Made by a program: the position numbers and the translations under genes. From assembly GCF_001194135.2 (NCBI RefSeq), contig NC_068982.1, positions 37,464,004 through 37,528,003 of the forward strand: a stretch of DNA of 64,000 bases, read 5' to 3'. The notes beneath the pieces were generated by a model. It ran no database searches, had not been told where the DNA came from, and saw only the letters and a program-made list of their open reading frames with translations. Below are positions 1 to 64,000 of the stretch, piece by piece; positions within the stretch are counted from its first letter, which is position 1, and the number at the start of each line of letters is the position of its first letter. Source of the DNA: Octopus bimaculoides (lineage: Eukaryota).

Positions 1-250
1 ATGTTTGGATGTACGTACGTACATACGTATGTATATATGGCTGTACGTAGTGCCTACGTAAGTATGTATGGATGTACGTACGTGCCTACGTACGTATGCA
101 TGTATGTACGTACGGGCTTACGTAGTCATGTATGGATGTATCACGTACCTACGTACATATGTATGGATGTACGTACGTACCTACGTTCGTATGCATGGAT
201 TTACGTACGTACCTACGTATGTATGTATGGATGTATTACCTACCTACGTA
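1..250. repeat. Degenerate TACG/TATG/TGTA microsatellite-like array
   Basis: Continuous tacgtacg/tatgtatg units; the ORFs 1..309 and 68..346 are by-products of the repeat. Confidence 0.9.
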
Positions 251-439
251 TGTATCTTTTTTCAAATCAAACTCTACCATCATTTAGAAAATGTGTTACT
301 GAGTACTAGCGAAAAATTTTTACAAACACAGATACGCACAGCGTAATTTATTATATAAACAATACATGCCTATAAATTACCATTTTTCTGTAATTTTGTC
401 TGCTTCAAAAGAAAACAAACCAAAAAACCGAATGAAATA

Positions 440-660
440 TATCAACAAGGGATTAATACCATATACACCGCCACAGCAGTAACTGCATTCAGCTGAATAG
501 ACGTCAGTGATTGGTTGAAATTACAGAAATACGATAACTTTAACATGAAATAACTTGCGATGTACAATTTTTTGTTAAGAAGGCTAAGAGAAAAGTTGTT
601 TTATATGACACATTCTACCAGTTTCCCAAGTTTCAAAGTGTTTCGTTAAGAAAACAAGTG
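440..660 (+). mobile_element. Interspersed repeat segment shared with 27850-28070 (non-autonomous element, class uncertain)
   Basis: gtcagtgattggttgaaattacagaaatacgataactttaacatgaaataact...gacacattctaccagtttcccaagtttcaaagtgtttc (503-645) aligns by eye with 27908-28050. Confidence 0.75.
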
Positions 661-711
661 TTGCCCGTCAAACCAAAAGGATCCGCAGAGGAGGTGTGGC
701 TAGTTGCTTAC

Positions 712-890
712 CGGGTCCTAACTTCAAATGTTGTTCGTCTTCTGACTGCTCGTTGCCTTTGTGTTGTCTGCTGCTGTCCACCGTCTCCGTTGGTCAACTC
801 CTACAGAGTCTGTGAATGCTCTATCCGCTGCATCCCAAAGCTCTCTGTCTAGTGGTCCCGACGTACTCAGTTTATACTGGCCAATAGGTT
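712..890 (-). promoter_or_regulatory. Candidate promoter and non-coding first exon of a minus-strand gene running off the left edge
   Basis: Locally GC/CpG-richer; CCAAT at 881-885; minus-strand donor CCG|GTAAGC with GT at 711-710; no convincing ORF. Confidence 0.4.
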
Positions 891-1544
891 CAGAAGGAAG
901 CGCGTCAAAAAAAAAAAAAAAATGAATCGTTACTGGAGCCTCTCCGACGTGAGGTCGTGATTAGTCAAATTTTGTTGATCATGTGGGTAATATTCTAGTG
1001 AATTGTGATATCGGGCGATTGTTGAATATTCACGCTACACATATATATAACACGCATGTATATGATACATATATAATACGAAACCACGTTAAATACAAAT
1101 ACAAAATCGAAGAAAACACAAACATGAGCAAAGAAAGAAGAAAAAAAGAGAATGAAAGAAAGAAAAGACATCAATGCAACATAATTTATTTTCAAATATT
1201 AAATTCCTTTGAGTTCTTGTTTAGATTTTCTATTCTACTACTCTCTTATTAGAAGTAATTGATCAGTCACATTTACATAGCCACTATCGAGGGCAACGAA
1301 TACTATTTTCATCAAATTTCTCAAGGGCAAGAGCACATTGGTGAGTTACATTGGACAGTAGTTGTCAGTACCGTCTTAATGCATGGGCACACTGGGCAGT
1401 TACCTGACAGGTCCTCACAGACCTAGAGGACCGATTCTGGTTTAGTTTTGCTGTCAGTAAATACTGTTGGTCCAATACATTGAGTTGCTCAGGGGCCTAT
1501 AATGCCGTTAACTCTGGCTATGAAGGTATCCGGTAGTTCTGGTT

Positions 1545-2100
1545 TTACAGAAGCCATACTGGTGATCAGGTAGAAGAGAAATAAAAGGTTTTGGAGAAAA
1601 TTTTTTATTAACGGTTGTCTCTATAGCCTTTGAGATATTGGAAGCGAATACTACAGGACTCTGTGCTAAATATTTGCTATACTACAGGACTCTGTGCTAA
1701 ATGATTGTTATACTGGCAGGGTCAGTAGGTTTGTTCATTTTTAATAACGGAAAGGATTGTCAGATCTGCTGGTCTTGTTGGCTTGAAGCAACCAAAGGCA
1801 CTTTTGCTCTTAGTACGTATGTATGAATGGTGAGGAGCCCGATGGGGATGAAGAGATCACATTTGGGACAGATTTAGTAAGTGTATGCAATGTGAAGCTG
1901 GATGTAAAGTGAGCAACGGACGTAGAACCTTTCTCAGTAAAAGCATTACTCATAGAACCACTATGGTCCAGAAGCAGAGGAAAAGAGGATATCACATAAA
2001 TAGTAGGAACTGACTACACTTTGGAATGCAGGAGAGCTTGAGGGATTTGCAATGCACAGAGACATCCTTTGTAGTTTGGATGTTATTCTTATAAAATTAC
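1545..2100 (-). mobile_element. Decayed non-LTR retrotransposon RT fragment (non-RTE clade, CR1/Jockey-like)
   Basis: Minus-strand translation gives SNISKAIETTVNKK and LLPDHQYGFCKTRTTG, matching the LINE RT motif LSDxQYGFR; frameshifts and a 32-bp local duplication (1651-1703). Confidence 0.7.
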
Positions 2101-3894
2101 AGAACTAGGTAAGAGCCATCTTGTAACTGGTAGGGGCAGTTTAGCATAACACTATCGCAGGTTTAATCAGTCAGCTGGTGTGAAGACTGCATGAGTTGGG
2201 AGGTGAGAAGCGTTGTGTTATTTGTAGATGAATGTAATAAGTGGCCTCAATAGGGCAGTGGGCGACGATTATATCCTAATAGATGTTGGATTTGGGGCTG
2301 AAAAAGAGAGGATTCTTTACTGTGTTTACGCCAAAGATTCTTCTCTTATTAATTGAATGTTGAGCATTAAAATACAGATGAACTCTTGGCGAGTTGAGTA
2401 TACGACGCTTATATTTGTTTTATATTGTTTTGTTTTTAAACTTTCCGTTTATATACGATCGATTCAACATGTAAATAGAAAAGATATAACAATGCAAGGG
2501 AGTTAATAAAAAAATACTTTCTAAATAATTACTTCCCTTAGAATATTTATAGTTTAGTGAAGGAATTGTTAAAATGAGATGTTAAAAATATAAATAAAAA
2601 TAGAGGAGAATATTCGTCACAGTTACTGTTCTGAAATAGGAGTTGATTACTCAATATTCTTTTACCTGATAAAATAGGGTTGTAACATCTGTTAACTGTA
2701 CAACCAATGATAAGCTAAAGACCACGTTTTATATCTTAAAGAAATGATTGTGTATTAGCTGTCAACTAAATTACCAGTCTTTAAATCATCAAAAGCAAAA
2801 TATTTTTAATCAATTGAATTACTAATCAGTAAAGTAATTAATTCATAATCTATCTGTTAATTATTTATTCAGCTCTAGCAAAATCGTTTAGGAAGCTGCC
2901 AAACATTATGTTTTCTATTTTCCCTTGTTAAATAAATGCACTTTGATCTATCAAATGTATTTTTTTTATTTATATATTTCAATATTGTTTTACTTTCTTT
3001 CAATTAGTTCTTTGTTGAATATATACCAATTTTTCAATGAAACAAAGAATTTCTTATTCTGGTCGTAAAACAACAGGTCATGTACAAGTACCTATAATAA
3101 TAGGTAACATATGAATTATTAAAAAAAAAAAAAAACATATAGTCAAATACACAACTAAACCCCAGGACTTACAAATATGCAGCAGATACAGAAAATTGCA
3201 CTACTAGCCACTACATGCATATTACATAGAGTGCTTTTGCTAATATAGAAAACAGAAAACCAAAACGAAACACTGCACATAGTGCTGAACACTTTCTTCA
3301 TTATAGCAATAATGATGACAATGACAATGATGATGATTGCAGCAGCAGTATTGGAAGTAATGACAGTAATGGTGGTAGAGGTGGTGATCTTGTTTTAGAA
3401 GAATTCCTTTTCATTTTTATTTTATTTATTTCTTTTTTGTTTTGTTGATTTAGCATGAGAGATTATTTCATTCTTATTCTATTTCTTTGTATAAGCACGC
3501 TTATATACATGCAGATATTGGCCTGCATATGATCAGTTTAGACATCAGCCATATCAATCTGACCAGTCTAAGAGAGCCAACAAAAGTCATGAACACTGCA
3601 TCAAGCTCTCAAAATATATGTGCATGCAACCCCCTCCTCACAGTCTTCAGTCACGTTTTGTCTTCACTCATATAAAATTTCTGTTTTGCTAATATTGTAA
3701 TAGGTGGAGTGACATTGTTACCAATCCTATGTAGTGACATTTCTCATTGCTCATTAAACAAGTAACCTAATTATGTTCTCAAAGCTCTATTTACCTTGTA
3801 ATTACATTATCATGGTGCCATGCCATAGACTATTTTGGCGTCTGAAACTATTCTGCAAATTCATATTATTTATTTTTTAGTCCTCCACACCATC

Positions 3895-4760
3895 ACAGAA
3901 GAGTTAAAAACTGGTTGTCTCTAGGAGCTGTTAATGCAAGTGACCTACTACTTATTAGCAGAATCTGTGAAAGCTTTAGAGAAGAAATTGCAGATGTGGA
4001 AACAAAACATAGAACTGAGTGACATTAGAGTAAATTTAGTGAAGACTGAAGTTTTACTAAGTAGAAAAGAAGACGGGACACTGCTACCATCAGGGAAAGA
4101 GCCATACTCAATTTTCAGAAAAAGAGTAGGTTGAATTCCAAATGGTTTATTCAGTGTGAACTATAGATGCATGAGAGATTAAATGAAATCATAGGCCAAC
4201 TGACAGTCAAAAGATTTTGTATGCGACAGATACACAGAAGTAGTTAGCAATCACTGCAGCAGTGACATAAGGTATTTTCAATGGTCAGAAAATCCCTTAG
4301 AAACAGTTGATAGCTTGTTACTGATGTAACCTAAACAGTAGTGGAAGAGGATACTCTGACAGCATAGTAACCAGAGTAAGAACGAGGTGGAAAATGTTTA
4401 TTATTTCTATTAGCAACAAAGGGGTTCTTCCTTTGAGTGAAGAGTAGATTACATGATGCTTCTGTATGAAGTGTGACATGCTGTGATAGTAAGACATGTA
4501 TGCTATGATAGTAAGACATGGGCGTTGAATACAGAGGATGTAAAAATTCTGAGAAGAAATGAAGTGAGTATGCTCCACAAGATGTGTAATGCTGGTGTGT
4601 ATGAATGATGAAGCACAAATGAACTGAAAAGAAACATGATATAAGAGAATTCAAATACAGTCTGCAATGTAATGTTTTTGAACGATGAAAATTAAGTAAA
4701 GAAATGCTGGGGGATGCAAATGGAAGGAAACTGCACGAAAAGAAAACTGAAGAAGACTAG
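3895..4760 (+). mobile_element. RTE-clade LINE remnant (RT C-terminal half)
   Basis: Degenerate GCPWELL(Y)ADDL region followed by AESVKALEKKLQMWKQNIE...RVNLVKTEVL; many stops and frameshifts. Confidence 0.85.
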
Positions 4761-5443
4761 TCTTAAATAACAAACAAGTACATTTCCCTTGAAACTTTTT
4801 CAATTTTTTTTTTTCAGTTCTAAACAAAATTGCTCAACTTAAATTTAAATTTGTAGAATCTTTTTTCTATTTTTTAAGAGAGCTGCGAGTTCTTGAATTT
4901 ATTTAAATATGTAACAGAAATAACATTGAATAATGTTTATACTTTTCTTAAGGGCTATTGAAATGATTGACTATTAACAATTTTCTGAAATGATGGACAG
5001 ATGTGATAGAAGCTGACCTCAGGATGCTAAACCTCATGAAAGCAATGCGAAAGGAATGCAACAAGTGGTGAAACATTGCCTTGAAGGAGTACCAAGTATG
5101 GAAAAGTGGACATAGAAGTTATGATAATAATGTCATAAATACATTTTATTATTCATATTAGTGGTAAACTTGGGTTTAGTCAACTATTTTCTTCACGATG
5201 AAAAGAAAAAAAAACAGAAAGAAAGAAAACTATCTTGGAAAGCTGTAGTCTAGGCCTGAATCACCCAGAAAGTAACAAGGATTACATTGCTCTAAAGATA
5301 AATGAATGCTACATCTAAATAAGGTAAATTAATATTTAAATTCTACAGTTTTAAAAACGATGGGATGGTCAAGCTTAGCACACTTTAGATCAGAAATCTA
5401 CTTGAGTAAAGTTGTGGGACTAAATTATCAGTAAATGATTTAA

Positions 5444-5668
5444 CCCTTTAGCACTTAAAATAGAACCAGCCATATCCAGCCCAAATATTCTACCTGTTTT
5501 ATGTTCAAACTGTCAAAATCTGGCCTCTCACATCTATGATACATGTCATTCAAAAAATACTCAATCACATCATTGAAATCTGAAAGTTACAAGATAATGC
5601 ATGATAAATTCAGAACAATGAAAATTAATAAGTATTAAATTTGACAGAGTAATCTGAATGCTAAAGGG
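5444..5668. mobile_element. TTAA-flanked MITE (piggyBac-like), 225 bp
   Basis: TIRs CCCTTTAGCA...TGCTAAAGGG with TTAA at 5440-5443 and 5669-5672; further copies at 24408-25549 and 37408-37572. Confidence 0.9.
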
Positions 5669-5772
5669 TTAAAATATTTCTATTTTTAATTGCTAATATT
5701 GTATCTGAAGGGAGAATTTTACTTTTGATTGGCAATTTGATTTTGATTTTTATAAACTATTTTAATAGTCAA

Positions 5773-6430
5773 TGTGAATACCCGTCAGAGTGTAAGTATC
5801 TTGAGAGAAAAGCTGAACATTAGAAGCATCAGTTGTGGTGTGCAAGAGAGACGATTGCGCTGGTATGGACATGTGGTGAGAATGGATGAGGATAGCTGCG
5901 TGAAAAAGTGCCACACCCTAACAGTTGAGGGAACCCGTGGAAGAGGTAGGCCCAGGAAGACCTGGGCTGAGGTGGTGAGGCAAGACCTTCGTACATTGGG
6001 CCTCACCGAGGCGATGACTACTGACCGAGACCTTTGGAAATGTGCTGTGCGTGNNNNNNNNNNNNNNNNNNNNNNNNNNNNNNNNNNNNNNNNNNNNNNN
6101 NNNNNNNNNNNNNNNNNNNNNNNNNNNNNNNNNNNNNNNNNNNNNNNNNNNNNNNNNNNNNNNNNNNNNNNNNNNNNNNNNNNNNNNNNNNNNNNNNNNN
6201 NNNNNNNNNNNNNNNNNNNNNNNNNNNNNNNNTTTAGTGCGGGTGACACGTAAAAGCACCCATTACACTCTCTGAGTGGTTGGCGTTAGGAAGGGCATCC
6301 AGCTGTAGAAACTCTGCCAAATTAGATTGGAGCCTGGTGTTGCCATCCGGTTTCACCAGTCCTCAGTCAAATCGTCCAACCCATGCTAGCATGGAAAGCG
6401 GACGTTAAACGATGATGATGATGATGATGA
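5773..6430 (+). mobile_element. 5'-truncated RTE LINE (ORF end, 3'UTR, (GAT)n tail), gapped
   Basis: REKLNIRSISCGVQERRLRWYGHVVRMDEDSCVKKC...RGRGRPRKTW; 3' end gcatggaaagcggacgttaaacgatgatgat; nearly identical to 10570-11427. Confidence 0.95.
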
Positions 6431-7119
6431 TCTTTTCTAAAAATGAAAGAAAAAAAAAAAAAACGCAGCGAACCAAAAGATCACATATGACTCAGAGACA
6501 TGTTTGTGTGTCTATTGATATGGGCATGGCTTTAAACTGCATCTGGTAGTGGGCCCTGATATAGGAGTTCCAGGGTTTTGAGTAGTGTGGAGTTACCACT
6601 CAGTCACTCTTGTACCCAAAGTAGTGAGCCAGAGTAGTAGTAGCTGTTAGGGTCCTAGCAATGGGCTAACTAGCATATGAACCACTGGGAGTGAAAGATC
6701 CCTAGTTCTCATCAGAATTTCCTTCTAGGAGAAGGTGAACTTGTATAAAAACCCTAAGTATAATTGGTTTCTGGTCATTTCAACCTTTAGTGTGTCATTG
6801 GTTTAATGGCTGATTGCACTGAAAAGTGAATTCAGTTCTGTGCAACACTCAAAACAAATTCGCACATAGGAACTTCTGGGACTTTTGGAACATTTGCAGG
6901 GATTTACGAAGTTTAAGAAGGGGGTCTTACTCAGTCATGAGTTGACTTCCACTATGTATTGTACATAAAGAGCTGAAATGATAACCAGAAAGCAATCTAG
7001 TGCAGCATTGTTAGTGACCAGATCAGTTTCAACAGTCTTTGTGTGTTTCTGGATGGCTAATATATCTCCTCCACACTGTAATCTATCGAACATTCTACCA
7101 AACTCTGCCAGTTGAATGC

Positions 7120-7123
<4 letters not shown>

Positions 7124-7185
<62 letters not shown>

Positions 7186-7210
7186 TATATATATACATAT
7201 ATGTATATAC
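7124..7210. repeat. (TA)n/(CA)n microsatellite
   Basis: Direct reading; many other such arrays occur in the window, often inside SINEs. Confidence 0.95.
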
Positions 7211-7679
7211 AGAGCTGTGTGTAAGTCCGTTAATCTGTTAATTGTGAATTAATGAAGTTATAGGAAAGTGGGTTATACATCATTAGATGTACACCACTTT
7301 CCTATATAAAATTAGAATATAATGGAACGCTGAACTCCAGACTATCAACTTAAACAACATTTATTCAGGTGGTAAATATATACATCTTTAGCTCTTGTTT
7401 GTTGTTACAGCTTCTGTGTGTGTGAGCATTGTTGTTGGGACGTTGGTATGTAGATGTAAGCGAGCTGTCGAGCGTAAGTTCGAAAGATGAAGAGAGACAG
7501 CTAAACACGTCCATGCTCAATCGCTGGCCAGCAAGAAAGAGACAGAATGAAGCGGGAAAGCTTGCTTGTTGAATTCCACGCATGCGTGAGACTACGCATG
7601 CGCACAGCGTTACTACAAAGTTATCATTTTCGTTAACAATTTAACTTTTAAGTTAACTTTGAAAATCATTATGAGACTA

Positions 7680-7930
7680 ATTAGCTTCTGTTAACTCAAG
7701 TTCATTAACCCAAAACTCATCTACTGCAGCCCCTTGGTCAATGCAGTTTTGGCAGGCATCGACAAAAGATTTGCGACCCTCCTGGATGATGAGGAATGCC
7801 AACTGGCTGCTGCCTTCCACCCCAGGTTTCACCTCATTTGGTTGGATAGGTATAATAGCACCAAGTTCACCAGGGTGAGGAGAAGCATGAGGGATAAGGT
7901 TGAGGAGGCCATGAACTCTAAGCAAAAATA
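7680..7930 (+). mobile_element. hAT transposase remnant
   Basis: AVLAGIDKRFATLLDDEECQLAAAFHPRFHLIWL matches the hAT motif RF...lAa.lhPrFkl.wl. The upstream 7220-7660 segment (gttaac/ttaacttt repeats) may be its deleted 5' end. Confidence 0.7.
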
Positions 7931-8159
7931 ATATACAGTTTTGGGTTCTAAAGCCCTCAAAAAGGCTTAAAAAGCTGATTTTATAGTTTGGGCACTTTTT
8001 AACCCTTTAGTGTTTAAACCAGCCAAAACCTGTTGTATCTAATTCCTCTACAAAATCTTCTGAAAAAATAAACAAATTATGGTAGTGAATTCTCGCAGCT
8101 TTGAGATTATGAGGGCTTTTCTTCCAAAAAGCACAGAACTAGAAGAAAAGCAGAGCATG

Positions 8160-8505
8160 AACACACAGAACAACCATTGGCTTGCTGTGTCTCCAAAACA
8201 TGTACCAGGAGTGATAAAAATCAAACATCCAGTCAACATCATGGTGTTTGGAGTGATCACTAGTGATGATGATGTTATGCTTCCATTCATCTTCCATACA
8301 GCCTCAGACTCAACACAGAGAGGCCTACATCAAGTGTCTGGAGGAGGTAGTGCTGCCCTCGGTCAAGTGGGTGGCTGCTGGAAGACCCTATGTCTGGCAA
8401 CAGGGCTCTGTACCATACCACACAAGCAGGAGAATCCAGTCATGGCTGTCAGACAATTTCTGCGATTACATCACCCCTAACATCTGGCCACCTAACTCCT
8501 TTTGA
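8160..8505 (+). mobile_element. Tc1/mariner-superfamily transposase remnant (DD37D/maT-like)
   Basis: KHPVNIMVFGVITSDDDVMLPFIF, then after a frameshift EAYIKCLEEVVLP...GRPYVWQQGSVPYHTSRRIQSWLSDNFCDYITPNIWPPNS. Confidence 0.85.
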
Positions 8506-8724
8506 CTCTACACAAATCTTGATTTATTTATTTTCTCATTTATTTTATGTAGAAAAGTATAATTAATCAAATTAATTTCAATATGTTATAAATATCTATT
8601 TTATTGATCTGTAAGCTATTTGAATTCAGAATAATTGAACCAATTATAATTCATCTGACATGACCTTATATTTTCTTTGTTATTTTGGCAACTCTAAGAT
8701 TATTTCAAATTGAATGATATGTAA

Positions 8725-8930
8725 TAATGGTTTCGAATTTTAGCACAAAGCCAGCAGTTTTAGGGAAGGGTGTTAAGTTGATTACATCAATCCCAGTGCT
8801 CAACTGGTACTTATTTTACCAACATTAAAATGATGACATGCAAAATCAACCTCAGCAGAATTTGAACATAGAATGTAATGCTCAGCAGCATTTTGTGTGC
8901 TCATGATTCTGCCAGTTTGCCACCTTAGAA
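8725..8930 (-). mobile_element. tRNA-derived SINE, family B (reverse copy of the 49828-50045 type)
   Basis: Reverse complement aligns with aaggcagcaagctggtagaatcgttagc...aagtaccagttgaacactgggg...aaaatttgaaacc. Confidence 0.8.
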
Positions 8931-9039
8931 TGGTATGCAATAATATAACATAATGAGGTTTAGTTTTGAATATTTTAGAGCAATGTTTTCCAAAGTGTGC
9001 TCTGCATTAAAAGAAGAAAAAAAACATTCTCAGGGAGCT

Positions 9040-9205
9040 GCAGGAGTGCCTGTGTGGTAAGAAGTTTGCTTCCCAACCACATGGTCCGGGTTCAGTCCAA
9101 CTGCATGGCACCTTGAGCAAGTGTCTTCTACTATAGCCTAGGATTGACCAAAGCACTGTGAGTGGATTTGGTAGACGTAAACTAAAAGAAGCCTGTCATA
9201 TATAT
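9040..9205 (+). mobile_element. tRNA-derived SINE, family A, 5' part
   Basis: gcaggagtg.ctgtgtggtaagaagtttgcttcccaaccacatgg..ccgggttcagtcc head with A/B-box-like motifs; many copies in the window. Confidence 0.85.
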
Positions 9206-9208
9206 ATT

Positions 9209-11427
9209 TTGCAGGGAACACTGATGGGGTTGGGGGCGTAGGAATACTTCTAGAAGAGAAATGGGTTGATAAGGTAATCGAGGTAGTCAGAGTATGTGAC
9301 AGAGTACTTAAGATTAGACTAGTGCTTCATCATAGGTTAGCTACCGTCATCTTAGCCTATGCCCCTCAACCGGGGCTACTGGATGGGCTGAAAGACCAAT
9401 TCTATGACACCCTCTTGCAAACTACCTCGTCAGCGAGTGACAGGGACCTTCTCTTTGTGGCTGGTGACTTCAATGGTCATGTCGGACCTCATGCTGGAGG
9501 CTTCCATGGCACACATGGAGGCTTCCATGGCATACATGGAGGCTATGGCTTCGGTTCCCGCAATGAGGAGGGGACCAGACTGCTGGAGTTCTGTGATGCA
9601 ACCGATCTTATGGTTTGCAATACCAACTTCAGGTAATCTGCCTGTCACCTAGTTACCTACCGATCCGGCAGACACTCTAGCCAAATCGACTACATCCTCG
9701 CCAGAAATAGAGAAAGAGGGCGGCTTATAAATGCCAAAACCTTCCCTGGCGAAGAATGTACCCCTCAACACAGATTAGTNNNNNNNNNNNNNNNNNNNNN
9801 NNNNNNNNNNNNNNNNNNNNNNNNNNNNNNNNNNNNNNNNNNNNNNNNNNNNNNNNNNNNNNNNNNNNNNNNNNNNNNNNNNNNNNNNNNNNNNNNNNNN
9901 NNNNNNNNNNNNNNNNNNNNNNNNNNNNNNNNNNNNNNNNNNNNNNNNNNNNNNNNNNNNNNNNNNNNNNNNNNNNNNNNNNNNNNNNNNNNNNNNNNNN
10001 NNNNNNNNGTGGAAGCTTAAAGACCCTGCAAATGGACGGAGATTTAGAGACATGTAGATAAAACACAAACCCCTTCAGGTAGATGGCCCTGCTCAATATG
10101 TAGAAAAGGTGTAGGTAGTAACTCTATAAGATGTACCCAGTGCAAGCTATGGACACATAAGAGGTGCAGCAATATTAAAGGCAGGTTAACTAGGAAGTTA
10201 GTTTTTGTATGTGGCAGATGTTCAGGTGCAATAAACACTGTAAACAAACAGGAAACAACTTCTGTCTCATTCCAGGGAGAAAAACTAGAGGTAGTTGATA
10301 GCTTCCGCTATCTGGGTGACCAAGTTAGTAGTGGGGGTGGGTGCGCTGAAAGTGTAGCTGCTAGAATAAGAATAGCCTGGGCAAAGTTCAGAGTGCTCTC
10401 ACTTCCGCTGGCGACAAAGGGATTCTCATTCAGAGTAAAAAGCAGACTGTATGACGCATGTGTACGAGCAGCCATACTACATGGCAGTGAAACATGGGCT
10501 GTGACTGCTGAGGACATGCGTAAGCTCGCAAGGAATGAAGCCAGTATGCTCCGATGGATGAGTAATGTCAGTATGCATAACCGACAGTGTGTAAGTATCT
10601 TGAGAGAAAAGTTGAACATAAGAAGCATCAGTTGTGGTGTGCAAGAGAGACGATTGCGCTGGTATGGACATGTGGCGAGAATGGACAAGGATAGCTGCGT
10701 GAAAAAGTGCCACACCCTAACAGTTGAGGGAACCCGTGGAAGAGGTAGGCCCAGGAAGACCTGGGCTGAGGTGGTGAGGCAAGACCTTCGAACATTGGGC
10801 CTCACTGAGGCGATGACTTCTGACCGAGACCTTTGGAAATATGCTGTGCGTGAGAAGACCCGGCAAGCCAAGTGAGACCTAAATCCAAGGTTTCTGCCAG
10901 GGGTGTTGCCAGCCCACTTATGCGTAACTTTCCTTCATTGGACACTAAACTCCGCTGGCGAAGACCTGTTGAGGCAAGTGAAATCGAAACCGAACTAAAT
11001 TCGACGACTGGCACCCATGCCAATGTCATCTCCTTCATTGGACACAAAACTCAGCTTGCGAAGACTTATTGGGGAAAGCAAAAGCGAAATCGGGATGGCA
11101 CCTTTGCCCAGCGTCGCCTTTCTGGCACTTGTGCCATGGCATGTGTAAGGACTTTCGAGTGAGATCGTTGCCAGTGCCCTTGGACTGGCTCTTGTGCGGG
11201 TGGCACATAAAATACACCATTTTGAGCGTGGCCGTTGCCAGTACCACCTGACTGGCCTTTGTGCCGGTGGCACGTAAAAGCACCCACTACACTCTCAGAG
11301 TGGTTGGTGTTAGGAAGGGCATCCAGCTGTAGAAACTCTGCCAAATCAGATTGGAGCCTGGTGTATCCATCTGGTTTCACCAGTCCTCAGTCAAATCGTC
11401 CAACCCATGCTAGCATGGAAAGCGGAC
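9209..11427 (+). mobile_element. RTE LINE with APE endonuclease, PHD-like finger, ORF C-terminus and 3'UTR; RT core internally deleted
   Basis: EN motifs AYAPQ, VAGDFNGHVG, QIDYIL; in-frame TAA at about 9634; WKLKDPANGRRFRD joined directly to VDKTQTPSGRWPCSIC at about 10052; ORF ends 10875; (GAT)n tail. Confidence 0.92.
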
Positions 11428-11449
11428 GTTAAACAATGATGATGATATA

Positions 11450-11665
11450 TGAATGCATTTGTGTGTCAGTGTTTGTCTCCCCACCATCACTTGACAACTG
11501 ATGTTGGTGTGTTTACCTCCCTGTAACTTAGCAGTTTGGCAAAATAAACCAATAGAATAAGTATTAGGCTTACAAAGAATAAGTCCTGGGGTCAATTTGT
11601 TTGACTAAAGGCAGTGCTCCAGCATCGCTGCAGTCAAATGACTGAAACAAGTATAAGAATAAGAA
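11450..11665 (+). mobile_element. SINE family A, 3' half
   Basis: cttgacaactgatgttggtgtgtttac...gcagtgctccagcat...cagtcaaatgactgaaacaagta. Confidence 0.85.
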
Positions 11666-12437
11666 TAAAAAAGTTATGAATTAGCTATTTTTTAATAAAA
11701 TTTCAGAATTCTTTCTAAAACAAAAATGGAATATGCAATTTTCAAAATAGTAAGTTATTTTTTACATTTTTTTGTTGGTTTTGTTTGTTTTTTTCCTGTT
11801 AATAAATTCTTTCTCTGAAATAATTTTGGTTTCATTAAGGTGGCAGAGGTGTTTTGTAAGCATAGGTTTCATGACTTTGGGAAAATCATATCAGTTTCTG
11901 CAACAAAATAAATTTGAGAACCATTGCTTTGGAGTGCTACTATCACTTTCTAGGTTCACAGTTTTAAATGTTGTTGCAGATCTTTTACTATTATGTTAAA
12001 TATATAAAATTTATATTTCTCAATTTGCCTCCATGTATCACACTGAAAAAACAATTACCCCTGATTAGAGCTAGCAAAATAGAACACTTTATCCAAGACA
12101 TAAATATACAAATGTGAATGCTGTCTTCAGTCTCTGCAACCTGGATGCAAGAGTCCAATGGCTTTACCAAAATTAGAAACATAGAGACAAAGTACTGAAG
12201 TTTAGTATCGTAGGGATTTTACTGTTTGCTAAACAAATAAACTTCATACGTTTTCAAATGAAAGGATTCAGTACATTTCGTCCCCTAAAGCATTATTGAG
12301 TCAATCAATGAGGAAGTCCAAACTTATTGCCCAGTTTCGCAAGCATTCCTCAAGACATTAAAGGAATTGTAATATCAAAGAGGAATAATCAAAACCAGCC
12401 CTTGTTCTCTTTACATTCTCACCTCTTATTCTAAATT

Positions 12438-12485
12438 CGCTGATGCATTATGGGATTCAATCGGGGAAGGTGACCGCCATAACTG
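12438..12485 (+). promoter_or_regulatory. Candidate promoter of the THAP exon, with a Staf/ZNF143-like site and a partial YY1-like site
   Basis: Reverse complement of 12438-12457 is aatcccataatgcatcagcg (Staf/ZNF143 consensus TxCCCATAATGCA); ccgccat at 12474-12480; 100-150 bp upstream of the ATG. Confidence 0.55.
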
Positions 12486-12584
12486 TTTACACCTAAGTTC
12501 CATCAGTCCCCATGAAAACATTTCAATACATGAAAATTAAAAAAAAAAAGGTGGGAGACGTTTAAAAATCAATTAATAGCAATA

Positions 12585-13079
12585 ATGCCACATGTTAATT
12601 GTTGTATCCCTTTCTGTTCTGCCGACTCTAAAAGACATGCAAGAATTCGTTTCTATAGTCTCCCTAAGGAAGAAACCCGTCGTGCTACTTGGGTTGCACT
12701 CATAAGAAACAGTAACTTACGTATCGATTCTAAGTACACAAGTGTTTGTAGTCTACATTTTCCCAATGGCAAAAAAACCCACGACAAAAAAGACCCTTCT
12801 TTTTTTCCTTGGTCACAGGAATGGCCTGTAATTATCAACAATTACAACATGATGCGAACCCAGTTGGGACTGGATAACATGTCGCCAGAACAACAACGTA
12901 AGAACCGGCCGATGACGCTAAGAATTCCTCCCATTTGTCCCTGGGCTAATAAATATATTAATGTGACATCGCAAAAAAGTTTGAATGAGTTGTTTTCTCC
13001 GAAGATTTTGCAATGTGACATCGACTTCGAAGATATCACTAAGGTCTCGACTAATCGGGATTTTCTCAATCAAATCGAA
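12585..13079 (+). CDS. First coding exon, THAP zinc-finger domain (C2CH); phase-0 donor
   Basis: MPHVNCCIPFC...FYSLP...RRATW...VCSLHF...PSFFPW has the THAP C-x4-C, P, W, CSxHF and P-x2-F signature. A at -3 of the ATG; donor GAA|GTGAGT with GT at 13080; 165 codons. Confidence 0.92.
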
Positions 13080-13819
13080 GTGAGTTCATCCAATTTTTAT
13101 CTCATTTAATTTTCTTCAGGCTATTATTTATATACTACGGTCACTTGACACACGTGTATGTATGTGTGTCGTTTATATTCTATTTATTTTCATATATAAA
13201 AATCATTGTTTCGCGTGTCTTGTTTCCCCAAATGAAACAAGAAGTGATTCCTTTAGTAAACTTCAACATGCATCAGTTTTGGAAACACCTGCGAATTTAT
13301 TAATTCATTTATTTTTCCATAACTAAAAACTTACGTATCGTTTTTTCTTTTCCTTTTCTTGAAAGTTTATTCTTGACGAAATATTCAACTTTTGCACAGA
13401 CTGTATACAGTATATTTAATTAACACTTGCTAAATGTTGACAATTTAACCACCAGTTTTTAGTCCTTCGAACTGTAGTAGCCAATGTAATCATAATTTTA
13501 TTATTATTTGTTTTGTTAATATTATACCCAATATTTTAGAAATATCTCTTTATTAAAATATGACAGTTAATCAATACAAACGTAAAATTTACAATACTGA
13601 AACATACAATATCGCCTCCTCGCTTCTCTCTGCTCGACCCCTTCTCGACTTCTCTCTCTCTCTCTCTCCTTTTCTTTGACATTCTTTCAGCTGGTTTTAT
13701 TTATTGAATGTTAGTATAAAGCTAGCAAAATATTTCATAAAATGTTGATTGCATTTTCTTATTTCGGTTTCATAAACTAAACCAAGTAGGTTGTAGTAGA
13801 TACATTACCATTATCGACA

Positions 13820-14170
13820 TGACTGTGTCGTTAAGTTCGCTTCGCAACCACGTAGTTGTGAGTTCAGTTCCACGGCGCGTCACCTTGGACATGTTTCTTC
13901 TCCTATAGTCCCGAGCCGACTAATTCCTTTTGAGTAAATTTGGTGGATGGAAATTGTGTGGGAGCTTGTCGTACACACATATATATATCTGTCTTCACCG
14001 CTTGACAACCGGTGCTGGTTTGTTTATGTCCCATAAGTTACCCGTTCGGCATAAGCGATTGACCAAATAAGTTTCTGACTTAAAAAAAAAAAGTGAGTAT
14101 TAGGGTTGATTTTTATCGACTAAAACCCTTCAAAGCGGTGCTCCAGCATGGCTGCAGTCACCTGATAAAC
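13820..14170 (+). mobile_element. SINE family A
   Basis: Head at about 13820 (tgactgtgtcgttaagttcgcttcgcaaccac); tail gcggtgctccagcatggctgcagtc. Confidence 0.85.
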
Positions 14171-14171
14171 A

Positions 14172-14208
<37 letters not shown>

Positions 14209-14995
14209 CACACACACAATGTTAAGTATTTAGGAGAGAATCATGTACTTAAATGATAGGCTCCAAGTTGGGTCAAATTAACTTGTAATCACCACCTTTA
14301 GTCGAATAAATATACTAGGTACTGAAGTACATCCAGCGAAATATTCAGGTTATGCATACAGAGAATTTAACCCTTACGAGTATGTAACGCCTAGGGGCTG
14401 GTCCAAAGCGCACATTGTATTGGTCGTATGGTGTTTGGTATACTCCAGGATGTCCGATGGGTCAGGAATCACTTTTGGTGTATTATAAGCAAATAAATAA
14501 AGAACAAACTATGGATAAATGTCAATTCATTACAGCTGTTTCTAATGCATTTTTTAATAGCAAAAAAACATTTTTATCAGATGATACATAGCATTTCAAA
14601 CGATAGAAGAACAATCCATGAACACAGTGGGAATGCAACTTGACTCCAATCCAAAGATACATATACAATTAATTGTACTTGATCTTTAGGTTTTGATAAT
14701 GAACCAGACTACTTGATTCCAATTTACTTCCAGTCACCTCTCCTCTGTCTGTCGTCAAGATTGTACAATCTTTATTCATCTAATTTGTACACATAAAAAC
14801 CTGTAACATCTCTTTTGAGTACCTTTTATCATATGCTCTTAAATATTTTTCTTAAATATTAATCTAAATATTGACGATTATGAGATCACTAAAAAGAACT
14901 GCATTCTTTTTTTCATTTTACCAAGCAGAAGTTGCAGAGTGGCTCAAGGGCCAAGGGTTTTGACCATTTGCACTTATCAAACTTATTGGTTCATC

Positions 14996-16190
14996 ATCAT
15001 CATCACCATCGTTTAACGTCCGTTTTCCATGCTGGCATTGGTTGGACGGTTTGACTGAGGTCTGGAGAGCCAGTAGCCGCACCAAGCTTCAGTCTGATCT
15101 GGCAATGTTTCTACAGCTGGATAACAACTCCAAGAGTGTAGTGGGTGCTTTTTACGTGCTACTGGCACAGGAGCCAGTCAGGCAGGCCTGGCTTCGATCA
15201 CGTTTGGACAGTGCTTTTTATGTGTCACTGGCACAGGGGCCAGTCAGTGGGTACTGGCATTGGCCACATTTGGATGGTGCTTTTTATGTGCCACTGGCAT
15301 GGGTGCCAGTCAGGGGGCACTGGTCACAGCTATGGTATTGGTTTTACTTGACTCAACAGGTCTTCTCATGCGTATCATATTTCAAGACGCATCAGGGTTA
15401 CTCTTAACAGGGCTGGACATGTGTGGCTGCGATCTCACTTTAGTTGCCGGGTCTTCTCAATCACAGTATATCTCCAAAGGTCTCGGTCTCCTGTCATTGC
15501 CCCTGTGAGGCCCAGTGTTTGAAGGTCATGCTTCACCACCTTCATGCTTCACTACTTCTTCCACATGTTCCTTCCACAGTTAGGGAGTGGCACTTCCTCA
15601 CGCAGCTGTCTTCATCCATACATAACACATGACCATACCAGCGCATCACATTTGATGCTTCTTATGTCCAACTTTTCTCTCAGGGTGCTTACACTCTGTC
15701 ATGTATGCACACTGACATTACACATCCAGCAAATCATACTAGCTTCATTTCTTTCAAGCCTATGCATGTTCTCAGCAGTCATGGCCCAAGTTTCACTGCC
15801 GTGTAGCATGACAGTTCACACACATGTATGATACAGTCTACCTTTCATCCTGAGCGAGAGGCCCTTAGTTGCCAGCAGAGGTAGGAGCTCCCTGAACTTT
15901 GCCCAGGCTAGTATTCTAGCCACTACATTCTCAGAGCAACCACCCCCACTACAGACTTGGTCACCTAGGTAGTGGAAGTTATTAAGTACTTCTAGTTTCT
16001 CCCCCTGGCATGTGATGGAATCTGTTTTCTGTACATCTTCAGTGTTTATTGCCCCTGTGCATCTGCCACACGCAAAAACTATTTTCCTTTGATATTGCTG
16101 CACCTTTTGTCTATAGCTTACACTGGGTACATCGTATGGAATTTCTACCTACGCCTTTTCTACAGATCGAGCAGGGACATCTACTTGGTT
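14996..16190 (-). mobile_element. RTE LINE, 5'-truncated, antisense in the THAP intron
   Basis: (CAT)n tail at about 15000, three ~65-bp 3'UTR units, and minus-strand WAKFRELLPLLATKGLSLRMKGRLY. Confidence 0.92.
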
Positions 16191-16901
16191 GAGTTTGATA
16201 AATACCAATCCACAAAACTCTTGACCCTTGAATCGCTCTGTGACTTCTGCCAAGTAAAATAAAAACAATATATATATGCACTCATGTTTTGAGCTCTATT
16301 TTCCTGTTTGTATTACAAAACCTGTAAAAAGAATTGCATAAAGTTTTACCCTACATGTCTCTTATATGGAATAATATATTCATTACATCGTTTAGATTTT
16401 ACTTCTTGCTAAACCTTTTTTTTTTGGTGGGGGTGAGGTGCGGATTCCATTTTACAAAGTTAATGATATCTTTGAAATTTGAGGGTAACAACTTGCAGAC
16501 AGTAGTGAGTAAATAACTACCTTAGCTGGAGTAGTGGTCCATGCAAAAGCCAGTATAATACATACAAAGGCAATAAATAGTAGGGCTCATTCAGTAATGA
16601 GAAAATCTATTCATTATTGTCAGCATCATCATCATTGTTCTACATTTCTGTTTTATGTTTGAATGGTTTGGATGATTCTTGATTCTTGATCATATGGTAT
16701 TTTATCTGGGAGGTCTAATATTCTTAGATTGACCCAACTACTTTCCAAGTCTTTTTTGCTCTACATCTACTGCTAATACTTTTGCTCTACATCTACTGCT
16801 AATGCCTCAGTGCATGGCATTTTTTCCTTTAAGTATGCATCATCCATAGAAATATTAATATTTCTAAATCTCTCTAAAGGAGATTACGGCAGCGGTACTG
16901 G

Positions 16902-16985
16902 ATATTAATAGTTATTGACAAGCTAACATGGCATTTGTCCTATTTTCCTGGACTGCCATGTTAGCTTGGCAGTAACTATTAATAT
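16902..16985. ncRNA. Pre-miRNA-like hairpin (84 nt), intronic
   Basis: 32-bp stem atattaatagttattgacaagctaacatggca / tgccatgttagcttggcagtaactattaatat with one G:U and one mismatch; 20-nt loop. The structure is seen directly; function is unproven. Confidence 0.4.
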
Positions 16986-17835
16986 GTATCATCCATTTAT
17001 ATTACATCCATTTGTCAGTAGCATCCACTCTTTTGCAGATATTATTTAGTGTCTGGTTGATTTTTCAATTTATTTGTACACTTTCCTAAATTAATATTGC
17101 AGACTCAGTGGCTTTTTAATCATTCCTTGTCAATTATTGCAAAATTAATTTGTTTAATGCTCTCATTTCACTACTATACAGCATCACATGCTCCAGCTAG
17201 AGACAAGATATGCAATTAGTTTTATACAGAATGAGACAGCGCACATGAATATTTAGAAGTTGTAGGTTTATATTTTCAGTTTGAGGAGATCTAATAATAC
17301 CAAAACATGTCCAGAGTTGTCACTGTACTATTACAATCCACTCACTCTCCACTTCATTGCATGCATTCTATTTTTAAATATTCAACATTTTAGGGTTGTT
17401 TCCCCTATATTTCTTGAATAGAATTGATCATTGAGCTAATGATTCTTTCATCTAACTGTGGATGTAATTTTAATTAAAATTTCTGAGCTTGCTGCATTAA
17501 GTTATCACCAATATTATCATTGCTCAAATTGCATCTCACTCCTTGTTCAGCTCCAGAGAACTTTTTCTATTTTTAATATTCTTTGATTTCTATTTTCTGA
17601 GTACTATTTCCATCAGTTTCAAAACAGTTACTTGTTGAATAAAACATTGAGAATTAGCTGAATTAATCTGCAATAAATTAGACAAAAATCAATAATTTAA
17701 AAAATTTGCCTCTTTAGTAATTTGGATATTTTATTTACAATGTTTTGGGTAGTGTTGCATTAAATTATATTTAAGTTGGACACATGTACAGGATATACTA
17801 TTAATTCTTTTCTATATCTTTATTCACATTTTGCA

Positions 17836-18260
17836 TCATCATCATCAACATTTACCATCCATTTTCCTTACTGACATAGGTTGGAATGCTTGACAGGAAC
17901 TGGCAAGGCCAGGGCTGCACCAGGTTCCATAGTCTGTTTTGGTTTGGTTTCTATGACTGAATGCTCTTCCTAACGCCAAATCACTTTACAGAGTGTACTG
18001 GGTGCTTTTTGTGTGGCATCAGCACCACACCAATGCTTTTTATGTTGCACCTTGGTTTTAGGATCTCGATTCTGTTGTGGTGGGTGGGTGGGTATTCTTA
18101 AGTACAGGCAATGCACCACATATCTTGATCCTCTGTCATCTCCTTTGTAAGGTTCAGCGTTTTGAGATTGACCTTCAATACTTTGTCCTATGTCTTTCTG
18201 GGTCTCCTTCTTTCACAACTTCCATCCCCTTCAAGTGATTTATTCCTAAAATTAGTCATT
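17836..18260 (-). mobile_element. Old RTE 3' remnant
   Basis: catcatcatc tail, cttcctaacgcca..cactttacagag, then degenerate GRPRKT region. Confidence 0.75.
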
Positions 18261-19197
18261 TATATGTTAGTAAACCTTTTTGTTTTTCAACATTACAGTA
18301 AATTATTAACCATCTATTGTGTTGTGTTCTCTCTATCTTTTTTATGATCACTATAAGTGTCTTTACTCTTTGTAAGCTGGTAATCATTTCTCCTTTGTCA
18401 AAACCCACTTCTTTAGACTTGTAAACAAGCTTAATTCTGCTTTCTCTGTATTATAATCTTCTGGAACCCATTCTTTGCACATGTTTTCATTCAAAATATT
18501 AGCTAGAAGTGCAAACTGAATTTCAACAGCATAATCTCACCAGTCTGAGAAAGTTGACTAAGAATATGGGCGGTATTGCTGGTTTTCAAATGAACTGAAA
18601 GAAAAATTGTAAACCTTCAGCAGAATTTGTCAGCATAGCATATAATACACACCAATTATTTAAGATAATTCACCTTGATTTTAAAGTTAGGGAAACTAGG
18701 TAATTGAAAGTAGAATGCTTTGTCCATGAACCCATGCAATGCTGATAGTAGACTCTTTAACAGGTAGTCTGGTACCTTCTCAAATTAATCATCATTTTGC
18801 TCACATCTATTGTAAGATTTATCATACTCCTAAAATTTTTTCTGTTTTTTATATTTTTTGAAATATTTGATTGTTATATACATGTATATATACACGCATA
18901 CAGGTGTAGGGTTTTTCATTTAGTGCTGCTCAATATCCAAAATGTCAAGGAAGTTTACTACTGAGACTAAATGTATGATACATAACACCTTTCACATCAG
19001 CTTCTTTTTCTGTTAGATCTTTTTACAGCCTCTGTGAATTAATTATAAGCTTATGGGGAGTCATTGCTGTGTAACTGTTTTCAAATTTGTCAATGATGTG
19101 CTTCCATAAATGTTTTCTCATCTCTTTAGTGCTTTTAGCATTAACACTGTTCATACATATTAAGCATCTGTTATGAGTAACTGCACAGCATTAGCAG

Positions 19198-21470
19198 TAT
19201 CATCATCATCGTCGTCGTTTAACGTCCGCTTTCTATGCTGGCATGGGTTGGACAGTTTGACTGAGGACTGGCGAGCCAGAAGGCTGCACCAGGCTCCAAT
19301 CTGATCTTGCAAAGTTTCTACAGCTGGATGCACTTGCTAACACCTACCACTCTGAGAGTATAGTGGGTGCTTTTACGTGCCACCGGCATGAGGGCCAGTC
19401 AGGTGGTACTGACAGTGACCATGCTCAAAAGGTATTTTCTAAGTGCCACCTGCACGGGAGCCAGTCTGGCGACACTGGCAATGACCATGCTCAAATGTTA
19501 TTTTTCACGTGCCATCGACACATGTGCCAGTAAGGCGACACTGGCAATGATCACGCTCAAATGGTGCTTTTTATGTGCCACCGGCACGGGAGCCAGTCAG
19601 TGGCCCTGGCAACGATCATGCCCAGATGGTGCTTTTAATGGTGTTCCACTGGCATGAGTGCCAATCAGGCAGTACTGTTATTGGTCACGTCAGCGATTTT
19701 GATTTCACTTACCTCAACAGGTCTTCGCAAGCAAAGTTTATTGTCCAATGAATGAAGGGTACTCATAAGTGGGCTGGTTATACACCACTGGCATAGGCCA
19801 CAGGTTATGGTCACACTTGGTTTGCAGGGTCTTCTCAAGCACAGCATATCTCCAAAGGTCTCGGTCACTAGTCATTGCCTTGGTGAGGTCCAATGTTCAA
19901 AGGTCATGCTTCACCACCTCATCCCAGGTCTTCCTGTGTCTACCTCTTCCACAGGTTCCCTCAACTGCTAGGGTGTGACACTTTTTGCACACAGCTGTCC
20001 TCATCCATTCACAGCACATGACCATACCAGCGCAGTCGTCTCTTTTATACACCACATCTAATGCTTCTTAAGTCCAACTTTTCTCTCAGGACGCTTACAC
20101 TCTGTCTTGTATGCACACTGTATTACACATCCAGCGGAACATACTGGCTTCATTCCTTGCAAGCTTACGCATGTCCTCAGCAGTCACAGCCCGTGTTTCA
20201 CTGCCATGTAGCATAGCTGTTCGTACACATGCGTCATACAGTTTACCTTTTACTCTGAGCGAGAGACCCTTTGTCACTAACAGAGGTAGGAGCTCTCGGA
20301 ACTTAGCCCAAGCTATTCTTATTCTAACAGCTACACTTTCAGAGCATCCACCCCCACTACTGACTCGGTCATCTAGGTAATGGAAGCTATCAACTACTTG
20401 TAGTTTTTCTCCTTGGAATGTGACAGAAGCTGTTCTCTGCACATTTTCAGTGTTTATTGCTCCTGAGGTATTTGCCACGTACAAAAACTATCTTTCCAGT
20501 TAGCCTTCCTTTGATATTGCTGCACCTCTTATGTGTTCATAGCTTACACTGAGTACTTCTTATGGAGTTTCTAGCAACGCCTTTTCTACAGATTGAGCAG
20601 GGCCATCTACCTTAAGGGATTTGTGGTTTGTCTGCCTTCCTACTTATTAAGACTTTGGTTTTAACTAGGTTGACTCTAAGGCCCTTCAATTCTAATCCAT
20701 GCTTCCACACCTGAAACTTCTTTAGTTCTAATAGTGATTCAGCAATTAGAGCAAGGTCATCAGCATAGAGGAGCTCCCTGGGGCATCCTGTCTTGAATTC
20801 CTCTGTTATTGCCTGGAGGACTATGATGAATAAGAGGAGGCTGAGTACTGATCCTTGGTGGACCCTACCCCTACCCGGAATTCTTCACTATACCCGTTGC
20901 CAACCCTTGCCTTACTGACAGCATCCCTGTACATGGCTTGCACAGCTCCCACTAACCAATCATCTATCCCTAGTTTCCTTATTGACCTCCAGATAAGAGA
21001 TCAGGAGACCCTGTCAAAGGCTCTCTCCATGTCAATGAAAGCCAGGTACAGAGGTTTATCTTTGGCTAGGTATTTCTCCTGCAACTGTCTTACCAGAAAT
21101 ATAGCATCAGTGGTGCTTTTCCCTTGGTACAAACCCAAACTGCATCTCATCTAGGCTGACTCTCTCCCTAATTAGTTGGGTTATGACCCTCTCCGTGACT
21201 TTCATTACCTGATCCAACAACTTGATACCTCTGTAATTATTTGTATCTAATGCGTCACCTTTACCTTTGTAGCAGTTGGCTATGGTGCTGCTACACCAGT
21301 CATTGGGTATGACTCCTTCATGTATCACCTGGTTGACTATACAGGTGACTAGGCTATAGCTGACACTGCCAGATATTTTGAGCATCTCTGCAGTGATTCC
21401 TGATGGGCCAGGGACTTTCCTTGTCTTCATACCCTTAATTGCTTTATCTACCAAGGTAGTATGTATCAAT
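19198..21470 (-). mobile_element. RTE LINE, 2.3 kb, with decayed RT domain
   Basis: GPSGITAEMLK...NYRGIKLLDQVMKVTERV...QFGFVP (21107-21469); WAKFRELLPLLVTKGLSLRVKGKLYDACVR; about five 3'UTR units; (CAT)n tail. Confidence 0.95.
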
Positions 21471-22277
21471 AGAGTAAATCATCAATAAAAGACCTTATTG
21501 AGACTGTTGGTAAATATATTTTGACATTAAAAATATTTACTTAGAAATTATACACATGCACGCATATATAAATATGCATCAATAAGAAAGAAAAAAACTT
21601 GAGTAGGTGTACTTGTGTATGCATGTAACCAAACATAAAAACACTATTATAAATACAAGGTAGATACATGTATTTGTATTTTTTATATACTTGTATTTAC
21701 ACTTTCACACATATTTATTATTACTATTTTATGTGTCCACATGCAATGTAATGTTTCATAAATTTTCAATAATTACAAGCAAATATACACTGTTACACAG
21801 ATATGCATACTTACCACTCTGTATGCAGAATAATTTCTGCCTTTATGACTCTTTAATTCATTCTGCTGCTGAACTCACATCACATGAGTTTAAAAGCTTT
21901 TAAGTACTAGTATATATAATGATATTGAAAGACAGTGGAAATTGAACCTCACATCAAAATAGTAATCATTTGTTGAATTATATACTGAATTCTAAGCATT
22001 AGCAGTTATAAGGAGAAATATACATTTTATATTTAATAACTTACGTTTGTAGTGTTTTTTGGGGTAGGTACTGTCCACCTTGCTTACCCAAACATCACAT
22101 TTCTAATGTTCTTATAGTTATTACAAATATTTTACAACTCCCAGTTTCCAGAACATTCTATTTCATAAACTTCTGGTCCCTAACTCACTTGAAATATAGT
22201 TTCTGCCCTCAAACATACCAAGGATATAGAGTGTTTGGACATACACACATACATGTGTATATATGTGTGTATATATA

Positions 22278-22440
22278 ATGGCCAAGTGGTTAAGAAGTTC
22301 ACTTCACAATCATGAGGTCTTAGTTTCAATCCCACTGCATGACATGTTGGGTAATTGTCTTTGACCATATCCTCAGGTCATCTCAAGCTTTGTGAATGAA
22401 ATTGAGCAGATAAAGTCTGAGTGTATGGAAGCTTGTCAGA
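22278..22440 (+). mobile_element. SINE family A, 5' part, diverged
   Basis: gtggttaagaagttcacttcacaatcatgaggtcttagtttcaatcccactgc. Confidence 0.7.
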
Positions 22441-24462
22441 TGGACTGTACCTGTAATTCAAAAGGCCATCTTGTCTGAGTATTATGTTAAGGTACATATG
22501 TGCATGGAATACTCTGCCACTTACTTGCTATATCAATGAGTAGGCAGTTCACTTGATTGAACAAAAAGAATATTCATTGTCAAAATTGAGTGATACATTT
22601 ACTTCTCAATTTACTCTTATTTACCTACCTATCTCCCTAAACCTTCTTAACTTACCTACTACTTCCTTCCTTTGTGGGTTATTTAGGTACACCCACATAT
22701 ATAGAGGAAACTGTTTATTGTGACAGGATGGAATCTTTTAGATAACAACCAGCTGATAACATTAACTAAAAGATATAAGAATGTTCTGAGCATGTTTGGG
22801 ACCCTCTAATTTTGATAACAATAACCCTGAGTATGAAAGGTGACTCAGCTCTACTTTCCCTAACAGATCAAGAAAATTGTATCACACTTTTATTTCATAG
22901 CTGAGAGTTAATAATATGAAAGCCATCTAAACATGAAAATAATTATCCCAACAAAAATACAAAAAATACACACAATATACATGCAAACCAAGGGTAAAAA
23001 TGGATATAAATGCAAAAAGAATTGGATATAAAACTGTGTTTATGAAAGTAGAGTATAATTTGAGTGAGATTTGTCTGTAAATCATATTAAAGTCATATAA
23101 AAAATAATGTGATAAATATACATGTATATATTATTGTTTTACCGCTTCTAGGTATTCAAATTATTCATATGTAAGAAAAAAAAAACATGATTAAATATCT
23201 GGAACAGAAAGTTGATATATGTAATGCATATGATAGAGATTTCTCTTAAGTCATTCTGTTGTTAGAGTGGTAGCTAAGCAGAGCAGAAGAGGCAAGTAGT
23301 TGTGGGCTCTGTCTTTCCTACCTGATTAAACAGTAAAAAAAAAAAATCTATAACAAAGAAGTCAATTTTCAAGGAAACTGAAAATGGACTCTTTGAATAT
23401 ACAAGATAGAAAAATAAAATGTGTGATGGTGTCTGCAAAAAGTTCTAAAAAACCCATGGAAGATAGCATGAGAGTCCATAAAACTTTAGTACTTGTAAAA
23501 GTTATTCTGATAAACTTATGGAACAACCTACTAAGGGCAAAAGACCAAATTTATGATTAGTACAAAGTCCTGGTCAGACTGAGGTGATATAGTGGGGAAT
23601 TAGTCGAGATGAGATGCAGTTTGGTTTTGTGCCAGGGAGAGGCATTATAGATGCCATTTTTCTTGTAAGACAGCTGCAGAAGTATTTAACTAAAAGCAAG
23701 TCATTGTACTTGGCATTTGTTGGCCTGGTGAAAGCTTCTTCCTTACTCTCATTTGATGGCCTCTGAAGAAGCTAGGAGTAAACGAAAGGCTTGTGAGAAC
23801 CATACAAGCCATGTATAGGAGTGCTGTTAGTAAGGTGTGAGTTAGTAACATGTAGAACAACAAATTTAGTGTACAGTTTGGAGTTTTCATAATCACATAA
23901 AAGAAGGTTAATTGGAAAGTAGACTTTGATTTTGGCAGATGTGGTTGGGCAATAAACATTAAGAACACACAATAGATTCTCTCAAATGCCCAGGAAGTTT
24001 CCTAGAAGTAGTACATAATTTCTGTTACTTAGGGGGTCCTGATTAGCAGTGGAGGAAGAAATTCTGAAAGTATGGTTACTAGAATAAGAAGAGGATAGAG
24101 AAAATTCAAAGAGTTATTACCTCTTTAGGTAACAAAAGGTCTCTCCCTCAGAGTGAAAGGCATATTGAACAATGCTTGTGTATAATTAACAATGTCACAT
24201 GATAGTGAGATGTGTGATCTGAAGCCAGAGGACATGTGAAGATGAGAAAAGAATGAACCTAGTATATTCTGATGGGTGTGCAGGTACAACAAAGTATAAA
24301 TGTGTTGAGGTTGAGATTTTGGACATAAGAAGAAACATATTGTGAGAGAAGACTGCACTCATTGGTATGGATGATGACAATTGTATAAAGAAATGCTGAT
24401 TACTTAACCCTTTAGCATTCAGATTACCGTCAAATTTTTAATATATTTAAATTCACTTAGTC

Positions 24463-24618
24463 GCAGGAGTGATTGTGTGGTTAGAAGCTTGCTTCCCAAC
24501 CACATAGTTCCGGGTTCAATCTCACTGTGTGGCACTTTGGGTAAGTGTCTTCTACTATAACCTCAGACCGACCAAAGCCTTGTGGATTTGGTAGATGTAA
24601 ACTGAAAGAAGCCCATCT

Positions 24619-24660
<42 letters not shown>

Positions 24661-25098
24661 NNNNNNNNNNNNNNNNNNNNNNNNNNNNNNNNNNNNNNNN
24701 NNNNNNNNNNNNNNNNNNNNNNNNNNNNNNNNNNNNNNNNNNNNNNNNNNNNNNNNNNNNNNNNNNNNNNNNNNNNNNNNNNNNNNNNNNNNNNNNNNNN
24801 NNNNNNNNNNNNNNNNNNNNNNNNNNNNNNNNNNNNNNNNNNNNNNNNNNNNNNNNNNNNNNNNNNNNNNNNNNNNNNNNNNNNNNNNNNNNNNNNNNNN
24901 NNNNNNNNNNNNNNNNNNNNNNNNNNNNNNNNNNNNNNNNNNNNNNNNNNNNNNNNNNNNNNNNNNNNNNNNNNNNNNNNNNNAACAACCCACATAAACA
25001 CTAACATCTGTATCACTCTTAACCTTACACTGATACAGTGTAAGGTTAAGAGTGATACAGATGTTAGTGTTTATGTGGGTTGTTCTTCGGATAAGATT

Positions 25099-25135
<37 letters not shown>

Positions 25136-25378
25136 ATATATATATATATATGTGTATATATATGTATATATATGTATGTGTTTGTCCCCACCACCTTCAC
25201 TTTGACAACTGATGTTGTTGTTTTTATGTTCCCGTAACTTAGCGGTTTGGCAAAAGAGACCGATAGAGTAAGTACTAGGCTTACAAAGAATAAGTCCTGA
25301 GGTTGATTTGTTTGACTAAAGGCAGTGCTCCAGTATGGCCGCAGTCAAATGACTAAAACAAGTAAAAGAGTAAAGAGT
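24463..25378 (+). mobile_element. SINE family A with expanded internal (TA)n, an assembly gap and a palindrome
   Basis: Head gcaggagtgattgtgtggttagaagcttgc; tail cagtcaaatgactaaaacaagtaaaagag. Confidence 0.88.
24984..25084. repeat. Perfect 49-bp inverted repeat with a 3-nt spacer
   Basis: Arms 24984-25032 and 25036-25084 are exact reverse complements around ATA; starts at the edge of an N gap. Confidence 0.9.
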
Positions 25379-26274
25379 ATAATTTTGAATTAATGATACA
25401 GTATCTTGTAACTTTGAGATTTCAGTGAGTTGATTGTATATTTTTAGAATGACATTGTAGGGTAAGTACAAGAGGCCAAATTTTGACAGTTTGAACATAA
25501 AACTGGTAGAATATTCAGGTCGGATATGGCTAGTTTAAATGCTAAAGTGTTAAAGTGGCTAGAACTTGTATAAGAGGGAGACTCAGGAAGACATGGGATG
25601 AAGTAGTGAAGGCTGATCTCAAGATATTGAGTCTTATGGAAGAGGTAACAAAAGACTGAGATCATAGATGTTTTGCTGTGCTCAAGGAGACCTGTCCATC
25701 ATAACAAAAGTGAACTTCTAAAAGTGTTATGTTAATGACTGCACTCATTGTCCCTGCTCTTGCAACCAATCTGTTCCTCTCAAGCTCTCTCCATCTCTCA
25801 TATCATCCCTCCATCTCTCATATCATCCCTCCATCATGCTTCTAACAGTGACACTATTCAGCTGCTGTAATCAGATGACAGCAGAATCAGCATATGTTTT
25901 ATCCCTTTTTTTGAAGTTGTTACCTCTCTCAAAAAGACACCTTAGAAGTTAAATGGGTGGTTAAGTAATTAGCTCAATGTAAGATTTGTTTTCTTTGCAA
26001 AAAATAAAGCAATTAGCTCATTGTAATTTTTTTAAATAAATTTTAGACTTTTCTTTCATACTACTACATGTTAGATATTATATGATAATGGGAAATCATT
26101 ATAAGTGTTTTAACTTCAAAAGTGAAAACAAAACCATCATACCACTATGATATCTGACAGATCTACACTTTCAGTATTACAGATAAGATTCTTAAAATAA
26201 TACATAAACATTATGACCCTACATATGAAATGCTTCACTGACAAAAGTCTTTTAGAAATTTTTTAATATATAGG

Positions 26275-26437
26275 AGCAGGTGTGGCTGTGTGGTGAGAAG
26301 CTTGCTTTCCAACCACATGGCTCTAGGTTTAATCTCACTACGTGGCACCTTGGGCAAGTGTCTTCTTGTGTAGTCCTGGGCTGACTAAAGTTTTGTCAGT
26401 AGGTTTGGTAGACAGAAACTGAAAGAAACCTGTTGTG
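26275..26437 (+). mobile_element. SINE family A, 5' part
   Basis: gcaggtgtggctgtgtggtgagaagcttgctttccaaccacatgg. Confidence 0.85.
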
Positions 26438-27707
26438 TATCATCATTGTTTAACGTCTGTTTTCCATGCTGGCATGAGTTGGACGGTTTGACTGAGGTCT
26501 GGAGAGCCAGCGGCTGCACCAAGCTCCAATCTGATCCGGCAATGTTAGGATGCCCTTCCTAACACCAACCACTCCGAGAGTGTAGTGAGTTCTTTTTATG
26601 TGCTACCAGCACAGAAGCCAGTCAGGTGGGCCTGGCATCGATCATGTTCGGATAGTGCTTTTTATGTGCTACCAGTATGGGGTACTAGCATAGGCCATGT
26701 TTGGATGGTGCTTTTTACATGTCACCGGCATGGGAGCCAATTGGCATCAGCCACATTCAGATGGTGCTTTTTACATGTCACCAGCACAGGGACCAGTCAG
26801 GTGGTCCTGATGTTGATCACGTTTGGATAGTGCTTTTTATGTGCCACCAGCATGGGAGCCAGTCAGGGGGTACTAGCATCGGCTACATTTGGATAGTGCT
26901 TTTTATGTGCCACCGGTATGGGAGCCAGTCAGGAGGCACTGGCCACAACTACAATATTAGTTTTACTTGATTCAACAGGTCTTCTCAAGCATATCATATC
27001 GCCCAACGCATAAGGAGTATTCTTAACTGGGTTGGACATGCATAGCTGCAATCTGACTTTAGTTGCCGGGTCTTCTCAATCGCAGCATATTTCCAAAGGT
27101 CTTGGTCTCCTGTCATTGCTTCTGTGAGGCCCAATGTTTGAAGGTCATGCTTCACCACCTTATTCCATCTCTTACTGGGTCTACCTCTTCCACAGGTTCG
27201 TTCCACACTAAGGAAGTGGCACTTCCTCACACAGCTGTCCTCATCTATACATAACACATGACCATACCAGCGCAGTCGTCTTTCTTGCACACCACATTTG
27301 ATGCTTCTTATGCCCAACTTTTCTATCAGGGCTCTTACACTCTGTAGTGTATGCACACTGACATTACACATCCAGCGAATCATACTAGCTTCATTTCTTT
27401 CAAGCCTACACATATCCTCTTTAGTCATGGCCCATGTTTCACTGCAATGTAGCATGGCAGTTCACACACATGCATCATACAGTCTACCTTTCATCCTGAG
27501 CGAGAGGCCTTTTCCTGCCAGCAGAGGTAGGAGCTCCCTGAACTTTACCCAGGATATTCTTATTCTAGCTGCTACATTCTCAGAGCAACCATGCCTAGGT
27601 AGTGGAAGCTATTGACTACTTCTAGTTTCTCCCCCTGGCATGTGATGGAATCTGTTTTCTGTACATCTTCAGTGTTTATTGCCCCTGTGCATCTGCCACA
27701 CACAAAA
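26438..27707 (-). mobile_element. RTE LINE, 5'-truncated, about six 3'UTR units
   Basis: LHCSETWAMTKEDMCRLERNEASMIRWMC...QERRLRWYGH; very similar to 14996-16080. Confidence 0.93.
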
Positions 27708-28070
27708 ACCCTAACTCTAAAACCCGAACCCTAACCCTAAAGCTAAAACCAGTACAAACGCACGAACGATGTCATTAATAACAGTACTGCCGATAGTTGT
27801 TGTTGACAAACAACGGCACTAATTTTATTCAAGGGAAAAGATCCCATTACACTGCCACAACGTGTTGTTTACAAACCACAGTAGTAATTGTTTTCACCTC
27901 AATAAATGTCAGTGATTGGTCGAAATTACCGAAATACGACAACTTTAACACGAAATAACTTAAAAAATTAAACTTTTCTCAACAACACTAAGAATAAAAG
28001 ATGTTTTATTTGACACATTCTACCGGTGTCCCAAGTGTGAAAGTGTTTCATTAGAAAACAAATGGTGTCC
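27708..28070. mobile_element. Non-autonomous element beginning with degenerate (CCCTAA)n (Helitron/Helentron-derivative-like)
   Basis: accctaactctaaaacccgaaccctaaccctaaagctaaaacc followed by a segment homologous to 503-660; the class is inferred. Confidence 0.55.
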
Positions 28071-28220
28071 GCCAAATCAGAAAGATCCGAAAAATAGTAT
28101 GATAGATGTAAAACAACTTGCTCTGAATGAATATGAAAAAAAAAACACGCGCTCGCGAAAGTGGGTGGGGAGAGGTCTTGGAACATTCACATTGTCACAC
28201 ATCATCAGTTCATGGCCTCT

Positions 28221-28591
28221 AAACTATAGTGTTTGACTCGAGCTCAAAAATGAAAAAAAATTAGTGTAATAGGTGTAAAACAAATTGCTGGGAACGAATA
28301 TGAAAAAAAATGCGCTCTTGCGAACGAGGAGGGGGCTTGAAACATTCTCATCCTGANNNNNNNNNNNNNNNNNNNNNNNNNNNNNNNNNNNNNNNNNNNN
28401 NNNNNNNNNNNNNNNNNNNNNNNNNNNNNNNNNNNNNNNNNNNNNNNNNNNNNNNNNNNNNNNNNNNNNNNNNNNNNNNNNNNNNNNNNNNNNNNNNNNN
28501 NNNNNNNNNNNTATTCGTTCCCAGCAAGTTGTTTTACACCTATTACACTAGTTTTTTTTCGTTTTTGAGCTCGGGTCAAACGCTTTAGTTT
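28221..28591. mobile_element. MITE-like element with ~80-bp terminal inverted repeats (gapped centre)
   Basis: gtttgactcgagctcaaaaatgaaaaaaaattagtgtaataggtgtaaaacaaattgctgggaacgaata is inverted at 28512-28591 with a few mismatches. Confidence 0.8.
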
Positions 28592-28599
28592 GACCGATT

Positions 28600-29070
28600 T
28601 CATAAACCTGGCTCATCAATCATGGCCGAAGTATACTGCAGCCAACTGGACAAAATGATGCAGAAACTTACCAAAGAACAGCCTAGATTAGTCAATAGAC
28701 CCACTCCTATTTTATTGCAAGACAAAAATGACATTGGCAAAACTACTGGAATTGGAGTTGGAAGTTCTCCATCATCTACCATACTCATCTGATTTTGCTC
28801 CCACTGACTACCACTTCTTCCAGAATGTGGATAACTTTTTAATAGGAAAAAAATTTAATTTCAATGATGCTGCAAAACAGGCGTTCCAAGATTTTATTGA
28901 CTCTAGATTGCCAGGCTTTTACAGTTCCAGGCTGGACAAGCTACCATTGAAATGGCAAAAGTGTATTGACAATATGGGTGCATACTTTGATGAATAAAAC
29001 TATTCCTTGTATTTATAAAAGATTAGCAAACTTTTTTTCTTTTCTACAAATTTCATACTTGACAACCTAA
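28600..29070 (+). mobile_element. mariner (DD34D) transposase 3' remnant with right TIR
   Basis: EVLHHLPYSSDFAPTDYHFF...WQKCIDNMGAYFDE*; TIR tttcatacttgacaaccta followed by TA. Confidence 0.92.
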
Positions 29071-29699
29071 TAACAGAAATTTTTGATTACCTTAAGTCAA
29101 TCAATGCACTTCATTCATGGCTATTTCTACAACTATCTACTGCTATGTGTATAGACCCACATTGCCAAATATGCTGCCAGAAGAATTAGCTTCTGTTCCA
29201 ATATAAAAAAACAAAAAAACTATGCACCCTAAATCAATTCCTATTCCTTATATTTCCCCCAAATCATTCAATATATGGTGTTATATTGAGATTTTCAATC
29301 TGTGATTCTCTGAAGCTTTTTGCTATAAAAATTTTAGATTCCATTCTAAAACTAATCTACAAAACCTCTTTTATGTTTTCCTTACTTTTTTCCTGCTACT
29401 TGTAAAATTCTGTTTTATCAGTGTGAACAATTTGTGCTCATTCCATCATAAAAAGACTCTGTATATAAGCTCCTGTATTTGCACATAATGAATTCTTATA
29501 TTTTGTTCATTTGATTTCATGTCTGTTTTTTCCAAACTATCATGGGTTACATAAGTATATTATTGAGGCAGTGTTTTATAGCCTAATGCCCTTCCTGTTG
29601 CTAACTCTTACTTGTTTTTCAAGTAAGAGATCTCTTATTCTGCACATTTTCAAAAGTGCTGCAAAGCCAGTAATTTTTGGAGAAGCACAAATGTAGACA

Positions 29700-29700
29700 C

Positions 29701-29734
<34 letters not shown>

Positions 29735-29870
29735 GGGCTGCTTTCAGTTTCAGTCTACCAAATCTACTGAAATCTAAGGTGCTATTTGGCCATGGGCTTA
29801 CAGTTGAATACGCTTGCCCAAGGTGCTACACAATGGGACCATACCTGAAACTATGTGGTTGGGAAGCAGA
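29700..29870 (-). mobile_element. SINE family A, reverse, partial
   Basis: gggctgctttcagtttcagtctaccaaatct...atgtggttgggaagc. Confidence 0.75.
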
Positions 29871-30041
29871 CTTATGAATTAAACAAAAATCGTGGGCAGA
29901 CAAATAGCTGTGTGAGTAAGATATTTACTCTAATCACATACTTGCTGGTCCAATTACATTGCACAGAACATTCGGGAAAGTGTTTTTTCACCATAGCTTT
30001 AAAATTTGGTAGACTATGCAGTGTGTGTGTGCGTGTGTATG

Positions 30042-30089
<48 letters not shown>

Positions 30090-30914
30090 TACATACATAC
30101 ATATATATTCTCTTTGTAAACTGGTGAACTCTTCCTTCAAGTTTCTTGATAGAACCAGATTTTCTTGGCTCTAAATTTTCAGGAAACTGAAATTCTGCTG
30201 AACTTCTCAACTAGATTTAAAGACAAATTTATAGCAGAATTGCAGGGTATTGGCCTGGCCTGTGTAGATAACTTAATGCTTAGTAACTTTCTTGTAAATT
30301 AGGTGGACAACTAAATGGTATTACAGACTAAGTATCATTCTAGCATAAGTGGTAAATATTATATTTCACTACAGAGTTTATGGGTATAATCAAATCTTTA
30401 GCTGGGTATTTCAGTGTTCCTAGATCTGTTTCATTTGAGTCAATTAATGTTATTCAATAATTACACTGTAGATTTTTTTTACATAGGTATAAGGTATCAG
30501 ACTTTTTAAAGGTAACTAATTGATACTGTAATGTTTTTCAAAAACATTAGAGACAGAAGTGAAATGATTGCAACTAAGAATATGAGTTTACTTTATCCTT
30601 TCTTTCATTTAGTAAAGAAAAGGAGATATTGATTTCTCTTTTAGGTTTGATCCTCTTGATATTTTTAAAGGTTATTGAATTCAACCTATTACTTCATTTA
30701 TCAATTTCATAAATGAAAGGCTAAGAAGTTAGTTTCCATCAGATTTCTATCTACTGGCAATCTGGTTGAGAAGCTGGCTTCCCAACCATGGTCTTGGGTT
30801 CATTCCCACTGTGCAGCACCTTGGACAAATGTCTTCTACTATAGACCTATGCTGACCAAAGCCTTATGGGTTGATAGGAAAAGACTAAAAGGTGTGTGAG
30901 TGTGTGTATGTGCA

Positions 30915-31100
30915 CGTGCATATCCTTGTCTAGATATCACATGATGGTTGTAAATGAGCATGGAAAACATGTCTGGCCATGGGGATATATTAGCTTGCTT
31001 GGAAATATGAGAGTGGCTGAAAGGACATCTCATAGAAAGTCTACCTCAGATTCTATCTCACCCACGCAAGCATGGAAAGTGGACGTTAAATGATGACGAT
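30915..31100 (+). mobile_element. LINE-tail-type short repeat ending in gcatggaaagtggacgttaaatgatgac; a reverse relative lies at 55195-55400
   Basis: Shares its terminal motif with the RTE tails. Confidence 0.65.
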
Positions 31101-32174
31101 TGTATTATCATCATGAAATATGAGGTTGCAGATAAATTATTGTAAAAGTTCTAGTTCAGTTATAGACAACTTAGCTATACTCAGAAAATATTAACCATAC
31201 TGATCTAATTCTACATTGGCTTTTTGCATCAGGAAGGGTTTACAAGCTTTTATGAACTCAATTTGTATGGTATCATTCTATAATACTTAAAGCTCATTGC
31301 TTAGTTTATTGTAATGTCTAACAAAGTTGTAATTTATTAGAAAGCATCTCAAACATAATGTTGGGAGAGGTTATAATGATGGAAAAATAACATCATTTTC
31401 AGTAATATTTTCTTTATCTTGTTTCAATATTTGGTTATTGAGCTAGAAACCAGCATTGTTTACTTTCCAAATTTCTAATACAATCAAAGACTAATTAAGT
31501 ATTTTGTATTTATTTTAAACCAAAAAGAAATAAACATTGTGTGTTAATCTTTGTGTCAATATATGCAAAATTGCACTGTTTATACCTTTTATATCCTTAG
31601 TAATTGTGTGTGTGCATCTAAAACTAATTACTCTGTTGTTTACGGTTCACACTATACTTTATTGACTATTAATGATTTTTAATTATACTAAATTAGAATT
31701 TCTAAAATCATTGATTGAAATAGCCTATCAATTTCCTGAATCTAATTTTTCATCTAATATAGTTTGATATATTGTAATAATTTTCTGCATGAACTAGGTT
31801 TCTAAATGAATCTTAATATTTAAAAAAATATAATATGAAGAAATAATTCAAGTATTAATTAAAAATTGTGTTTGTGTTTTTCTCTTGCATCAATTTAGCT
31901 GGAAAGTAGCTATGAATAATAATATAATTTATAATAGAATTGTTGTTGGTAAAATGAGTGTTTTATTAAATAGTAGTATATACAAAACTTTTTTTAATGT
32001 TAAATACAAAAGCGTAATTCTTTCATTAACTAGTGTTTTTAATTAAGTGTTTATTTATAATAATATATGAAGATTGCAATGTGCTTCACATCTTCAATAT
32101 ATAATAAATGTTATTAATGTTCTGAGAAAATCGACCTCTACTGTTCAATTGCTAACACAGCTTTTCCTTTCCAG

Positions 32175-32575
32175 GTTGATTGTCAGGTAATCAAACAAGA
32201 ACCACTCTCTGAAAGAAATCTTCCATTATTTGGGACTAAAACTGATATATCATCGAATTTAATTGATAAATTACCCTCAGATGTTAATGACAACTCTGGC
32301 CAGCTAATCATTCCTGCAGATTTGCAATCTCACATTAACTCTGAGAATTTAACCACTCACTTTAATCTACCTGATATTACAAATTATTTTAGTCAAACTT
32401 CTTCATTAAATGATTGCATCCTAGCACAACCCACTGTTTACAACCAATCTACCATGCTTAATAATGCACAGATTCCAAGAATACAGTCTAGGCTTTCACA
32501 CATGACTGTAGATGCCCAACAAAATATGGAACTTCAAAACCAAATACAAAGACAGAACAAAAGATCCTTATATGG
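32175..32575 (+). CDS. Internal coding exon (phase 0 to phase 2), low-complexity S/N/Q-rich linker; predicted exon 2 of the THAP module
   Basis: Acceptor cttttcctttccag|GTT; open frame VDCQVIKQEPLSERNLP...QNQIQRQNKRSLY(G), 133 codons plus 2 nt; donor TATGG|GTAAGT. The start phase matches THAP exon 1. Confidence 0.8.
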
Positions 32576-35500
32576 GTAAGTTAACTCTTCTAGCTCTTAG
32601 TTTATGTTCTTTCAAAGTAGAAGAAAGGCTTTGGAAAAATACTCAACTCAAACTTTCATCAAATTCTAATAAAGACTTGTCAGTTGGCTGTATGTCTATC
32701 CTGTTGACATCTAAGAGCCTCCTTTCGAACACTTTTTGAAGTGGTGGATGAATAACATAGGGGATATTTTTCAAGTCTGGATTCATTAATACAGAAAACT
32801 TTCATGATTACAGATCTCCTTGGACTGGGGCTCGTTTTAATCAAGGAGTCTACTGCATATTGACTTTATCAACTATTTTACATTGTTATCACCTTATTAA
32901 TGGACATAAAACATATCAGTGAAATCTGGATTGAAATCTAGAATTGAAACCACTGCTTCTACTGTGAAGTTTGCTGTCTTACTGACTAGCTTGTACAACT
33001 GCCATTTAAGAGTTTCTAAACTGGAAATTATTTTATACACTATAAGGTTTGTTTTTATGAATTTTTAATTTTATATTGGATTATTTTATGTCAATAAATA
33101 AATTTCTCATAAAATTGCTGAACAACCAAAGGACAATTCATTTATCATCTTGAATAATATATAATTATTTAATAATCATTGATAGATCACCACACATCTT
33201 CATGGTCTACTGCTTCACTACTAACATTTTTTATACACTGGACAAGACTAATTGTTACTTTGTTGTTTGTGTTTAGCTCATTTCTGTGCATCTTCTCTCA
33301 ATTGTATCAAGTGTACATTAAAAAAAAATTTTTAATTATTGTAACCACTAGTTGGCTATAATTCAGAGTGATCAATAAAAGTCTATGTTTTTTATTTATA
33401 TTTTCATCTGGAAATAGAAATAGATGTCACTTATCTCTTAATTCTTGTAGATATTTATTTGATTCAGATAGATGGCCCTCTCAATGTTAAGCACTCACCA
33501 TTTGACTATACAATCAGAATGGTAACTAATTCTTCAAATATCTTAAGTGAAACAAAGTGAAGTGAATAACAGTTGAGCAATGTTTCTCTCCTAAAAGAAG
33601 ATTAAAATACTTATGATAGGCTTTGAACCTATAATTTGTAGGTTTGTAGAATATTATGTATGATGAAACTGAAATATTTTGTTCATATATTTTACTAAGT
33701 AAAAATTTCTGCAAGTACAGTCATCATCTTGCTGATTAACCCCATCGTCAGGTGTCAGGTCTAATCAAGCAAACCTATTATGACAAAAACGATTCCAGCC
33801 TTGAATGCCTAGTCCCTTTTTTTTTTTGTCTTTTCAATGCAGCCTTTCTTTTTCTTTTTTCTTTTTTTTTTCAGGCAATAGGATGAGATTTGATTACTGT
33901 TTTTGATTACATTGATTGATCATATAGAAGTTCTTTTGTTGGTTTGTTGGTCATCTTGTTTATATATGTGATGATTAAATCTGCTGAATATCTGAGTTTA
34001 CCCAAAACTATTTCACTCATTTGGAACTGAAATGAATATCTTTTAAGTCAATATAAAATATTGAAACAAAGTAAAAAAAAAAATAATGATACACATCAAG
34101 AAGAACTATTTCAATATCAATCTAATATTTTAGTGATAAAGCATTTGTTATATTTTAGAAGTTTGAGTTATACTATAGGAAAAAGGGCATGTTGCTTGTA
34201 TATGTGATGAGAATAATTGTTTCAGATTAATGTGATGAAAATAATAAGAGTAATAAATTGGATAAAAATGTTTTTGTTAACATATTGTAGCTGATATAGA
34301 ATTAATTGTAAAAAATATTTAAGAATGTAATAGCTACAGTTTACAAAAATGAACAAAAATAGGAAATAAATTATTAAGTGATGTATAGTATTTAAATAAT
34401 GTAAAAATAAACACATTTTGATTGTCAGTGTTGAGAATTTTCAACATCCCACAGATGTCTGAACTGGAAGAGTAAACTGCAACAATCCAGATTGGTCCTC
34501 TTTATAATTGTAGTTGTCATAATGCTCATTTCAGTATTGGATTCCTGACTAATTGGTTCATCATTAATGTCTAATTTCCATATTTGCTTTTACTACCTTA
34601 ATGTTCTGCTACATACATTATCTTCATGCCATGCAATGCATTTGGAAATGTTGAGATTACAAATGTATCCTCTTTATGTTTATCTAGTTAGATAGGAGGT
34701 AGCCACAAAACAATTGCAATTAGAACCTTGAAAAATGTTCAAATTTAATCCATTACACGACTGATAAAAGTATTAAAAATAGATTAAAAAAAAATAATAG
34801 TAATAATAAAAAGTGTGGAAAAAATGAAATATATGTTATTTATTGTTGACTCTAATTAAATGGATTGTACATTTTAAAGGCATTTAAAATAGAAGAATTA
34901 TGTATATAATTTTGTTTTATATTCTAATGTATGAATACGTATGAATATATTTACCTTGTTGAAACATGTTCCATAGAATATGTTATTTAAGCTAAATGTA
35001 ATATAATTATATAAAATTTAGATAATGCATTTCTTGGCTTGTTATGAATTCATCTGATAAATTTAGAACACTTCTGATATTGATTGCTTCTATTGATCTT
35101 TTAAAAGCTACTCGAGGTTTGGTGCTAGTTATTCATTAATTATTTTATATGCATTTTTTTCTTCATCTCTTTGAATTCCCAAACAGAAGCTATTATAAAA
35201 CTCCAGATATGCTTAGTCAACTGCTAGTTAATTATATTGTATATTTAGCTCTAGTCCAGTGTACAGTTAATTAGATTAGAAGACAAATCTAGCTACTTAC
35301 AAGCTTTCTTTGTGTTCTTTGCCCCTTCTTCCTCCATTGCCAATTACTTCAAATATTCCAACTCATTTTCAGAAGATTATTTCATTCTGTAGTTAAAATT
35401 TAACATTTAAAATTATTTCTGTTCTGTGTTTCTTTATTTGCATATATATTTATCTAAAACCTACATCTACCATACTATTACAATCCAACAATACTAATAG

Positions 35501-37407
35501 AGAAAAATAGAACCAGAAATTTATTAAAATACTCTTTTTCTTTATTATAATTGTTTTCATTTAGTTTGATATTTTCTTGTGTGGGAGAGGTGAAGGCAGG
35601 TCTCAGTTTCAACTCAATATTTCAAGTTTCTAAACAAGTATTTAATCTTGTTATTACATTCAACATTTTTTTATATACAATAAATATTTATTATTCACTA
35701 GCTTCAATGCTAAATGGAATGAAAGAAATTTAACTAAAAAGTGCTATCAATAGAATATTTCATTTTTTTCAAAATATTTGACAACTATTCTAATATTTGA
35801 TATTAATTTCAGTTATGTTATCTTTGTTGCAAAAATATTTAATGTTATTGTGTTATCTTTATTATAAATTAATGTTTCCAACCTCAAATTGGATTATTTT
35901 GCACAAACTTAATTGACAATAAACACAGTAACATGCAGGCACAGTATTGACAACATACATGCTTTAACCCAGAAACACATATATTCCCTGAGTCCTAAAG
36001 TATCTCAAGCTGCAGTTATCTAGTACCAGCTTTGCCATAAAGAGCAATATCATAAGGAGTTCTGCAGGAGTTCTGTGAGTACATGCCATTGATAATACCC
36101 AATGAGACTGAAATGCATTTGGCATTCTCACTAGCTGCTGTTGAGACGATTATGTATTATAAATACAGCATGTCCATAAGAAGTGTTATTTCAGGATGGA
36201 TACCAGGTAAATTGCCTTTCAACAACATATTTACATTAAGTATGATACATAAATGGTTATTTAAAAAAAAATTTATATTGCACTTTGTGAGTCATAGCTT
36301 CATAGGTTAGAGGATTCCAATGGGCTAATTATTGGTTTTACTCTATGTCTGATAGCAAGAATGACAAATGAGCATCTGTAAATTTGTTGATTCTTTTGAA
36401 GAGCATTGGCTTTACACTGGTATTGACATCCTTTGTGTGTGTGTGTGTGTGTGTATGTTCAAAAATATAAACATGCACACATGTATATATGCATTATGTG
36501 AATGTGTGTATACAATAAATATTTATCATTCATTGCTGTATATAAAGTCCACACATACACATGGAGTGGACTTCTGCAGAGTTTCTGTCTGCTACATTTT
36601 CTACTCAAAAGATATTGGTCAAACTGAAGCTATGGTAATAGATATTTTCCCAAGGTACCATAAAGTAGGCTCAAACCCAAGAACCATGGGGCTGTGAAAT
36701 GAACTTCTTAACTATACAGTCATGCCTGTGCTTGCAAATCATCCCCCAATGTCTCTTTGTATTCACACTGGTAAAAACTCACGTAACTTGTTTATCAGTT
36801 CTTAGGTAGCAGCCAATAATACAAGAAGTGTTTACTATACCAGCTTTTACTCCATCTTTTATATGGTTGCTCACAAAAAGTATACTGTTTTGTTAAGTTG
36901 ACTTTAATGTTGGAATTAGTTGTTCCTTTGTGTGTTAACAGTCTTGAATGTACATGAAGTTGTGAAGAGGAACAACAATGATCTATATTAGGGTCAGTCA
37001 TACTAATACCATTTCCAGCAGAAAAAATATACATAAAACATCTGGGAAAAAGTCTATGGTCAAAGCAGCAACAGGTTATGTCATAGTTTGAAGTAAGGAC
37101 TATAGAAATGAGAAGCATACACACACACACACACACACAGAGCTGAATGTTGGCCTAACTTCTGGCCAGTGTGCATTAGTCAAGGACTCCTACCAAAAGA
37201 AGATGTCTAAGAAGCTAAATGCTAGAGCACTGTATGGGTGAAGCTTAGAGACTATATTTACTAAAGAGTACAGGATCAGATTTCATATATCCAATTCAGT
37301 AGTTGCTGATGAATTTGATTGTATGGTAACCCCATCGGTAATGTACTGTCAATAAACCAATTGCTTTAGTTTCTAGATAGTGTCCAGAAGAAGATTAAAT
37401 TGCTTAA

Positions 37408-37572
37408 CTCCTTAGCACTCAGATTACTTTGTCAAATGTAATGCTTATTTTTTCACATTGCTTTGAATTATTCACAGCTTTGAGATTTTGATGATGTGAT
37501 TGTTTATTTTTAGAATGAAATTGTTGGGTAGGTGTGAGAAGCTAGATCTGGCCAGTTTAAATGCTAAAAGGG
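37408..37572. mobile_element. TTAA MITE, diverged and internally shortened copy
   Basis: ttaactccttagcactcagattac ... tgctaaaagggttaa. Confidence 0.8.
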
Positions 37573-38899
37573 TTAAAAATAGATGGAAACAAAACATTAC
37601 CTATTATGAATACTCAAGAATCAGCATTAAATACCACCACCACCACCATCAACATAATCAAATTCATATACACAAATATATGCATGCCGTCATCAACATT
37701 ATCAAATGTCTTTTAGAATTGGCAATTATAACCTTAATGTCATTGGTTGGTGTGCTTATCTTATCTACCACATTAGTTTGTCAATGCCTTTAGCCTGTAT
37801 TTCTCTTCCTCCATCTAATTATCTCCGTAGCAACTAAGTATCCAGTTGATATTGCCTTCATATGTGTCTATTGGATGCTGCTGACATATGTTATGATTGT
37901 CTTTTTCAATCACTGATTTTCTTTCATTTTGTTTAATGTCCAAAGAATTTTCTGTATTCAATTCAGTACAAAACCCATTTCCATTGTTGTAGACACTTTA
38001 TATATATGTGTGTGTGTGTGTGTGTATTTATTAAACTGCACATAAGGATACTTTTTATGTAGGCTTGGAGTATCTTCTGTCTTAAAAAAGAAAGATATTC
38101 CAAACCTCATCTCAACTCTTTTATTTCATCTTTGAAGTTGTTGCTTGCAGTGACTTTAAAGCCCACAGTCCCATTTAAATTTCTCATTTTGCCTTTATCA
38201 ATGACAATGGCAATGTGAGTTTCTCCACATTATCTTTCACTTGCAAAATATCAGCCAAATCTCCCTCAAATTTTTCCAATTTTTCAAAGACTAATTGAAT
38301 AATGTTGTCTCTAGATGCTGTACTTCTAAATAAGTGACCAAATAGTTACAACTGAAGTGTCTTTGATAATAAACATATCTTATCACCTAATGACCTGAGG
38401 CTAAATGATAACTGATTGGCTTGCTAGCTTAATTATATTCTTAGAACAAAAAGTTTGACTGTTCTCCACTCATGTTAAACTAATTCAGGATCTAATCTAC
38501 GTCTCTCTCATTTAAGATTAATGGACACACTAGAATGGTTAAAAGTCCAAAATTACCTTTTAGCAAAGACAAAGAACTTTATTTTGAATTCTAATAAGAG
38601 AGAGCTGTTTCTCTAACTTGATGCGCACCCCTCAATGTTCATTTTTGAAGCAGTGTATAAAACCGTCAGTAATTCTCCTCACTGAACATGTGGTTTTAAT
38701 TATGAAAAGAGTGTAAGAAAATCTCCAGAAAATTTCATGGACTTAGGGCTTTATTTCAGGAATAGGATCCTCTTTGCAGAGATGTTTTTAATTTTGAAAA
38801 GAGTTTTCTAAAAAGAAATAGGTTTGACGTCTTTGTAAAAATAAATATTAAATGCCTTTAACTTTTTCTCTTTTAATAATAATAATAATAATATATGTG

Positions 38900-39057
38900 C
38901 AGGCGTGGCTGTGTGGTAAGTAGTTTGCTTAGTAACTACATGGATCCAGGTTCAGTCCCACTGGGTAGTACCTTGGGCAAGTGTCTTCTACTATAGCTCC
39001 GAGCTGACCAAAACCTCGTGAGTGGATTTGGTGGACGGAAACTGAAAGAAGCCTGTC

Positions 39058-39094
<37 letters not shown>

Positions 39095-39221
39095 TATCTG
39101 TGTGTCTGTCCCCTCACCGTCGCTTGACAACCAATGATGTTGGTGTGTTTACGTTCCCATAATATAGCGGTTCAGGCAAAAAGAGAGCGATAGGATAAGT
39201 ACTAGGTTTACAAAGAATAAG
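38900..39221 (+). mobile_element. SINE family A (ends in a gap)
   Basis: gcaggcgtggctgtgtggtaagtagtttgc...aagtactaggtttacaaagaataag. Confidence 0.88.
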
Positions 39222-39231
39222 NNNNNNNNNN

Positions 39232-39265
<34 letters not shown>

Positions 39266-39689
39266 GTTATTTCATTAAGATCACAGTCATTGTAATTACT
39301 GAAATTGATATTTATACATCAGATAATTTTAAGTTTATTTTTTAATGTTTCACTTGATACCCTTTCCCACCCCTCTCCTATTTTCTTATATATATATATA
39401 TATATATAAAAGAACTAGACAAAAATAATTGATAATTTCTTTTAAATAATGAAATAATCTTTCATGTACAATGATTTATTTCTATTCAGCTTGTCTGTAG
39501 TTTACCGAAGAGATAGATTGAGAGAGAGAGAGAGAGAGACTGCAGATATTGCCAGAATTAATATATTGGCATATGCACAACGTGTATGTGTGTGTTTATA
39601 TATAGAGAGAGATACACACATATACAACATGCGCACATACACTATCAGATTTGTTATCCTCCATTAAGTTGTTTTGTTTTAAGAGGAAC

Positions 39690-40115
39690 AACAGTTACAA
39701 GTCGAGCGAACTGCTTTCTATTGCTGTATTATTGCTTGTTTTGCAGGACCGATAGCCAGCTAGCAAGCTAACTGACAGCAGCGGGTCTGGTTTATAATCA
39801 GCTATTATTAGATTGGCTGGTCGACTTCTACCACGTACTACTACCCAGTCTTAAACAATTTATGTAACTTCTGTCGAAAATCTATCTATCCAAATTATCC
39901 TCAACTGTAACAGATCTTTGTAAATTATATTTTGAAAACGATTCAGCGTTTGTGTATCTTTGTAATTCTTTTGCTGGAAAAAAATATATAGAAAAAAAAG
40001 ATACCTCTGAACCTGTACTATGGGAAATTTTCTGCACTATGAGAAAAAATCTATTTTATTGAATATGTATTAACTGTCGTTAGCCAACCTGACAAAGCCT
40101 CAACAAGATGGCGAC
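39690..40115 (+). promoter_or_regulatory. Candidate promoter/5'UTR of the recombinase-domain exon
   Basis: CpG-enriched patch at 39700-39860; YY1-type CAAGATGGCG overlapping the start codon (40104-40113); possible acceptor ttaactgtcgttag ending at 40083. Confidence 0.5.
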
Positions 40116-41652
40116 TGAGTGGCATAAGGTGGTCCAACCTAGTAGTAATCTGACTGTTGTCGATAATTCAAGTAAACAAACTACTGAAGATAAACACTGT
40201 CAGAAAACGAAAGATAGTACTCAATGGGGGGTACGAGTATTCACCGATTTTTGCAATGAAGTTGGTTATAATGTGGAGTCTGCGACCCAAGATGTGTCAT
40301 TATTATGTCAGGTATTGAAGCGATTATATGCTGGAGCGCGAACAAAAAAATGTGAACTTTATCAGCTCACAGCTTTCCGTTCTCTTCGTTATGCACTCAA
40401 ACGACACTTTGAGGAAACTCTCAATCTGGATATTATTAAAGGAGATGCTTTCGTCGAAGCGAACGAATCCTTTGTTTTTATGGAGAAGCGTATTAAAGCC
40501 GAGGGCAAAGGCCTGATACGACATTACCCCCCTGTCGAAGAGCAAGACATGGCTCGTTTAAAGGAATATTTTAAAGCAAACATGCAGAATCCAACTCCAC
40601 GGGAACTTTTGGAGTATGTTTGGTTTATTTTGCAATATTACATGTGCAGACTGGGAAGAGATGGACAGACAGAATTGAAAATAACTTCATTTGTTATTCG
40701 GACTGATGCTCAGGGAGAGCGGAGCATTGTTCAAAATGAATCTGAACCTCTGGATGGAAACGGGGAAAATGATGAGGAATTAGCTGGAGGGCTAATACCA
40801 TCGTTGAAAGGAGATGTGCTCTGTCCGGTGAGGGCATACGAGTTGTATATTTCTAAGCTGCATCAGGATTTTGATAGACTTTTCCAAAAACCTAAAAAAC
40901 TGGTTGATTCTAGTCAACCGTATTGGTTCGATCGCATTCCGTATGGTAAAACTCCTCTGGGTGGTATGATGCCTACTCTAAGCCACAAAGCAGGACTGTC
41001 CAAACGTTACACTAATCACAGTTTGAGAGCTACGGCTATAGAGAAATTACTGTGGGGTGGCATAAACAGAAAAGATGTTCGTGCCATCAGTCAGTTATTC
41101 GGACAGCCAACATCTGTTTCACAGAGAAAGAAGATGGCATCTATTCTTAGTAACATTGCTGGAGAGCAAAGTACATCAGCAGTAGCAGCACCCTTCTTGG
41201 AAGAGGCTCGATTAAATTCTAAGATCACGTCTAACAAAAGGGTAAATAATTTCAGAAATGAATTTCAACAACTCTCAAATAATTCTGCTTCCTTATCGCA
41301 GAAAAAGAATATTAATCTCCTCACTCCATCAGCAATATCATCTCTAAATACTTCGTGTTTACCAAAATCTAACACTACGAGGCCGCCTCTTTCAACAACC
41401 GGAGATTCTAGCGAAAAATCTGTCAATTGGAGAGAACCAGTTACAAACAGAAGACAACAAATAAGTTCCAGTGAGGCAAAACACAACTTACGGTGTTTAC
41501 AAAGTTTACATTTTGGAAGAGGGAGAGAATCGAAAGAAAAAAGTTCTAGCAGAATTGAAACTCAGGAAGAGAATCGTGTTGCCGACCAAAGTTCAGAGAC
41601 ATCCTCCTTTATGATTACAGATGTGCATTCTTGCGCCAACTCTTTCACGTAA
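40108..41652 (+). CDS. Crypton-derived tyrosine-recombinase-fold (DUF3504-like; KCTD1/KIAA1958/ZMYM/QRICH1-type) module, 514 aa if unspliced; phase-2 donor after 41648
   Basis: Intact 1545-nt ORF: TQWGVRVFTDF, LKRLYAGAR..K.ELYQ, YYMCRLGRDG, LCPVRAYELYISKLH, FQKPK, PYGKTPLGGMM, KRYTNHSLRATAI, QRKKMASILS, then an S/N-rich tail. The end reads TTC AC|GTAAGC. Confidence 0.9.
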   Translation: MATEWHKVVQPSSNLTVVDNSSKQTTEDKHCQKTKDSTQWGVRVFTDFCNEVGYNVESATQDVSLLCQVLKRLYAGARTKKCELYQLTAFRSLRYALKRHFEETLNLDIIKGDAFVEANESFVFMEKRIKAEGKGLIRHYPPVEEQDMARLKEYFKANMQNPTPRELLEYVWFILQYYMCRLGRDGQTELKITSFVIRTDAQGERSIVQNESEPLDGNGENDEELAGGLIPSLKGDVLCPVRAYELYISKLHQDFDRLFQKPKKLVDSSQPYWFDRIPYGKTPLGGMMPTLSHKAGLSKRYTNHSLRATAIEKLLWGGINRKDVRAISQLFGQPTSVSQRKKMASILSNIAGEQSTSAVAAPFLEEARLNSKITSNKRVNNFRNEFQQLSNNSASLSQKKNINLLTPSAISSLNTSCLPKSNTTRPPLSTTGDSSEKSVNWREPVTNRRQQISSSEAKHNLRCLQSLHFGRGRESKEKSSSRIETQEENRVADQSSETSSFMITDVHSCANSFT

Positions 41653-42324
41653 GCATAACTTTTACACGATCGTCCCCAGTCTCAAGATTTTTGTTATACA
41701 GAACAATTCTTATATTTTAAAACAAGTCTTTTAATTATGCACACACGCATACACCATACATGCAATAAACACACACACACATATAATGTTTGTATGTCAA
41801 ACCAAAATTATCGCACGTGTTTTCTACGATGGATTCGGGTTGACCAATGTCATGGAGTGGAGGTTGGTAGTCGGAAACTGCAGAGGTCCGTCCTGTGTGT
41901 GTGTGTGTGTGTGTAATGTAGTGTTTGTGTTTATGTACTAGTAATTCAGCCTTGTCACACGCTTATTTCGCTTGAGAAATACTTTAAAGATACATGTGTG
42001 TGTCTAATGTTTAGTGACTTTCACTCTAACAGTTGAATACACTTTGTTGCAACTGACATATATATGTACGTGTGTGGTGGTGCTTTCTTAGAAGGGGTTC
42101 AATGTTCACTTCTCGCTTGTATGTTTCACTTTGGGCCGGAGGAGTGGGGTACCTACCCTTCTTGTTACCAACCACTTTACAGAATGCATTGTGTGCGTTT
42201 TTCGGGGCATCAGAACTAACGACATTGGCATGTCCTCTTGACCCTCCGTTGTTTTGACTGGATGCATTTTATGATGGTACAGTTAGTTTGCTTCGTACCC
42301 TATAAGTACTCACTACGGCACTGT

Positions 42325-42452
42325 CATGGTATTAGCTGTCAGAAGTGAAAGTAGAAAAATCTGACAAGGAACGTTACTGCTGGTTTGAGTTGATTCTTTG
42401 GCTACTGACAGCTAATACCATGACTGGCCGGAGCGAGCTATCTGTCTGTCTG

Positions 42453-42509
<57 letters not shown>

Positions 42510-42944
42510 TTATCTATCACTCGAAAGTTATTGGAACAAATTCGACACCTATATCCATGCGTTTGAAAACACACAGAGTGGTCCCGAACGCGCAGTCGCG
42601 CGTCCGCGCTAGCTAGTCGTGAGTGGTCGATCCTATTATTTTTAAACTTCAAACTTCATTTGTTTTCTATTTTGATAAATTCTCTCTGTTGAAAATTATA
42701 TTTTTATATTTTAAATAATTTGCAATTTCAGAAAATATATTTTTATATTAAATTTGCGTTTTCTAATTTGATAAATTCTACGGACACAGGTGAACGAGTG
42801 ATAGATAGATAGATAGATATAGAGAGATAGTGAGATAGACAGACAGATAGATAGCTCCGGCTAGTCAGTAGCCAAAGAGTCAACTCAAACTAGCAGTAAC
42901 GTTCCTTGTCAGTTCTACTTTCACTTCTGACAGCTAATACCATG
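42325..42944. repeat. Long inverted repeat (arms of about 130 bp plus complementary CT/GA microsatellites) around a CpG-rich core
   Basis: catggtattagctgtcagaagtgaaagtagaa (42325-42356) is an exact reverse complement of 42913-42944; similarity continues through ctgacaaggaacgttactgct..tttgagttga..ctttggctactgac. Confidence 0.9.
42540..42618 (+). promoter_or_regulatory. Candidate non-coding alternative first exon and CpG-rich promoter for a BTB-only isoform
   Basis: Densest CpG cluster of the window (gaacgcgcagtcgcgcgtccgcgc), followed by a consensus donor GTC|GTGAGT (GT at 42619); the start coordinate is approximate. Confidence 0.5.
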
Positions 42945-43973
42945 GTATTCATTCACTCAAGATGTAATGAAGGTGCACTACAAAGGGTAAATTTTGACAA
43001 ACTTGTCCAAATTTACCTTTAAAAAGTGAAAGAGAAGGGGTACTGAGTGTCTGATCAGTTGTCAATGTGTTCTTTATTTTTCTGTGTATAAAGAGAGCAG
43101 TCATCATCATGTTCATCAATATCTGTTGAAAAGTCCTACAGCAAAAACAAAAAAAGCCATCAAAAGCAGTGGTTAAACTACTTCAAATTTATCTCAAATT
43201 TCTCAGATATATACTTGGTTGTGTATGTATATATCTATTACTTCAACGTGCGGCTGACAATACAGTTCGTCTAGCCTTTACATATAAATTCTATTTGTGT
43301 TTAATTTAAATAGCAATTTACTGTAAGTTCTTTTTGTGGGCAGAAGAATAATAGAGTACTTGCCCATCAAATGAGTGGTTAACAAACTGTGGAACATGTC
43401 AGGATAATCTCCTTTATTATTCCGAGTACTTGAAGAATAAAAAAATATATTCACCACAGCAAAAAGCTTAAAAAATGTAGTTTGTCTACTTGAAATTTAT
43501 CTTAGGTTTTCTAATCATACACTGCTTAAATATTTATATCTACACCAACCATGCTGGTATGAATTGGTGGTCAGCATGGTTTAAGTTAGTACATTTGAGG
43601 GTGCTGCTATTGTAGATGGGTTGGAAGACTATATCTCACTTGTTGGTTTCATTCTCAGCTTGGTTTCTATGACCAAATGCCCTTCCTTGTCCCAACTACT
43701 TTTCAGAATGTATTGAGTACTTTTTTCAAAGCATCAGTGCTTCAGAGGTAGCTATGTCCATGACATGACTGAAGAAACCTCTTGACTCCATGGTTTCTTG
43801 CTCATGAACCTGTTTGTAGAGTGGGAAGCATTAAGGATAAGGTAAACAGATATGGATAATAGTCATAAGAAGGGTAAGTGAGAAGGGTACTCAGTATTCT
43901 GAAGCAAGTATGTACAATCAGTGTATTGTGAGCAAGAGAATAGAGCAGTAACAGTGGCAAGATGATCCATGTG

Positions 43974-44008
<35 letters not shown>

Positions 44009-44546
44009 AAGGATATGTGGGTGAAAAGAAACAAGAGTATGGTGGCAGGCAGAGTGAATAAGAAGAGGGAAAGATGAAGGTTAGAGTAAAGTCTACTGGA
44101 CATAATAGGTCCAATGTTGTGTGGTCTCCTAAAGATGGGTTAACAAATGGTGAGTATGGGGGCCTATACAAATAGGCAGATAAGGATGATGGGAAAAATG
44201 AAAGTGTACTAGGTAGAAGAGGTTGGGTGATAAGGATGGTGGGAGGGGTCCCATACATATGAATGGCTAGGGGTGTCAGAGAAATGAAATAATGTCACAG
44301 TACAGAAGAAACAGTGATAGTCAACTAGGCAGTAAATATACCTACACACCCATGCAAACAGATACACATAAAATATGTTATACCTCTCAGTCTGTATCAT
44401 TACCATTATCCTTGTGAATTTCAATTTGCCAAGCTTACATTGCTGAATAGGTCTTCTCCAACACTGCATATCACCAATCAACACTGTCCTTTGTCGTCTC
44501 TTGCATAAGGTTTCACACAATTTCCATCTACAAAATATCACTCAAT

Positions 44547-44901
44547 CGTGGCACTCCGTTGGTTACGACGACAAGAGTTCCAGTTGATCCGATCAATGGA
44601 ACAGTCTGCTCATGAAACTAACATGTAAGTGGCTGAGCACTCCACAGACACGTAGTTCTTGGGGAGATTCAACGTGACACAGTGTGTGACAAGGCTGGCC
44701 CTTTGAAATATAGGTACAACAGAAACAGGTTGAAAGAGTGAGAGAAAGTTGTGGTGAAAGAGTACAGCAGGATCTCCCCCCCCCCCCGCTGGAACCTCGT
44801 GGAGATTTAGGTGTTTTTACTCAATAAACACTCACAACACCTGGTCTGGGAATCAAAACCGCGAGTCTGCTACCCTAACCACTGGGCCATTGTGCCTCCA
44901 C
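44547..44901 (-). mobile_element. tRNA-derived SINE, family C, with a 10-bp target-site duplication, inserted in a reverse family-A SINE
   Basis: ATCACTCAAT at 44537-44546 and 44902-44911; minus-strand head tgtggaggcacaatggcccagtggttaggg...gattcccag. Confidence 0.88.
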
Positions 44902-45638
44902 ATCACTCAATAGACATTCAGTAAACCAAGACTGAGGTAAAAGACACCAACCTAAAAGTGTTGAACTCAAAATGACATGATTAAAAAGCAAATTTCTTAA
45001 CCTAAAGGTTATATATATGTATAATTTTATACATGAATAATTTTATATGTCTGTTTTTAAGTTTATTTGTGTGCATATGTATAAGTGTGCTCAAAACATT
45101 TTGCTGGAGTTCTAGACTAGTAACATCAAATTTCTTGTAAGTTAGTGACCATGGAGAGGATGTGAACCTTAAGTTGTAGTGGGCAGGACATCACACATTT
45201 CTATGACAATGAAATACTGTCACTTGTGTAGTTTCCTCACTTGCCAAAGCACATGGAAAGTATAGTTTATATATGTGACTATACTTCTATTTTTGTTTGT
45301 GTGTGTGTGTACTATTATTCTCAACCTTTATTACAATCTTTTCATCCTCCTGTGTTCCACACAATTCTATTTTTACCCTATTTGAATTAGTCTTTCCGAA
45401 GCAAGTAGTAGTTACTGGTTAGACATTTTATGTCCTTTAATAACTATTTATTAGCTAACCCTAATTCTAAAATATGTCTATCTTTGATCTCTGTTAAACT
45501 CTGTTGCACTTCCATTATTACCTATACTGTTTCTCTCTCTAAGTCATGTACACTTTCACCCAGGTATATATATATATGTGTGTGTGTGTGGATTTTTTAT
45601 GCTTCTTTTATTTTTCAAAATTAAGATAAAGTTCTTTT

Positions 45639-46050
45639 TTAATCTAAAATATACTCTCCTTCATTTTTTACAATGCTCTTCCATCTATCTGGTAGATTTG
45701 CAAGGCCCTTCTTCCAAAATTCACTTGTCTGTGACAAAAAATACTCCTCCAGTACTGTTCTAACCTCGTTTACAGAGTTCATATTTTTTCCATCCAAATG
45801 ATTTTGAAAACTGTGGAATAAATGATAATCAGATGGAGCAATGTCCAGCAAATATGGTTGGTGGGGGATTGTTTCCCATTCAAACTGCTCCATCCTTTGG
45901 AATGTCATCCTTGCTGTTTGTGGCCGAGCATTATCCTGATGGAAGAACACATTTCATCTTGAAACCAAAGATGGTCGTTTTTCTTCTAGCGCTGGTCGTT
46001 TTTCTTCTAGTAGTTTTGTTCACTCAGAATTGTTTGTAACTGTTGCATAA
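45639..46050 (-). mobile_element. mariner (DD34D) transposase remnant
   Basis: FHQDNARPQTA...HQPYLLDIAPSDYHLF...LPDRWKSIVKNEGEYILD*. Confidence 0.92.
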
Positions 46051-47444
46051 TTAAAGGCCCTGATTACAGTAAGTCAGCTTCTGTAATAGAACAACCAGAC
46101 TTGTGCTAAAACATTTTTGGGGTCATAGGCTTAATAAAAAGTACACTAGCTCTGAGTGCATTTAGTGTAGTTGTTTTTGTTGCAAAGTCCAGATCTTCAG
46201 GTTTGTGGATGGCACCAATATCTTGAGGTACAACTTCCAACTGCATCTGCCATTGTGTAGTACTACTTCATTACTGCATGTGTACATGTTGAAAAGGTTT
46301 TCCAGTGGGCTTGTCACTAGATACCATAGGAAACTGAAAATTTGAGTATCATATTGGGAAGCTGCCCTATCACATGGCACATAGTCGTATATTTTCTGGA
46401 ACCTGTGCTCAACTAGTTAAGTAGTTTGAGTGACTTTCCTCATTGACCACTAAATCAGTTCTTCAATCTTGCCAGTTGAGAAACCTCTGCAAATGTCCTA
46501 GGCAATGCTAATTCTCCTATGATTAGCTTATAGAAAAGTAACTGCAATATTCCATCAGAATATACACGCTCAACTGATTTTCACAAAATTAGCTTTTACA
46601 AACCACACAAAAAACTTGCAGAATGTCAGGTATGTCTTCCATCTGAAACATGACTCTGTTGCATTCCTTTTAAAAAACATACAAAGTATCTTGTTTGTCT
46701 CTCATTTTTCAAGATGATTTATACTTCACCTCTTAGACGCTATATCTCTACATCATTGATAACCCTTTGTACTTCTTTTGCTTTTAATCCACGTAGCCAT
46801 ATGTAAGGATGGATTTTAGGCATATACCTAGGACTTTACCATCTTTTAAAAAGTTAAGAAAGGCACTTAAATAAAACAGCCCTAAATACATATGTCTGGA
46901 AAAGATGTGATGGTCACAATGGAGTGCTTTTAATCACAGATCTGCTGGATCAGAATTGACCCAGATAAACAACAATGATTATATAATGAATGCAAATCAT
47001 GTCCAGTCTGTTTAAGCTTATCTTTCACCTGTTAACATTTATAGTCCTTAATAATGCATTAGTAACGAGAAACTTTCCAAAATCTGCTGTCTTGGCCACT
47101 TTAGGCATATCTTCAGGACTAAACTAAATAGGTTGCAAAGGAATTACAGCTCTCTCACACTGATCAAGGTTACTTCACTCATACAATTCTCAACAAAATC
47201 TCTATACATACATAATTGGCATACTAGCAACAATATAACATGGGAAAATTTCTCAGAGTTGTCTTCTGTATGAAAAAACAAAGCATAACTAGGGATTAAC
47301 ATAATGTAGTGAACCTAAAAAAAATGTTACATCAATTAAAATTAAAAATTACGCTGAAGAAAATCATTAGTGTGAATAATAATAATTATTGTCAAAGCAA
47401 GGAAGACAACTCTGGAGTCCAAATTTGTTGAAAATTGTTGTATC

Positions 47445-47790
47445 ATCTTGTACTTGTTTCAGTCTTTGGACTATGGCCATGCTGGGGGTACTCCCTTGAA
47501 GGGTTTAGTCAAGCAAATCGACCCCAGTACTTATTTTAAGCCTGTTACTTATTCTGTTGACCCCTTTTTGCCAAACAGTCAAGTTATAGAAACATAAATA
47601 AACCAACACCAGTTGTCAAGCAGTGGTGGGGAACAAACAAAAACACAAAAGCACACACATGTGCAATAGGGTTCGTTCAGTTTCCATTTATGAAATCCAC
47701 TCACAAGGTTTTGGTCGGTCTGGAGTTATTGTGGAAGACACTTCCATAAGGTGCCACACAGTGGGATTGAACCCAAGACCTGCTACACCT
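47445..47790 (-). mobile_element. SINE family A, reverse
   Basis: tcttgtacttgtttcagtc...ggccatgctgg...gtgccacacagtgggattgaaccc. Confidence 0.85.
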
Positions 47791-48405
47791 GCACCTATAC
47801 TTTGATCTTTGGTATATACAGTGACAACTCTAGAAATGTTTTGATCTTAACAGGTTTCTTTAGCTGACCGTAATCTTACAGGCCTTAAAATGAATGTGAA
47901 AATATATAGAAACAAACACTAATACGTAGTTCCTGAGTATACTCTGCATCATGCTCAAACATTTGAACAGATCTCTCAGTTATAATGCAGTTACTAGTGC
48001 TTCATAGAAATCTGCAATTACTGTCCAATTTTAACACCAACTTACAAATACCTAGGCTAATGTTTAAAGCACTTCACTTGGTTAATCCTTTTCAAGCAGG
48101 TTATTGAGTGTAGTTTGTTGTTCAACAGACCTTTAATCAAAGACATTGCAACTAATGCATTTTCAGACAGTAGAATATACTCTGACAGGAATCTACCTAC
48201 TATACCTAGCAGGCTAAATTACTGTGTAGCTGTTCAGTTAGCTTATTGGTTGAACAACTAGGTGCAATATAAAGACCTATTGCTCTAGATATCCTCACCT
48301 CTGCCTAAAAGATGACCACAGAGTGATCTCAGACATATGTGATTGTTGATGTTGTTTCACCTCAGGTCAGCCTTGATCATACATACTCATGTATGACTGG
48401 AAGTA

Positions 48406-48700
48406 TTGCAGCCATGATTCATCATCATTATTTAACACCTGGCATGGATTGGATGGTTTGACAGGATCTGACTAGCCTAAGAGCTGTATTGGTCTCCAAT
48501 GTCATTTGCAGTCATGATTCATGGTCTCCAATGTCATATTGCAGCCATGATTCATCATTATTTAACATGCTGGCATGGGTTGGATGGTTTGACAGGATCT
48601 GACTAGCCTGAGAGCTGCATTGGTCTCCAATGTCATCTTTGACAAGGTTTTTGTGACTGGATGCCCTTCCTAATACCAACCACTTTACAGAGTGCAATGC
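48406..48700 (-). mobile_element. RTE-type tail with a local ~100-bp tandem duplication
   Basis: 48406-48505 and 48538-48634 repeat attgcagccatgattcatc...ggtctccaatgtcat. Confidence 0.75.
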
Positions 48701-49827
48701 CTCATCTTTTGCATATCTAAGACTGCATTATCCAATGTATCTGGAAGCTACTTTTGTAGCAGGTTGAAACAACCAAATAGTCACCCTTTAGTTGTATAGG
48801 ATGTTCTGTGGGAGTCTTGGTCCAGTCTGTTATTTGTATATCTTTTATTGTTGTTTAACCCTAGGTCTGCTTTGACCAGGTAGATGTATCGTTGAAGGCA
48901 TTCCAACTATGACTATCCCACCTTTTTTCATACATAGTATAGCTAAGACTCTATTATCCAAATGTGTCATGTTTGTTAAGCTGATAAAGTATTTGTTGGA
49001 TATGTGGCTACTATTTCTAGCAGGTCAAGGAATTGTGTAGAGGTTTCCTATTAATCCAGTGTTTCTTGTTTCATGTTAGAGCCAGCATTTTAAAAGTTTC
49101 TTTTCTCATATAGAATTGAATTGTTTGTTAATGTGTGAATATAAAGAAATAAGTCAAATCCTTTGCTTCTATTGATAAGTTATATAGTGCCTGAAAGGAC
49201 TCTTTCATTGCAGAAGCCATCATGTATTCCTTGAATAAGATTTGTGAATTATTGTGGTTGAGTGAAGTTATCTGAATTCTTTTTGCAAGTTTCAAAGAGG
49301 AATATGTGAGTTGGTGATATCAAACATAAGTCCTTTTCAGGGATTTTGAAGGCATGTATGAGAGAGTGTTGAGTTCTTGTAATGCTGTTTTTTGGGGGGG
49401 GGTTTTGGTTGAATTTTTAATATAAATTTGCCCAGTTAACACATTCTTTGAATTTAGTATTGTTAGTAAGAGAACTTGATGCTTTGTTTGCTTGAACCCC
49501 ACTCTATCAAGCAGACTTCTTATCAAAGGTGTTCTAGACAAGATTATCCCATCATGTCTGTAGATATAATGTATCTAGAACTACTTTATCCAATGTATCC
49601 ATTTTGTTTATGATGGTATACTATTTTATGAGGGAGATATAGCAAGATGCATGACCTTACAGAAGCTTTTCTGTTCATTCATGATATAAGTTGAGTGCAG
49701 TGTGTTCTTCAAGCTCTTGGTATCTCTGGTGTATGCATGGGATTTTGTTGGGTCCTGAGGTTTTTGAGTTTATTGTGTATTTTCTATTTCTGTCTTTGTA
49801 TAACTTTTAGTTATTACTATTATTATT

Positions 49828-50045
49828 AAGGCAGCAAGCTGGTAGAATCGTTAGCGCACTGGACGAAATGCTTAGCAGTATTTTGCCCGTCACTACGTTC
49901 TGAATTCAAATTCTGCCAAGATCGACTTTACCTTTCATCCTTTCGAGGTCGATAGAATAAGTACCAGTTGAACACTGGGGTCAATGTAATCAGCTCATCC
50001 CCTTCCCCCAAATTGCTGCTCTCGGGAGCAAAATTTGAAACCATT
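49828..50045 (+). mobile_element. tRNA-derived SINE, family B, followed by an RTE tail (50048-50185)
   Basis: aaggcagcaagctggtagaatcgttagcgc...ttctgaattcaaattc...cctttcatcctttcgaggtcgatagaataagtaccag. Confidence 0.88.
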
Positions 50046-51067
50046 ATTGGCGTAAGGAAGGGCATCTAGCTGTAGAAACTTTGCCAGATCAGATTGAACC
50101 TGGTGCAGCCTTCTGGCTCACCAGTCCTCAGTCAAACCATCCAACCCATGCTAGCATAGAAAGCGGACGTTAAATGATGATGATGGTAATGATTATTTTT
50201 GTTTTTTTTTCTAAAGTGTTTGATAAGCAAGCTTGCTTGTTGGGGGTATGCATACGTAACTTAAAGCTGTTATGATGTGATATTGTGTAACTTACAGATT
50301 TTGCTAATTTGTGTCCTGTTTTACTGCTTGTTTTGTGATTTATCATAGATACATATTTTTAACAGCTTTCTTTTCTCTGGTTCATTTTCTATTTAGTTTC
50401 TCAATGAAATTTAATTCTGTTATGTATGGTATTAGTGTTTTGTTTAAGGTGGTTGTTCCTGGTTTTTTATCAGGCTGACTATGTCACTTGGGTAATTTGG
50501 ATTTTATATTTTTATGCATCTTTGTGGGATGAATGTATGGAATGAATTATCTATGTTTATGTATCATTGTGTCTTGCAATGTGATTGCCATTCTATTTTA
50601 AGGAATTTTCTGTCAGGTATGGGCAACCTATTTTGAGAAGCAGACTGCATGAGATGTTCATCATCAGGTGGGTCACACTACTAAAAAGACTGAAGGCAAT
50701 TTTTCATTTAGGTGTGCCATTCAGAAAGTCCTGTAGGCTGCAGTTTACCCATGACTACTCTATGATTACTTGACCTGGTAACAGCCTAATTTCTTCCAAA
50801 CTACATCCTATTGTCTTTAAAAGTGGGTTACCCTGGATAATACAATCATGGATTGTATTATCTACTGGAAAAAGAGATGGGTTGGTTTCAGCTGAAATAC
50901 CTTCAGAATGATGGTCATGAAAGTAAAACTTAGTTGTGCCCTTAAAAGTCTATGTATGTTCTAAAACTGTTATTTGGAATGGGTGTAATCTTTTTAGTTG
51001 TTACAATAACTAAATTAGGATGCGGCTAGTTTATTCTTTGCAAGCATTAGTTACATTATCATCATTG

Positions 51068-51510
51068 TGCTGTGCGTGAGAAGACCCGGCAAGCCAAGTA
51101 AGATCGTTGCCAGTGCCCCGGGACTGGCTCTTGTGCGGGTGGCACATAAGATGCACCATTTTGAGCATGGCCATTGCCAGTACCGCCTGACTGGCTTCCG
51201 TAGGATTTTCGAGCGAGATCGTTGCCAGTGCCCCTGGACTGGCTTGTGCGGGTGGCACATAAAAGACACCATTTTGAGCGTGGCCATTGCCAGTATCGCC
51301 TGACTGGCCTTCGTGCAGGAGACACGTAAAAGCACCTACTACACTCTCTGAGTGGTTGGCGTTAGGAAGGGCATCCAGCTGTAGAAACTCTGCCAAATTT
51401 AGATTGGAGCCTGGTGTTGCCATCCGGTTTCACCAGTCCTCAGTCAAGTCGTCCAACCCATGCTAGCATGGAAAGCGCACGTTAAACGATGATGATGATC
51501 ATCATCATCA
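51068..51510 (+). mobile_element. RTE 3' end (3'UTR units and tail)
   Basis: gctgtgcgtgagaagacccggcaagccaag ... gcatggaaagcgcacgttaaacgatgatgat; close to 10843-11427. Confidence 0.93.
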
Positions 51511-53405
51511 TCTCATTTAGGCAATTATACAGCTACTGGATAGTCTAGACAAAACTAATTAAATGTCAGGTCCTGGCATTTGTATGCCTTAATTACTGGA
51601 ATTAATAAATCTAGATTCAGGGTAATGTTAAGTGTCTGAAGTTGTTTTGTTGAGTTAAATAACTTTTTGTTTATTGAATTTGTGATAAGATTATTATAGA
51701 CAGATTGCAATAAACTTTGTGTTGATTGAAATGCAGGGTCCATTCAGAAAGGTGAATAAATGTTGTTTTAACCCCAGATTAACCCTGAATGAGTAGATAT
51801 CTATTCAAAGCTGTTCCATCTATGATCAACCTATTTTTATTCAGGCATAATGTATCTAAATCTACATTGACCTGTGTCTTTCCTCTTTTTAAGATGTGAG
51901 AGATTTCACTGTCATTTCTTGTAGGCTCAGCAACAAATGGTAGTGAACAATTTTAAAGCTGATCTAAGTTATTGAGACAGGTTTGACAGTATGTTTATTA
52001 GATTATTCAATAATTTTCTTCTGTAGTTTACTTATATAACATTTGTTTATCGTATTTTTTTTATTCACTTGCAAGATCTTTCATGTCCATGTATTTCTCA
52101 TTTTCAAAATTGAAACAGTTGCATAAGATAATTATAAATGATACTTAAGTAATCAGTTACTGTTACATAGCATTCGCAGAAATATGCAACCATGTTTTAC
52201 TTCTGTTGACATAACATTTAAAAGTGAAATCAAAGCATTTTATTTCATACATCATGAGCAGTATGGTCACTGCGAATCTATACATATTCTATCTATAAAA
52301 GTGAATGCAGTGTTTCTGTCTGGAATCCTAAGCTCTTACTTTATCTATTTCCCCCTATTTTTACTTGCTATTGGAGCAAGCTTTTGATTTATGGTAGCAT
52401 TATGTTGTAAAATATTGTTGACAGAATTTTATATTAAATGTAAATTTCACTATTCATGTATTATGTGCTTATATATGTGCATGCACACACACATCTATAT
52501 TTACTGTTATGTCTCAAGCTACTGCTATCTAGCACCTTTGGATGATCTCTACTCAACCACTACACAACTGCTACTCGACTTCTACTCAACACTCCTACCA
52601 TGGCCAGACTACCTCTATTTATATGTCTTGGGAGATCCTACTTCTTCGCCGGGGGGCATCGACACAACATTTACAGTTATACATATGTGTGTGTGTGTAT
52701 ATAAGTAAAAGAAAACATAGAAGTGATAGTTTCTTTATATAAAAGTCTTTGAATTTTCTTAAAGAAATGAGATGAAATATTACTTAAATTCTTTTAGTAT
52801 GTTTGTTTTGTCTAGCACTGGAGAGTCAGTTTCTGTTTTTATAACACACACATATGAGAGAGGAAGAGATTTCTGTGAATACATTTCATTAATGTTCTGT
52901 AACTTTAACATTTGTTTGAACATGGTATTGCTTTACACATTATATTATGTTTATTTATTTCTCTGTGACCTATACACCAGAAAAAGGTATGAAAGATGTT
53001 GTTCTGCTCTGGGCTGATAAAGTTTGGTAGAATGTAGCAGAATAATGTATGATATAATTGTCTTTGGTGTGATGATTTTCAAATAAGTGGCTTAGCACTC
53101 ATCTCATCTGAATTGTTTCTAAAGCTGGATAGATGAATAATGTTGCAATTGAGTTTTACTTCATGTTTTAAGCCTCTTCATTTTTATTTTGAGCATTTTG
53201 TGGTAGTTATTGTAAAAATGAGACCTGACTACAAAATAAGCTGGGTGAGGGTAACAGTTACTACCCTTCAGCTATGTTTGGTGCAAATATTTGTGACTAC
53301 TAAAATGTTGACAATTGAATTGCAATATTTTAGTTTATTTTTAATGTTTTTATCAATTTATATCCAATATCCATCGTATTATATTTCATTTCTCTTTATA
53401 TACAG

Positions 53406-53568
53406 TGAGCAGAATACGCCAACAACTTTTATGAAAACAGTTGAAAACCCTACTCATTCATATGTTGTGCACAAACATCAAGGCCACATGCTCTCCAATA
53501 TGGCCAATCTTTGGAAAAAAGGTAAACTCTGTGATGCTTCCATTGGAAATGGAACAATGAAAATTATG
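53406..53568 (+). CDS. BTB/POZ exon A (phase-2 acceptor, internal ATG at 53431, phase-0 donor)
   Basis: ttctctttatatacag|T GAG CAG AAT...ATG AAA; (x)EQNTPTTFMKTVENPTHSYVVHKHQGHMLSNMANLWKKGKLCDASIGNGTMKIM; donor ATG|GTAAGT. Confidence 0.9.
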
Positions 53569-53769
53569 GTAAGTATTAAATGTTAAATCATGATTATCTA
53601 ACTCTGTATCTATTCATGCACACTTGTTTTTTTTTTTATTATTTAAGTATTTCCCTTTAGTATGTTAAGATCAGCTGCTAATCCAAATCATGAGTACAGA
53701 CATTATAGCACATAACAATAAGTATTTTAAAGCCAAGTTTCCCTGCTAAATTAGGGATTAACTTTATGG

Positions 53770-54880
53770 TCCCACTGACAGTCTTCTTCATTATTAATAT
53801 GAGATAATAAATATGAGACAAATGACAGATCCTTTCAGGGTGAAGGCCCTGCTTGATATGTAGAAATGCTGTTGGAAGAAACTCCAAATGGTGTACTCAA
53901 TACAAGTTATGGACGCATAAGAGGTGCAGTGATATCACTGGGAAATTAACAGAGAAAGTAGTCTTTACATGTGGCTGATGTGCAAGTACACTAAACACTA
54001 GGAATGTTAAAAAAAATAGACTCCTTCAAATGTCAGGAGGTGATCCTTAGAAGTAGTTGACAGTTTCCGTTACTTAGGTGAGGTTGTTCTGAAAATATAG
54101 CTGCTAGAATAAGAATGCGCTGGGTAAAGTTCAGAGATCTGCTACCTCTGTTAGTAATGAAGGGTCTCTCTCTCAGAGTAAAAGGCAGATTGTATGATGC
54201 CTGTGTATGAACATTTATGCTACGTGGCTGTGAGACATGAGCTGTGACTATTGAGGACATGTGAAGGCATGAAAGAAATGAAGCCAGATGGGTAATGTCA
54301 GTGTGCATATACGACTGAGTATAAGTGATTTGAGAGAAAAACTGGGTATACAAGGCATCACATGTAGTGTCCAAGAGAGAAGACTGCATTGGTATGGTCA
54401 TGTAATGCTTATAAATGCAGGTAGATGCATCAAGAAATGCTGATCTCTTATTGTGAAGGGGTAGACCCAGGAAGACATGGGATAAAGTGGTGAAAAAGGA
54501 TCTTCAAACCTTGTGCCTCACTGAGGGACGACAGGGAACTGAGACTTCTGGTGATTTGCTGTGCTTGAGAAAACACATCAAGCTAAGTAAAATTGTGGTT
54601 GTCCTTGCATACAGGCATGACCTCTGCATCCCTTTTCAGCTGAGTGATCCTAATCTTGCGGGCTCATGGGTGCTGGTGCCACATAAAAAGCACCTATGCC
54701 AGTACCATGTAAAAGCACCCAGTACACTCTGTGAAATGGTTGGCATTAGAAAGGGCATCCAGCTGTAGAAACCATACCACAACAGACATGGAGCTTGGGC
54801 AGCTCTTCAGCTGGCTAGCAACTGTTAAACCATCCAACCCATTGCCAGCAAAGAAAACAGATGTTAAAAGATGATGATAA
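53770..54880 (+). mobile_element. Decayed RTE in the BTB intron
   Basis: Degenerate PHD-like region, ARIR..WVKFRDLLPLLV.KGLSLRVKGRLYDACV, and the tail gcattagaaagggcatccagctgtag. Confidence 0.88.
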
Positions 54881-55887
54881 TATATCATATTGATACTTTG
54901 TAACATTGGAGTCCACAATGTGAAGTGGGTAAAAGAAAAATTAAATGTAATGAAAGCAATCAAAATTTAAAAATTGAAATTGATAATAATATTATTATTT
55001 TAAATCACTTGCATTTGCCAAACAAGCCAGTGAATTGTTTTCAGTGTAATCAACAACGGATTTGTTTGAAATTATGAATAGTGTTTATGATATCTGAAAT
55101 CCCATGGGCTCTTTGACTGGTTAAGAAAAAAAGAAAAAGAAAGGTAACTAAAACTAAACCATGTAAACAAAGAGACAACTATGTATGTGTATATATTATC
55201 ATTGTTTTAATGTCCACTTTTCCATGCTTTCATGGGTCAGACAGAGTTTATTGAGGTAGATTTTCTATGGCCAGATATCCTTCTTGCTGCCAACCCTTAC
55301 CTGTTTCTAAGCTTGGTAATATTTCACCACAGCCAGACATGTTTCCACAGAATATTGAAAATAAAGGACATTCAATTACAGCAATCACGCAACGTCATGA
55401 CATGAAGACACAAGTTTACACACATATGAAGACACAAGTTTACACACATATACATGTGTATGTAACATGCATGCACATACGTACATACATAAATACATAA
55501 TTTTTATTATTTTTTGTGAGACAGATTCTCAACATACCTTGTATTAGAAGTATATAAAGTCCTATGTTTCTAGCCTATGTAAATTAAGAGCAAGTATCTG
55601 AAGACATGTAATATTGTGATTATTCATGATCATGCATTATTTATTGGAATACAAAGGATTATTCATCTCCTCTTTTCTTCCTTAATTCTAAAATAGTTTC
55701 CTAATTTCCTAAGTCAATAATGTGTTAATGTTTCCAATGAAAGAAATGTGTTATGTCTCTGTACACAAAATATATTTTTAAATGATTTTTTTTGGAGGGG
55801 GGGGGGTTCAGTTAGGCTTTTAATGTGATTCTTTGAAATATTCTGCTTTTATTGTTTTTCTATAAATATGTGTTCTTTCTTTTCTAG

Positions 55888-56868
55888 GTTCACAAAGTTG
55901 TGTTGATTGCTCTTAGCCCACAACTTTTAACATTGCCAAATGCCACCGTAACATCGGGTTGTTTCCAGTTGACATTTTCTCAGGATATTGGTGGTGATGC
56001 TTTATGGGCATTTGCTAAATATATGTACGAAGGTGTTGTCTCCCTTAATGAGGAGGTATTAGAGGATATGGAGCATATTGCGAAAATCCTTGGTTTAAGT
56101 GATCTATTAGATATGTGTAAACTTTATCGGAAGCAGGTTTTGAGTTCTATTGACAATCCTGTCACAACTAAGGCCTTAATCTCTCAATCAACTGAATCTC
56201 CAGGCATTATAAGGGATGCCATTTCAACAGAGATTGTTAATACAATGGATACAATGCCTAAAACTGATGGCCCATCTTTATCAACTGGTGTATCTTTCGT
56301 GGGTCTACCCAATAGTGATATTACTCCATCAATCTCGAAACCAGTGCAACAGTTACAGAACTTAGCTACAGAATCAATGACAAATCAAATACAATTCCAA
56401 ACAAAACAATCAGTTCCTCCGGTGATCCTTTATTCAGCTGATAAAGACTCTTCAGTTTCAAGCTATGCCAATGATTCTGTAGGATTAAAACAAGAACCAT
56501 CAAGTCCCTTGAAAAAAAGGTGCAGTAAAAAAGATTTCTTATCTTCTTTTCCTTCAAGACACTCAGACACACATATTGTTGTCCACGATGATTTATCAGA
56601 ACCTTGGCAACCACATTCTTACTGTGATAATGAAGACCCAAAAAGTCCTCCACCTCCAAAGCGTCTAAAATCTTCAGAACTACCTGAAGACTCTTTATCT
56701 AATTTATCTCACTCAAATACTGAAGATTTCAGTCCTCACACTAAAAGTGCCAAAGACTCTTATCCTATCAAAATTGAACTTGAACGAGACTGTAACAGTG
56801 ATTTAGAAACTTCTGGGATTCCTTATGTTGTGTCGTTAATTCAAGCCAAAGGCCTGGACACGACTTGA
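55888..56868 (+). CDS. BTB/POZ exon B (rest of BTB plus S/P/T-rich tail); terminal coding exon
   Basis: ttctttcttttctag|GTT CAC AAA: VHKVVLIALSPQL...FAKYMYEGVVSL...IAKILGLSDLLDMC completes a ZBTB/KLHL-type BTB. The tail has LKQE, IKIE and PPPPKRLK; TGA at 56866-56868. With ATG 53431 the protein is 372 aa. Confidence 0.93.
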   Translation, partial: VHKVVLIALSPQLLTLPNATVTSGCFQLTFSQDIGGDALWAFAKYMYEGVVSLNEEVLEDMEHIAKILGLSDLLDMCKLYRKQVLSSIDNPVTTKALISQSTESPGIIRDAISTEIVNTMDTMPKTDGPSLSTGVSFVGLPNSDITPSISKPVQQLQNLATESMTNQIQFQTKQSVPPVILYSADKDSSVSSYANDSVGLKQEPSSPLKKRCSKKDFLSSFPSRHSDTHIVVHDDLSEPWQPHSYCDNEDPKSPPPPKRLKSSELPEDSLSNLSHSNTEDFSPHTKSAKDSYPIKIELERDCNSDLETSGIPYVVSLIQAKGLDTT

Positions 56869-57060
56869 ACTTGTTTAATTGGCAAAGGATTCAGAAAAGA
56901 ATGTTATAAAGTCATATATCAAATAGTTATCAATGATCTCAATTCATCTCATTTTAATTGGAAGTTCCAAGTAATATCCAGTTTTGTTTTTTTCTCTTCC
57001 AAATGAGTTCAGTTAAGAAACCTTTTTCTACTTTTTCTTTCACCTTGAACTTTTTCTGCT

Positions 57061-57066
57061 AATAAA
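57061..57066 (+). terminator. First AATAAA after the BTB stop (others at 58081 and 58309)
   Basis: Hexamer in an AT-rich putative 3'UTR; usage unknown. Confidence 0.35.
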
Positions 57067-58599
57067 TTAATGATCTGAGAAAAATATAATATCAAGAGAT
57101 TGCAACTTTTCCTTACAATTAGAGATTAAAATGACGAAAGATTTTTTTCATCATCTTAACATGGTTTCTTTCAAAACATTTAAACTGTCTGAACACCTCT
57201 TTTAAGGAGAAACAAGAGCTATATATTTTTCTTCTACTCAATTAGGTCACTTTAGCATTTGTGTCACCAGATGACAGACATGTCAAACAGATAATGATCA
57301 GCGTTAAAAATTGAACAATAATATTTTCAAAGTGGTAAAAGCTAGATAATGTATGTGGCTACACAATGGAGTGCTATTATTTTATTTATAATTTCAGCTT
57401 TATCAACAGTTCCTCATTTAAATTCGTTGGAAGGTTGGTCTTAAATAGTATGAAGAGTTATGAAATATTTCAGTCTAAAGCCTCTGGATTCTTTTAACTT
57501 TCAATTTACTCTGCTTTTATCTTTTATTTTCCAAGCATTGTTTCCAATGATTGTAATTTAAGATTTTTAAAAGTGAATAACAAATATATTACTTATGTGA
57601 TCAGCCTTTGGTTTGGAATTATATCTGGATATTTAGTTTCACAGCATACAAAAGTTAGCTCTCATATTGAAATTTTAATATTTTAATTTATTAAAGATTT
57701 TTAATTGTGTGCTATTATTGTTAACAATGGCTTTGTCTGGATTTTTTTTTCAGCAATCCACTGGTGCCTAGCAACTGATAAATAGATTAATATATAGTGT
57801 ATTCCATAGTTTGTATGTTGAACTGTGGATAAAAAAATATAATTTTTTTTTTTTTTATTTGTATCGAAACCAGTGATGATATGCATGTAAAAATTGTTAT
57901 GGTTAATTTAGCAAACATTCTGTAACTGGATCATTTCATTGAAGGAAACATGGCATAAATATATTACATTTTTTACATTATTGAAAAGTTTACTTTGGTA
58001 AAATAAACAAAATAATCCATTGTCGGAATTTGCTTGTATTTTATTTAAATGTTTGCAACATCTTGCAATTTAATTTGTCAAATAAAATCTGGAACATTTT
58101 TACTAATGAAAATTATAACCAACTTTATAACTAAATGGTTGCATGAAGATTGAGGACAAAATGTCTTGTTGCTGTTTTTGTTGGATTAATAATTCATACT
58201 TGTTACCTGAGGGTTATTGTACCAATCTATATTTTTTTCCTTTTGATAAATTCTAAGATGCAATCTTTAAAGTAACAAACCATCAAATTTGTCATTGAAA
58301 CCAGTTCAATAAACTGCTTCATATCTGCAACAAATACATTTGAGGTCACACCAGAAGAGATTATTAAACTGAAGTTTGTACAATGCGACAAAAAGTCAGA
58401 CAACACAATATAGATTTGTGCATGGAAATGTCATTATGAGAAATATAATCCTTTCTATTATAAGCACAAGGCCTGAAAAGTATGAGTAGTATAATGAAAG
58501 CCAGCCCTGTTAGGTCTGAGTGGAACTGAAAGAAAGATCAGCTATATGTATTAGTTTCAGCATAATTGTTGCATGACTCTGCTGAAACTAACCTGAGAT

Positions 58600-58850
58600 T
58601 TCATCATCATCGTTTAACGTCCGTTTTCCATGCTGGCATGGGTTGGACGGTTTGACTGAAGTCTGGAGAGCCAGCGGCTGCACCAGGTTCCAATCTGATC
58701 TGGCAAAGTTTCTACAGCTGGATGCCCTTCCTAACGCCAACCATTCTGAGAGTGTAAGTGGGTGCTTTTTACATACCACCGGCACAGGAGCCAGTCAGGC
58801 GGGCCTGGCACCGATCATGTTCGGATAGTATTTTTTACGTGTCACCTTAA
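58600..58850 (-). mobile_element. RTE 3' tail, reverse
   Basis: catcatcatcgtttaacgtccgttttccatgctggcatggg... Confidence 0.9.
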
Positions 58851-59119
58851 CAAGGTATCTTAATAATCTAAAGGAAGCTGTTCACCAGAGGTCTGTTCTC
58901 AGACCTGTATTTTGAGGTAACACAGGAGTCAGGAATTTTTATTGTGTGTGAGATTATAAAATCATTGCAGAATCTATCAGAGATTCATAAAAATGTTCAA
59001 ACCTGCAAGAATGGTTTGAAGTCTAGAGCTCATCATAGCAAAAGTCAAAAGTGCTAACTAATAAATGAAAAATAAACAAACATTAATGTTTTGTTGAAAT
59101 ACAAAATGATACCAATGTT

Positions 59120-59950
59120 GATTCTCCTAGTTAAGCTGTCTGCCTGTGGGATTCATCTATTTTAGATTGGAGGCTTCTTGTCAGATGATACCATATTTGG
59201 ATGGACCACTATATAACCAACACTCCATCAACTACTGTGTGCACTCATGGTTTGTTTGTGGCTCATAGACTCCTTTAAGTCATGTACAGTAAAAAAATTT
59301 TTCACTATCAATGTCTACTTCTGTGTAGATCAGTGGTTCTCAAACAGGGTCCATATAAGATTTTTTGAGGTCCACACAACAAAACAGTAAATTGGGGATC
59401 CACAATAGATTTTTAAGGGCCCTGAAAAAATTTTGATTTTGATGTATATATTGGTATGTATTGCAAGAAACAGCCAGGTTTCTTTCTCTAACATTTTACA
59501 TATTTCAACAAGTTAATGTGTGAAAAACAAAATAGGAATTTTGAAACATGTTTCTATAAAACTAGTTTTTAAACATTGAATGGTTGTGGGGGTCCACCAG
59601 AATAAAATAGCAATCAAAGGGGTTCATAAGTAAAAAGTGGTTGAGAATCTCCAGTGTAGATTATACCATTCTTCATCCCCTTCCTTTAATACAACGTGAT
59701 TGCATCCAAAAGAAGGCCATCTGGCTGATTGGCAAAGATTTACTCACCAACACATTACAGTCTCTAGCCTCTGTTGCTCCCTTCATGGTCTCAGCTTCTC
59801 TGAACCAGCTAATTGCATACCACTGCCACCTGACACATTGGCCCCACTGTTTCTCAATTCCCTCTGGAATTCCCTTTTCATGTGAACACCAGCTTACATA
59901 TTGTCAATTTGAATATCAGTTGAATCATTCTCTGAGGACCTGTGTAGTTT
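59120..59950 (+). mobile_element. Non-RTE LINE remnant (same clade as 1545-2100), interrupted by a hAT MITE
   Basis: DCIQKKAIWLIGKDLLTNTLQSLA resembles the C-terminal LDRIQkkA.RLI...LqsLahRR motif; a degenerate KL..(Y)GI...W..FL region precedes it. Confidence 0.7.
59331..59653. mobile_element. hAT (Charlie-like) MITE with 8-bp TSD
   Basis: Starts CAGTGGTTCTCAA, ends ..GTTGAGAATCTCCA; GTGTAGAT on both sides (59323-59330, 59654-59661). Confidence 0.88.
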
Positions 59951-60939
59951 ATGAGCATTGTCCCTTCCTCCTGGCTAGAAGGAAGAGGCAATGCACAAAA
60001 AAGAGTAAAAACAGAAAAAAACTATATAGGAGAGAGAAAAGGAAACTGGATGCTTCTATTACAAAAGGTCTTTCAGTATTATTGTATATATATTATTATA
60101 TGGTCCTTTGAGAAAGGATATTGTTTTGAGTTCAGAATTTGTCATATTTCACTCCACAGTTAGCTGTCGGCCAATAATGTAAGAGGCAAAAAAATAACTT
60201 GTTAGCAGAGTACCCAATGAACAGCAAGCTACTAGCTCAGTTGTGCGGCGCCAAAATAAAAACCTCTCTCACAGAAAAGTCGAGTAAAAGATAACATTTT
60301 GTTTAGTGCTGCTCTTAAGAGTAGCCTCCCTTGTCCTATGCTTTAAAAAAAAAACCGAAAAAAAAAAACCGAAAAAAAAAACCGACGCGTTTACATAGAC
60401 TATATTTACATGATTTTGTAACATTTAATGTTAACGAACAATTGCAAAGGATTATTTTGAAATCGAAATTCAAAATAGATGGATGGATTTACGAAAAGGG
60501 GGCGAAAGTAGATACATTACGTAAAAAATACTATAAAGTAACAATACTTAACAATTACTAATAGTAGAAGTATCAGAGCTAATAACCTTATATTTCATAT
60601 AAATTTTCTATATATTCATGGTTTTCGATACTTATGCCGGTGTTGAAACAATTTTCATTTTAAAAGGGTCATATATTCAAGTATGTTTTTTCTAATCTGA
60701 AGCATCCGCTTTCATTTTAGTCTTATTAGTGTTGATTAAAACACTCACACGTATCAGGAACGTTTTATACATTGTAATTTTGAATATCAAAACTAAACGA
60801 ATTCCACTTTGTAAAAATGACAATGCATAATTCAGTTAATGGCTAATATTTTAATACTAGACACCATAATTTTCTTTGTGCCTTCCAATCTCAGTATTTA
60901 TTCCTTTTTAAACTGACCGGTCTGAAGAAGTGGAGGTGC

Positions 60940-61310
60940 ACAGCTTATGCAGGCTTTCCTAAATTGGCTTGACCGATGTCATTAGTATTCCTCCCGAACA
61001 TTTGTAAACCAACACCTGTAGGGAAGGTATGAGCAGAGATGGCGGTGGTGGATTCCGGAAGGTAAGACACTCTTGAAAGGAAGGACTGGATGTACTGATT
61101 AGGGCAAGACTAAATGAGGACTCACTCACTAAAAGACGGGAATGCCTGAGTGGAGGCAGTATGAGTCTAGCTAGATCTAAGGAACAGAAGCCATTATAAT
61201 AGCAGTTGACAAAGCAGACAGCATGCCTGTTGACCAGAGACTGAATCGTGTCAATAAGTTAGGTGGCTCTTAAATGGATGTAGTCGAGGATGTCTTGTGT
61301 CTAAATATGC
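60940..61310 (-). mobile_element. Non-RTE LINE 3' end remnant
   Basis: Minus strand, with frameshifts: DTIQSLVNRHAV...YYNGFCSLDLARL ... QYIQSFLSRVS.(W)N. Confidence 0.6.
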
Positions 61311-61555
61311 TTTAAAACATAATGCGTCAAGTGAAGCATGAAACTTTAAAGAATATTTTGACAAAAAGAAAAACTTAAAGCAACATTATTTAAACCCAGA
61401 AAACAACTGCTTGATTTTTTATTTAAAGAATTTCCGCTAGATATTTAAAAAAAAAACCCGCTGATTAATGGCAGAGGAAAAGTATGACTGCTCATCAAAA
61501 TAACAATAGAAGTCATCCCTTCTTAAACAAAGGTTTTTAGTGATGTAGTTTGAGG

Positions 61556-61690
61556 TGTAATAGCAATGCCATCCACCCAAATCAGTGCTGAAAGACTGTT
61601 TTCTGCATTATAAGTAATCAAACCACATTTGTGGGCGTCCATGAAGGATGATCTGGAAGAAATAATTTGGTTTCCGAGAGCAAGATATCA
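61556..61690 (+). mobile_element. hAT transposase C-terminal dimerisation-domain remnant
   Basis: VIAMPSTQISAERLFSAL*VIKPHLWASMKDDLEEI matches the hATC motif P.tqvs.ERlFS. Confidence 0.8.
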
Positions 61691-62029
61691 CATTTTCGAT
61701 ATGAATTCTTGATTCTATAGAAATTTCAAATTCCATATTCTATAGAGATATGGTTTCTTTATAGGGGTTGTAAGGATAAAATTTTCAAATCAATCCTTGA
61801 TGGTCATTGTTACGTCTACTTTTCCATAGATTGGACAAGATCTCTTGAGATAATGGCTGGATGCCCTGCCTTGTTTTTCAGGTAAGGTGTTTCACTGGTC
61901 TTTGCATGTTGAACTACTGAGTTGCTGAATATAAACAAACGTAACTATTACCCAAGTGGTGTCAGTGGGAAGACACATGACGACAAACACATACACATAT
62001 GCAAGATTGTAAGGTAATCTTTTTAAAAT

Positions 62030-63060
62030 ATTAGGGTGCTATGTTAGCAGGTTGAGTGCCCAAACCCCCCGTTTTCGGATACGGAGGTCCCGCAAAATTG
62101 CCAAAAATTGGCATTGCAAAAAAATTGCCCATTTTTCTGAAAGTTATGAGTGAAGAAAGCTGATTAAAGTGAATTTTCCGAAACTTCTCACTCCACTCTC
62201 GGAAAAAAAAATTCCACCACAAATTGTAATATAATCGGAATCTACACCATTTGAGGAGTATTTGTAGAAAATTTCATTCCTGGAAGTTATGAGGCAACAG
62301 ATTCGTGAGAGAGTATACGATTAGGAAAACCGAGTTTTCATAGAAAGAATTTAAAATCAGGTTTGAAAAACCAAAACAGACACACACACACATACCTACA
62401 CTGCCCAAATTGTTGAAATTTTGGTTTCATAGGTATGAAGTCCGAAAAACAAAAGAACACTTTCATCACATTTGACCATCTTAACATCTGCTCAATCAGA
62501 AATTGTAACCTAAAGCCGAGTCTTGTTCCGAGTGCTCAACAATTAGGATGGAAATGCTTTCTTCTCAAAGTAATAATAGACTTAATTTTAAAAAATTCTT
62601 TTGCCAAAACCCCTCGTTTTCGTATGTGGAGGTTCCGGAAAATTGCCGAAAATCGGCATTGTTAAATTCCCCCACTCCCTTTCCCCACCAAATTCTTCAA
62701 TTTTGACTTTTTCCCCCAACACTAACCCAAACCCTAACCCTAACCATAACCCTAAAACCCTAATCCCAACCCTAAAGCCTTATCCATAACTACAGAAATG
62801 TTTTGAAATTTTTGTCCGAATCATAATGTCCGTATTTTTCCGCATATTTAGAAGAAAAAAAAATTCTTAAAAACAAAATTTACAAAAATTTTTGGAAATT
62901 TTTTTCAGAATCATGATCTCCGTATTTTTCCGCATATTTTCGGAAAAAAAAAAATTCTGAAAAAAGTTAAAAAATGAAGGAANNNNNNNNNNAGCCGAAA
63001 AGGCGGGCTTTGGGTCGAAAATTTTTTTTTAAGGGTTGGTTTCGGGGGTGGGGGAGGGGC
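62030..63060. mobile_element. Composite repeat with internal direct repeats and degenerate (CCCTAA)n
   Basis: 62054-62120 resembles 62604-62665; 62810-62870 resembles 62905-62970; ccctaa-like array at 62718-62790. Confidence 0.6.
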
Positions 63061-63064
63061 GGAA

Positions 63065-63185
63065 GTCTTGCCAAAAATTTGGAATAGACCTCGGTGGAAT
63101 TTGAACTCAGAATGTAAAGATGGATGAAATGCTGCCGAGAATTTTGCCCGGCGTGCTAACGATTCTGCCAAGCTCGCCGACTTAC
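63065..63185 (-). mobile_element. SINE family B, reverse, 5' part
   Basis: gacctcggtggaatttgaactcagaatg...gctaacgattctgccaagctcgcc. Confidence 0.85.
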
Positions 63186-64000
63186 TCCACCCAAAGACTG
63201 TTACATCCAATGGGGCTTAGGCTCCAACTTGAGCAACACTGAGTAGAGGCTCTAGTTGGCTAGAACTCTTTGCAAAGTTGAGTAGCAAAATTACCAAATT
63301 CAGTATATTGCTGGCATTTTTTGTTGACTTGAAATAACTTGAGAAAAGATTTGAAACTGTCTAGATATAAAGGATATTTATTTCGACTATATAAAAGTTG
63401 TGGATAAAATTTACTATAGTAATATAAATAAACATGCACCGTCTTGATGGAAATGTTTTCGTAATTGTAAATAATTGCTTTTAAACATTGCTTCAAGGTT
63501 TGTTAGAGAGCAGACTTTAGCAAGAATGCTTTAAATGTTACCTCGATACATTAAACAACTAAGCAGCATAATCATATCAACAATTATAAATCTAAAACCT
63601 TCTAATACTTCTACCATCAATAGAACTCTCTTATGTGGAGGTATAAATTGTATAGTGTCATGTCTGTCTATTGCTTTTTCTGAGTTGCAGCGGAAGGTAA
63701 AAATAGTTTTATTGTGTACCTAAATTTTTCTGAAATATTGTTTACTTAAATTTTTTAGTTAAATATACATTTTATTAGCGTTCTTATTTTTAATGCATGG
63801 ATTAGATAATTTGAATAACTCTAACGTTCATCTGAGATCTAGTTATCCTTTCTGTATACAAAATATAGTCACTTTACACTTTTAAATCGAATTTGTCAGT
63901 TTTGGTATGTCAGAATTGTTATATAAAAACTTATATTCATATTTATACACAACAACTTTATCTGCCATTTCTGGTAGATTATTCATTAATAAAAATGCAT

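Follow-up and report, generated by a model that had tools for sequence, protein, structure and literature searches.

A probable coleoid gene with alternative THAP and Crypton-derived heads on one shared BTB tail

The closest precedent for the locus described here is isoform b of vertebrate KCTD1, in which a Crypton DUF3504 exon is combined with a BTB domain. The Crypton-derived DUF3504 domain lies in one exon 5' of the BTB gene, giving a long form that has DUF3504 at the N terminus and BTB at the C terminus, alongside another isoform, and the captured domain is ancient and catalytically dead (Kojima & Jurka 2011, PMC3212892). 'Transposase capture' likewise yields host-transposase fusion genes through alternative splicing, an example being KRABINER (Cosby et al., bioRxiv 10.1101/2020.05.07.082677). 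The combination of THAP and BTB has been noted in Octopus as a domain architecture in a study that regards BTB as transposon-derived (Mukherjee & Moroz 2023, PMC10027918).

We analysed a 64,000-nt stretch of the Octopus bimaculoides genome (the window), for which an earlier note had proposed that either a THAP-linker module or a tyrosine-recombinase module is spliced onto a single BTB module. On re-reading, the exon coordinates, the sequences, both GTAAG donors and the acceptor are exactly as predicted. The predicted exons and associated features are as follows (slashes mark splice boundaries).

12585..13079, + strand: THAP exon 1, 495 nt, residues 1-165; donor GAA/GTGAGT, phase 0
32175..32575, + strand: linker exon, 401 nt; acceptor TTTCCAG/G, phase-2 donor TATGG/GTAAGT
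39747..39770, + strand: alternative acceptor (TTTTGCAG/GACC) of the withdrawn RefSeq model XP_014776314
40108..41648, + strand: recombinase module, a single coding exon of 1541 nt; phase-2 donor TTCAC/GTAAGC
53406..53568, + strand: BTB exon A, 163 nt; phase-2 acceptor TATACAG/T, donor ATG/GTAAGT, phase 0
55888..56868, + strand: BTB exon B, 981 nt with the stop; remainder of the BTB domain and a 240-aa tail
57509..58045, + strand: probable 3' UTR block, 3' of the stop; 72% identity to Argonauta, colinear

Joining THAP exon 1 and the linker to BTB exons A and B gives an in-frame protein of 679 aa, and joining the recombinase exon to the same BTB exons gives an in-frame protein of 894 aa; common to both are 380 C-terminal residues beginning at the predicted junction. 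The products and junctions set out in the earlier note (SLYG-EQNTP and NSFT-EQNTP) are thereby reproduced, and its phase-2 donors at 32575 and 41648 and phase-2 acceptor at 53406 are all as it read them. Pfam matches are to THAP (9.8e-11), DUF3504 (4.5e-7, passing its cut-off) and BTB (9.3e-10). The apparent TAA stops are indeed part of the donors at both sites, and the one in the linker donor terminates a 299-aa THAP-only reading. However, such a TAA is automatic in any phase-2 GTAAG donor and is therefore not a special design.

Both forms are already in the NCBI RefSeq gene annotation. The predicted 894-aa product is the same at every residue as O. bimaculoides RefSeq XP_014776313. In O. sinensis the two lengths belong to isoforms of a single gene, LOC115230799 (X1, 894 aa; X2, 679 aa), with 380 identical C-terminal residues from EQNTP, which follow ..CANSFT in the longer form and ..KRSLYG in the shorter. 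These XP_ models are computational predictions; they match the core of the proposal, that either head is spliced onto one BTB. The linker-BTB junction of X2 recurs in Argonauta protein P0001 and cuttlefish protein P0005, whose annotations connect the linker to the BTB exons independently. The locus had been expected to be annotated as three genes, but RefSeq splits it into two in O. bimaculoides, with THAP as a separate 299-aa model ending at the donor TAA, and has one gene with both isoforms in O. sinensis. The older model XP_014776314 (306 aa) joins the linker donor to the acceptor at 39747 instead of the BTB, which appends ..G-TDSQLAS-stop. We found no assembled transcripts across the 32575-53406 or 41648-53406 junctions; the contigs recovered for the locus are all colinear with genomic DNA. 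Cephalopods have further recombinase-BTB paralogues, one of which was recovered as spliced mRNA contigs with the same phase-0 intron within the BTB and a phase-2 acceptor. A literature search found no mention of the locus identifiers in any paper. The earlier note knew of no description, but Crypton-BTB in KCTD1 (PMC3212892) and THAP with BTB in octopus (PMC10027918) are both on record.

O. vulgaris, Argonauta and cuttlefish all have the order THAP exon 1, linker, recombinase, BTB exon A, BTB exon B. The two donors and the acceptor, together with their phases, are preserved in O. vulgaris, in Argonauta hians and in a cuttlefish, Acanthosepion pharaonis, and a second decapodiform contig has the recombinase and both BTB exons with the recombinase donor and the acceptor kept; donor position and phase, which the earlier note had suggested comparing among cephalopods, are thus conserved. 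Indels are tolerated in frame, the linker measuring 401 nt (392 nt in Argonauta) and the recombinase exon 1541 or 1559 nt, all 2 mod 3. Because donors, acceptor and phases are kept across species despite these indels, the pattern, as judged from sequence comparison, exceeds chance. The THAP domain, recombinase core and BTB domain have dN/dS ratios of 0.09, 0.05 and 0.04, respectively, a range (0.04-0.09) that indicates strong purifying selection on all three; those of the linker, BTB tail and recombinase tail are 0.20, 0.17 and 0.31. THAP exon 1, which encodes a C2CH THAP zinc finger and the beginning of the linker, is present in O. vulgaris, Argonauta and cuttlefish, and about 230 nt 5' of its ATG can also be aligned with Argonauta.

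At the other end of the locus, BTB exon A is open from its first base solely in phase 2, with stops in the other two frames. Its in-frame octopus Met is Arg in decapodiforms, and of the changes 5' of this Met between Octopus and Argonauta, 3/4 are synonymous. With a non-conserved Met and a single open phase, exon A requires an upstream coding exon. We regard it as likely that the locus is a single gene, conserved across coleoid cephalopods, whose two 5' coding modules exclude each other and whose 3' part is shared.

The recombinase exon comprises a Crypton-derived DUF3504 core (residues 1-345) and a variable tail. An AlphaFold model of this head (pLDDT 83) gives Foldseek matches to QRICH1 and Cre at a TM of about 0.6; the best is QRICH1 in 9hjt (Zincore complex on DNA), with 16% identity in the alignment, and QRICH1 is also the best solved relative in a profile search with the domain (E = 2.5e-8). 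All coleoids have Leu, before an invariant Gly, in place of the likely box-I (first catalytic) Arg, and octopods have also lost the catalytic Tyr, which in them is Phe and adjoins an 8-residue deletion; His-x-x-Arg is retained in the octopus head. The designation 'tyrosine recombinase' in the earlier note thus describes the fold, which is kept, but not the catalytic residues. Sequence and model together indicate a domesticated Crypton (DUF3504) with a two-domain Cre-like fold that has lost catalytic residues. The exon is single-copy and syntenic, its nearest non-orthologue being about 35% identical, and its donor is identical in six sources. The NCxFxF motif at the natural C terminus of its relatives aligns with ..SCANSFT, immediately 5' of the donor.

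The introns contain conserved blocks, an insertion and three assembly gaps.

24661..24983, no strand: assembly gap 1, THAP-to-linker intron, within simple-repeat sequence; flanks abut in O. vulgaris
28357..28511, no strand: assembly gap 2, THAP-to-linker intron, in TE-rich 25703-28596
34995..35145, no strand: conserved non-coding element in the linker-to-recombinase intron
39222..39231, no strand: assembly gap 3, between linker and recombinase ORF, adjoining an (AT)n run
39791..39833, + strand: conserved non-coding block (TTTATAATCAGCTATTATTAGATTGGCTGG...), about 280 nt 5' of the recombinase ATG, with TATAA and ATTGG (reverse CCAAT)
40017..40073, + strand: conserved 5' leader block, 92% identity to cuttlefish across 62 nt
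42317..42944, no strand: MITE-like insertion of 628 bp, with terminal inverted repeats of about 170 bp (self-BLAST)

The block at 39791..39833 is near-invariant from octopus to cuttlefish, whereas the adjoining introns cannot be aligned even with Argonauta, and it is a candidate core promoter of the recombinase module. The leader block contains two tiny uORFs, ATGAGAAAAAATCTATTTTATTGA at 40039-40062 and ATGTATTAA at 40065-40073. The element at 34995..35145 matches Argonauta by BLAST (83% over 216 nt, with a near-invariant core) and lacks an ORF, a match in Rfam and a stable fold (z = +1.07). On both sides of gaps 1 and 3 the sequence is colinear with the gap-free O. vulgaris locus, and gap 3 is also in GCA_001194135.2; the 2.9-kb stretch around gap 2 cannot be aligned with O. 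vulgaris, with colinear anchors on either side. By sequence comparison all three gaps are intronic and conceal no coding exon, since the four-exon protein is as long as O. sinensis X2 and differs from it at 9 of 679 residues.

The same locus could be read as three unconnected genes, one for THAP (299 aa), one for the recombinase (514 aa) and one for the BTB, with accidental donor-like ORF ends and fused RefSeq models that are read-through artefacts. The solitary 299-aa THAP model in O. bimaculoides RefSeq, the 513-560-aa recombinase ORFs that ORF callers return on genomic contigs and the lack of a junction-crossing assembled transcript among the contigs recovered for the locus would all fit. 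We nevertheless consider this very unlikely: exon A follows a strong acceptor and has an open frame in phase 2 alone, with a Met that is Arg in decapodiforms and mainly synonymous changes 5' of it; donor position and phase survive indels across the coleoids sampled; fusions of a head with the BTB appear in four separate annotations; and a paralogue occurs as spliced recombinase-BTB mRNA. An active Crypton transposon merely located in an intron is almost certainly the wrong reading of the recombinase ORF. Its DUF3504/phage-integrase signature and long intact ORF are those of such an element, but it has the same position in six sources, close paralogues were not found, its dN/dS is 0.05, Leu replaces the likely box-I Arg and octopods lack the Tyr.

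The recombinase exon might instead serve mainly as an internal cassette or 'poison' exon in transcripts from the THAP promoter (32575 to 39747), its inclusion stopping the THAP reading after seven codons, so that exon skipping and not promoter choice sets the isoform. XP_014776314 (..SLYG-TDSQLAS) has precisely this join, and the 39747 acceptor has a good pyrimidine tract and an AG kept in three Octopus species. However, that AG is lost in Argonauta (CAC), the site cannot be aligned in cuttlefish, the model is superseded in the current annotation and the conserved TATA-like block lies 3' of the acceptor; moreover, strong purifying selection acts on the recombinase core, which therefore must be translated. 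We regard this role as unlikely; it could coexist with the two-headed gene. A third, BTB-only isoform of 372 aa whose non-coding first exon would lie at 42.6 kb, also raised in the earlier note, appears highly improbable. A GC-rich patch followed by a GTGAGT donor at 42619 and an in-frame ATG in exon A suggested it, but exon and donor lie within the MITE-like insertion, which is absent at the orthologous O. vulgaris site, the Met is not conserved (Arg in decapodiforms) and the 372-aa product is in no annotation.

Like KCTD1, the two-headed octopus gene has a Crypton DUF3504 exon before a BTB, an alternative isoform and lost catalytic residues. Its alternative isoform has a THAP head, in contrast to the BTB-only alternative of KCTD1, and it keeps His-x-x-Arg, whereas vertebrate Crypton genes lost the second Arg. 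The octopus BTB is of the classical PF00651 type (ZBTB/KLHL; best solved relatives KLHL3, ZBTB17 and gigaxonin), presumably not of the KCTD type, which argues for independent capture. Drosophila mod(mdg4) and lola have a constant N-terminal BTB and tens of alternative C-terminal exons, and mod(mdg4) also trans-splices. These loci share with the octopus gene a constant BTB and alternative DNA-binding modules at one locus, but the octopus BTB is C-terminal, with two heads and exons that are all colinear on one strand; it is probably an alternative-first-exon gene rather than the 'mirror image' that had been suggested. Clustered protocadherins and UGT1A splice arrays of paralogous first exons to constant exons. 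They resemble the octopus gene in placing alternative 5' exons, presumably with a promoter apiece, upstream of constant exons, whereas the octopus modules are two, unrelated, and one has two exons. ZMYM2/3/4 and QRICH1 are domesticated Crypton genes too, and their DUF3504 likewise has the recombinase fold and has lost catalysis, but it is not N-terminal and their partner regions are zinc fingers or CARD; the octopus partner is BTB. As in transposase capture, splicing joins a transposon ORF in or near a host gene to exons of the host, fusing it with a regulatory domain. KRABINER has an N-terminal host KRAB and a C-terminal transposase, whereas in octopus the element-derived domain is N-terminal with a donor at the end of its own ORF, and two unrelated element-derived heads share one host tail. 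The octopus element is a tyrosine-recombinase Crypton, and Cryptons are unmentioned in Cosby et al. (10.1101/2020.05.07.082677). The octopus locus, its splicing and its alternative recombinase head are not described in PMC10027918.

We propose that a Crypton ORF came into an intron of a THAP-BTB gene, probably in that order, before the octopod/decapodiform split, and would have gained a 5' splice site a few codons from its natural C terminus. Transcripts from THAP exon 1 would join exon 1 to the linker and, skipping the recombinase exon, to BTB exon A, giving the 679-aa THAP-BTB protein. Transcripts that start just 5' of the recombinase ORF, with the conserved TATA-like block near 39.8 kb as the probable site, would use the TAA-overlapping donor and the same acceptor to give the 894-aa DUF3504-BTB protein. 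Both isoforms are presumably used in O. bimaculoides. The shared tail carries putative nuclear localization signals (basic patches KKRCSKK and PPPPKRLK) and SUMO-type motifs (LKQE and IKIE). The two heads would confer different targeting: THAP is a sequence-specific zinc finger, and the recombinase head would most likely act as a DNA or protein clamp, by likeness to the related QRICH1 DUF3504, which acts on DNA-bound zinc-finger factors. The shared BTB dimerization domain would permit both homodimers and mixed dimers.

Two alternative heads, one a THAP exon followed by a linker exon and the other a recombinase open reading frame (ORF), are predicted to be spliced onto a common tail encoded by BTB exons A and B. 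Re-examination of the window sequence shows that all of the coordinates proposed in the earlier note are correct and that both of the joins it predicted are in frame, yielding a THAP-linker-BTB product of 679 aa and a recombinase-BTB product of 894 aa. The underlying observation is confirmed, and its interpretation as two alternative heads on one BTB is correct.

Coding exons of the locus (a slash marks the splice site)
12585-13079, + strand, THAP exon 1, donor GAA/GTGAGT
32175-32575, + strand, linker exon, donor TATGG/GTAAGT
40108-41648, + strand, recombinase ORF, donor TTCAC/GTAAGC
53406-53568, + strand, BTB exon A, with a strong acceptor in front
55888-56868, + strand, BTB exon B

The linker and the recombinase ORF each appear to end in a TAA that lies within the splice donor. 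This TAA is present as claimed, but it is not a special design, because any phase-2 GTAAG donor automatically contains it, and this is why ORF callers see 'complete' ORFs.

Existing gene models contain the same junctions. RefSeq XP_014776313 (LOC106873459) is identical to the predicted 894-aa product, and THAP is represented in the O. bimaculoides RefSeq as a separate 299-aa gene, LOC106873460. The O. sinensis gene LOC115230799 is a single gene with an 894-aa isoform X1 and a 679-aa isoform X2, which have exactly 380 C-terminal residues in common from EQNTP onward, preceded by ..CANSFT in X1 and ..KRSLYG in X2. The junctions postulated from the window are those of these two isoforms. The linker-BTB join is also annotated in Argonauta hians and in cuttlefish. 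For annotation, the practical point is that the locus is two genes in the O. bimaculoides RefSeq and one two-isoform gene in O. sinensis. Protein searches returned no Logan-derived protein with a head joined to the BTB of the locus; where Logan contigs contain the recombinase ORF, they follow the genomic sequence straight through the introns and are uninformative on splicing.

The window is chromosome sequence of Octopus bimaculoides and agrees base for base with GCA_001194135.2, including a 10-N gap. The three assembly gaps within the span of the locus (24661-24983, 28357-28511 and 39222-39231) are all intronic, so the reading frame across them is irrelevant. The flanks of gap 24661-24983, which lies within simple-repeat sequence, and of gap 39222-39231, which adjoins an (AT)n run, are colinear in the gap-free O. 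vulgaris locus. Gap 28357-28511 lies within 2.9 kb of TE-rich sequence that is unalignable to O. vulgaris, with colinear anchors on either side. Because the four-exon protein matches its O. sinensis counterpart in length and differs from it at 9 of 679 residues, we conclude from this sequence comparison that no coding exon can be hidden in the gaps. Comparison with Argonauta revealed no further conserved module between 10 and 60 kb of the window. The introns are filled, in both orientations, by repeated fragments of one retroelement family that include ORF remnants (for example, ..RLRWYGHV..RGRGRPRKTW..), and Mariner-like transposase fragments also occur.

Mobile-element fragments in the window
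5774-6253, 10393-10875, 15816-16103, 20095-20484, 26994-27455 and 54033-54768, both strands, retroelement fragments
8079-8480, + strand, Mariner-like transposase fragment
45639-45950, - strand, Mariner-like transposase fragment

O. vulgaris, Argonauta and Acanthosepion pharaonis all have their exons in the sequence THAP1, linker, recombinase, BTB-A, BTB-B, and a second decapodiform contig contains the recombinase and both BTB exons. As this exon order is common to octopods and cuttlefish, the arrangement is older than the octopod/decapodiform split. Conservation of donor position and phase, proposed as a check in the earlier note, was found for both donors and the acceptor in other cephalopods. 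Exon lengths vary (from 401 to 392 nt and from 1541 to 1559 nt) and are always 2 mod 3, and phase 2 is the only open frame of BTB exon A in every species compared. Comparing O. bimaculoides with Argonauta gives dN/dS values of 0.04 in the BTB, 0.05 in the recombinase core and 0.09 in THAP; the linkers and tails have values of 0.15-0.31.

The THAP head matches the THAP zinc-finger domain (PF05485) at 42.7 bits in Pfam (cut-off 23.9 bits). This domain is defined by C-X2-4-C-X35-53-C-X2-H zinc ligands, conserved Trp and Pro residues and a C-terminal AVPTIF-like box; by eye, the corresponding features are C7..C11...C55-x2-H58, W36 and a ..DPSFFPW box, all of which are retained in cuttlefish. The tail matches BTB/POZ (PF00651) at 39.1 bits (cut-off 20.5 bits), and solved relatives of the domain are KLHL3, ZBTB17, gigaxonin and ZBTB18. 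Judged by its sequence, the BTB is of the classical ZBTB/KLHL type and is predicted to dimerize. NLS-like basic patches and SUMO-type motifs are present in the tail. Downstream of the BTB stop codon, positions 57509-58045 are 72% identical to Argonauta and colinear, and probably constitute the 3' UTR.

The second head matches DUF3504, the Crypton-derived tyrosine-recombinase family, at 30.5 bits in Pfam (cut-off 29.7 bits), and has profile matches to QRICH1 (2.5e-8) and XerA (2e-4). Its AlphaFold model (pLDDT 83) shows a full two-domain Cre-like fold; structure comparison places it closest to QRICH1, as seen on DNA in the Zincore complex, and to Cre (TM 0.56-0.62 over ~340 columns). As modelled, this head belongs to the Crypton-derived DUF3504/tyrosine-recombinase fold. 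The R-H-R-Y tetrad is not intact: H304 and R307 (His-x-x-Arg) are retained, and changes fall at the likely first Arg and, in octopods, at the Tyr. Every coleoid sequence has Leu immediately before an invariant Gly, a position at which 6/6 aligned Crypton-like relatives have Arg; alignment suggests that this site is likely to be the box-I catalytic Arg. The catalytic Tyr is kept in decapodiforms and is a Phe adjoining an 8-residue deletion in octopods. A single syntenic copy is present per species. With an incomplete tetrad and no multiple copies, the head is predicted to be neither an active tyrosine recombinase nor an autonomous Crypton. Apart from orthologues, its closest relatives are Crypton-like and only ~35% identical or less, which indicates that the recombinase is an old single-copy gene. 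The natural C-terminal NCxFxF motif of these relatives aligns with ..SCANSFT, directly 5' of the donor; thus, capture took in essentially the entire Crypton ORF, and the splice site formed where that ORF ended.

The introns flanking the exons are unalignable even to Argonauta, and non-coding features stand out locally.

Non-coding features of the locus
34995-35145, AT-rich conserved non-coding element in the linker-to-recombinase intron, 83% over 216 nt versus Argonauta
39791-39833, block with TATAA and ATTGG (reverse CCAAT) upstream of the recombinase ATG, near-invariant from octopus to cuttlefish
40017-40073, leader block 5' of the recombinase ATG, with two very short uORFs (MRKNLFY-stop, MY-stop), near-invariant from octopus to cuttlefish
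42317-42944, MITE-like insertion of 628 bp with ~170-bp terminal inverted repeats, absent at the O. vulgaris site

The two conserved blocks upstream of the recombinase ATG fit a recombinase head with a putative promoter and leader of its own. The element at 34995-35145 has a near-invariant core within intron that is otherwise unalignable to Argonauta. It contains neither an ORF nor a stable fold that would mark it as an RNA gene, and an Rfam search of 32-42 kb gave nothing above threshold, with sub-threshold low-complexity miRNA matches only. A role as an enhancer or in the control of splicing is possible.

Other products could be envisaged from the same exons. An older, 306-aa model of LOC106873460 splices from the linker donor into position 39747, a short way 5' of the recombinase ORF. 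This acceptor is Octopus-specific, its AG having been lost in Argonauta. It may mark a minor cassette-exon route, which we retain as a rival reading. Stand-alone THAP or recombinase proteins could be made by intronic polyadenylation, and AATAAA/ATTAAA hexamers do occur 93 and 116 nt past the two donors; neither hexamer is conserved in position, and both are what AT-rich DNA would yield by chance, leaving this route unsupported. The BTB-only isoform put forward in the earlier note is not supported by comparison among species. Its proposed 42.6-kb first exon sits inside the species-specific MITE-like insertion at 42317-42944, which is missing in O. vulgaris, and its start Met is an Arg in decapodiforms.

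Several known systems invite comparison. In mod(mdg4) and lola, a constant N-terminal BTB is combined with many alternative C-terminal DNA-binding exons, with trans-splicing in mod(mdg4). The analogy with these genes drawn in the earlier note stands only loosely, and the locus is not of their type: its BTB is C-terminal, it has two heads and all of its exons are colinear on the + strand. In clustered protocadherins and UGT1A, the first exons are paralogues arranged in tandem, and every one of them is served by a separate promoter; the locus differs from this type in that its heads are two and unrelated. The closest precedent is vertebrate KCTD1, in which an upstream Crypton insertion gave rise to isoform b, whose N-terminus is a DUF3504 encoded by one exon and whose C-terminus is a BTB (PMC3212892). 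The locus likewise has a single-exon DUF3504 upstream of the BTB that gives the long isoform. However, its BTB gives only PF00651 in Pfam, and no KCTD chain is found among its solved relatives. Because the BTB subfamily differs, the octopus case is convergent and lies outside the KCTD1 family. In frames and gene models, an element-derived and a host domain are joined across an intron in one ORF, making this a predicted host-transposase fusion gene; such genes generally arise when alternative splicing captures a transposase (bioRxiv 10.1101/2020.05.07.082677). Octopus THAP proteins carrying BTB have already been noted (PMC10027918), and a literature search found no paper naming the locus or its protein identifiers. 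Public annotation already contained the gene models, and the principle is an established one. What is particular to the locus is the presence of two unrelated mobile-element-derived heads on one BTB tail, conserved across coleoids.

An exhaustive profile search identified further recombinase-BTB proteins: P0051 (paralogue B), LOC106879774 / LOC115220336 (paralogue C) and P0052. P0051 is the 926-aa product of a decapodiform gene and is found on many 4-kb Logan contigs from numerous sequencing runs (L021-L024). When mapped to the cuttlefish genome (L025), these contigs skip three introns of ~9.5, 4.7 and 1.9 kb and so represent spliced mRNA; among the contigs recovered, spliced recombinase-BTB mRNA comes from this paralogue only. 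The P0051 BTB has the same phase-0 intron (..IVM/VHK..) as the locus, as well as a phase-2 acceptor, and is 47% identical to the BTB of the locus. Its recombinase shares 56% identity with an oyster Crypton-like protein but only 31% with that of the locus. The P0051 recombinase retains Arg-Arg-Gly, His-x-x-Arg and Tyr. The second Octopus recombinase-BTB gene (P0065 / P0208; O. sinensis LOC115220336, O. bimaculoides LOC106879774) lies on another chromosome and encodes 894-897 aa, with several annotated isoforms. A fourth lineage (P0052 / P0218 / P0220; 614-862 aa) comes from Logan contigs of ~3.2 kb, and its BTB matches the family profile at ~1e-28. In a neighbour-joining tree, used as a rough guide, the recombinases of the four lineages do not group. 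These sequences hint at repeated captures by related BTB genes.

In Argonauta hians, two tandem paralogues of 705 and 697 aa lie downstream of the orthologue (L010, 10001-17445 and 21857-26553). Both still have the tail of the recombinase, with the same phase-2 donor (GTAAGCATAA), and each has BTB exons of its own; the recombinase core is replaced by a different head with, by eye, a BED-like Cys/His pattern. The Pfam matches of this head are sub-threshold (Zn_ribbon_IS1595, E 0.026; HTH_28, 0.12); a homology search was empty, no solved relative was found and NCBIfam gave nothing useful. No counterpart of these paralogues was found within 7-10 kb downstream in Octopus.

A speculative reading, to which we give rather little credence, is that the locus is the most compact case of a cephalopod BTB family that has been a repeated landing site for mobile elements, with mixed dimers forming between isoforms and paralogues. 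An ancestral BTB exon with a phase-2 acceptor, as seen in the locus and in P0051, would have received foreign heads. Its partners would have been Crypton recombinases from different Crypton lineages and THAP, with a zinc-ribbon/HTH-like head added in Argonauta. Mixed BTB dimers of isoforms and paralogues would then combine different targeting heads. If this were so, the family would genuinely do at the N-terminus what lola and mod(mdg4) do at the C-terminus.

The locus is a clean and very old example of mobile-element proteins turned into host regulators, in which a whole Crypton ORF became an alternative first coding exon by means of a donor site located where the ORF itself stops. The separate origin in KCTD1 of a Crypton DUF3504 before a BTB suggests that function favours coupling a dead recombinase to a BTB. 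For cephalopod biologists, the locus offers a defined isoform pair with which to test the part played by a dead recombinase domain in gene regulation.

Follow-up and report, generated by a model that had tools for sequence, protein, structure and literature searches.

Probable capture of a Crypton recombinase by a THAP-BTB gene in cephalopods, with a domain order like that of vertebrate KCTD1b

Organization of the locus and its transcripts

Within the window, a 64,000-nucleotide stretch of the Octopus bimaculoides genome, three exons of the forward strand (40108-41648, 53406-53568 and 55888-56868) join into an ORF of 2685 nt encoding 894 aa. This reproduces exactly the splice product predicted by an earlier sequence-only reading of the locus, and the protein is 100% identical to XP_014776313.1, the product of LOC106873459. 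The gene extends from ~12.5 kb to beyond 58 kb, the window spanning most of it, and comprises the following features:

12585..13079, + strand: exon T1, coding part; THAP zinc-finger domain and start of an alternative THAP-BTB isoform
32175..32575, + strand: exon T2 of the THAP isoform, with an alternative downstream donor at 33046
39618..40107, + strand: 5' UTR of the recombinase isoform, colinear with the genome (contig starts at 39618 in X1, 39850 in X5 and 39981 in X9)
40108..41648, + strand: recombinase coding exon (aa 1-514), a single exon holding a complete CryptonA tyrosine-recombinase ORF
40189-40587, + strand: N-terminal core-binding-like domain
40588-41163, + strand: catalytic-like domain
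41086..41118, + strand: catalytic-tyrosine site, ISQLFGQPTSV; in Octopus, Phe for Tyr and an 8-residue deletion relative to the cuttlefish-type RRSDSGLENYGHS
41164-41601, + strand: fast-evolving linker
41602-41648, + strand: donor end of the exon, with the conserved motif SSFMITDVHSCANSFT; both motif and donor position recur in decapodiform loci L001 and L002
41649..53405, + strand: intron between the recombinase exon and E2, rich in repeats and transposon fragments
53406..53568, + strand: shared exon E2, first part of the BTB domain (BTB start 53506)
55888..56868, + strand: shared exon E3, coding part; remaining BTB (to 56133), low-complexity C-terminal region and stop codon
56482-56505, 56584-56625 and 56818-56844, + strand: conserved C-terminal motifs of E3, LKQEP, DDLSEPWQP and PYVVSLI, respectively
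56869..58000 (at least to 58000), + strand: 3' UTR, from the X1 contig

The splice sites of the three-exon model are canonical (CAC/gtaagc, cag/TGAG, ATG/gtaagt, tag/GTTC). Both fusion junctions, 41648 to 53406 and 53567/8 to 55887/8, are present with zero mismatches in RNA contigs X1, X5 and X9 (4315, 3607 and 3676 nt, respectively), each from a run of a different study, confirming the spliced cDNA expected from the genomic prediction; identical junctions are carried by the X13 and X14 contigs. No upstream splicing of the recombinase isoform was detected, the interval 39560-40400 being devoid of joints and loose ends in the RNA contigs, and a genome gap of 10 N (39222-39231) lies upstream of its 5' UTR. 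We infer that this isoform has its own promoter. RNA depth within the intron 41649..53405 originates from multi-copy repeats.

The second isoform of the locus starts with a THAP domain (Pfam THAP, 44 bits). Its transcript is visible from about 12451, and exon T1 shares 84.8% identity (tblastn) with P0206, the THAP-BTB orthologue of Argonauta. The joint between T1 and T2 was found in X1, X9 and X13, where contigs end at 13079/81 and run on into the first bases of T2, while in X13 the end of T2 is joined to TGAGCAGAATACGCC, the start of E2, yielding an in-frame THAP-BTB ORF of 679 aa. X13 also contains the joint from the alternative donor 33046 to 53406; this longer T2 form meets a stop right after ...SLYG and would encode a THAP-only product of 299 aa. 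Octopus proteins combining THAP and BTB have been reported previously (PMC10027918). The THAP isoform, the full extent of the gene and its paralogue family were absent from the sequence-only reading.

The E2 acceptor is thus common to three upstream donors (41648, 32575 and 33046), with X13 contig depths of 280 for the recombinase form, 73.5 for T2 and 60 for T2-long, and the T2-to-E2 and recombinase-to-E2 junctions coexist in this single run. Located in the intron between T2 (32575) and E2 (53406) of the THAP-BTB gene, the recombinase exon is an alternative 5' exon spliced to the BTB exons that the THAP isoform uses. At least two different 5' modules, the THAP head and the recombinase exon, are joined to the two 3' BTB exons.

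Recombinase exon: homology, fold and active site

The Pfam signature of the recombinase part is borderline (DUF3504, PF12012, 28.9-30.5 bits against a cut-off of 29.7). Despite this threshold-level score, its homology to Crypton recombinases is robust: it matches P0007, a PF00589 protein, at E=1.6e-44 and P0008 at 1.1e-43, with 1375 library matches at E<=1e-10. Its closest relatives are intact tyrosine-recombinase proteins (RRGRE, KNH, HSLR, GH and Y) sharing 30-36% identity, and it scores 102 bits against the active Crypton CryA1_SK and about 49 bits against KCTD1. Structural comparison of its AlphaFold model (pLDDT 80.2) by Foldseek retrieved QRICH1 (E=1.5e-7) and Cre (E=3.4e-7, TM 0.44-0.47), followed lower in the list by XerA, IntI and Flp.

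Arg-I and His-x-x-Arg are retained, but all members have lost the catalytic Lys (Asp or Asn instead) and the third His (Leu or Arg instead), and at the catalytic-tyrosine site O. sinensis is identical to O. bimaculoides. In an alignment of catalytic residues, the octopus domain lacks the intact R-K-H-R-H-Y set of an active Crypton. The two-domain recombinase fold has been kept, as the model shows, with catalytic function probably lost in Octopus; residual chemistry is conceivable in the cuttlefish-type orthologue, since Arg, His-x-x-Arg and Tyr are retained there.

Such a catalytically dead fold might serve as a protein-protein clamp on DNA-bound transcription factors, as for QRICH1 in Zincore, with the BTB domain acting in oligomerisation or as a Cul3 adaptor. 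The best structural match to the model is indeed the QRICH1 chain of 9hjt ('Zincore (SEPHS1:QRICH1) binding to ZFP91 on DNA'), a coregulator also cited in PMC13538652, and protein-protein interaction is among the two likely functions of DUF3504 according to Kojima and Jurka (PMC3212892). However, the AlphaFold model retains the whole two-domain recombinase clamp, and the head that takes its place in the other isoform, THAP, binds DNA sequence-specifically, which favours a DNA-targeting role and makes the purely protein-binding one rather unlikely.

Conservation and selection among cephalopods

The fusion extends beyond Octopus to cuttlefish-like decapodiforms. P0020 (903 aa) is an orthologue of the recombinase-BTB form, and cuttlefish P0205 combines THAP-type upstream sequence with the BTB exons, although this fragment does not include the THAP domain itself. 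In O. bimaculoides and in both decapodiform loci, the recombinase exon fronts the corresponding BTB exons, with splice positions and phase alike. Between octopus and decapodiforms, pN amounts to 0.09-0.12 in both domains, against a pS of 0.70-0.79 that is at or near saturation; a comparison of two decapodiforms gave a dN/dS of 0.036 in the recombinase domain and of 0.355 in the linker. These substitution patterns indicate that the fusion has been under strong purifying selection since before the octopod/decapodiform split.

A functionless chimera, produced by chance splicing of an autonomous or recently dead intronic Crypton to the BTB exons, would account for the intronic location of an entire transposon ORF and for its apparent 5' end of its own, for the immediate stop met when the donor is read through, and for the ORF-only proteins, such as P0002, called in other species. 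It is hardly compatible with an exon that precedes the corresponding BTB exons in octopods and decapodiforms at an identical donor position and phase, with a dN/dS this low, or with the conservation of the 16-aa junction motif; the catalytic Lys and third His have moreover disappeared from all members and the Tyr from Octopus, while the assembled form is the spliced one, at a depth at least equal to that of the THAP form in the runs examined. Conservation of the fusion and selection upon it therefore largely refute this scenario, which we consider very unlikely.

Additional two-domain paralogue groups were recovered, one from Octopus, one from a cuttlefish and one unplaced (P0034). Among the best 150 library matches, all named two-domain proteins are from cephalopods, with one group unplaced.

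Type of the BTB domain and relationship to KCTD1b

The octopus protein displays the domain order of the long KCTD1 isoform, as first proposed from the sequence, with DUF3504 at aa 161-291 followed by a BTB domain at aa 548-650. Classification of the latter agrees with the ZBTB/KLHL type suggested earlier from motifs (LCD...VHKVVL, YMYEG) that are indeed found in the protein: Pfam BTB (PF00651) matched at 37.5-41.6 bits, above its cut-off of 20.5, whereas BTB_2 (PF02214) gave no match at E<=1 in the 894-aa protein. Among proteins of solved structure, the best matches were KLHL3, ZBTB17, gigaxonin and ZBTB18, and KCTD proteins are absent from all 63 matches. The Pfam scan detected no KCTD1-15 C-terminal domain (PF20871) and, at E<=1, neither C2H2 zinc fingers nor BACK and Kelch domains in the 894-aa protein, whose C-terminal 244 aa are of low complexity with short conserved motifs.

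By contrast, human KCTD1b (sequence from the PMC3212892 supplement) showed DUF3504, BTB_2 (61.3 bits) and KCTD1-15_CTD (160 bits) in the same kind of scan. This isoform dates from the ancestor of jawed vertebrates, in which a Crypton inserted upstream of KCTD1 once the duplication giving KCTD1 and KCTD15 had taken place (PMC3212892). Inheritance by both lineages of a single ancient DUF3504-BTB fusion could explain the shared domain order and the CryptonA-like character of both recombinase parts, and in 31 of 100 neighbour-joining bootstraps KCTD1b and the octopus clade fell together within a clade of at most 10 taxa, probably through long-branch attraction. This homology nevertheless conflicts with the different BTB families (PF00651 against PF02214 with KCTD1-15_CTD), with the vertebrate date of KCTD1b, and with the THAP-BTB identity of the octopus host gene. 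When the KCTD1 recombinase was used as query, three of the four two-domain groups ranked only 136th to 192nd of about 200, the unplaced P0034 ranking 13th, and the restriction of the named two-domain proteins to cephalopods equally speaks against common inheritance, which we regard as extremely unlikely. The higher score of the octopus recombinase part against active CryA1_SK (102 bits) than against KCTD1 (about 49 bits) likewise favours an independent origin.

Trees of the recombinase domain gave no resolved placement of the octopus part, and independence is consequently founded on BTB type, host gene and taxon range, all of which support the convergence proposed by the sequence-only reading; the grouping of the BTB domain with KCTD1/15, which would have favoured homology instead, did not occur. 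On these comparisons, the KCTD1b-like architecture seems to have arisen separately, inside a cephalopod THAP-BTB gene. The further suggestion that such a pairing is repeatedly selected would rest on two lineages and on paralogues of unsettled origin.

Comparison with known systems

KCTD1 isoform b and the octopus fusion have in common a Crypton-derived DUF3504 domain at the N-terminus, encoded by one exon and spliced to BTB exons further downstream; both genes also make an isoform devoid of DUF3504, and both fusions combine a degenerate catalytic site with strong conservation (PMC3212892). They differ in their BTB, which in KCTD1b belongs to the T1/KCTD type (BTB_2) and comes with a KCTD1-15 C-terminal domain but in octopus is of the POZ type, in their host (KCTD1 against a THAP-BTB gene), in the other isoform (BTB-only against THAP-carrying) and in phylum, and their recombinase parts have no specific relationship.

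Other domesticated Cryptons offer partial parallels. QRICH1, ZMYM2-4 and WOC likewise use Crypton folds without an active site in transcription regulation, but they have no BTB, their partner domains being MYM zinc fingers or CARD, and their sequence similarity to the octopus domain is far lower (14-17 bits). The ATF7IP-like Crypton fusions of fishes (P0004 and P0005) are also lineage-restricted combinations of CryptonA and a host regulator, 30% identical to the octopus domain; in these, however, the recombinase part is C-terminal and retains GH...Y, and the partner is an ATF7IP binding domain (PF16788) instead of a BTB. KRABINER-type fusions (Cosby et al., bioRxiv 10.1101/2020.05.07.082677) share with the octopus gene a transposon in a host gene, alternative splicing, a kept parental transcript and subsequent purifying selection. 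They involve tetrapod DDE transposases, mostly a transposon splice acceptor and a C-terminal transposase part, whereas in octopus the first exon, and apparently a donor with it, comes from a tyrosine recombinase.

Octopus THAP-BTB and CENPB-BTB proteins (PMC10027918) also pair a mobile-element domain with a POZ-type BTB, as does ZBTB11, in which that domain is an integrase-like HHCC (PMC12062965). None of these carries a tyrosine recombinase head, unlike the octopus fusion. In Drosophila, lola and mod(mdg4) produce from one locus a single BTB exon set combined with alternative DNA-binding modules, the BTB being N-terminal and the variable 3' zinc-finger exons partly trans-spliced. The octopus gene has the reverse layout, with a C-terminal BTB and variable modules formed by 5' exons.

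Proposed capture and function

We propose as the probable history of this gene that a Crypton was captured by a THAP-BTB gene, giving rise, independently of KCTD1b but with a similar outcome, to a nuclear BTB regulator with a dead-recombinase head. The arrangement of the exons suggests that the THAP-BTB gene came first and the Crypton second. The element would have inserted into an intron of this gene in or before the coleoid ancestor, and its ORF, ending at a splice donor, would have been joined in frame to the BTB exons, a transposase capture by alternative splicing that follows the route described for vertebrate host-transposase fusions (bioRxiv 10.1101/2020.05.07.082677).

The fusion product may act as a nuclear regulator dimerising through its BTB domain, in which the dead recombinase would be a targeting module, either binding DNA, as we assume for the recombinase-derived domain, or holding DNA-bound partners as QRICH1 does. 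The THAP isoform, built on the same BTB body, may heterodimerise with it. We infer a nuclear regulator that forms dimers and whose targeting heads are interchangeable, DNA binding, dimerisation and nuclear location being its presumed properties.

More tentatively, coleoids may possess a small family of such modular loci, in which one BTB/C-terminal body is served by alternative 5' heads of transposon origin, either THAP (P-element-type transposase) or a dead Crypton recombinase, and whose isoforms could heterodimerise through the BTB for combinatorial targeting. In that case, paralogous BTB genes would have taken up the recombinase head on more than one occasion, or the THAP/recombinase/BTB locus would have undergone duplication as a unit; we hold this extension to be possible but doubtful.

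Significance

Domesticated Crypton recombinases are few and hitherto mostly vertebrate or pan-bilaterian; the octopus fusion is a protostome addition to them and appears to reach the end architecture of KCTD1b from another BTB family and another host gene. As a product of standard transposase capture, it would be a further instance of an established route to regulatory genes. Since the parental THAP-BTB and the fusion transcripts are both made, the locus would offer a rare transposase capture 'caught in the act' outside tetrapods. Finally, two heads on one BTB body may constitute a natural experiment on what a dead recombinase contributes to a regulator, DNA binding or partner clamping.

Results

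A recombinase exon spliced to BTB exons

The AT-rich animal DNA of the window contains numerous microsatellites and repeats, together with assembly gaps (runs of N at 6054-6232, 9780-10008, 24661-24983, 28357-28511, 39222-39231 and 62983-62992). The exons of LOC106873459 considered here are:

12585-13079 (+), T1, first coding exon of the THAP isoform
32175-32575 (+), T2, second exon of the THAP isoform
40108-41648 (+), recombinase exon
53406-53568 (+), E2, shared exon
55888-56868 (+), E3, shared exon

The open reading frame 40108-41652 runs into a canonical donor (CAC/gtaagc). The 894-aa splice product predicted by the sequence-only reading was borne out, as 40108-41648, 53406-53568 and 55888-56868 join into a 2685-nt reading frame whose product is XP_014776313.1 (100% identity; LOC106873459, UniProt A0A0L8H191, 'BTB domain-containing protein', Octopus bimaculoides), the O. 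sinensis orthologue being likewise 894 aa long. The spliced cDNA was also confirmed, both junctions occurring with zero mismatch in the transcript contigs X1 (4315 nt), X5 (3607 nt) and X9 (3676 nt), from runs of three studies, and being present in the contigs of X13 and X14 too. The transcript runs bear only the label 'RNA?'; we consider their contigs to be genuine spliced mRNA because exon-exon joints arise solely from spliced RNA. The exons were covered at low depth by X24, a raw RNA-seq run. No splice from upstream into the recombinase exon was seen in the RNA contigs, so this isoform is likely driven by its own promoter, and since the gap at 39222-39231 lies just upstream of its 5' end, the promoter region may be incompletely assembled.

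A Crypton-derived domain with a lost active site

Word-index protein searches were very insensitive (6, 12 and 18 matches, with even paralogues missed) and an exhaustive search was used instead. Despite a Pfam DUF3504 score at threshold only (28.9-30.5 bits vs 29.7), the homology with Crypton recombinases is solid: outside cephalopods, the closest relatives are proteins of 400-500 aa in which the Crypton signature is complete (RRGRE, KNH, HSLR, GH...Y), and they share 30-36% identity across nearly all 350 aa. The AlphaFold model of aa 1-353 (pLDDT 80) matched the QRICH1 chain of the Zincore-ZFP91-DNA complex (E=1.5e-7) and many Cre-loxP structures (E ~3e-7, TM 0.44-0.47), and additionally XerA, IntI, Flp and XerH. 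These matches of the predicted fold argue that both lobes of the recombinase clamp, core-binding and catalytic, are retained. By contrast, the active site is lost, and residual recombinase activity in Octopus was rejected.

Catalytic positions in 70 Crypton-like relatives and in the cephalopod fusion
Position; Crypton-like relatives; Octopus; decapodiform orthologues
Catalytic Lys; Lys in 58/70; Asp; Asn
Third His; His in 55/70; Leu; Arg
Nucleophilic Tyr; Tyr in 45/70; Phe, beside an 8-residue deletion; Tyr

Four proteins of 850-1300 aa from amphioxus, sea urchin, scorpion and spider (P0032, P0035, P0040 and P0059) carry two query-matching stretches each; their sequences suggest that more uncharacterised Crypton-derived multi-domain genes may occur in other phyla.

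BTB domain and C-terminal tail

Pfam BTB (PF00651) was matched at aa 548-650 (37.5-41.6 bits, cut-off 20.5) and BTB_2 gave nothing at E<=1, so that the ZBTB/KLHL type first read from motifs held under HMM classification. By sequence, the nearest solved structures are KLHL3, ZBTB17, gigaxonin, IVNS1ABP and ZBTB18, with no KCTD protein among the 63 solved-structure matches to the BTB. Pfam found no zinc fingers, BACK or Kelch repeats C-terminal to it.

A psi-K-x-E-P motif at 56482-56505, with the form of a candidate SUMOylation consensus, is kept (as LKQEP, VKQEP, IKSEP, IKTEP, IKLEP or VKTEP) in the tail of every paralogue group and in that of the THAP-BTB protein P0208; KCTD1 likewise ends in ...IKQEPLD, which may be coincidence. 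The reading of DDLSEP as a CtBP-type PxDLS motif was dropped, its Pro being missing. The intact Crypton-like recombinases P0007, P0008, P0010 and P0011 have a common C-terminal tail, ...F.NC.I.(F/I)N..., and MAFFT aligned LPYPV of P0007 to the PYPVSLV at the extreme end of the BTB fusions, a match too short to link the tails.

The recombinase exon alternates with a THAP head

The THAP zinc-finger ORF at 12585-13109 (+), 27 kb upstream of the fusion, belongs to the same gene, as the initial coding exon of an alternative isoform. A profile search returned an Argonauta hians protein (P0206, 'LOC115230799 isoform X2') with BTB and THAP domains by Pfam, whose N-terminal 296 aa map to 12585-13079 (85% identity) and 32172-32576 of the window and whose remainder maps to E2 and E3. 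Joined to the shared exons, 12585-13079 and 32175-32575 form an open 679-aa THAP-BTB frame (THAP 44 bits, BTB 38.9 bits). The T1-T2 joint occurs in RNA contigs of three runs and the T2-E2 joint in X13, where the E2 acceptor has three upstream partners, namely the recombinase exon, T2 and a long T2, at contig depths (a poor proxy for expression) of 280, 73.5 and 60. The recombinase form is clearly more than a minor by-product. The long T2 uses a second donor at 33046 and meets a stop directly after T2, and would yield a THAP-only protein of 299 aa or else a transcript targeted for decay; the stretch 32576-33046 (+) is also traversed by contigs of X1, X5 and X9.

In cuttlefish, a fragment of the THAP-isoform upstream type, without the THAP domain itself (P0205), lies on a contig of 1,177,883 nt, which is also the length of the contig with the recombinase-isoform fragment P0019. 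No THAP exons were found within 10 kb upstream at the decapodiform genomic contig L001. In both major coleoid lineages, then, the recombinase exon sits within a THAP-BTB gene intron and serves as an alternative 5' exon.

Two further Argonauta hians copies of 'LOC115230799' (P0207 and P0030) keep the gene's linker and junction motif as well as its BTB and tail, behind an N-terminus of ~200 aa unrelated to the recombinase, with Cys/His motifs (CPHCG...; C-x2-C...H-x4-H). Pfam detected only the BTB in them and the window has no counterpart of their N-terminus; from their sequences, they may represent either another swapped head or a chimeric gene model.

An old fusion under constraint

A 903-aa cuttlefish-type protein from a transcript-contig assembly (P0020), in one 90% cluster with Acanthosepion pharaonis fragments, has the identical recombinase-BTB architecture. 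L001 carries the recombinase exon, E2 and E3 in the octopus order, with identical donor and acceptor positions and phases and introns of ~2 kb. One extra T within a T-run of its exon 3 creates an apparent frameshift; this probably stems from misassembly, as the frame is unbroken in P0020, and pseudogenisation was set aside. Synonymous sites have reached or approached saturation between octopus and decapodiforms (pS 0.70-0.79); non-synonymous change amounts to 0.09-0.12 in the recombinase and BTB domains and to 0.56 in the linker. When two decapodiforms are compared, dN/dS is 0.036 for the recombinase domain, 0.015 round the junction and 0.355 for the linker, and the last 16 residues of the recombinase exon, SSFMITDVHSCANSFT, are almost invariant. 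The fusion is therefore old and constrained.

A family of paralogues

Among the best 150 of 3366 matches of the exhaustive search, only three further groups contained both domains.

Paralogue groups with both domains
Group; members; length
P0047; O. sinensis LOC115220336, O. vulgaris, O. bimaculoides LOC106879774; 884-897 aa
P0033; transcript contigs, clustered with A. pharaonis CAE1321133.1; 926-927 aa
P0034 / P0194; taxonomically unplaced transcript contigs, Pfam DUF3504 + BTB; 813 / 862 aa

All groups share the BTB signature LWKKGxLCDA...VHKxVL, the psi-K-x-E-P motif and a C-terminal PYPVSLV-like motif, and their BTBs score 70-100 bits to one another vs ~30 bits to any solved BTB. The loss of catalytic residues differs by group, the Lys and third His being absent from all. 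The BTB of Argonauta P0208 (THAP-BTB, LOC115209932 isoform X6, from a gene of 153 kb) is 63% identical to that of P0033, an identity that hints at possible THAP isoforms at paralogous loci also; at one paralogue locus (L011), only the recombinase exon was found within 10 kb on either side. Two NJ trees of the recombinase domain (77 and 87 sequences, 100 bootstraps each) had deep-node support of 3-32%, one of them being star-like, and so do not decide between one capture and several for the four two-domain groups.

Repeats and RNA-genome differences

Across 39000-58000, X24 RNA differed from the genome by A>G at 50 and T>C at 52 places, vs 25 G>A and 23 C>T. This ~2x excess was seen in all four runs, most listed sites lying within intronic repeats. 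A-to-I editing of RNA is common in cephalopods, and the excess could reflect such editing of repeat RNA or reads from other repeat copies. An intronic repeat at 51046-51679, with internally repetitive ORFs on both strands, reached an X24 depth of ~1150-1225 reads and a contig word depth >180,000, and is presumably an abundant expressed repeat family. The ORF fragment 45639-45950 (-), ...FHQDNARPQTA...DIAPSDYHLF..., recalls the C-terminal part of mariner-type transposases. Repeat copies at 5774-6253 and 10393-10875 (+) and at 20095-20484 and 26994-27455 (-) encode ...RLRWYGHV.RMDEDSCVKKCHTLTVEGTRGRGRPRKTW...., probably a retrotransposon 3' part. Pfam gave zero matches at E<=0.01 for nine intronic or intergenic repeat ORFs, including 45639-45950 and the copies 10393-10875, 20095-20484 and 26994-27455.

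Discussion

In vertebrate KCTD1 isoform b, the KCTD BTB is preceded by a Crypton-derived DUF3504 encoded in a single exon; its source was a Crypton that inserted upstream of KCTD1 in the ancestor of jawed vertebrates, after KCTD1/15 had duplicated (Kojima and Jurka, PMC3212892). The human protein (machine-read text of the PMC3212892 supplement) scores 50.8 bits for DUF3504, 61.3 for BTB_2 and 160.3 for KCTD1-15_CTD, whereas the cephalopod proteins combine DUF3504 with BTB (PF00651). The octopus catalytic-like region scores 102 bits to CryA1_SK and 95 to CryA2_SP, both active Cryptons, and ~49 to KCTD1. Queried with KCTD1, three of the four two-domain groups rank 136-192 of ~200 and the unplaced P0034 ranks 13. 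The convergence with KCTD1b proposed earlier stands on the separate BTB family, host gene and phylum, with no two-domain intermediates found between the two fusions, and on the lack of excess recombinase similarity; NJ trees including KCTD1b, whose deep nodes are weakly supported (3-32%) and leave it without firm position, are not decisive. Both genes share one route, in which a Crypton ORF upstream of BTB exons became an alternative first coding exon.

Vertebrate host-transposase fusions arose through host-gene insertion, alternative splicing and selection (bioRxiv 10.1101/2020.05.07.082677). The octopus fusion would have followed those three steps, a Crypton entering the host gene, being alternatively spliced and then selected; unlike in the vertebrate cases, the transposon part supplies the first exon and the donor.

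Tyrosine recombinases form C-shaped clamps round DNA and act as multimers, POZ-type BTBs dimerise, and THAP is a sequence-specific DNA-binding domain. Because the alternative head at the same place in the gene is this THAP domain, we think, by analogy, that the dead recombinase is a putative targeting head of a dimeric nuclear regulator. There is about an even chance that this head acts by direct DNA binding. Partner clamping is an unlikelier mode, with a precedent in QRICH1, the only domesticated Crypton fold whose structure has been solved, which sits on a DNA-bound zinc-finger factor. The isoforms would have the BTB and tail (psi-K-x-E-P, DDLSEPWQP, PYVVSLI) as their common effector part, and heterodimers between the THAP and recombinase isoforms might be possible.

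Octopus THAP and CENPB proteins with BTB have been reported (Mukherjee and Moroz, PMC10027918), and ZBTB11 is another BTB protein with an integrase-like head (PMC12062965); no description of a Crypton-derived or DUF3504 + BTB gene in cephalopods was found in open-access literature. Domesticated Cryptons and transposase capture are of a kind already known; neither this instance, nor its switch between THAP and recombinase isoforms, nor the paralogue family appears to have been described.
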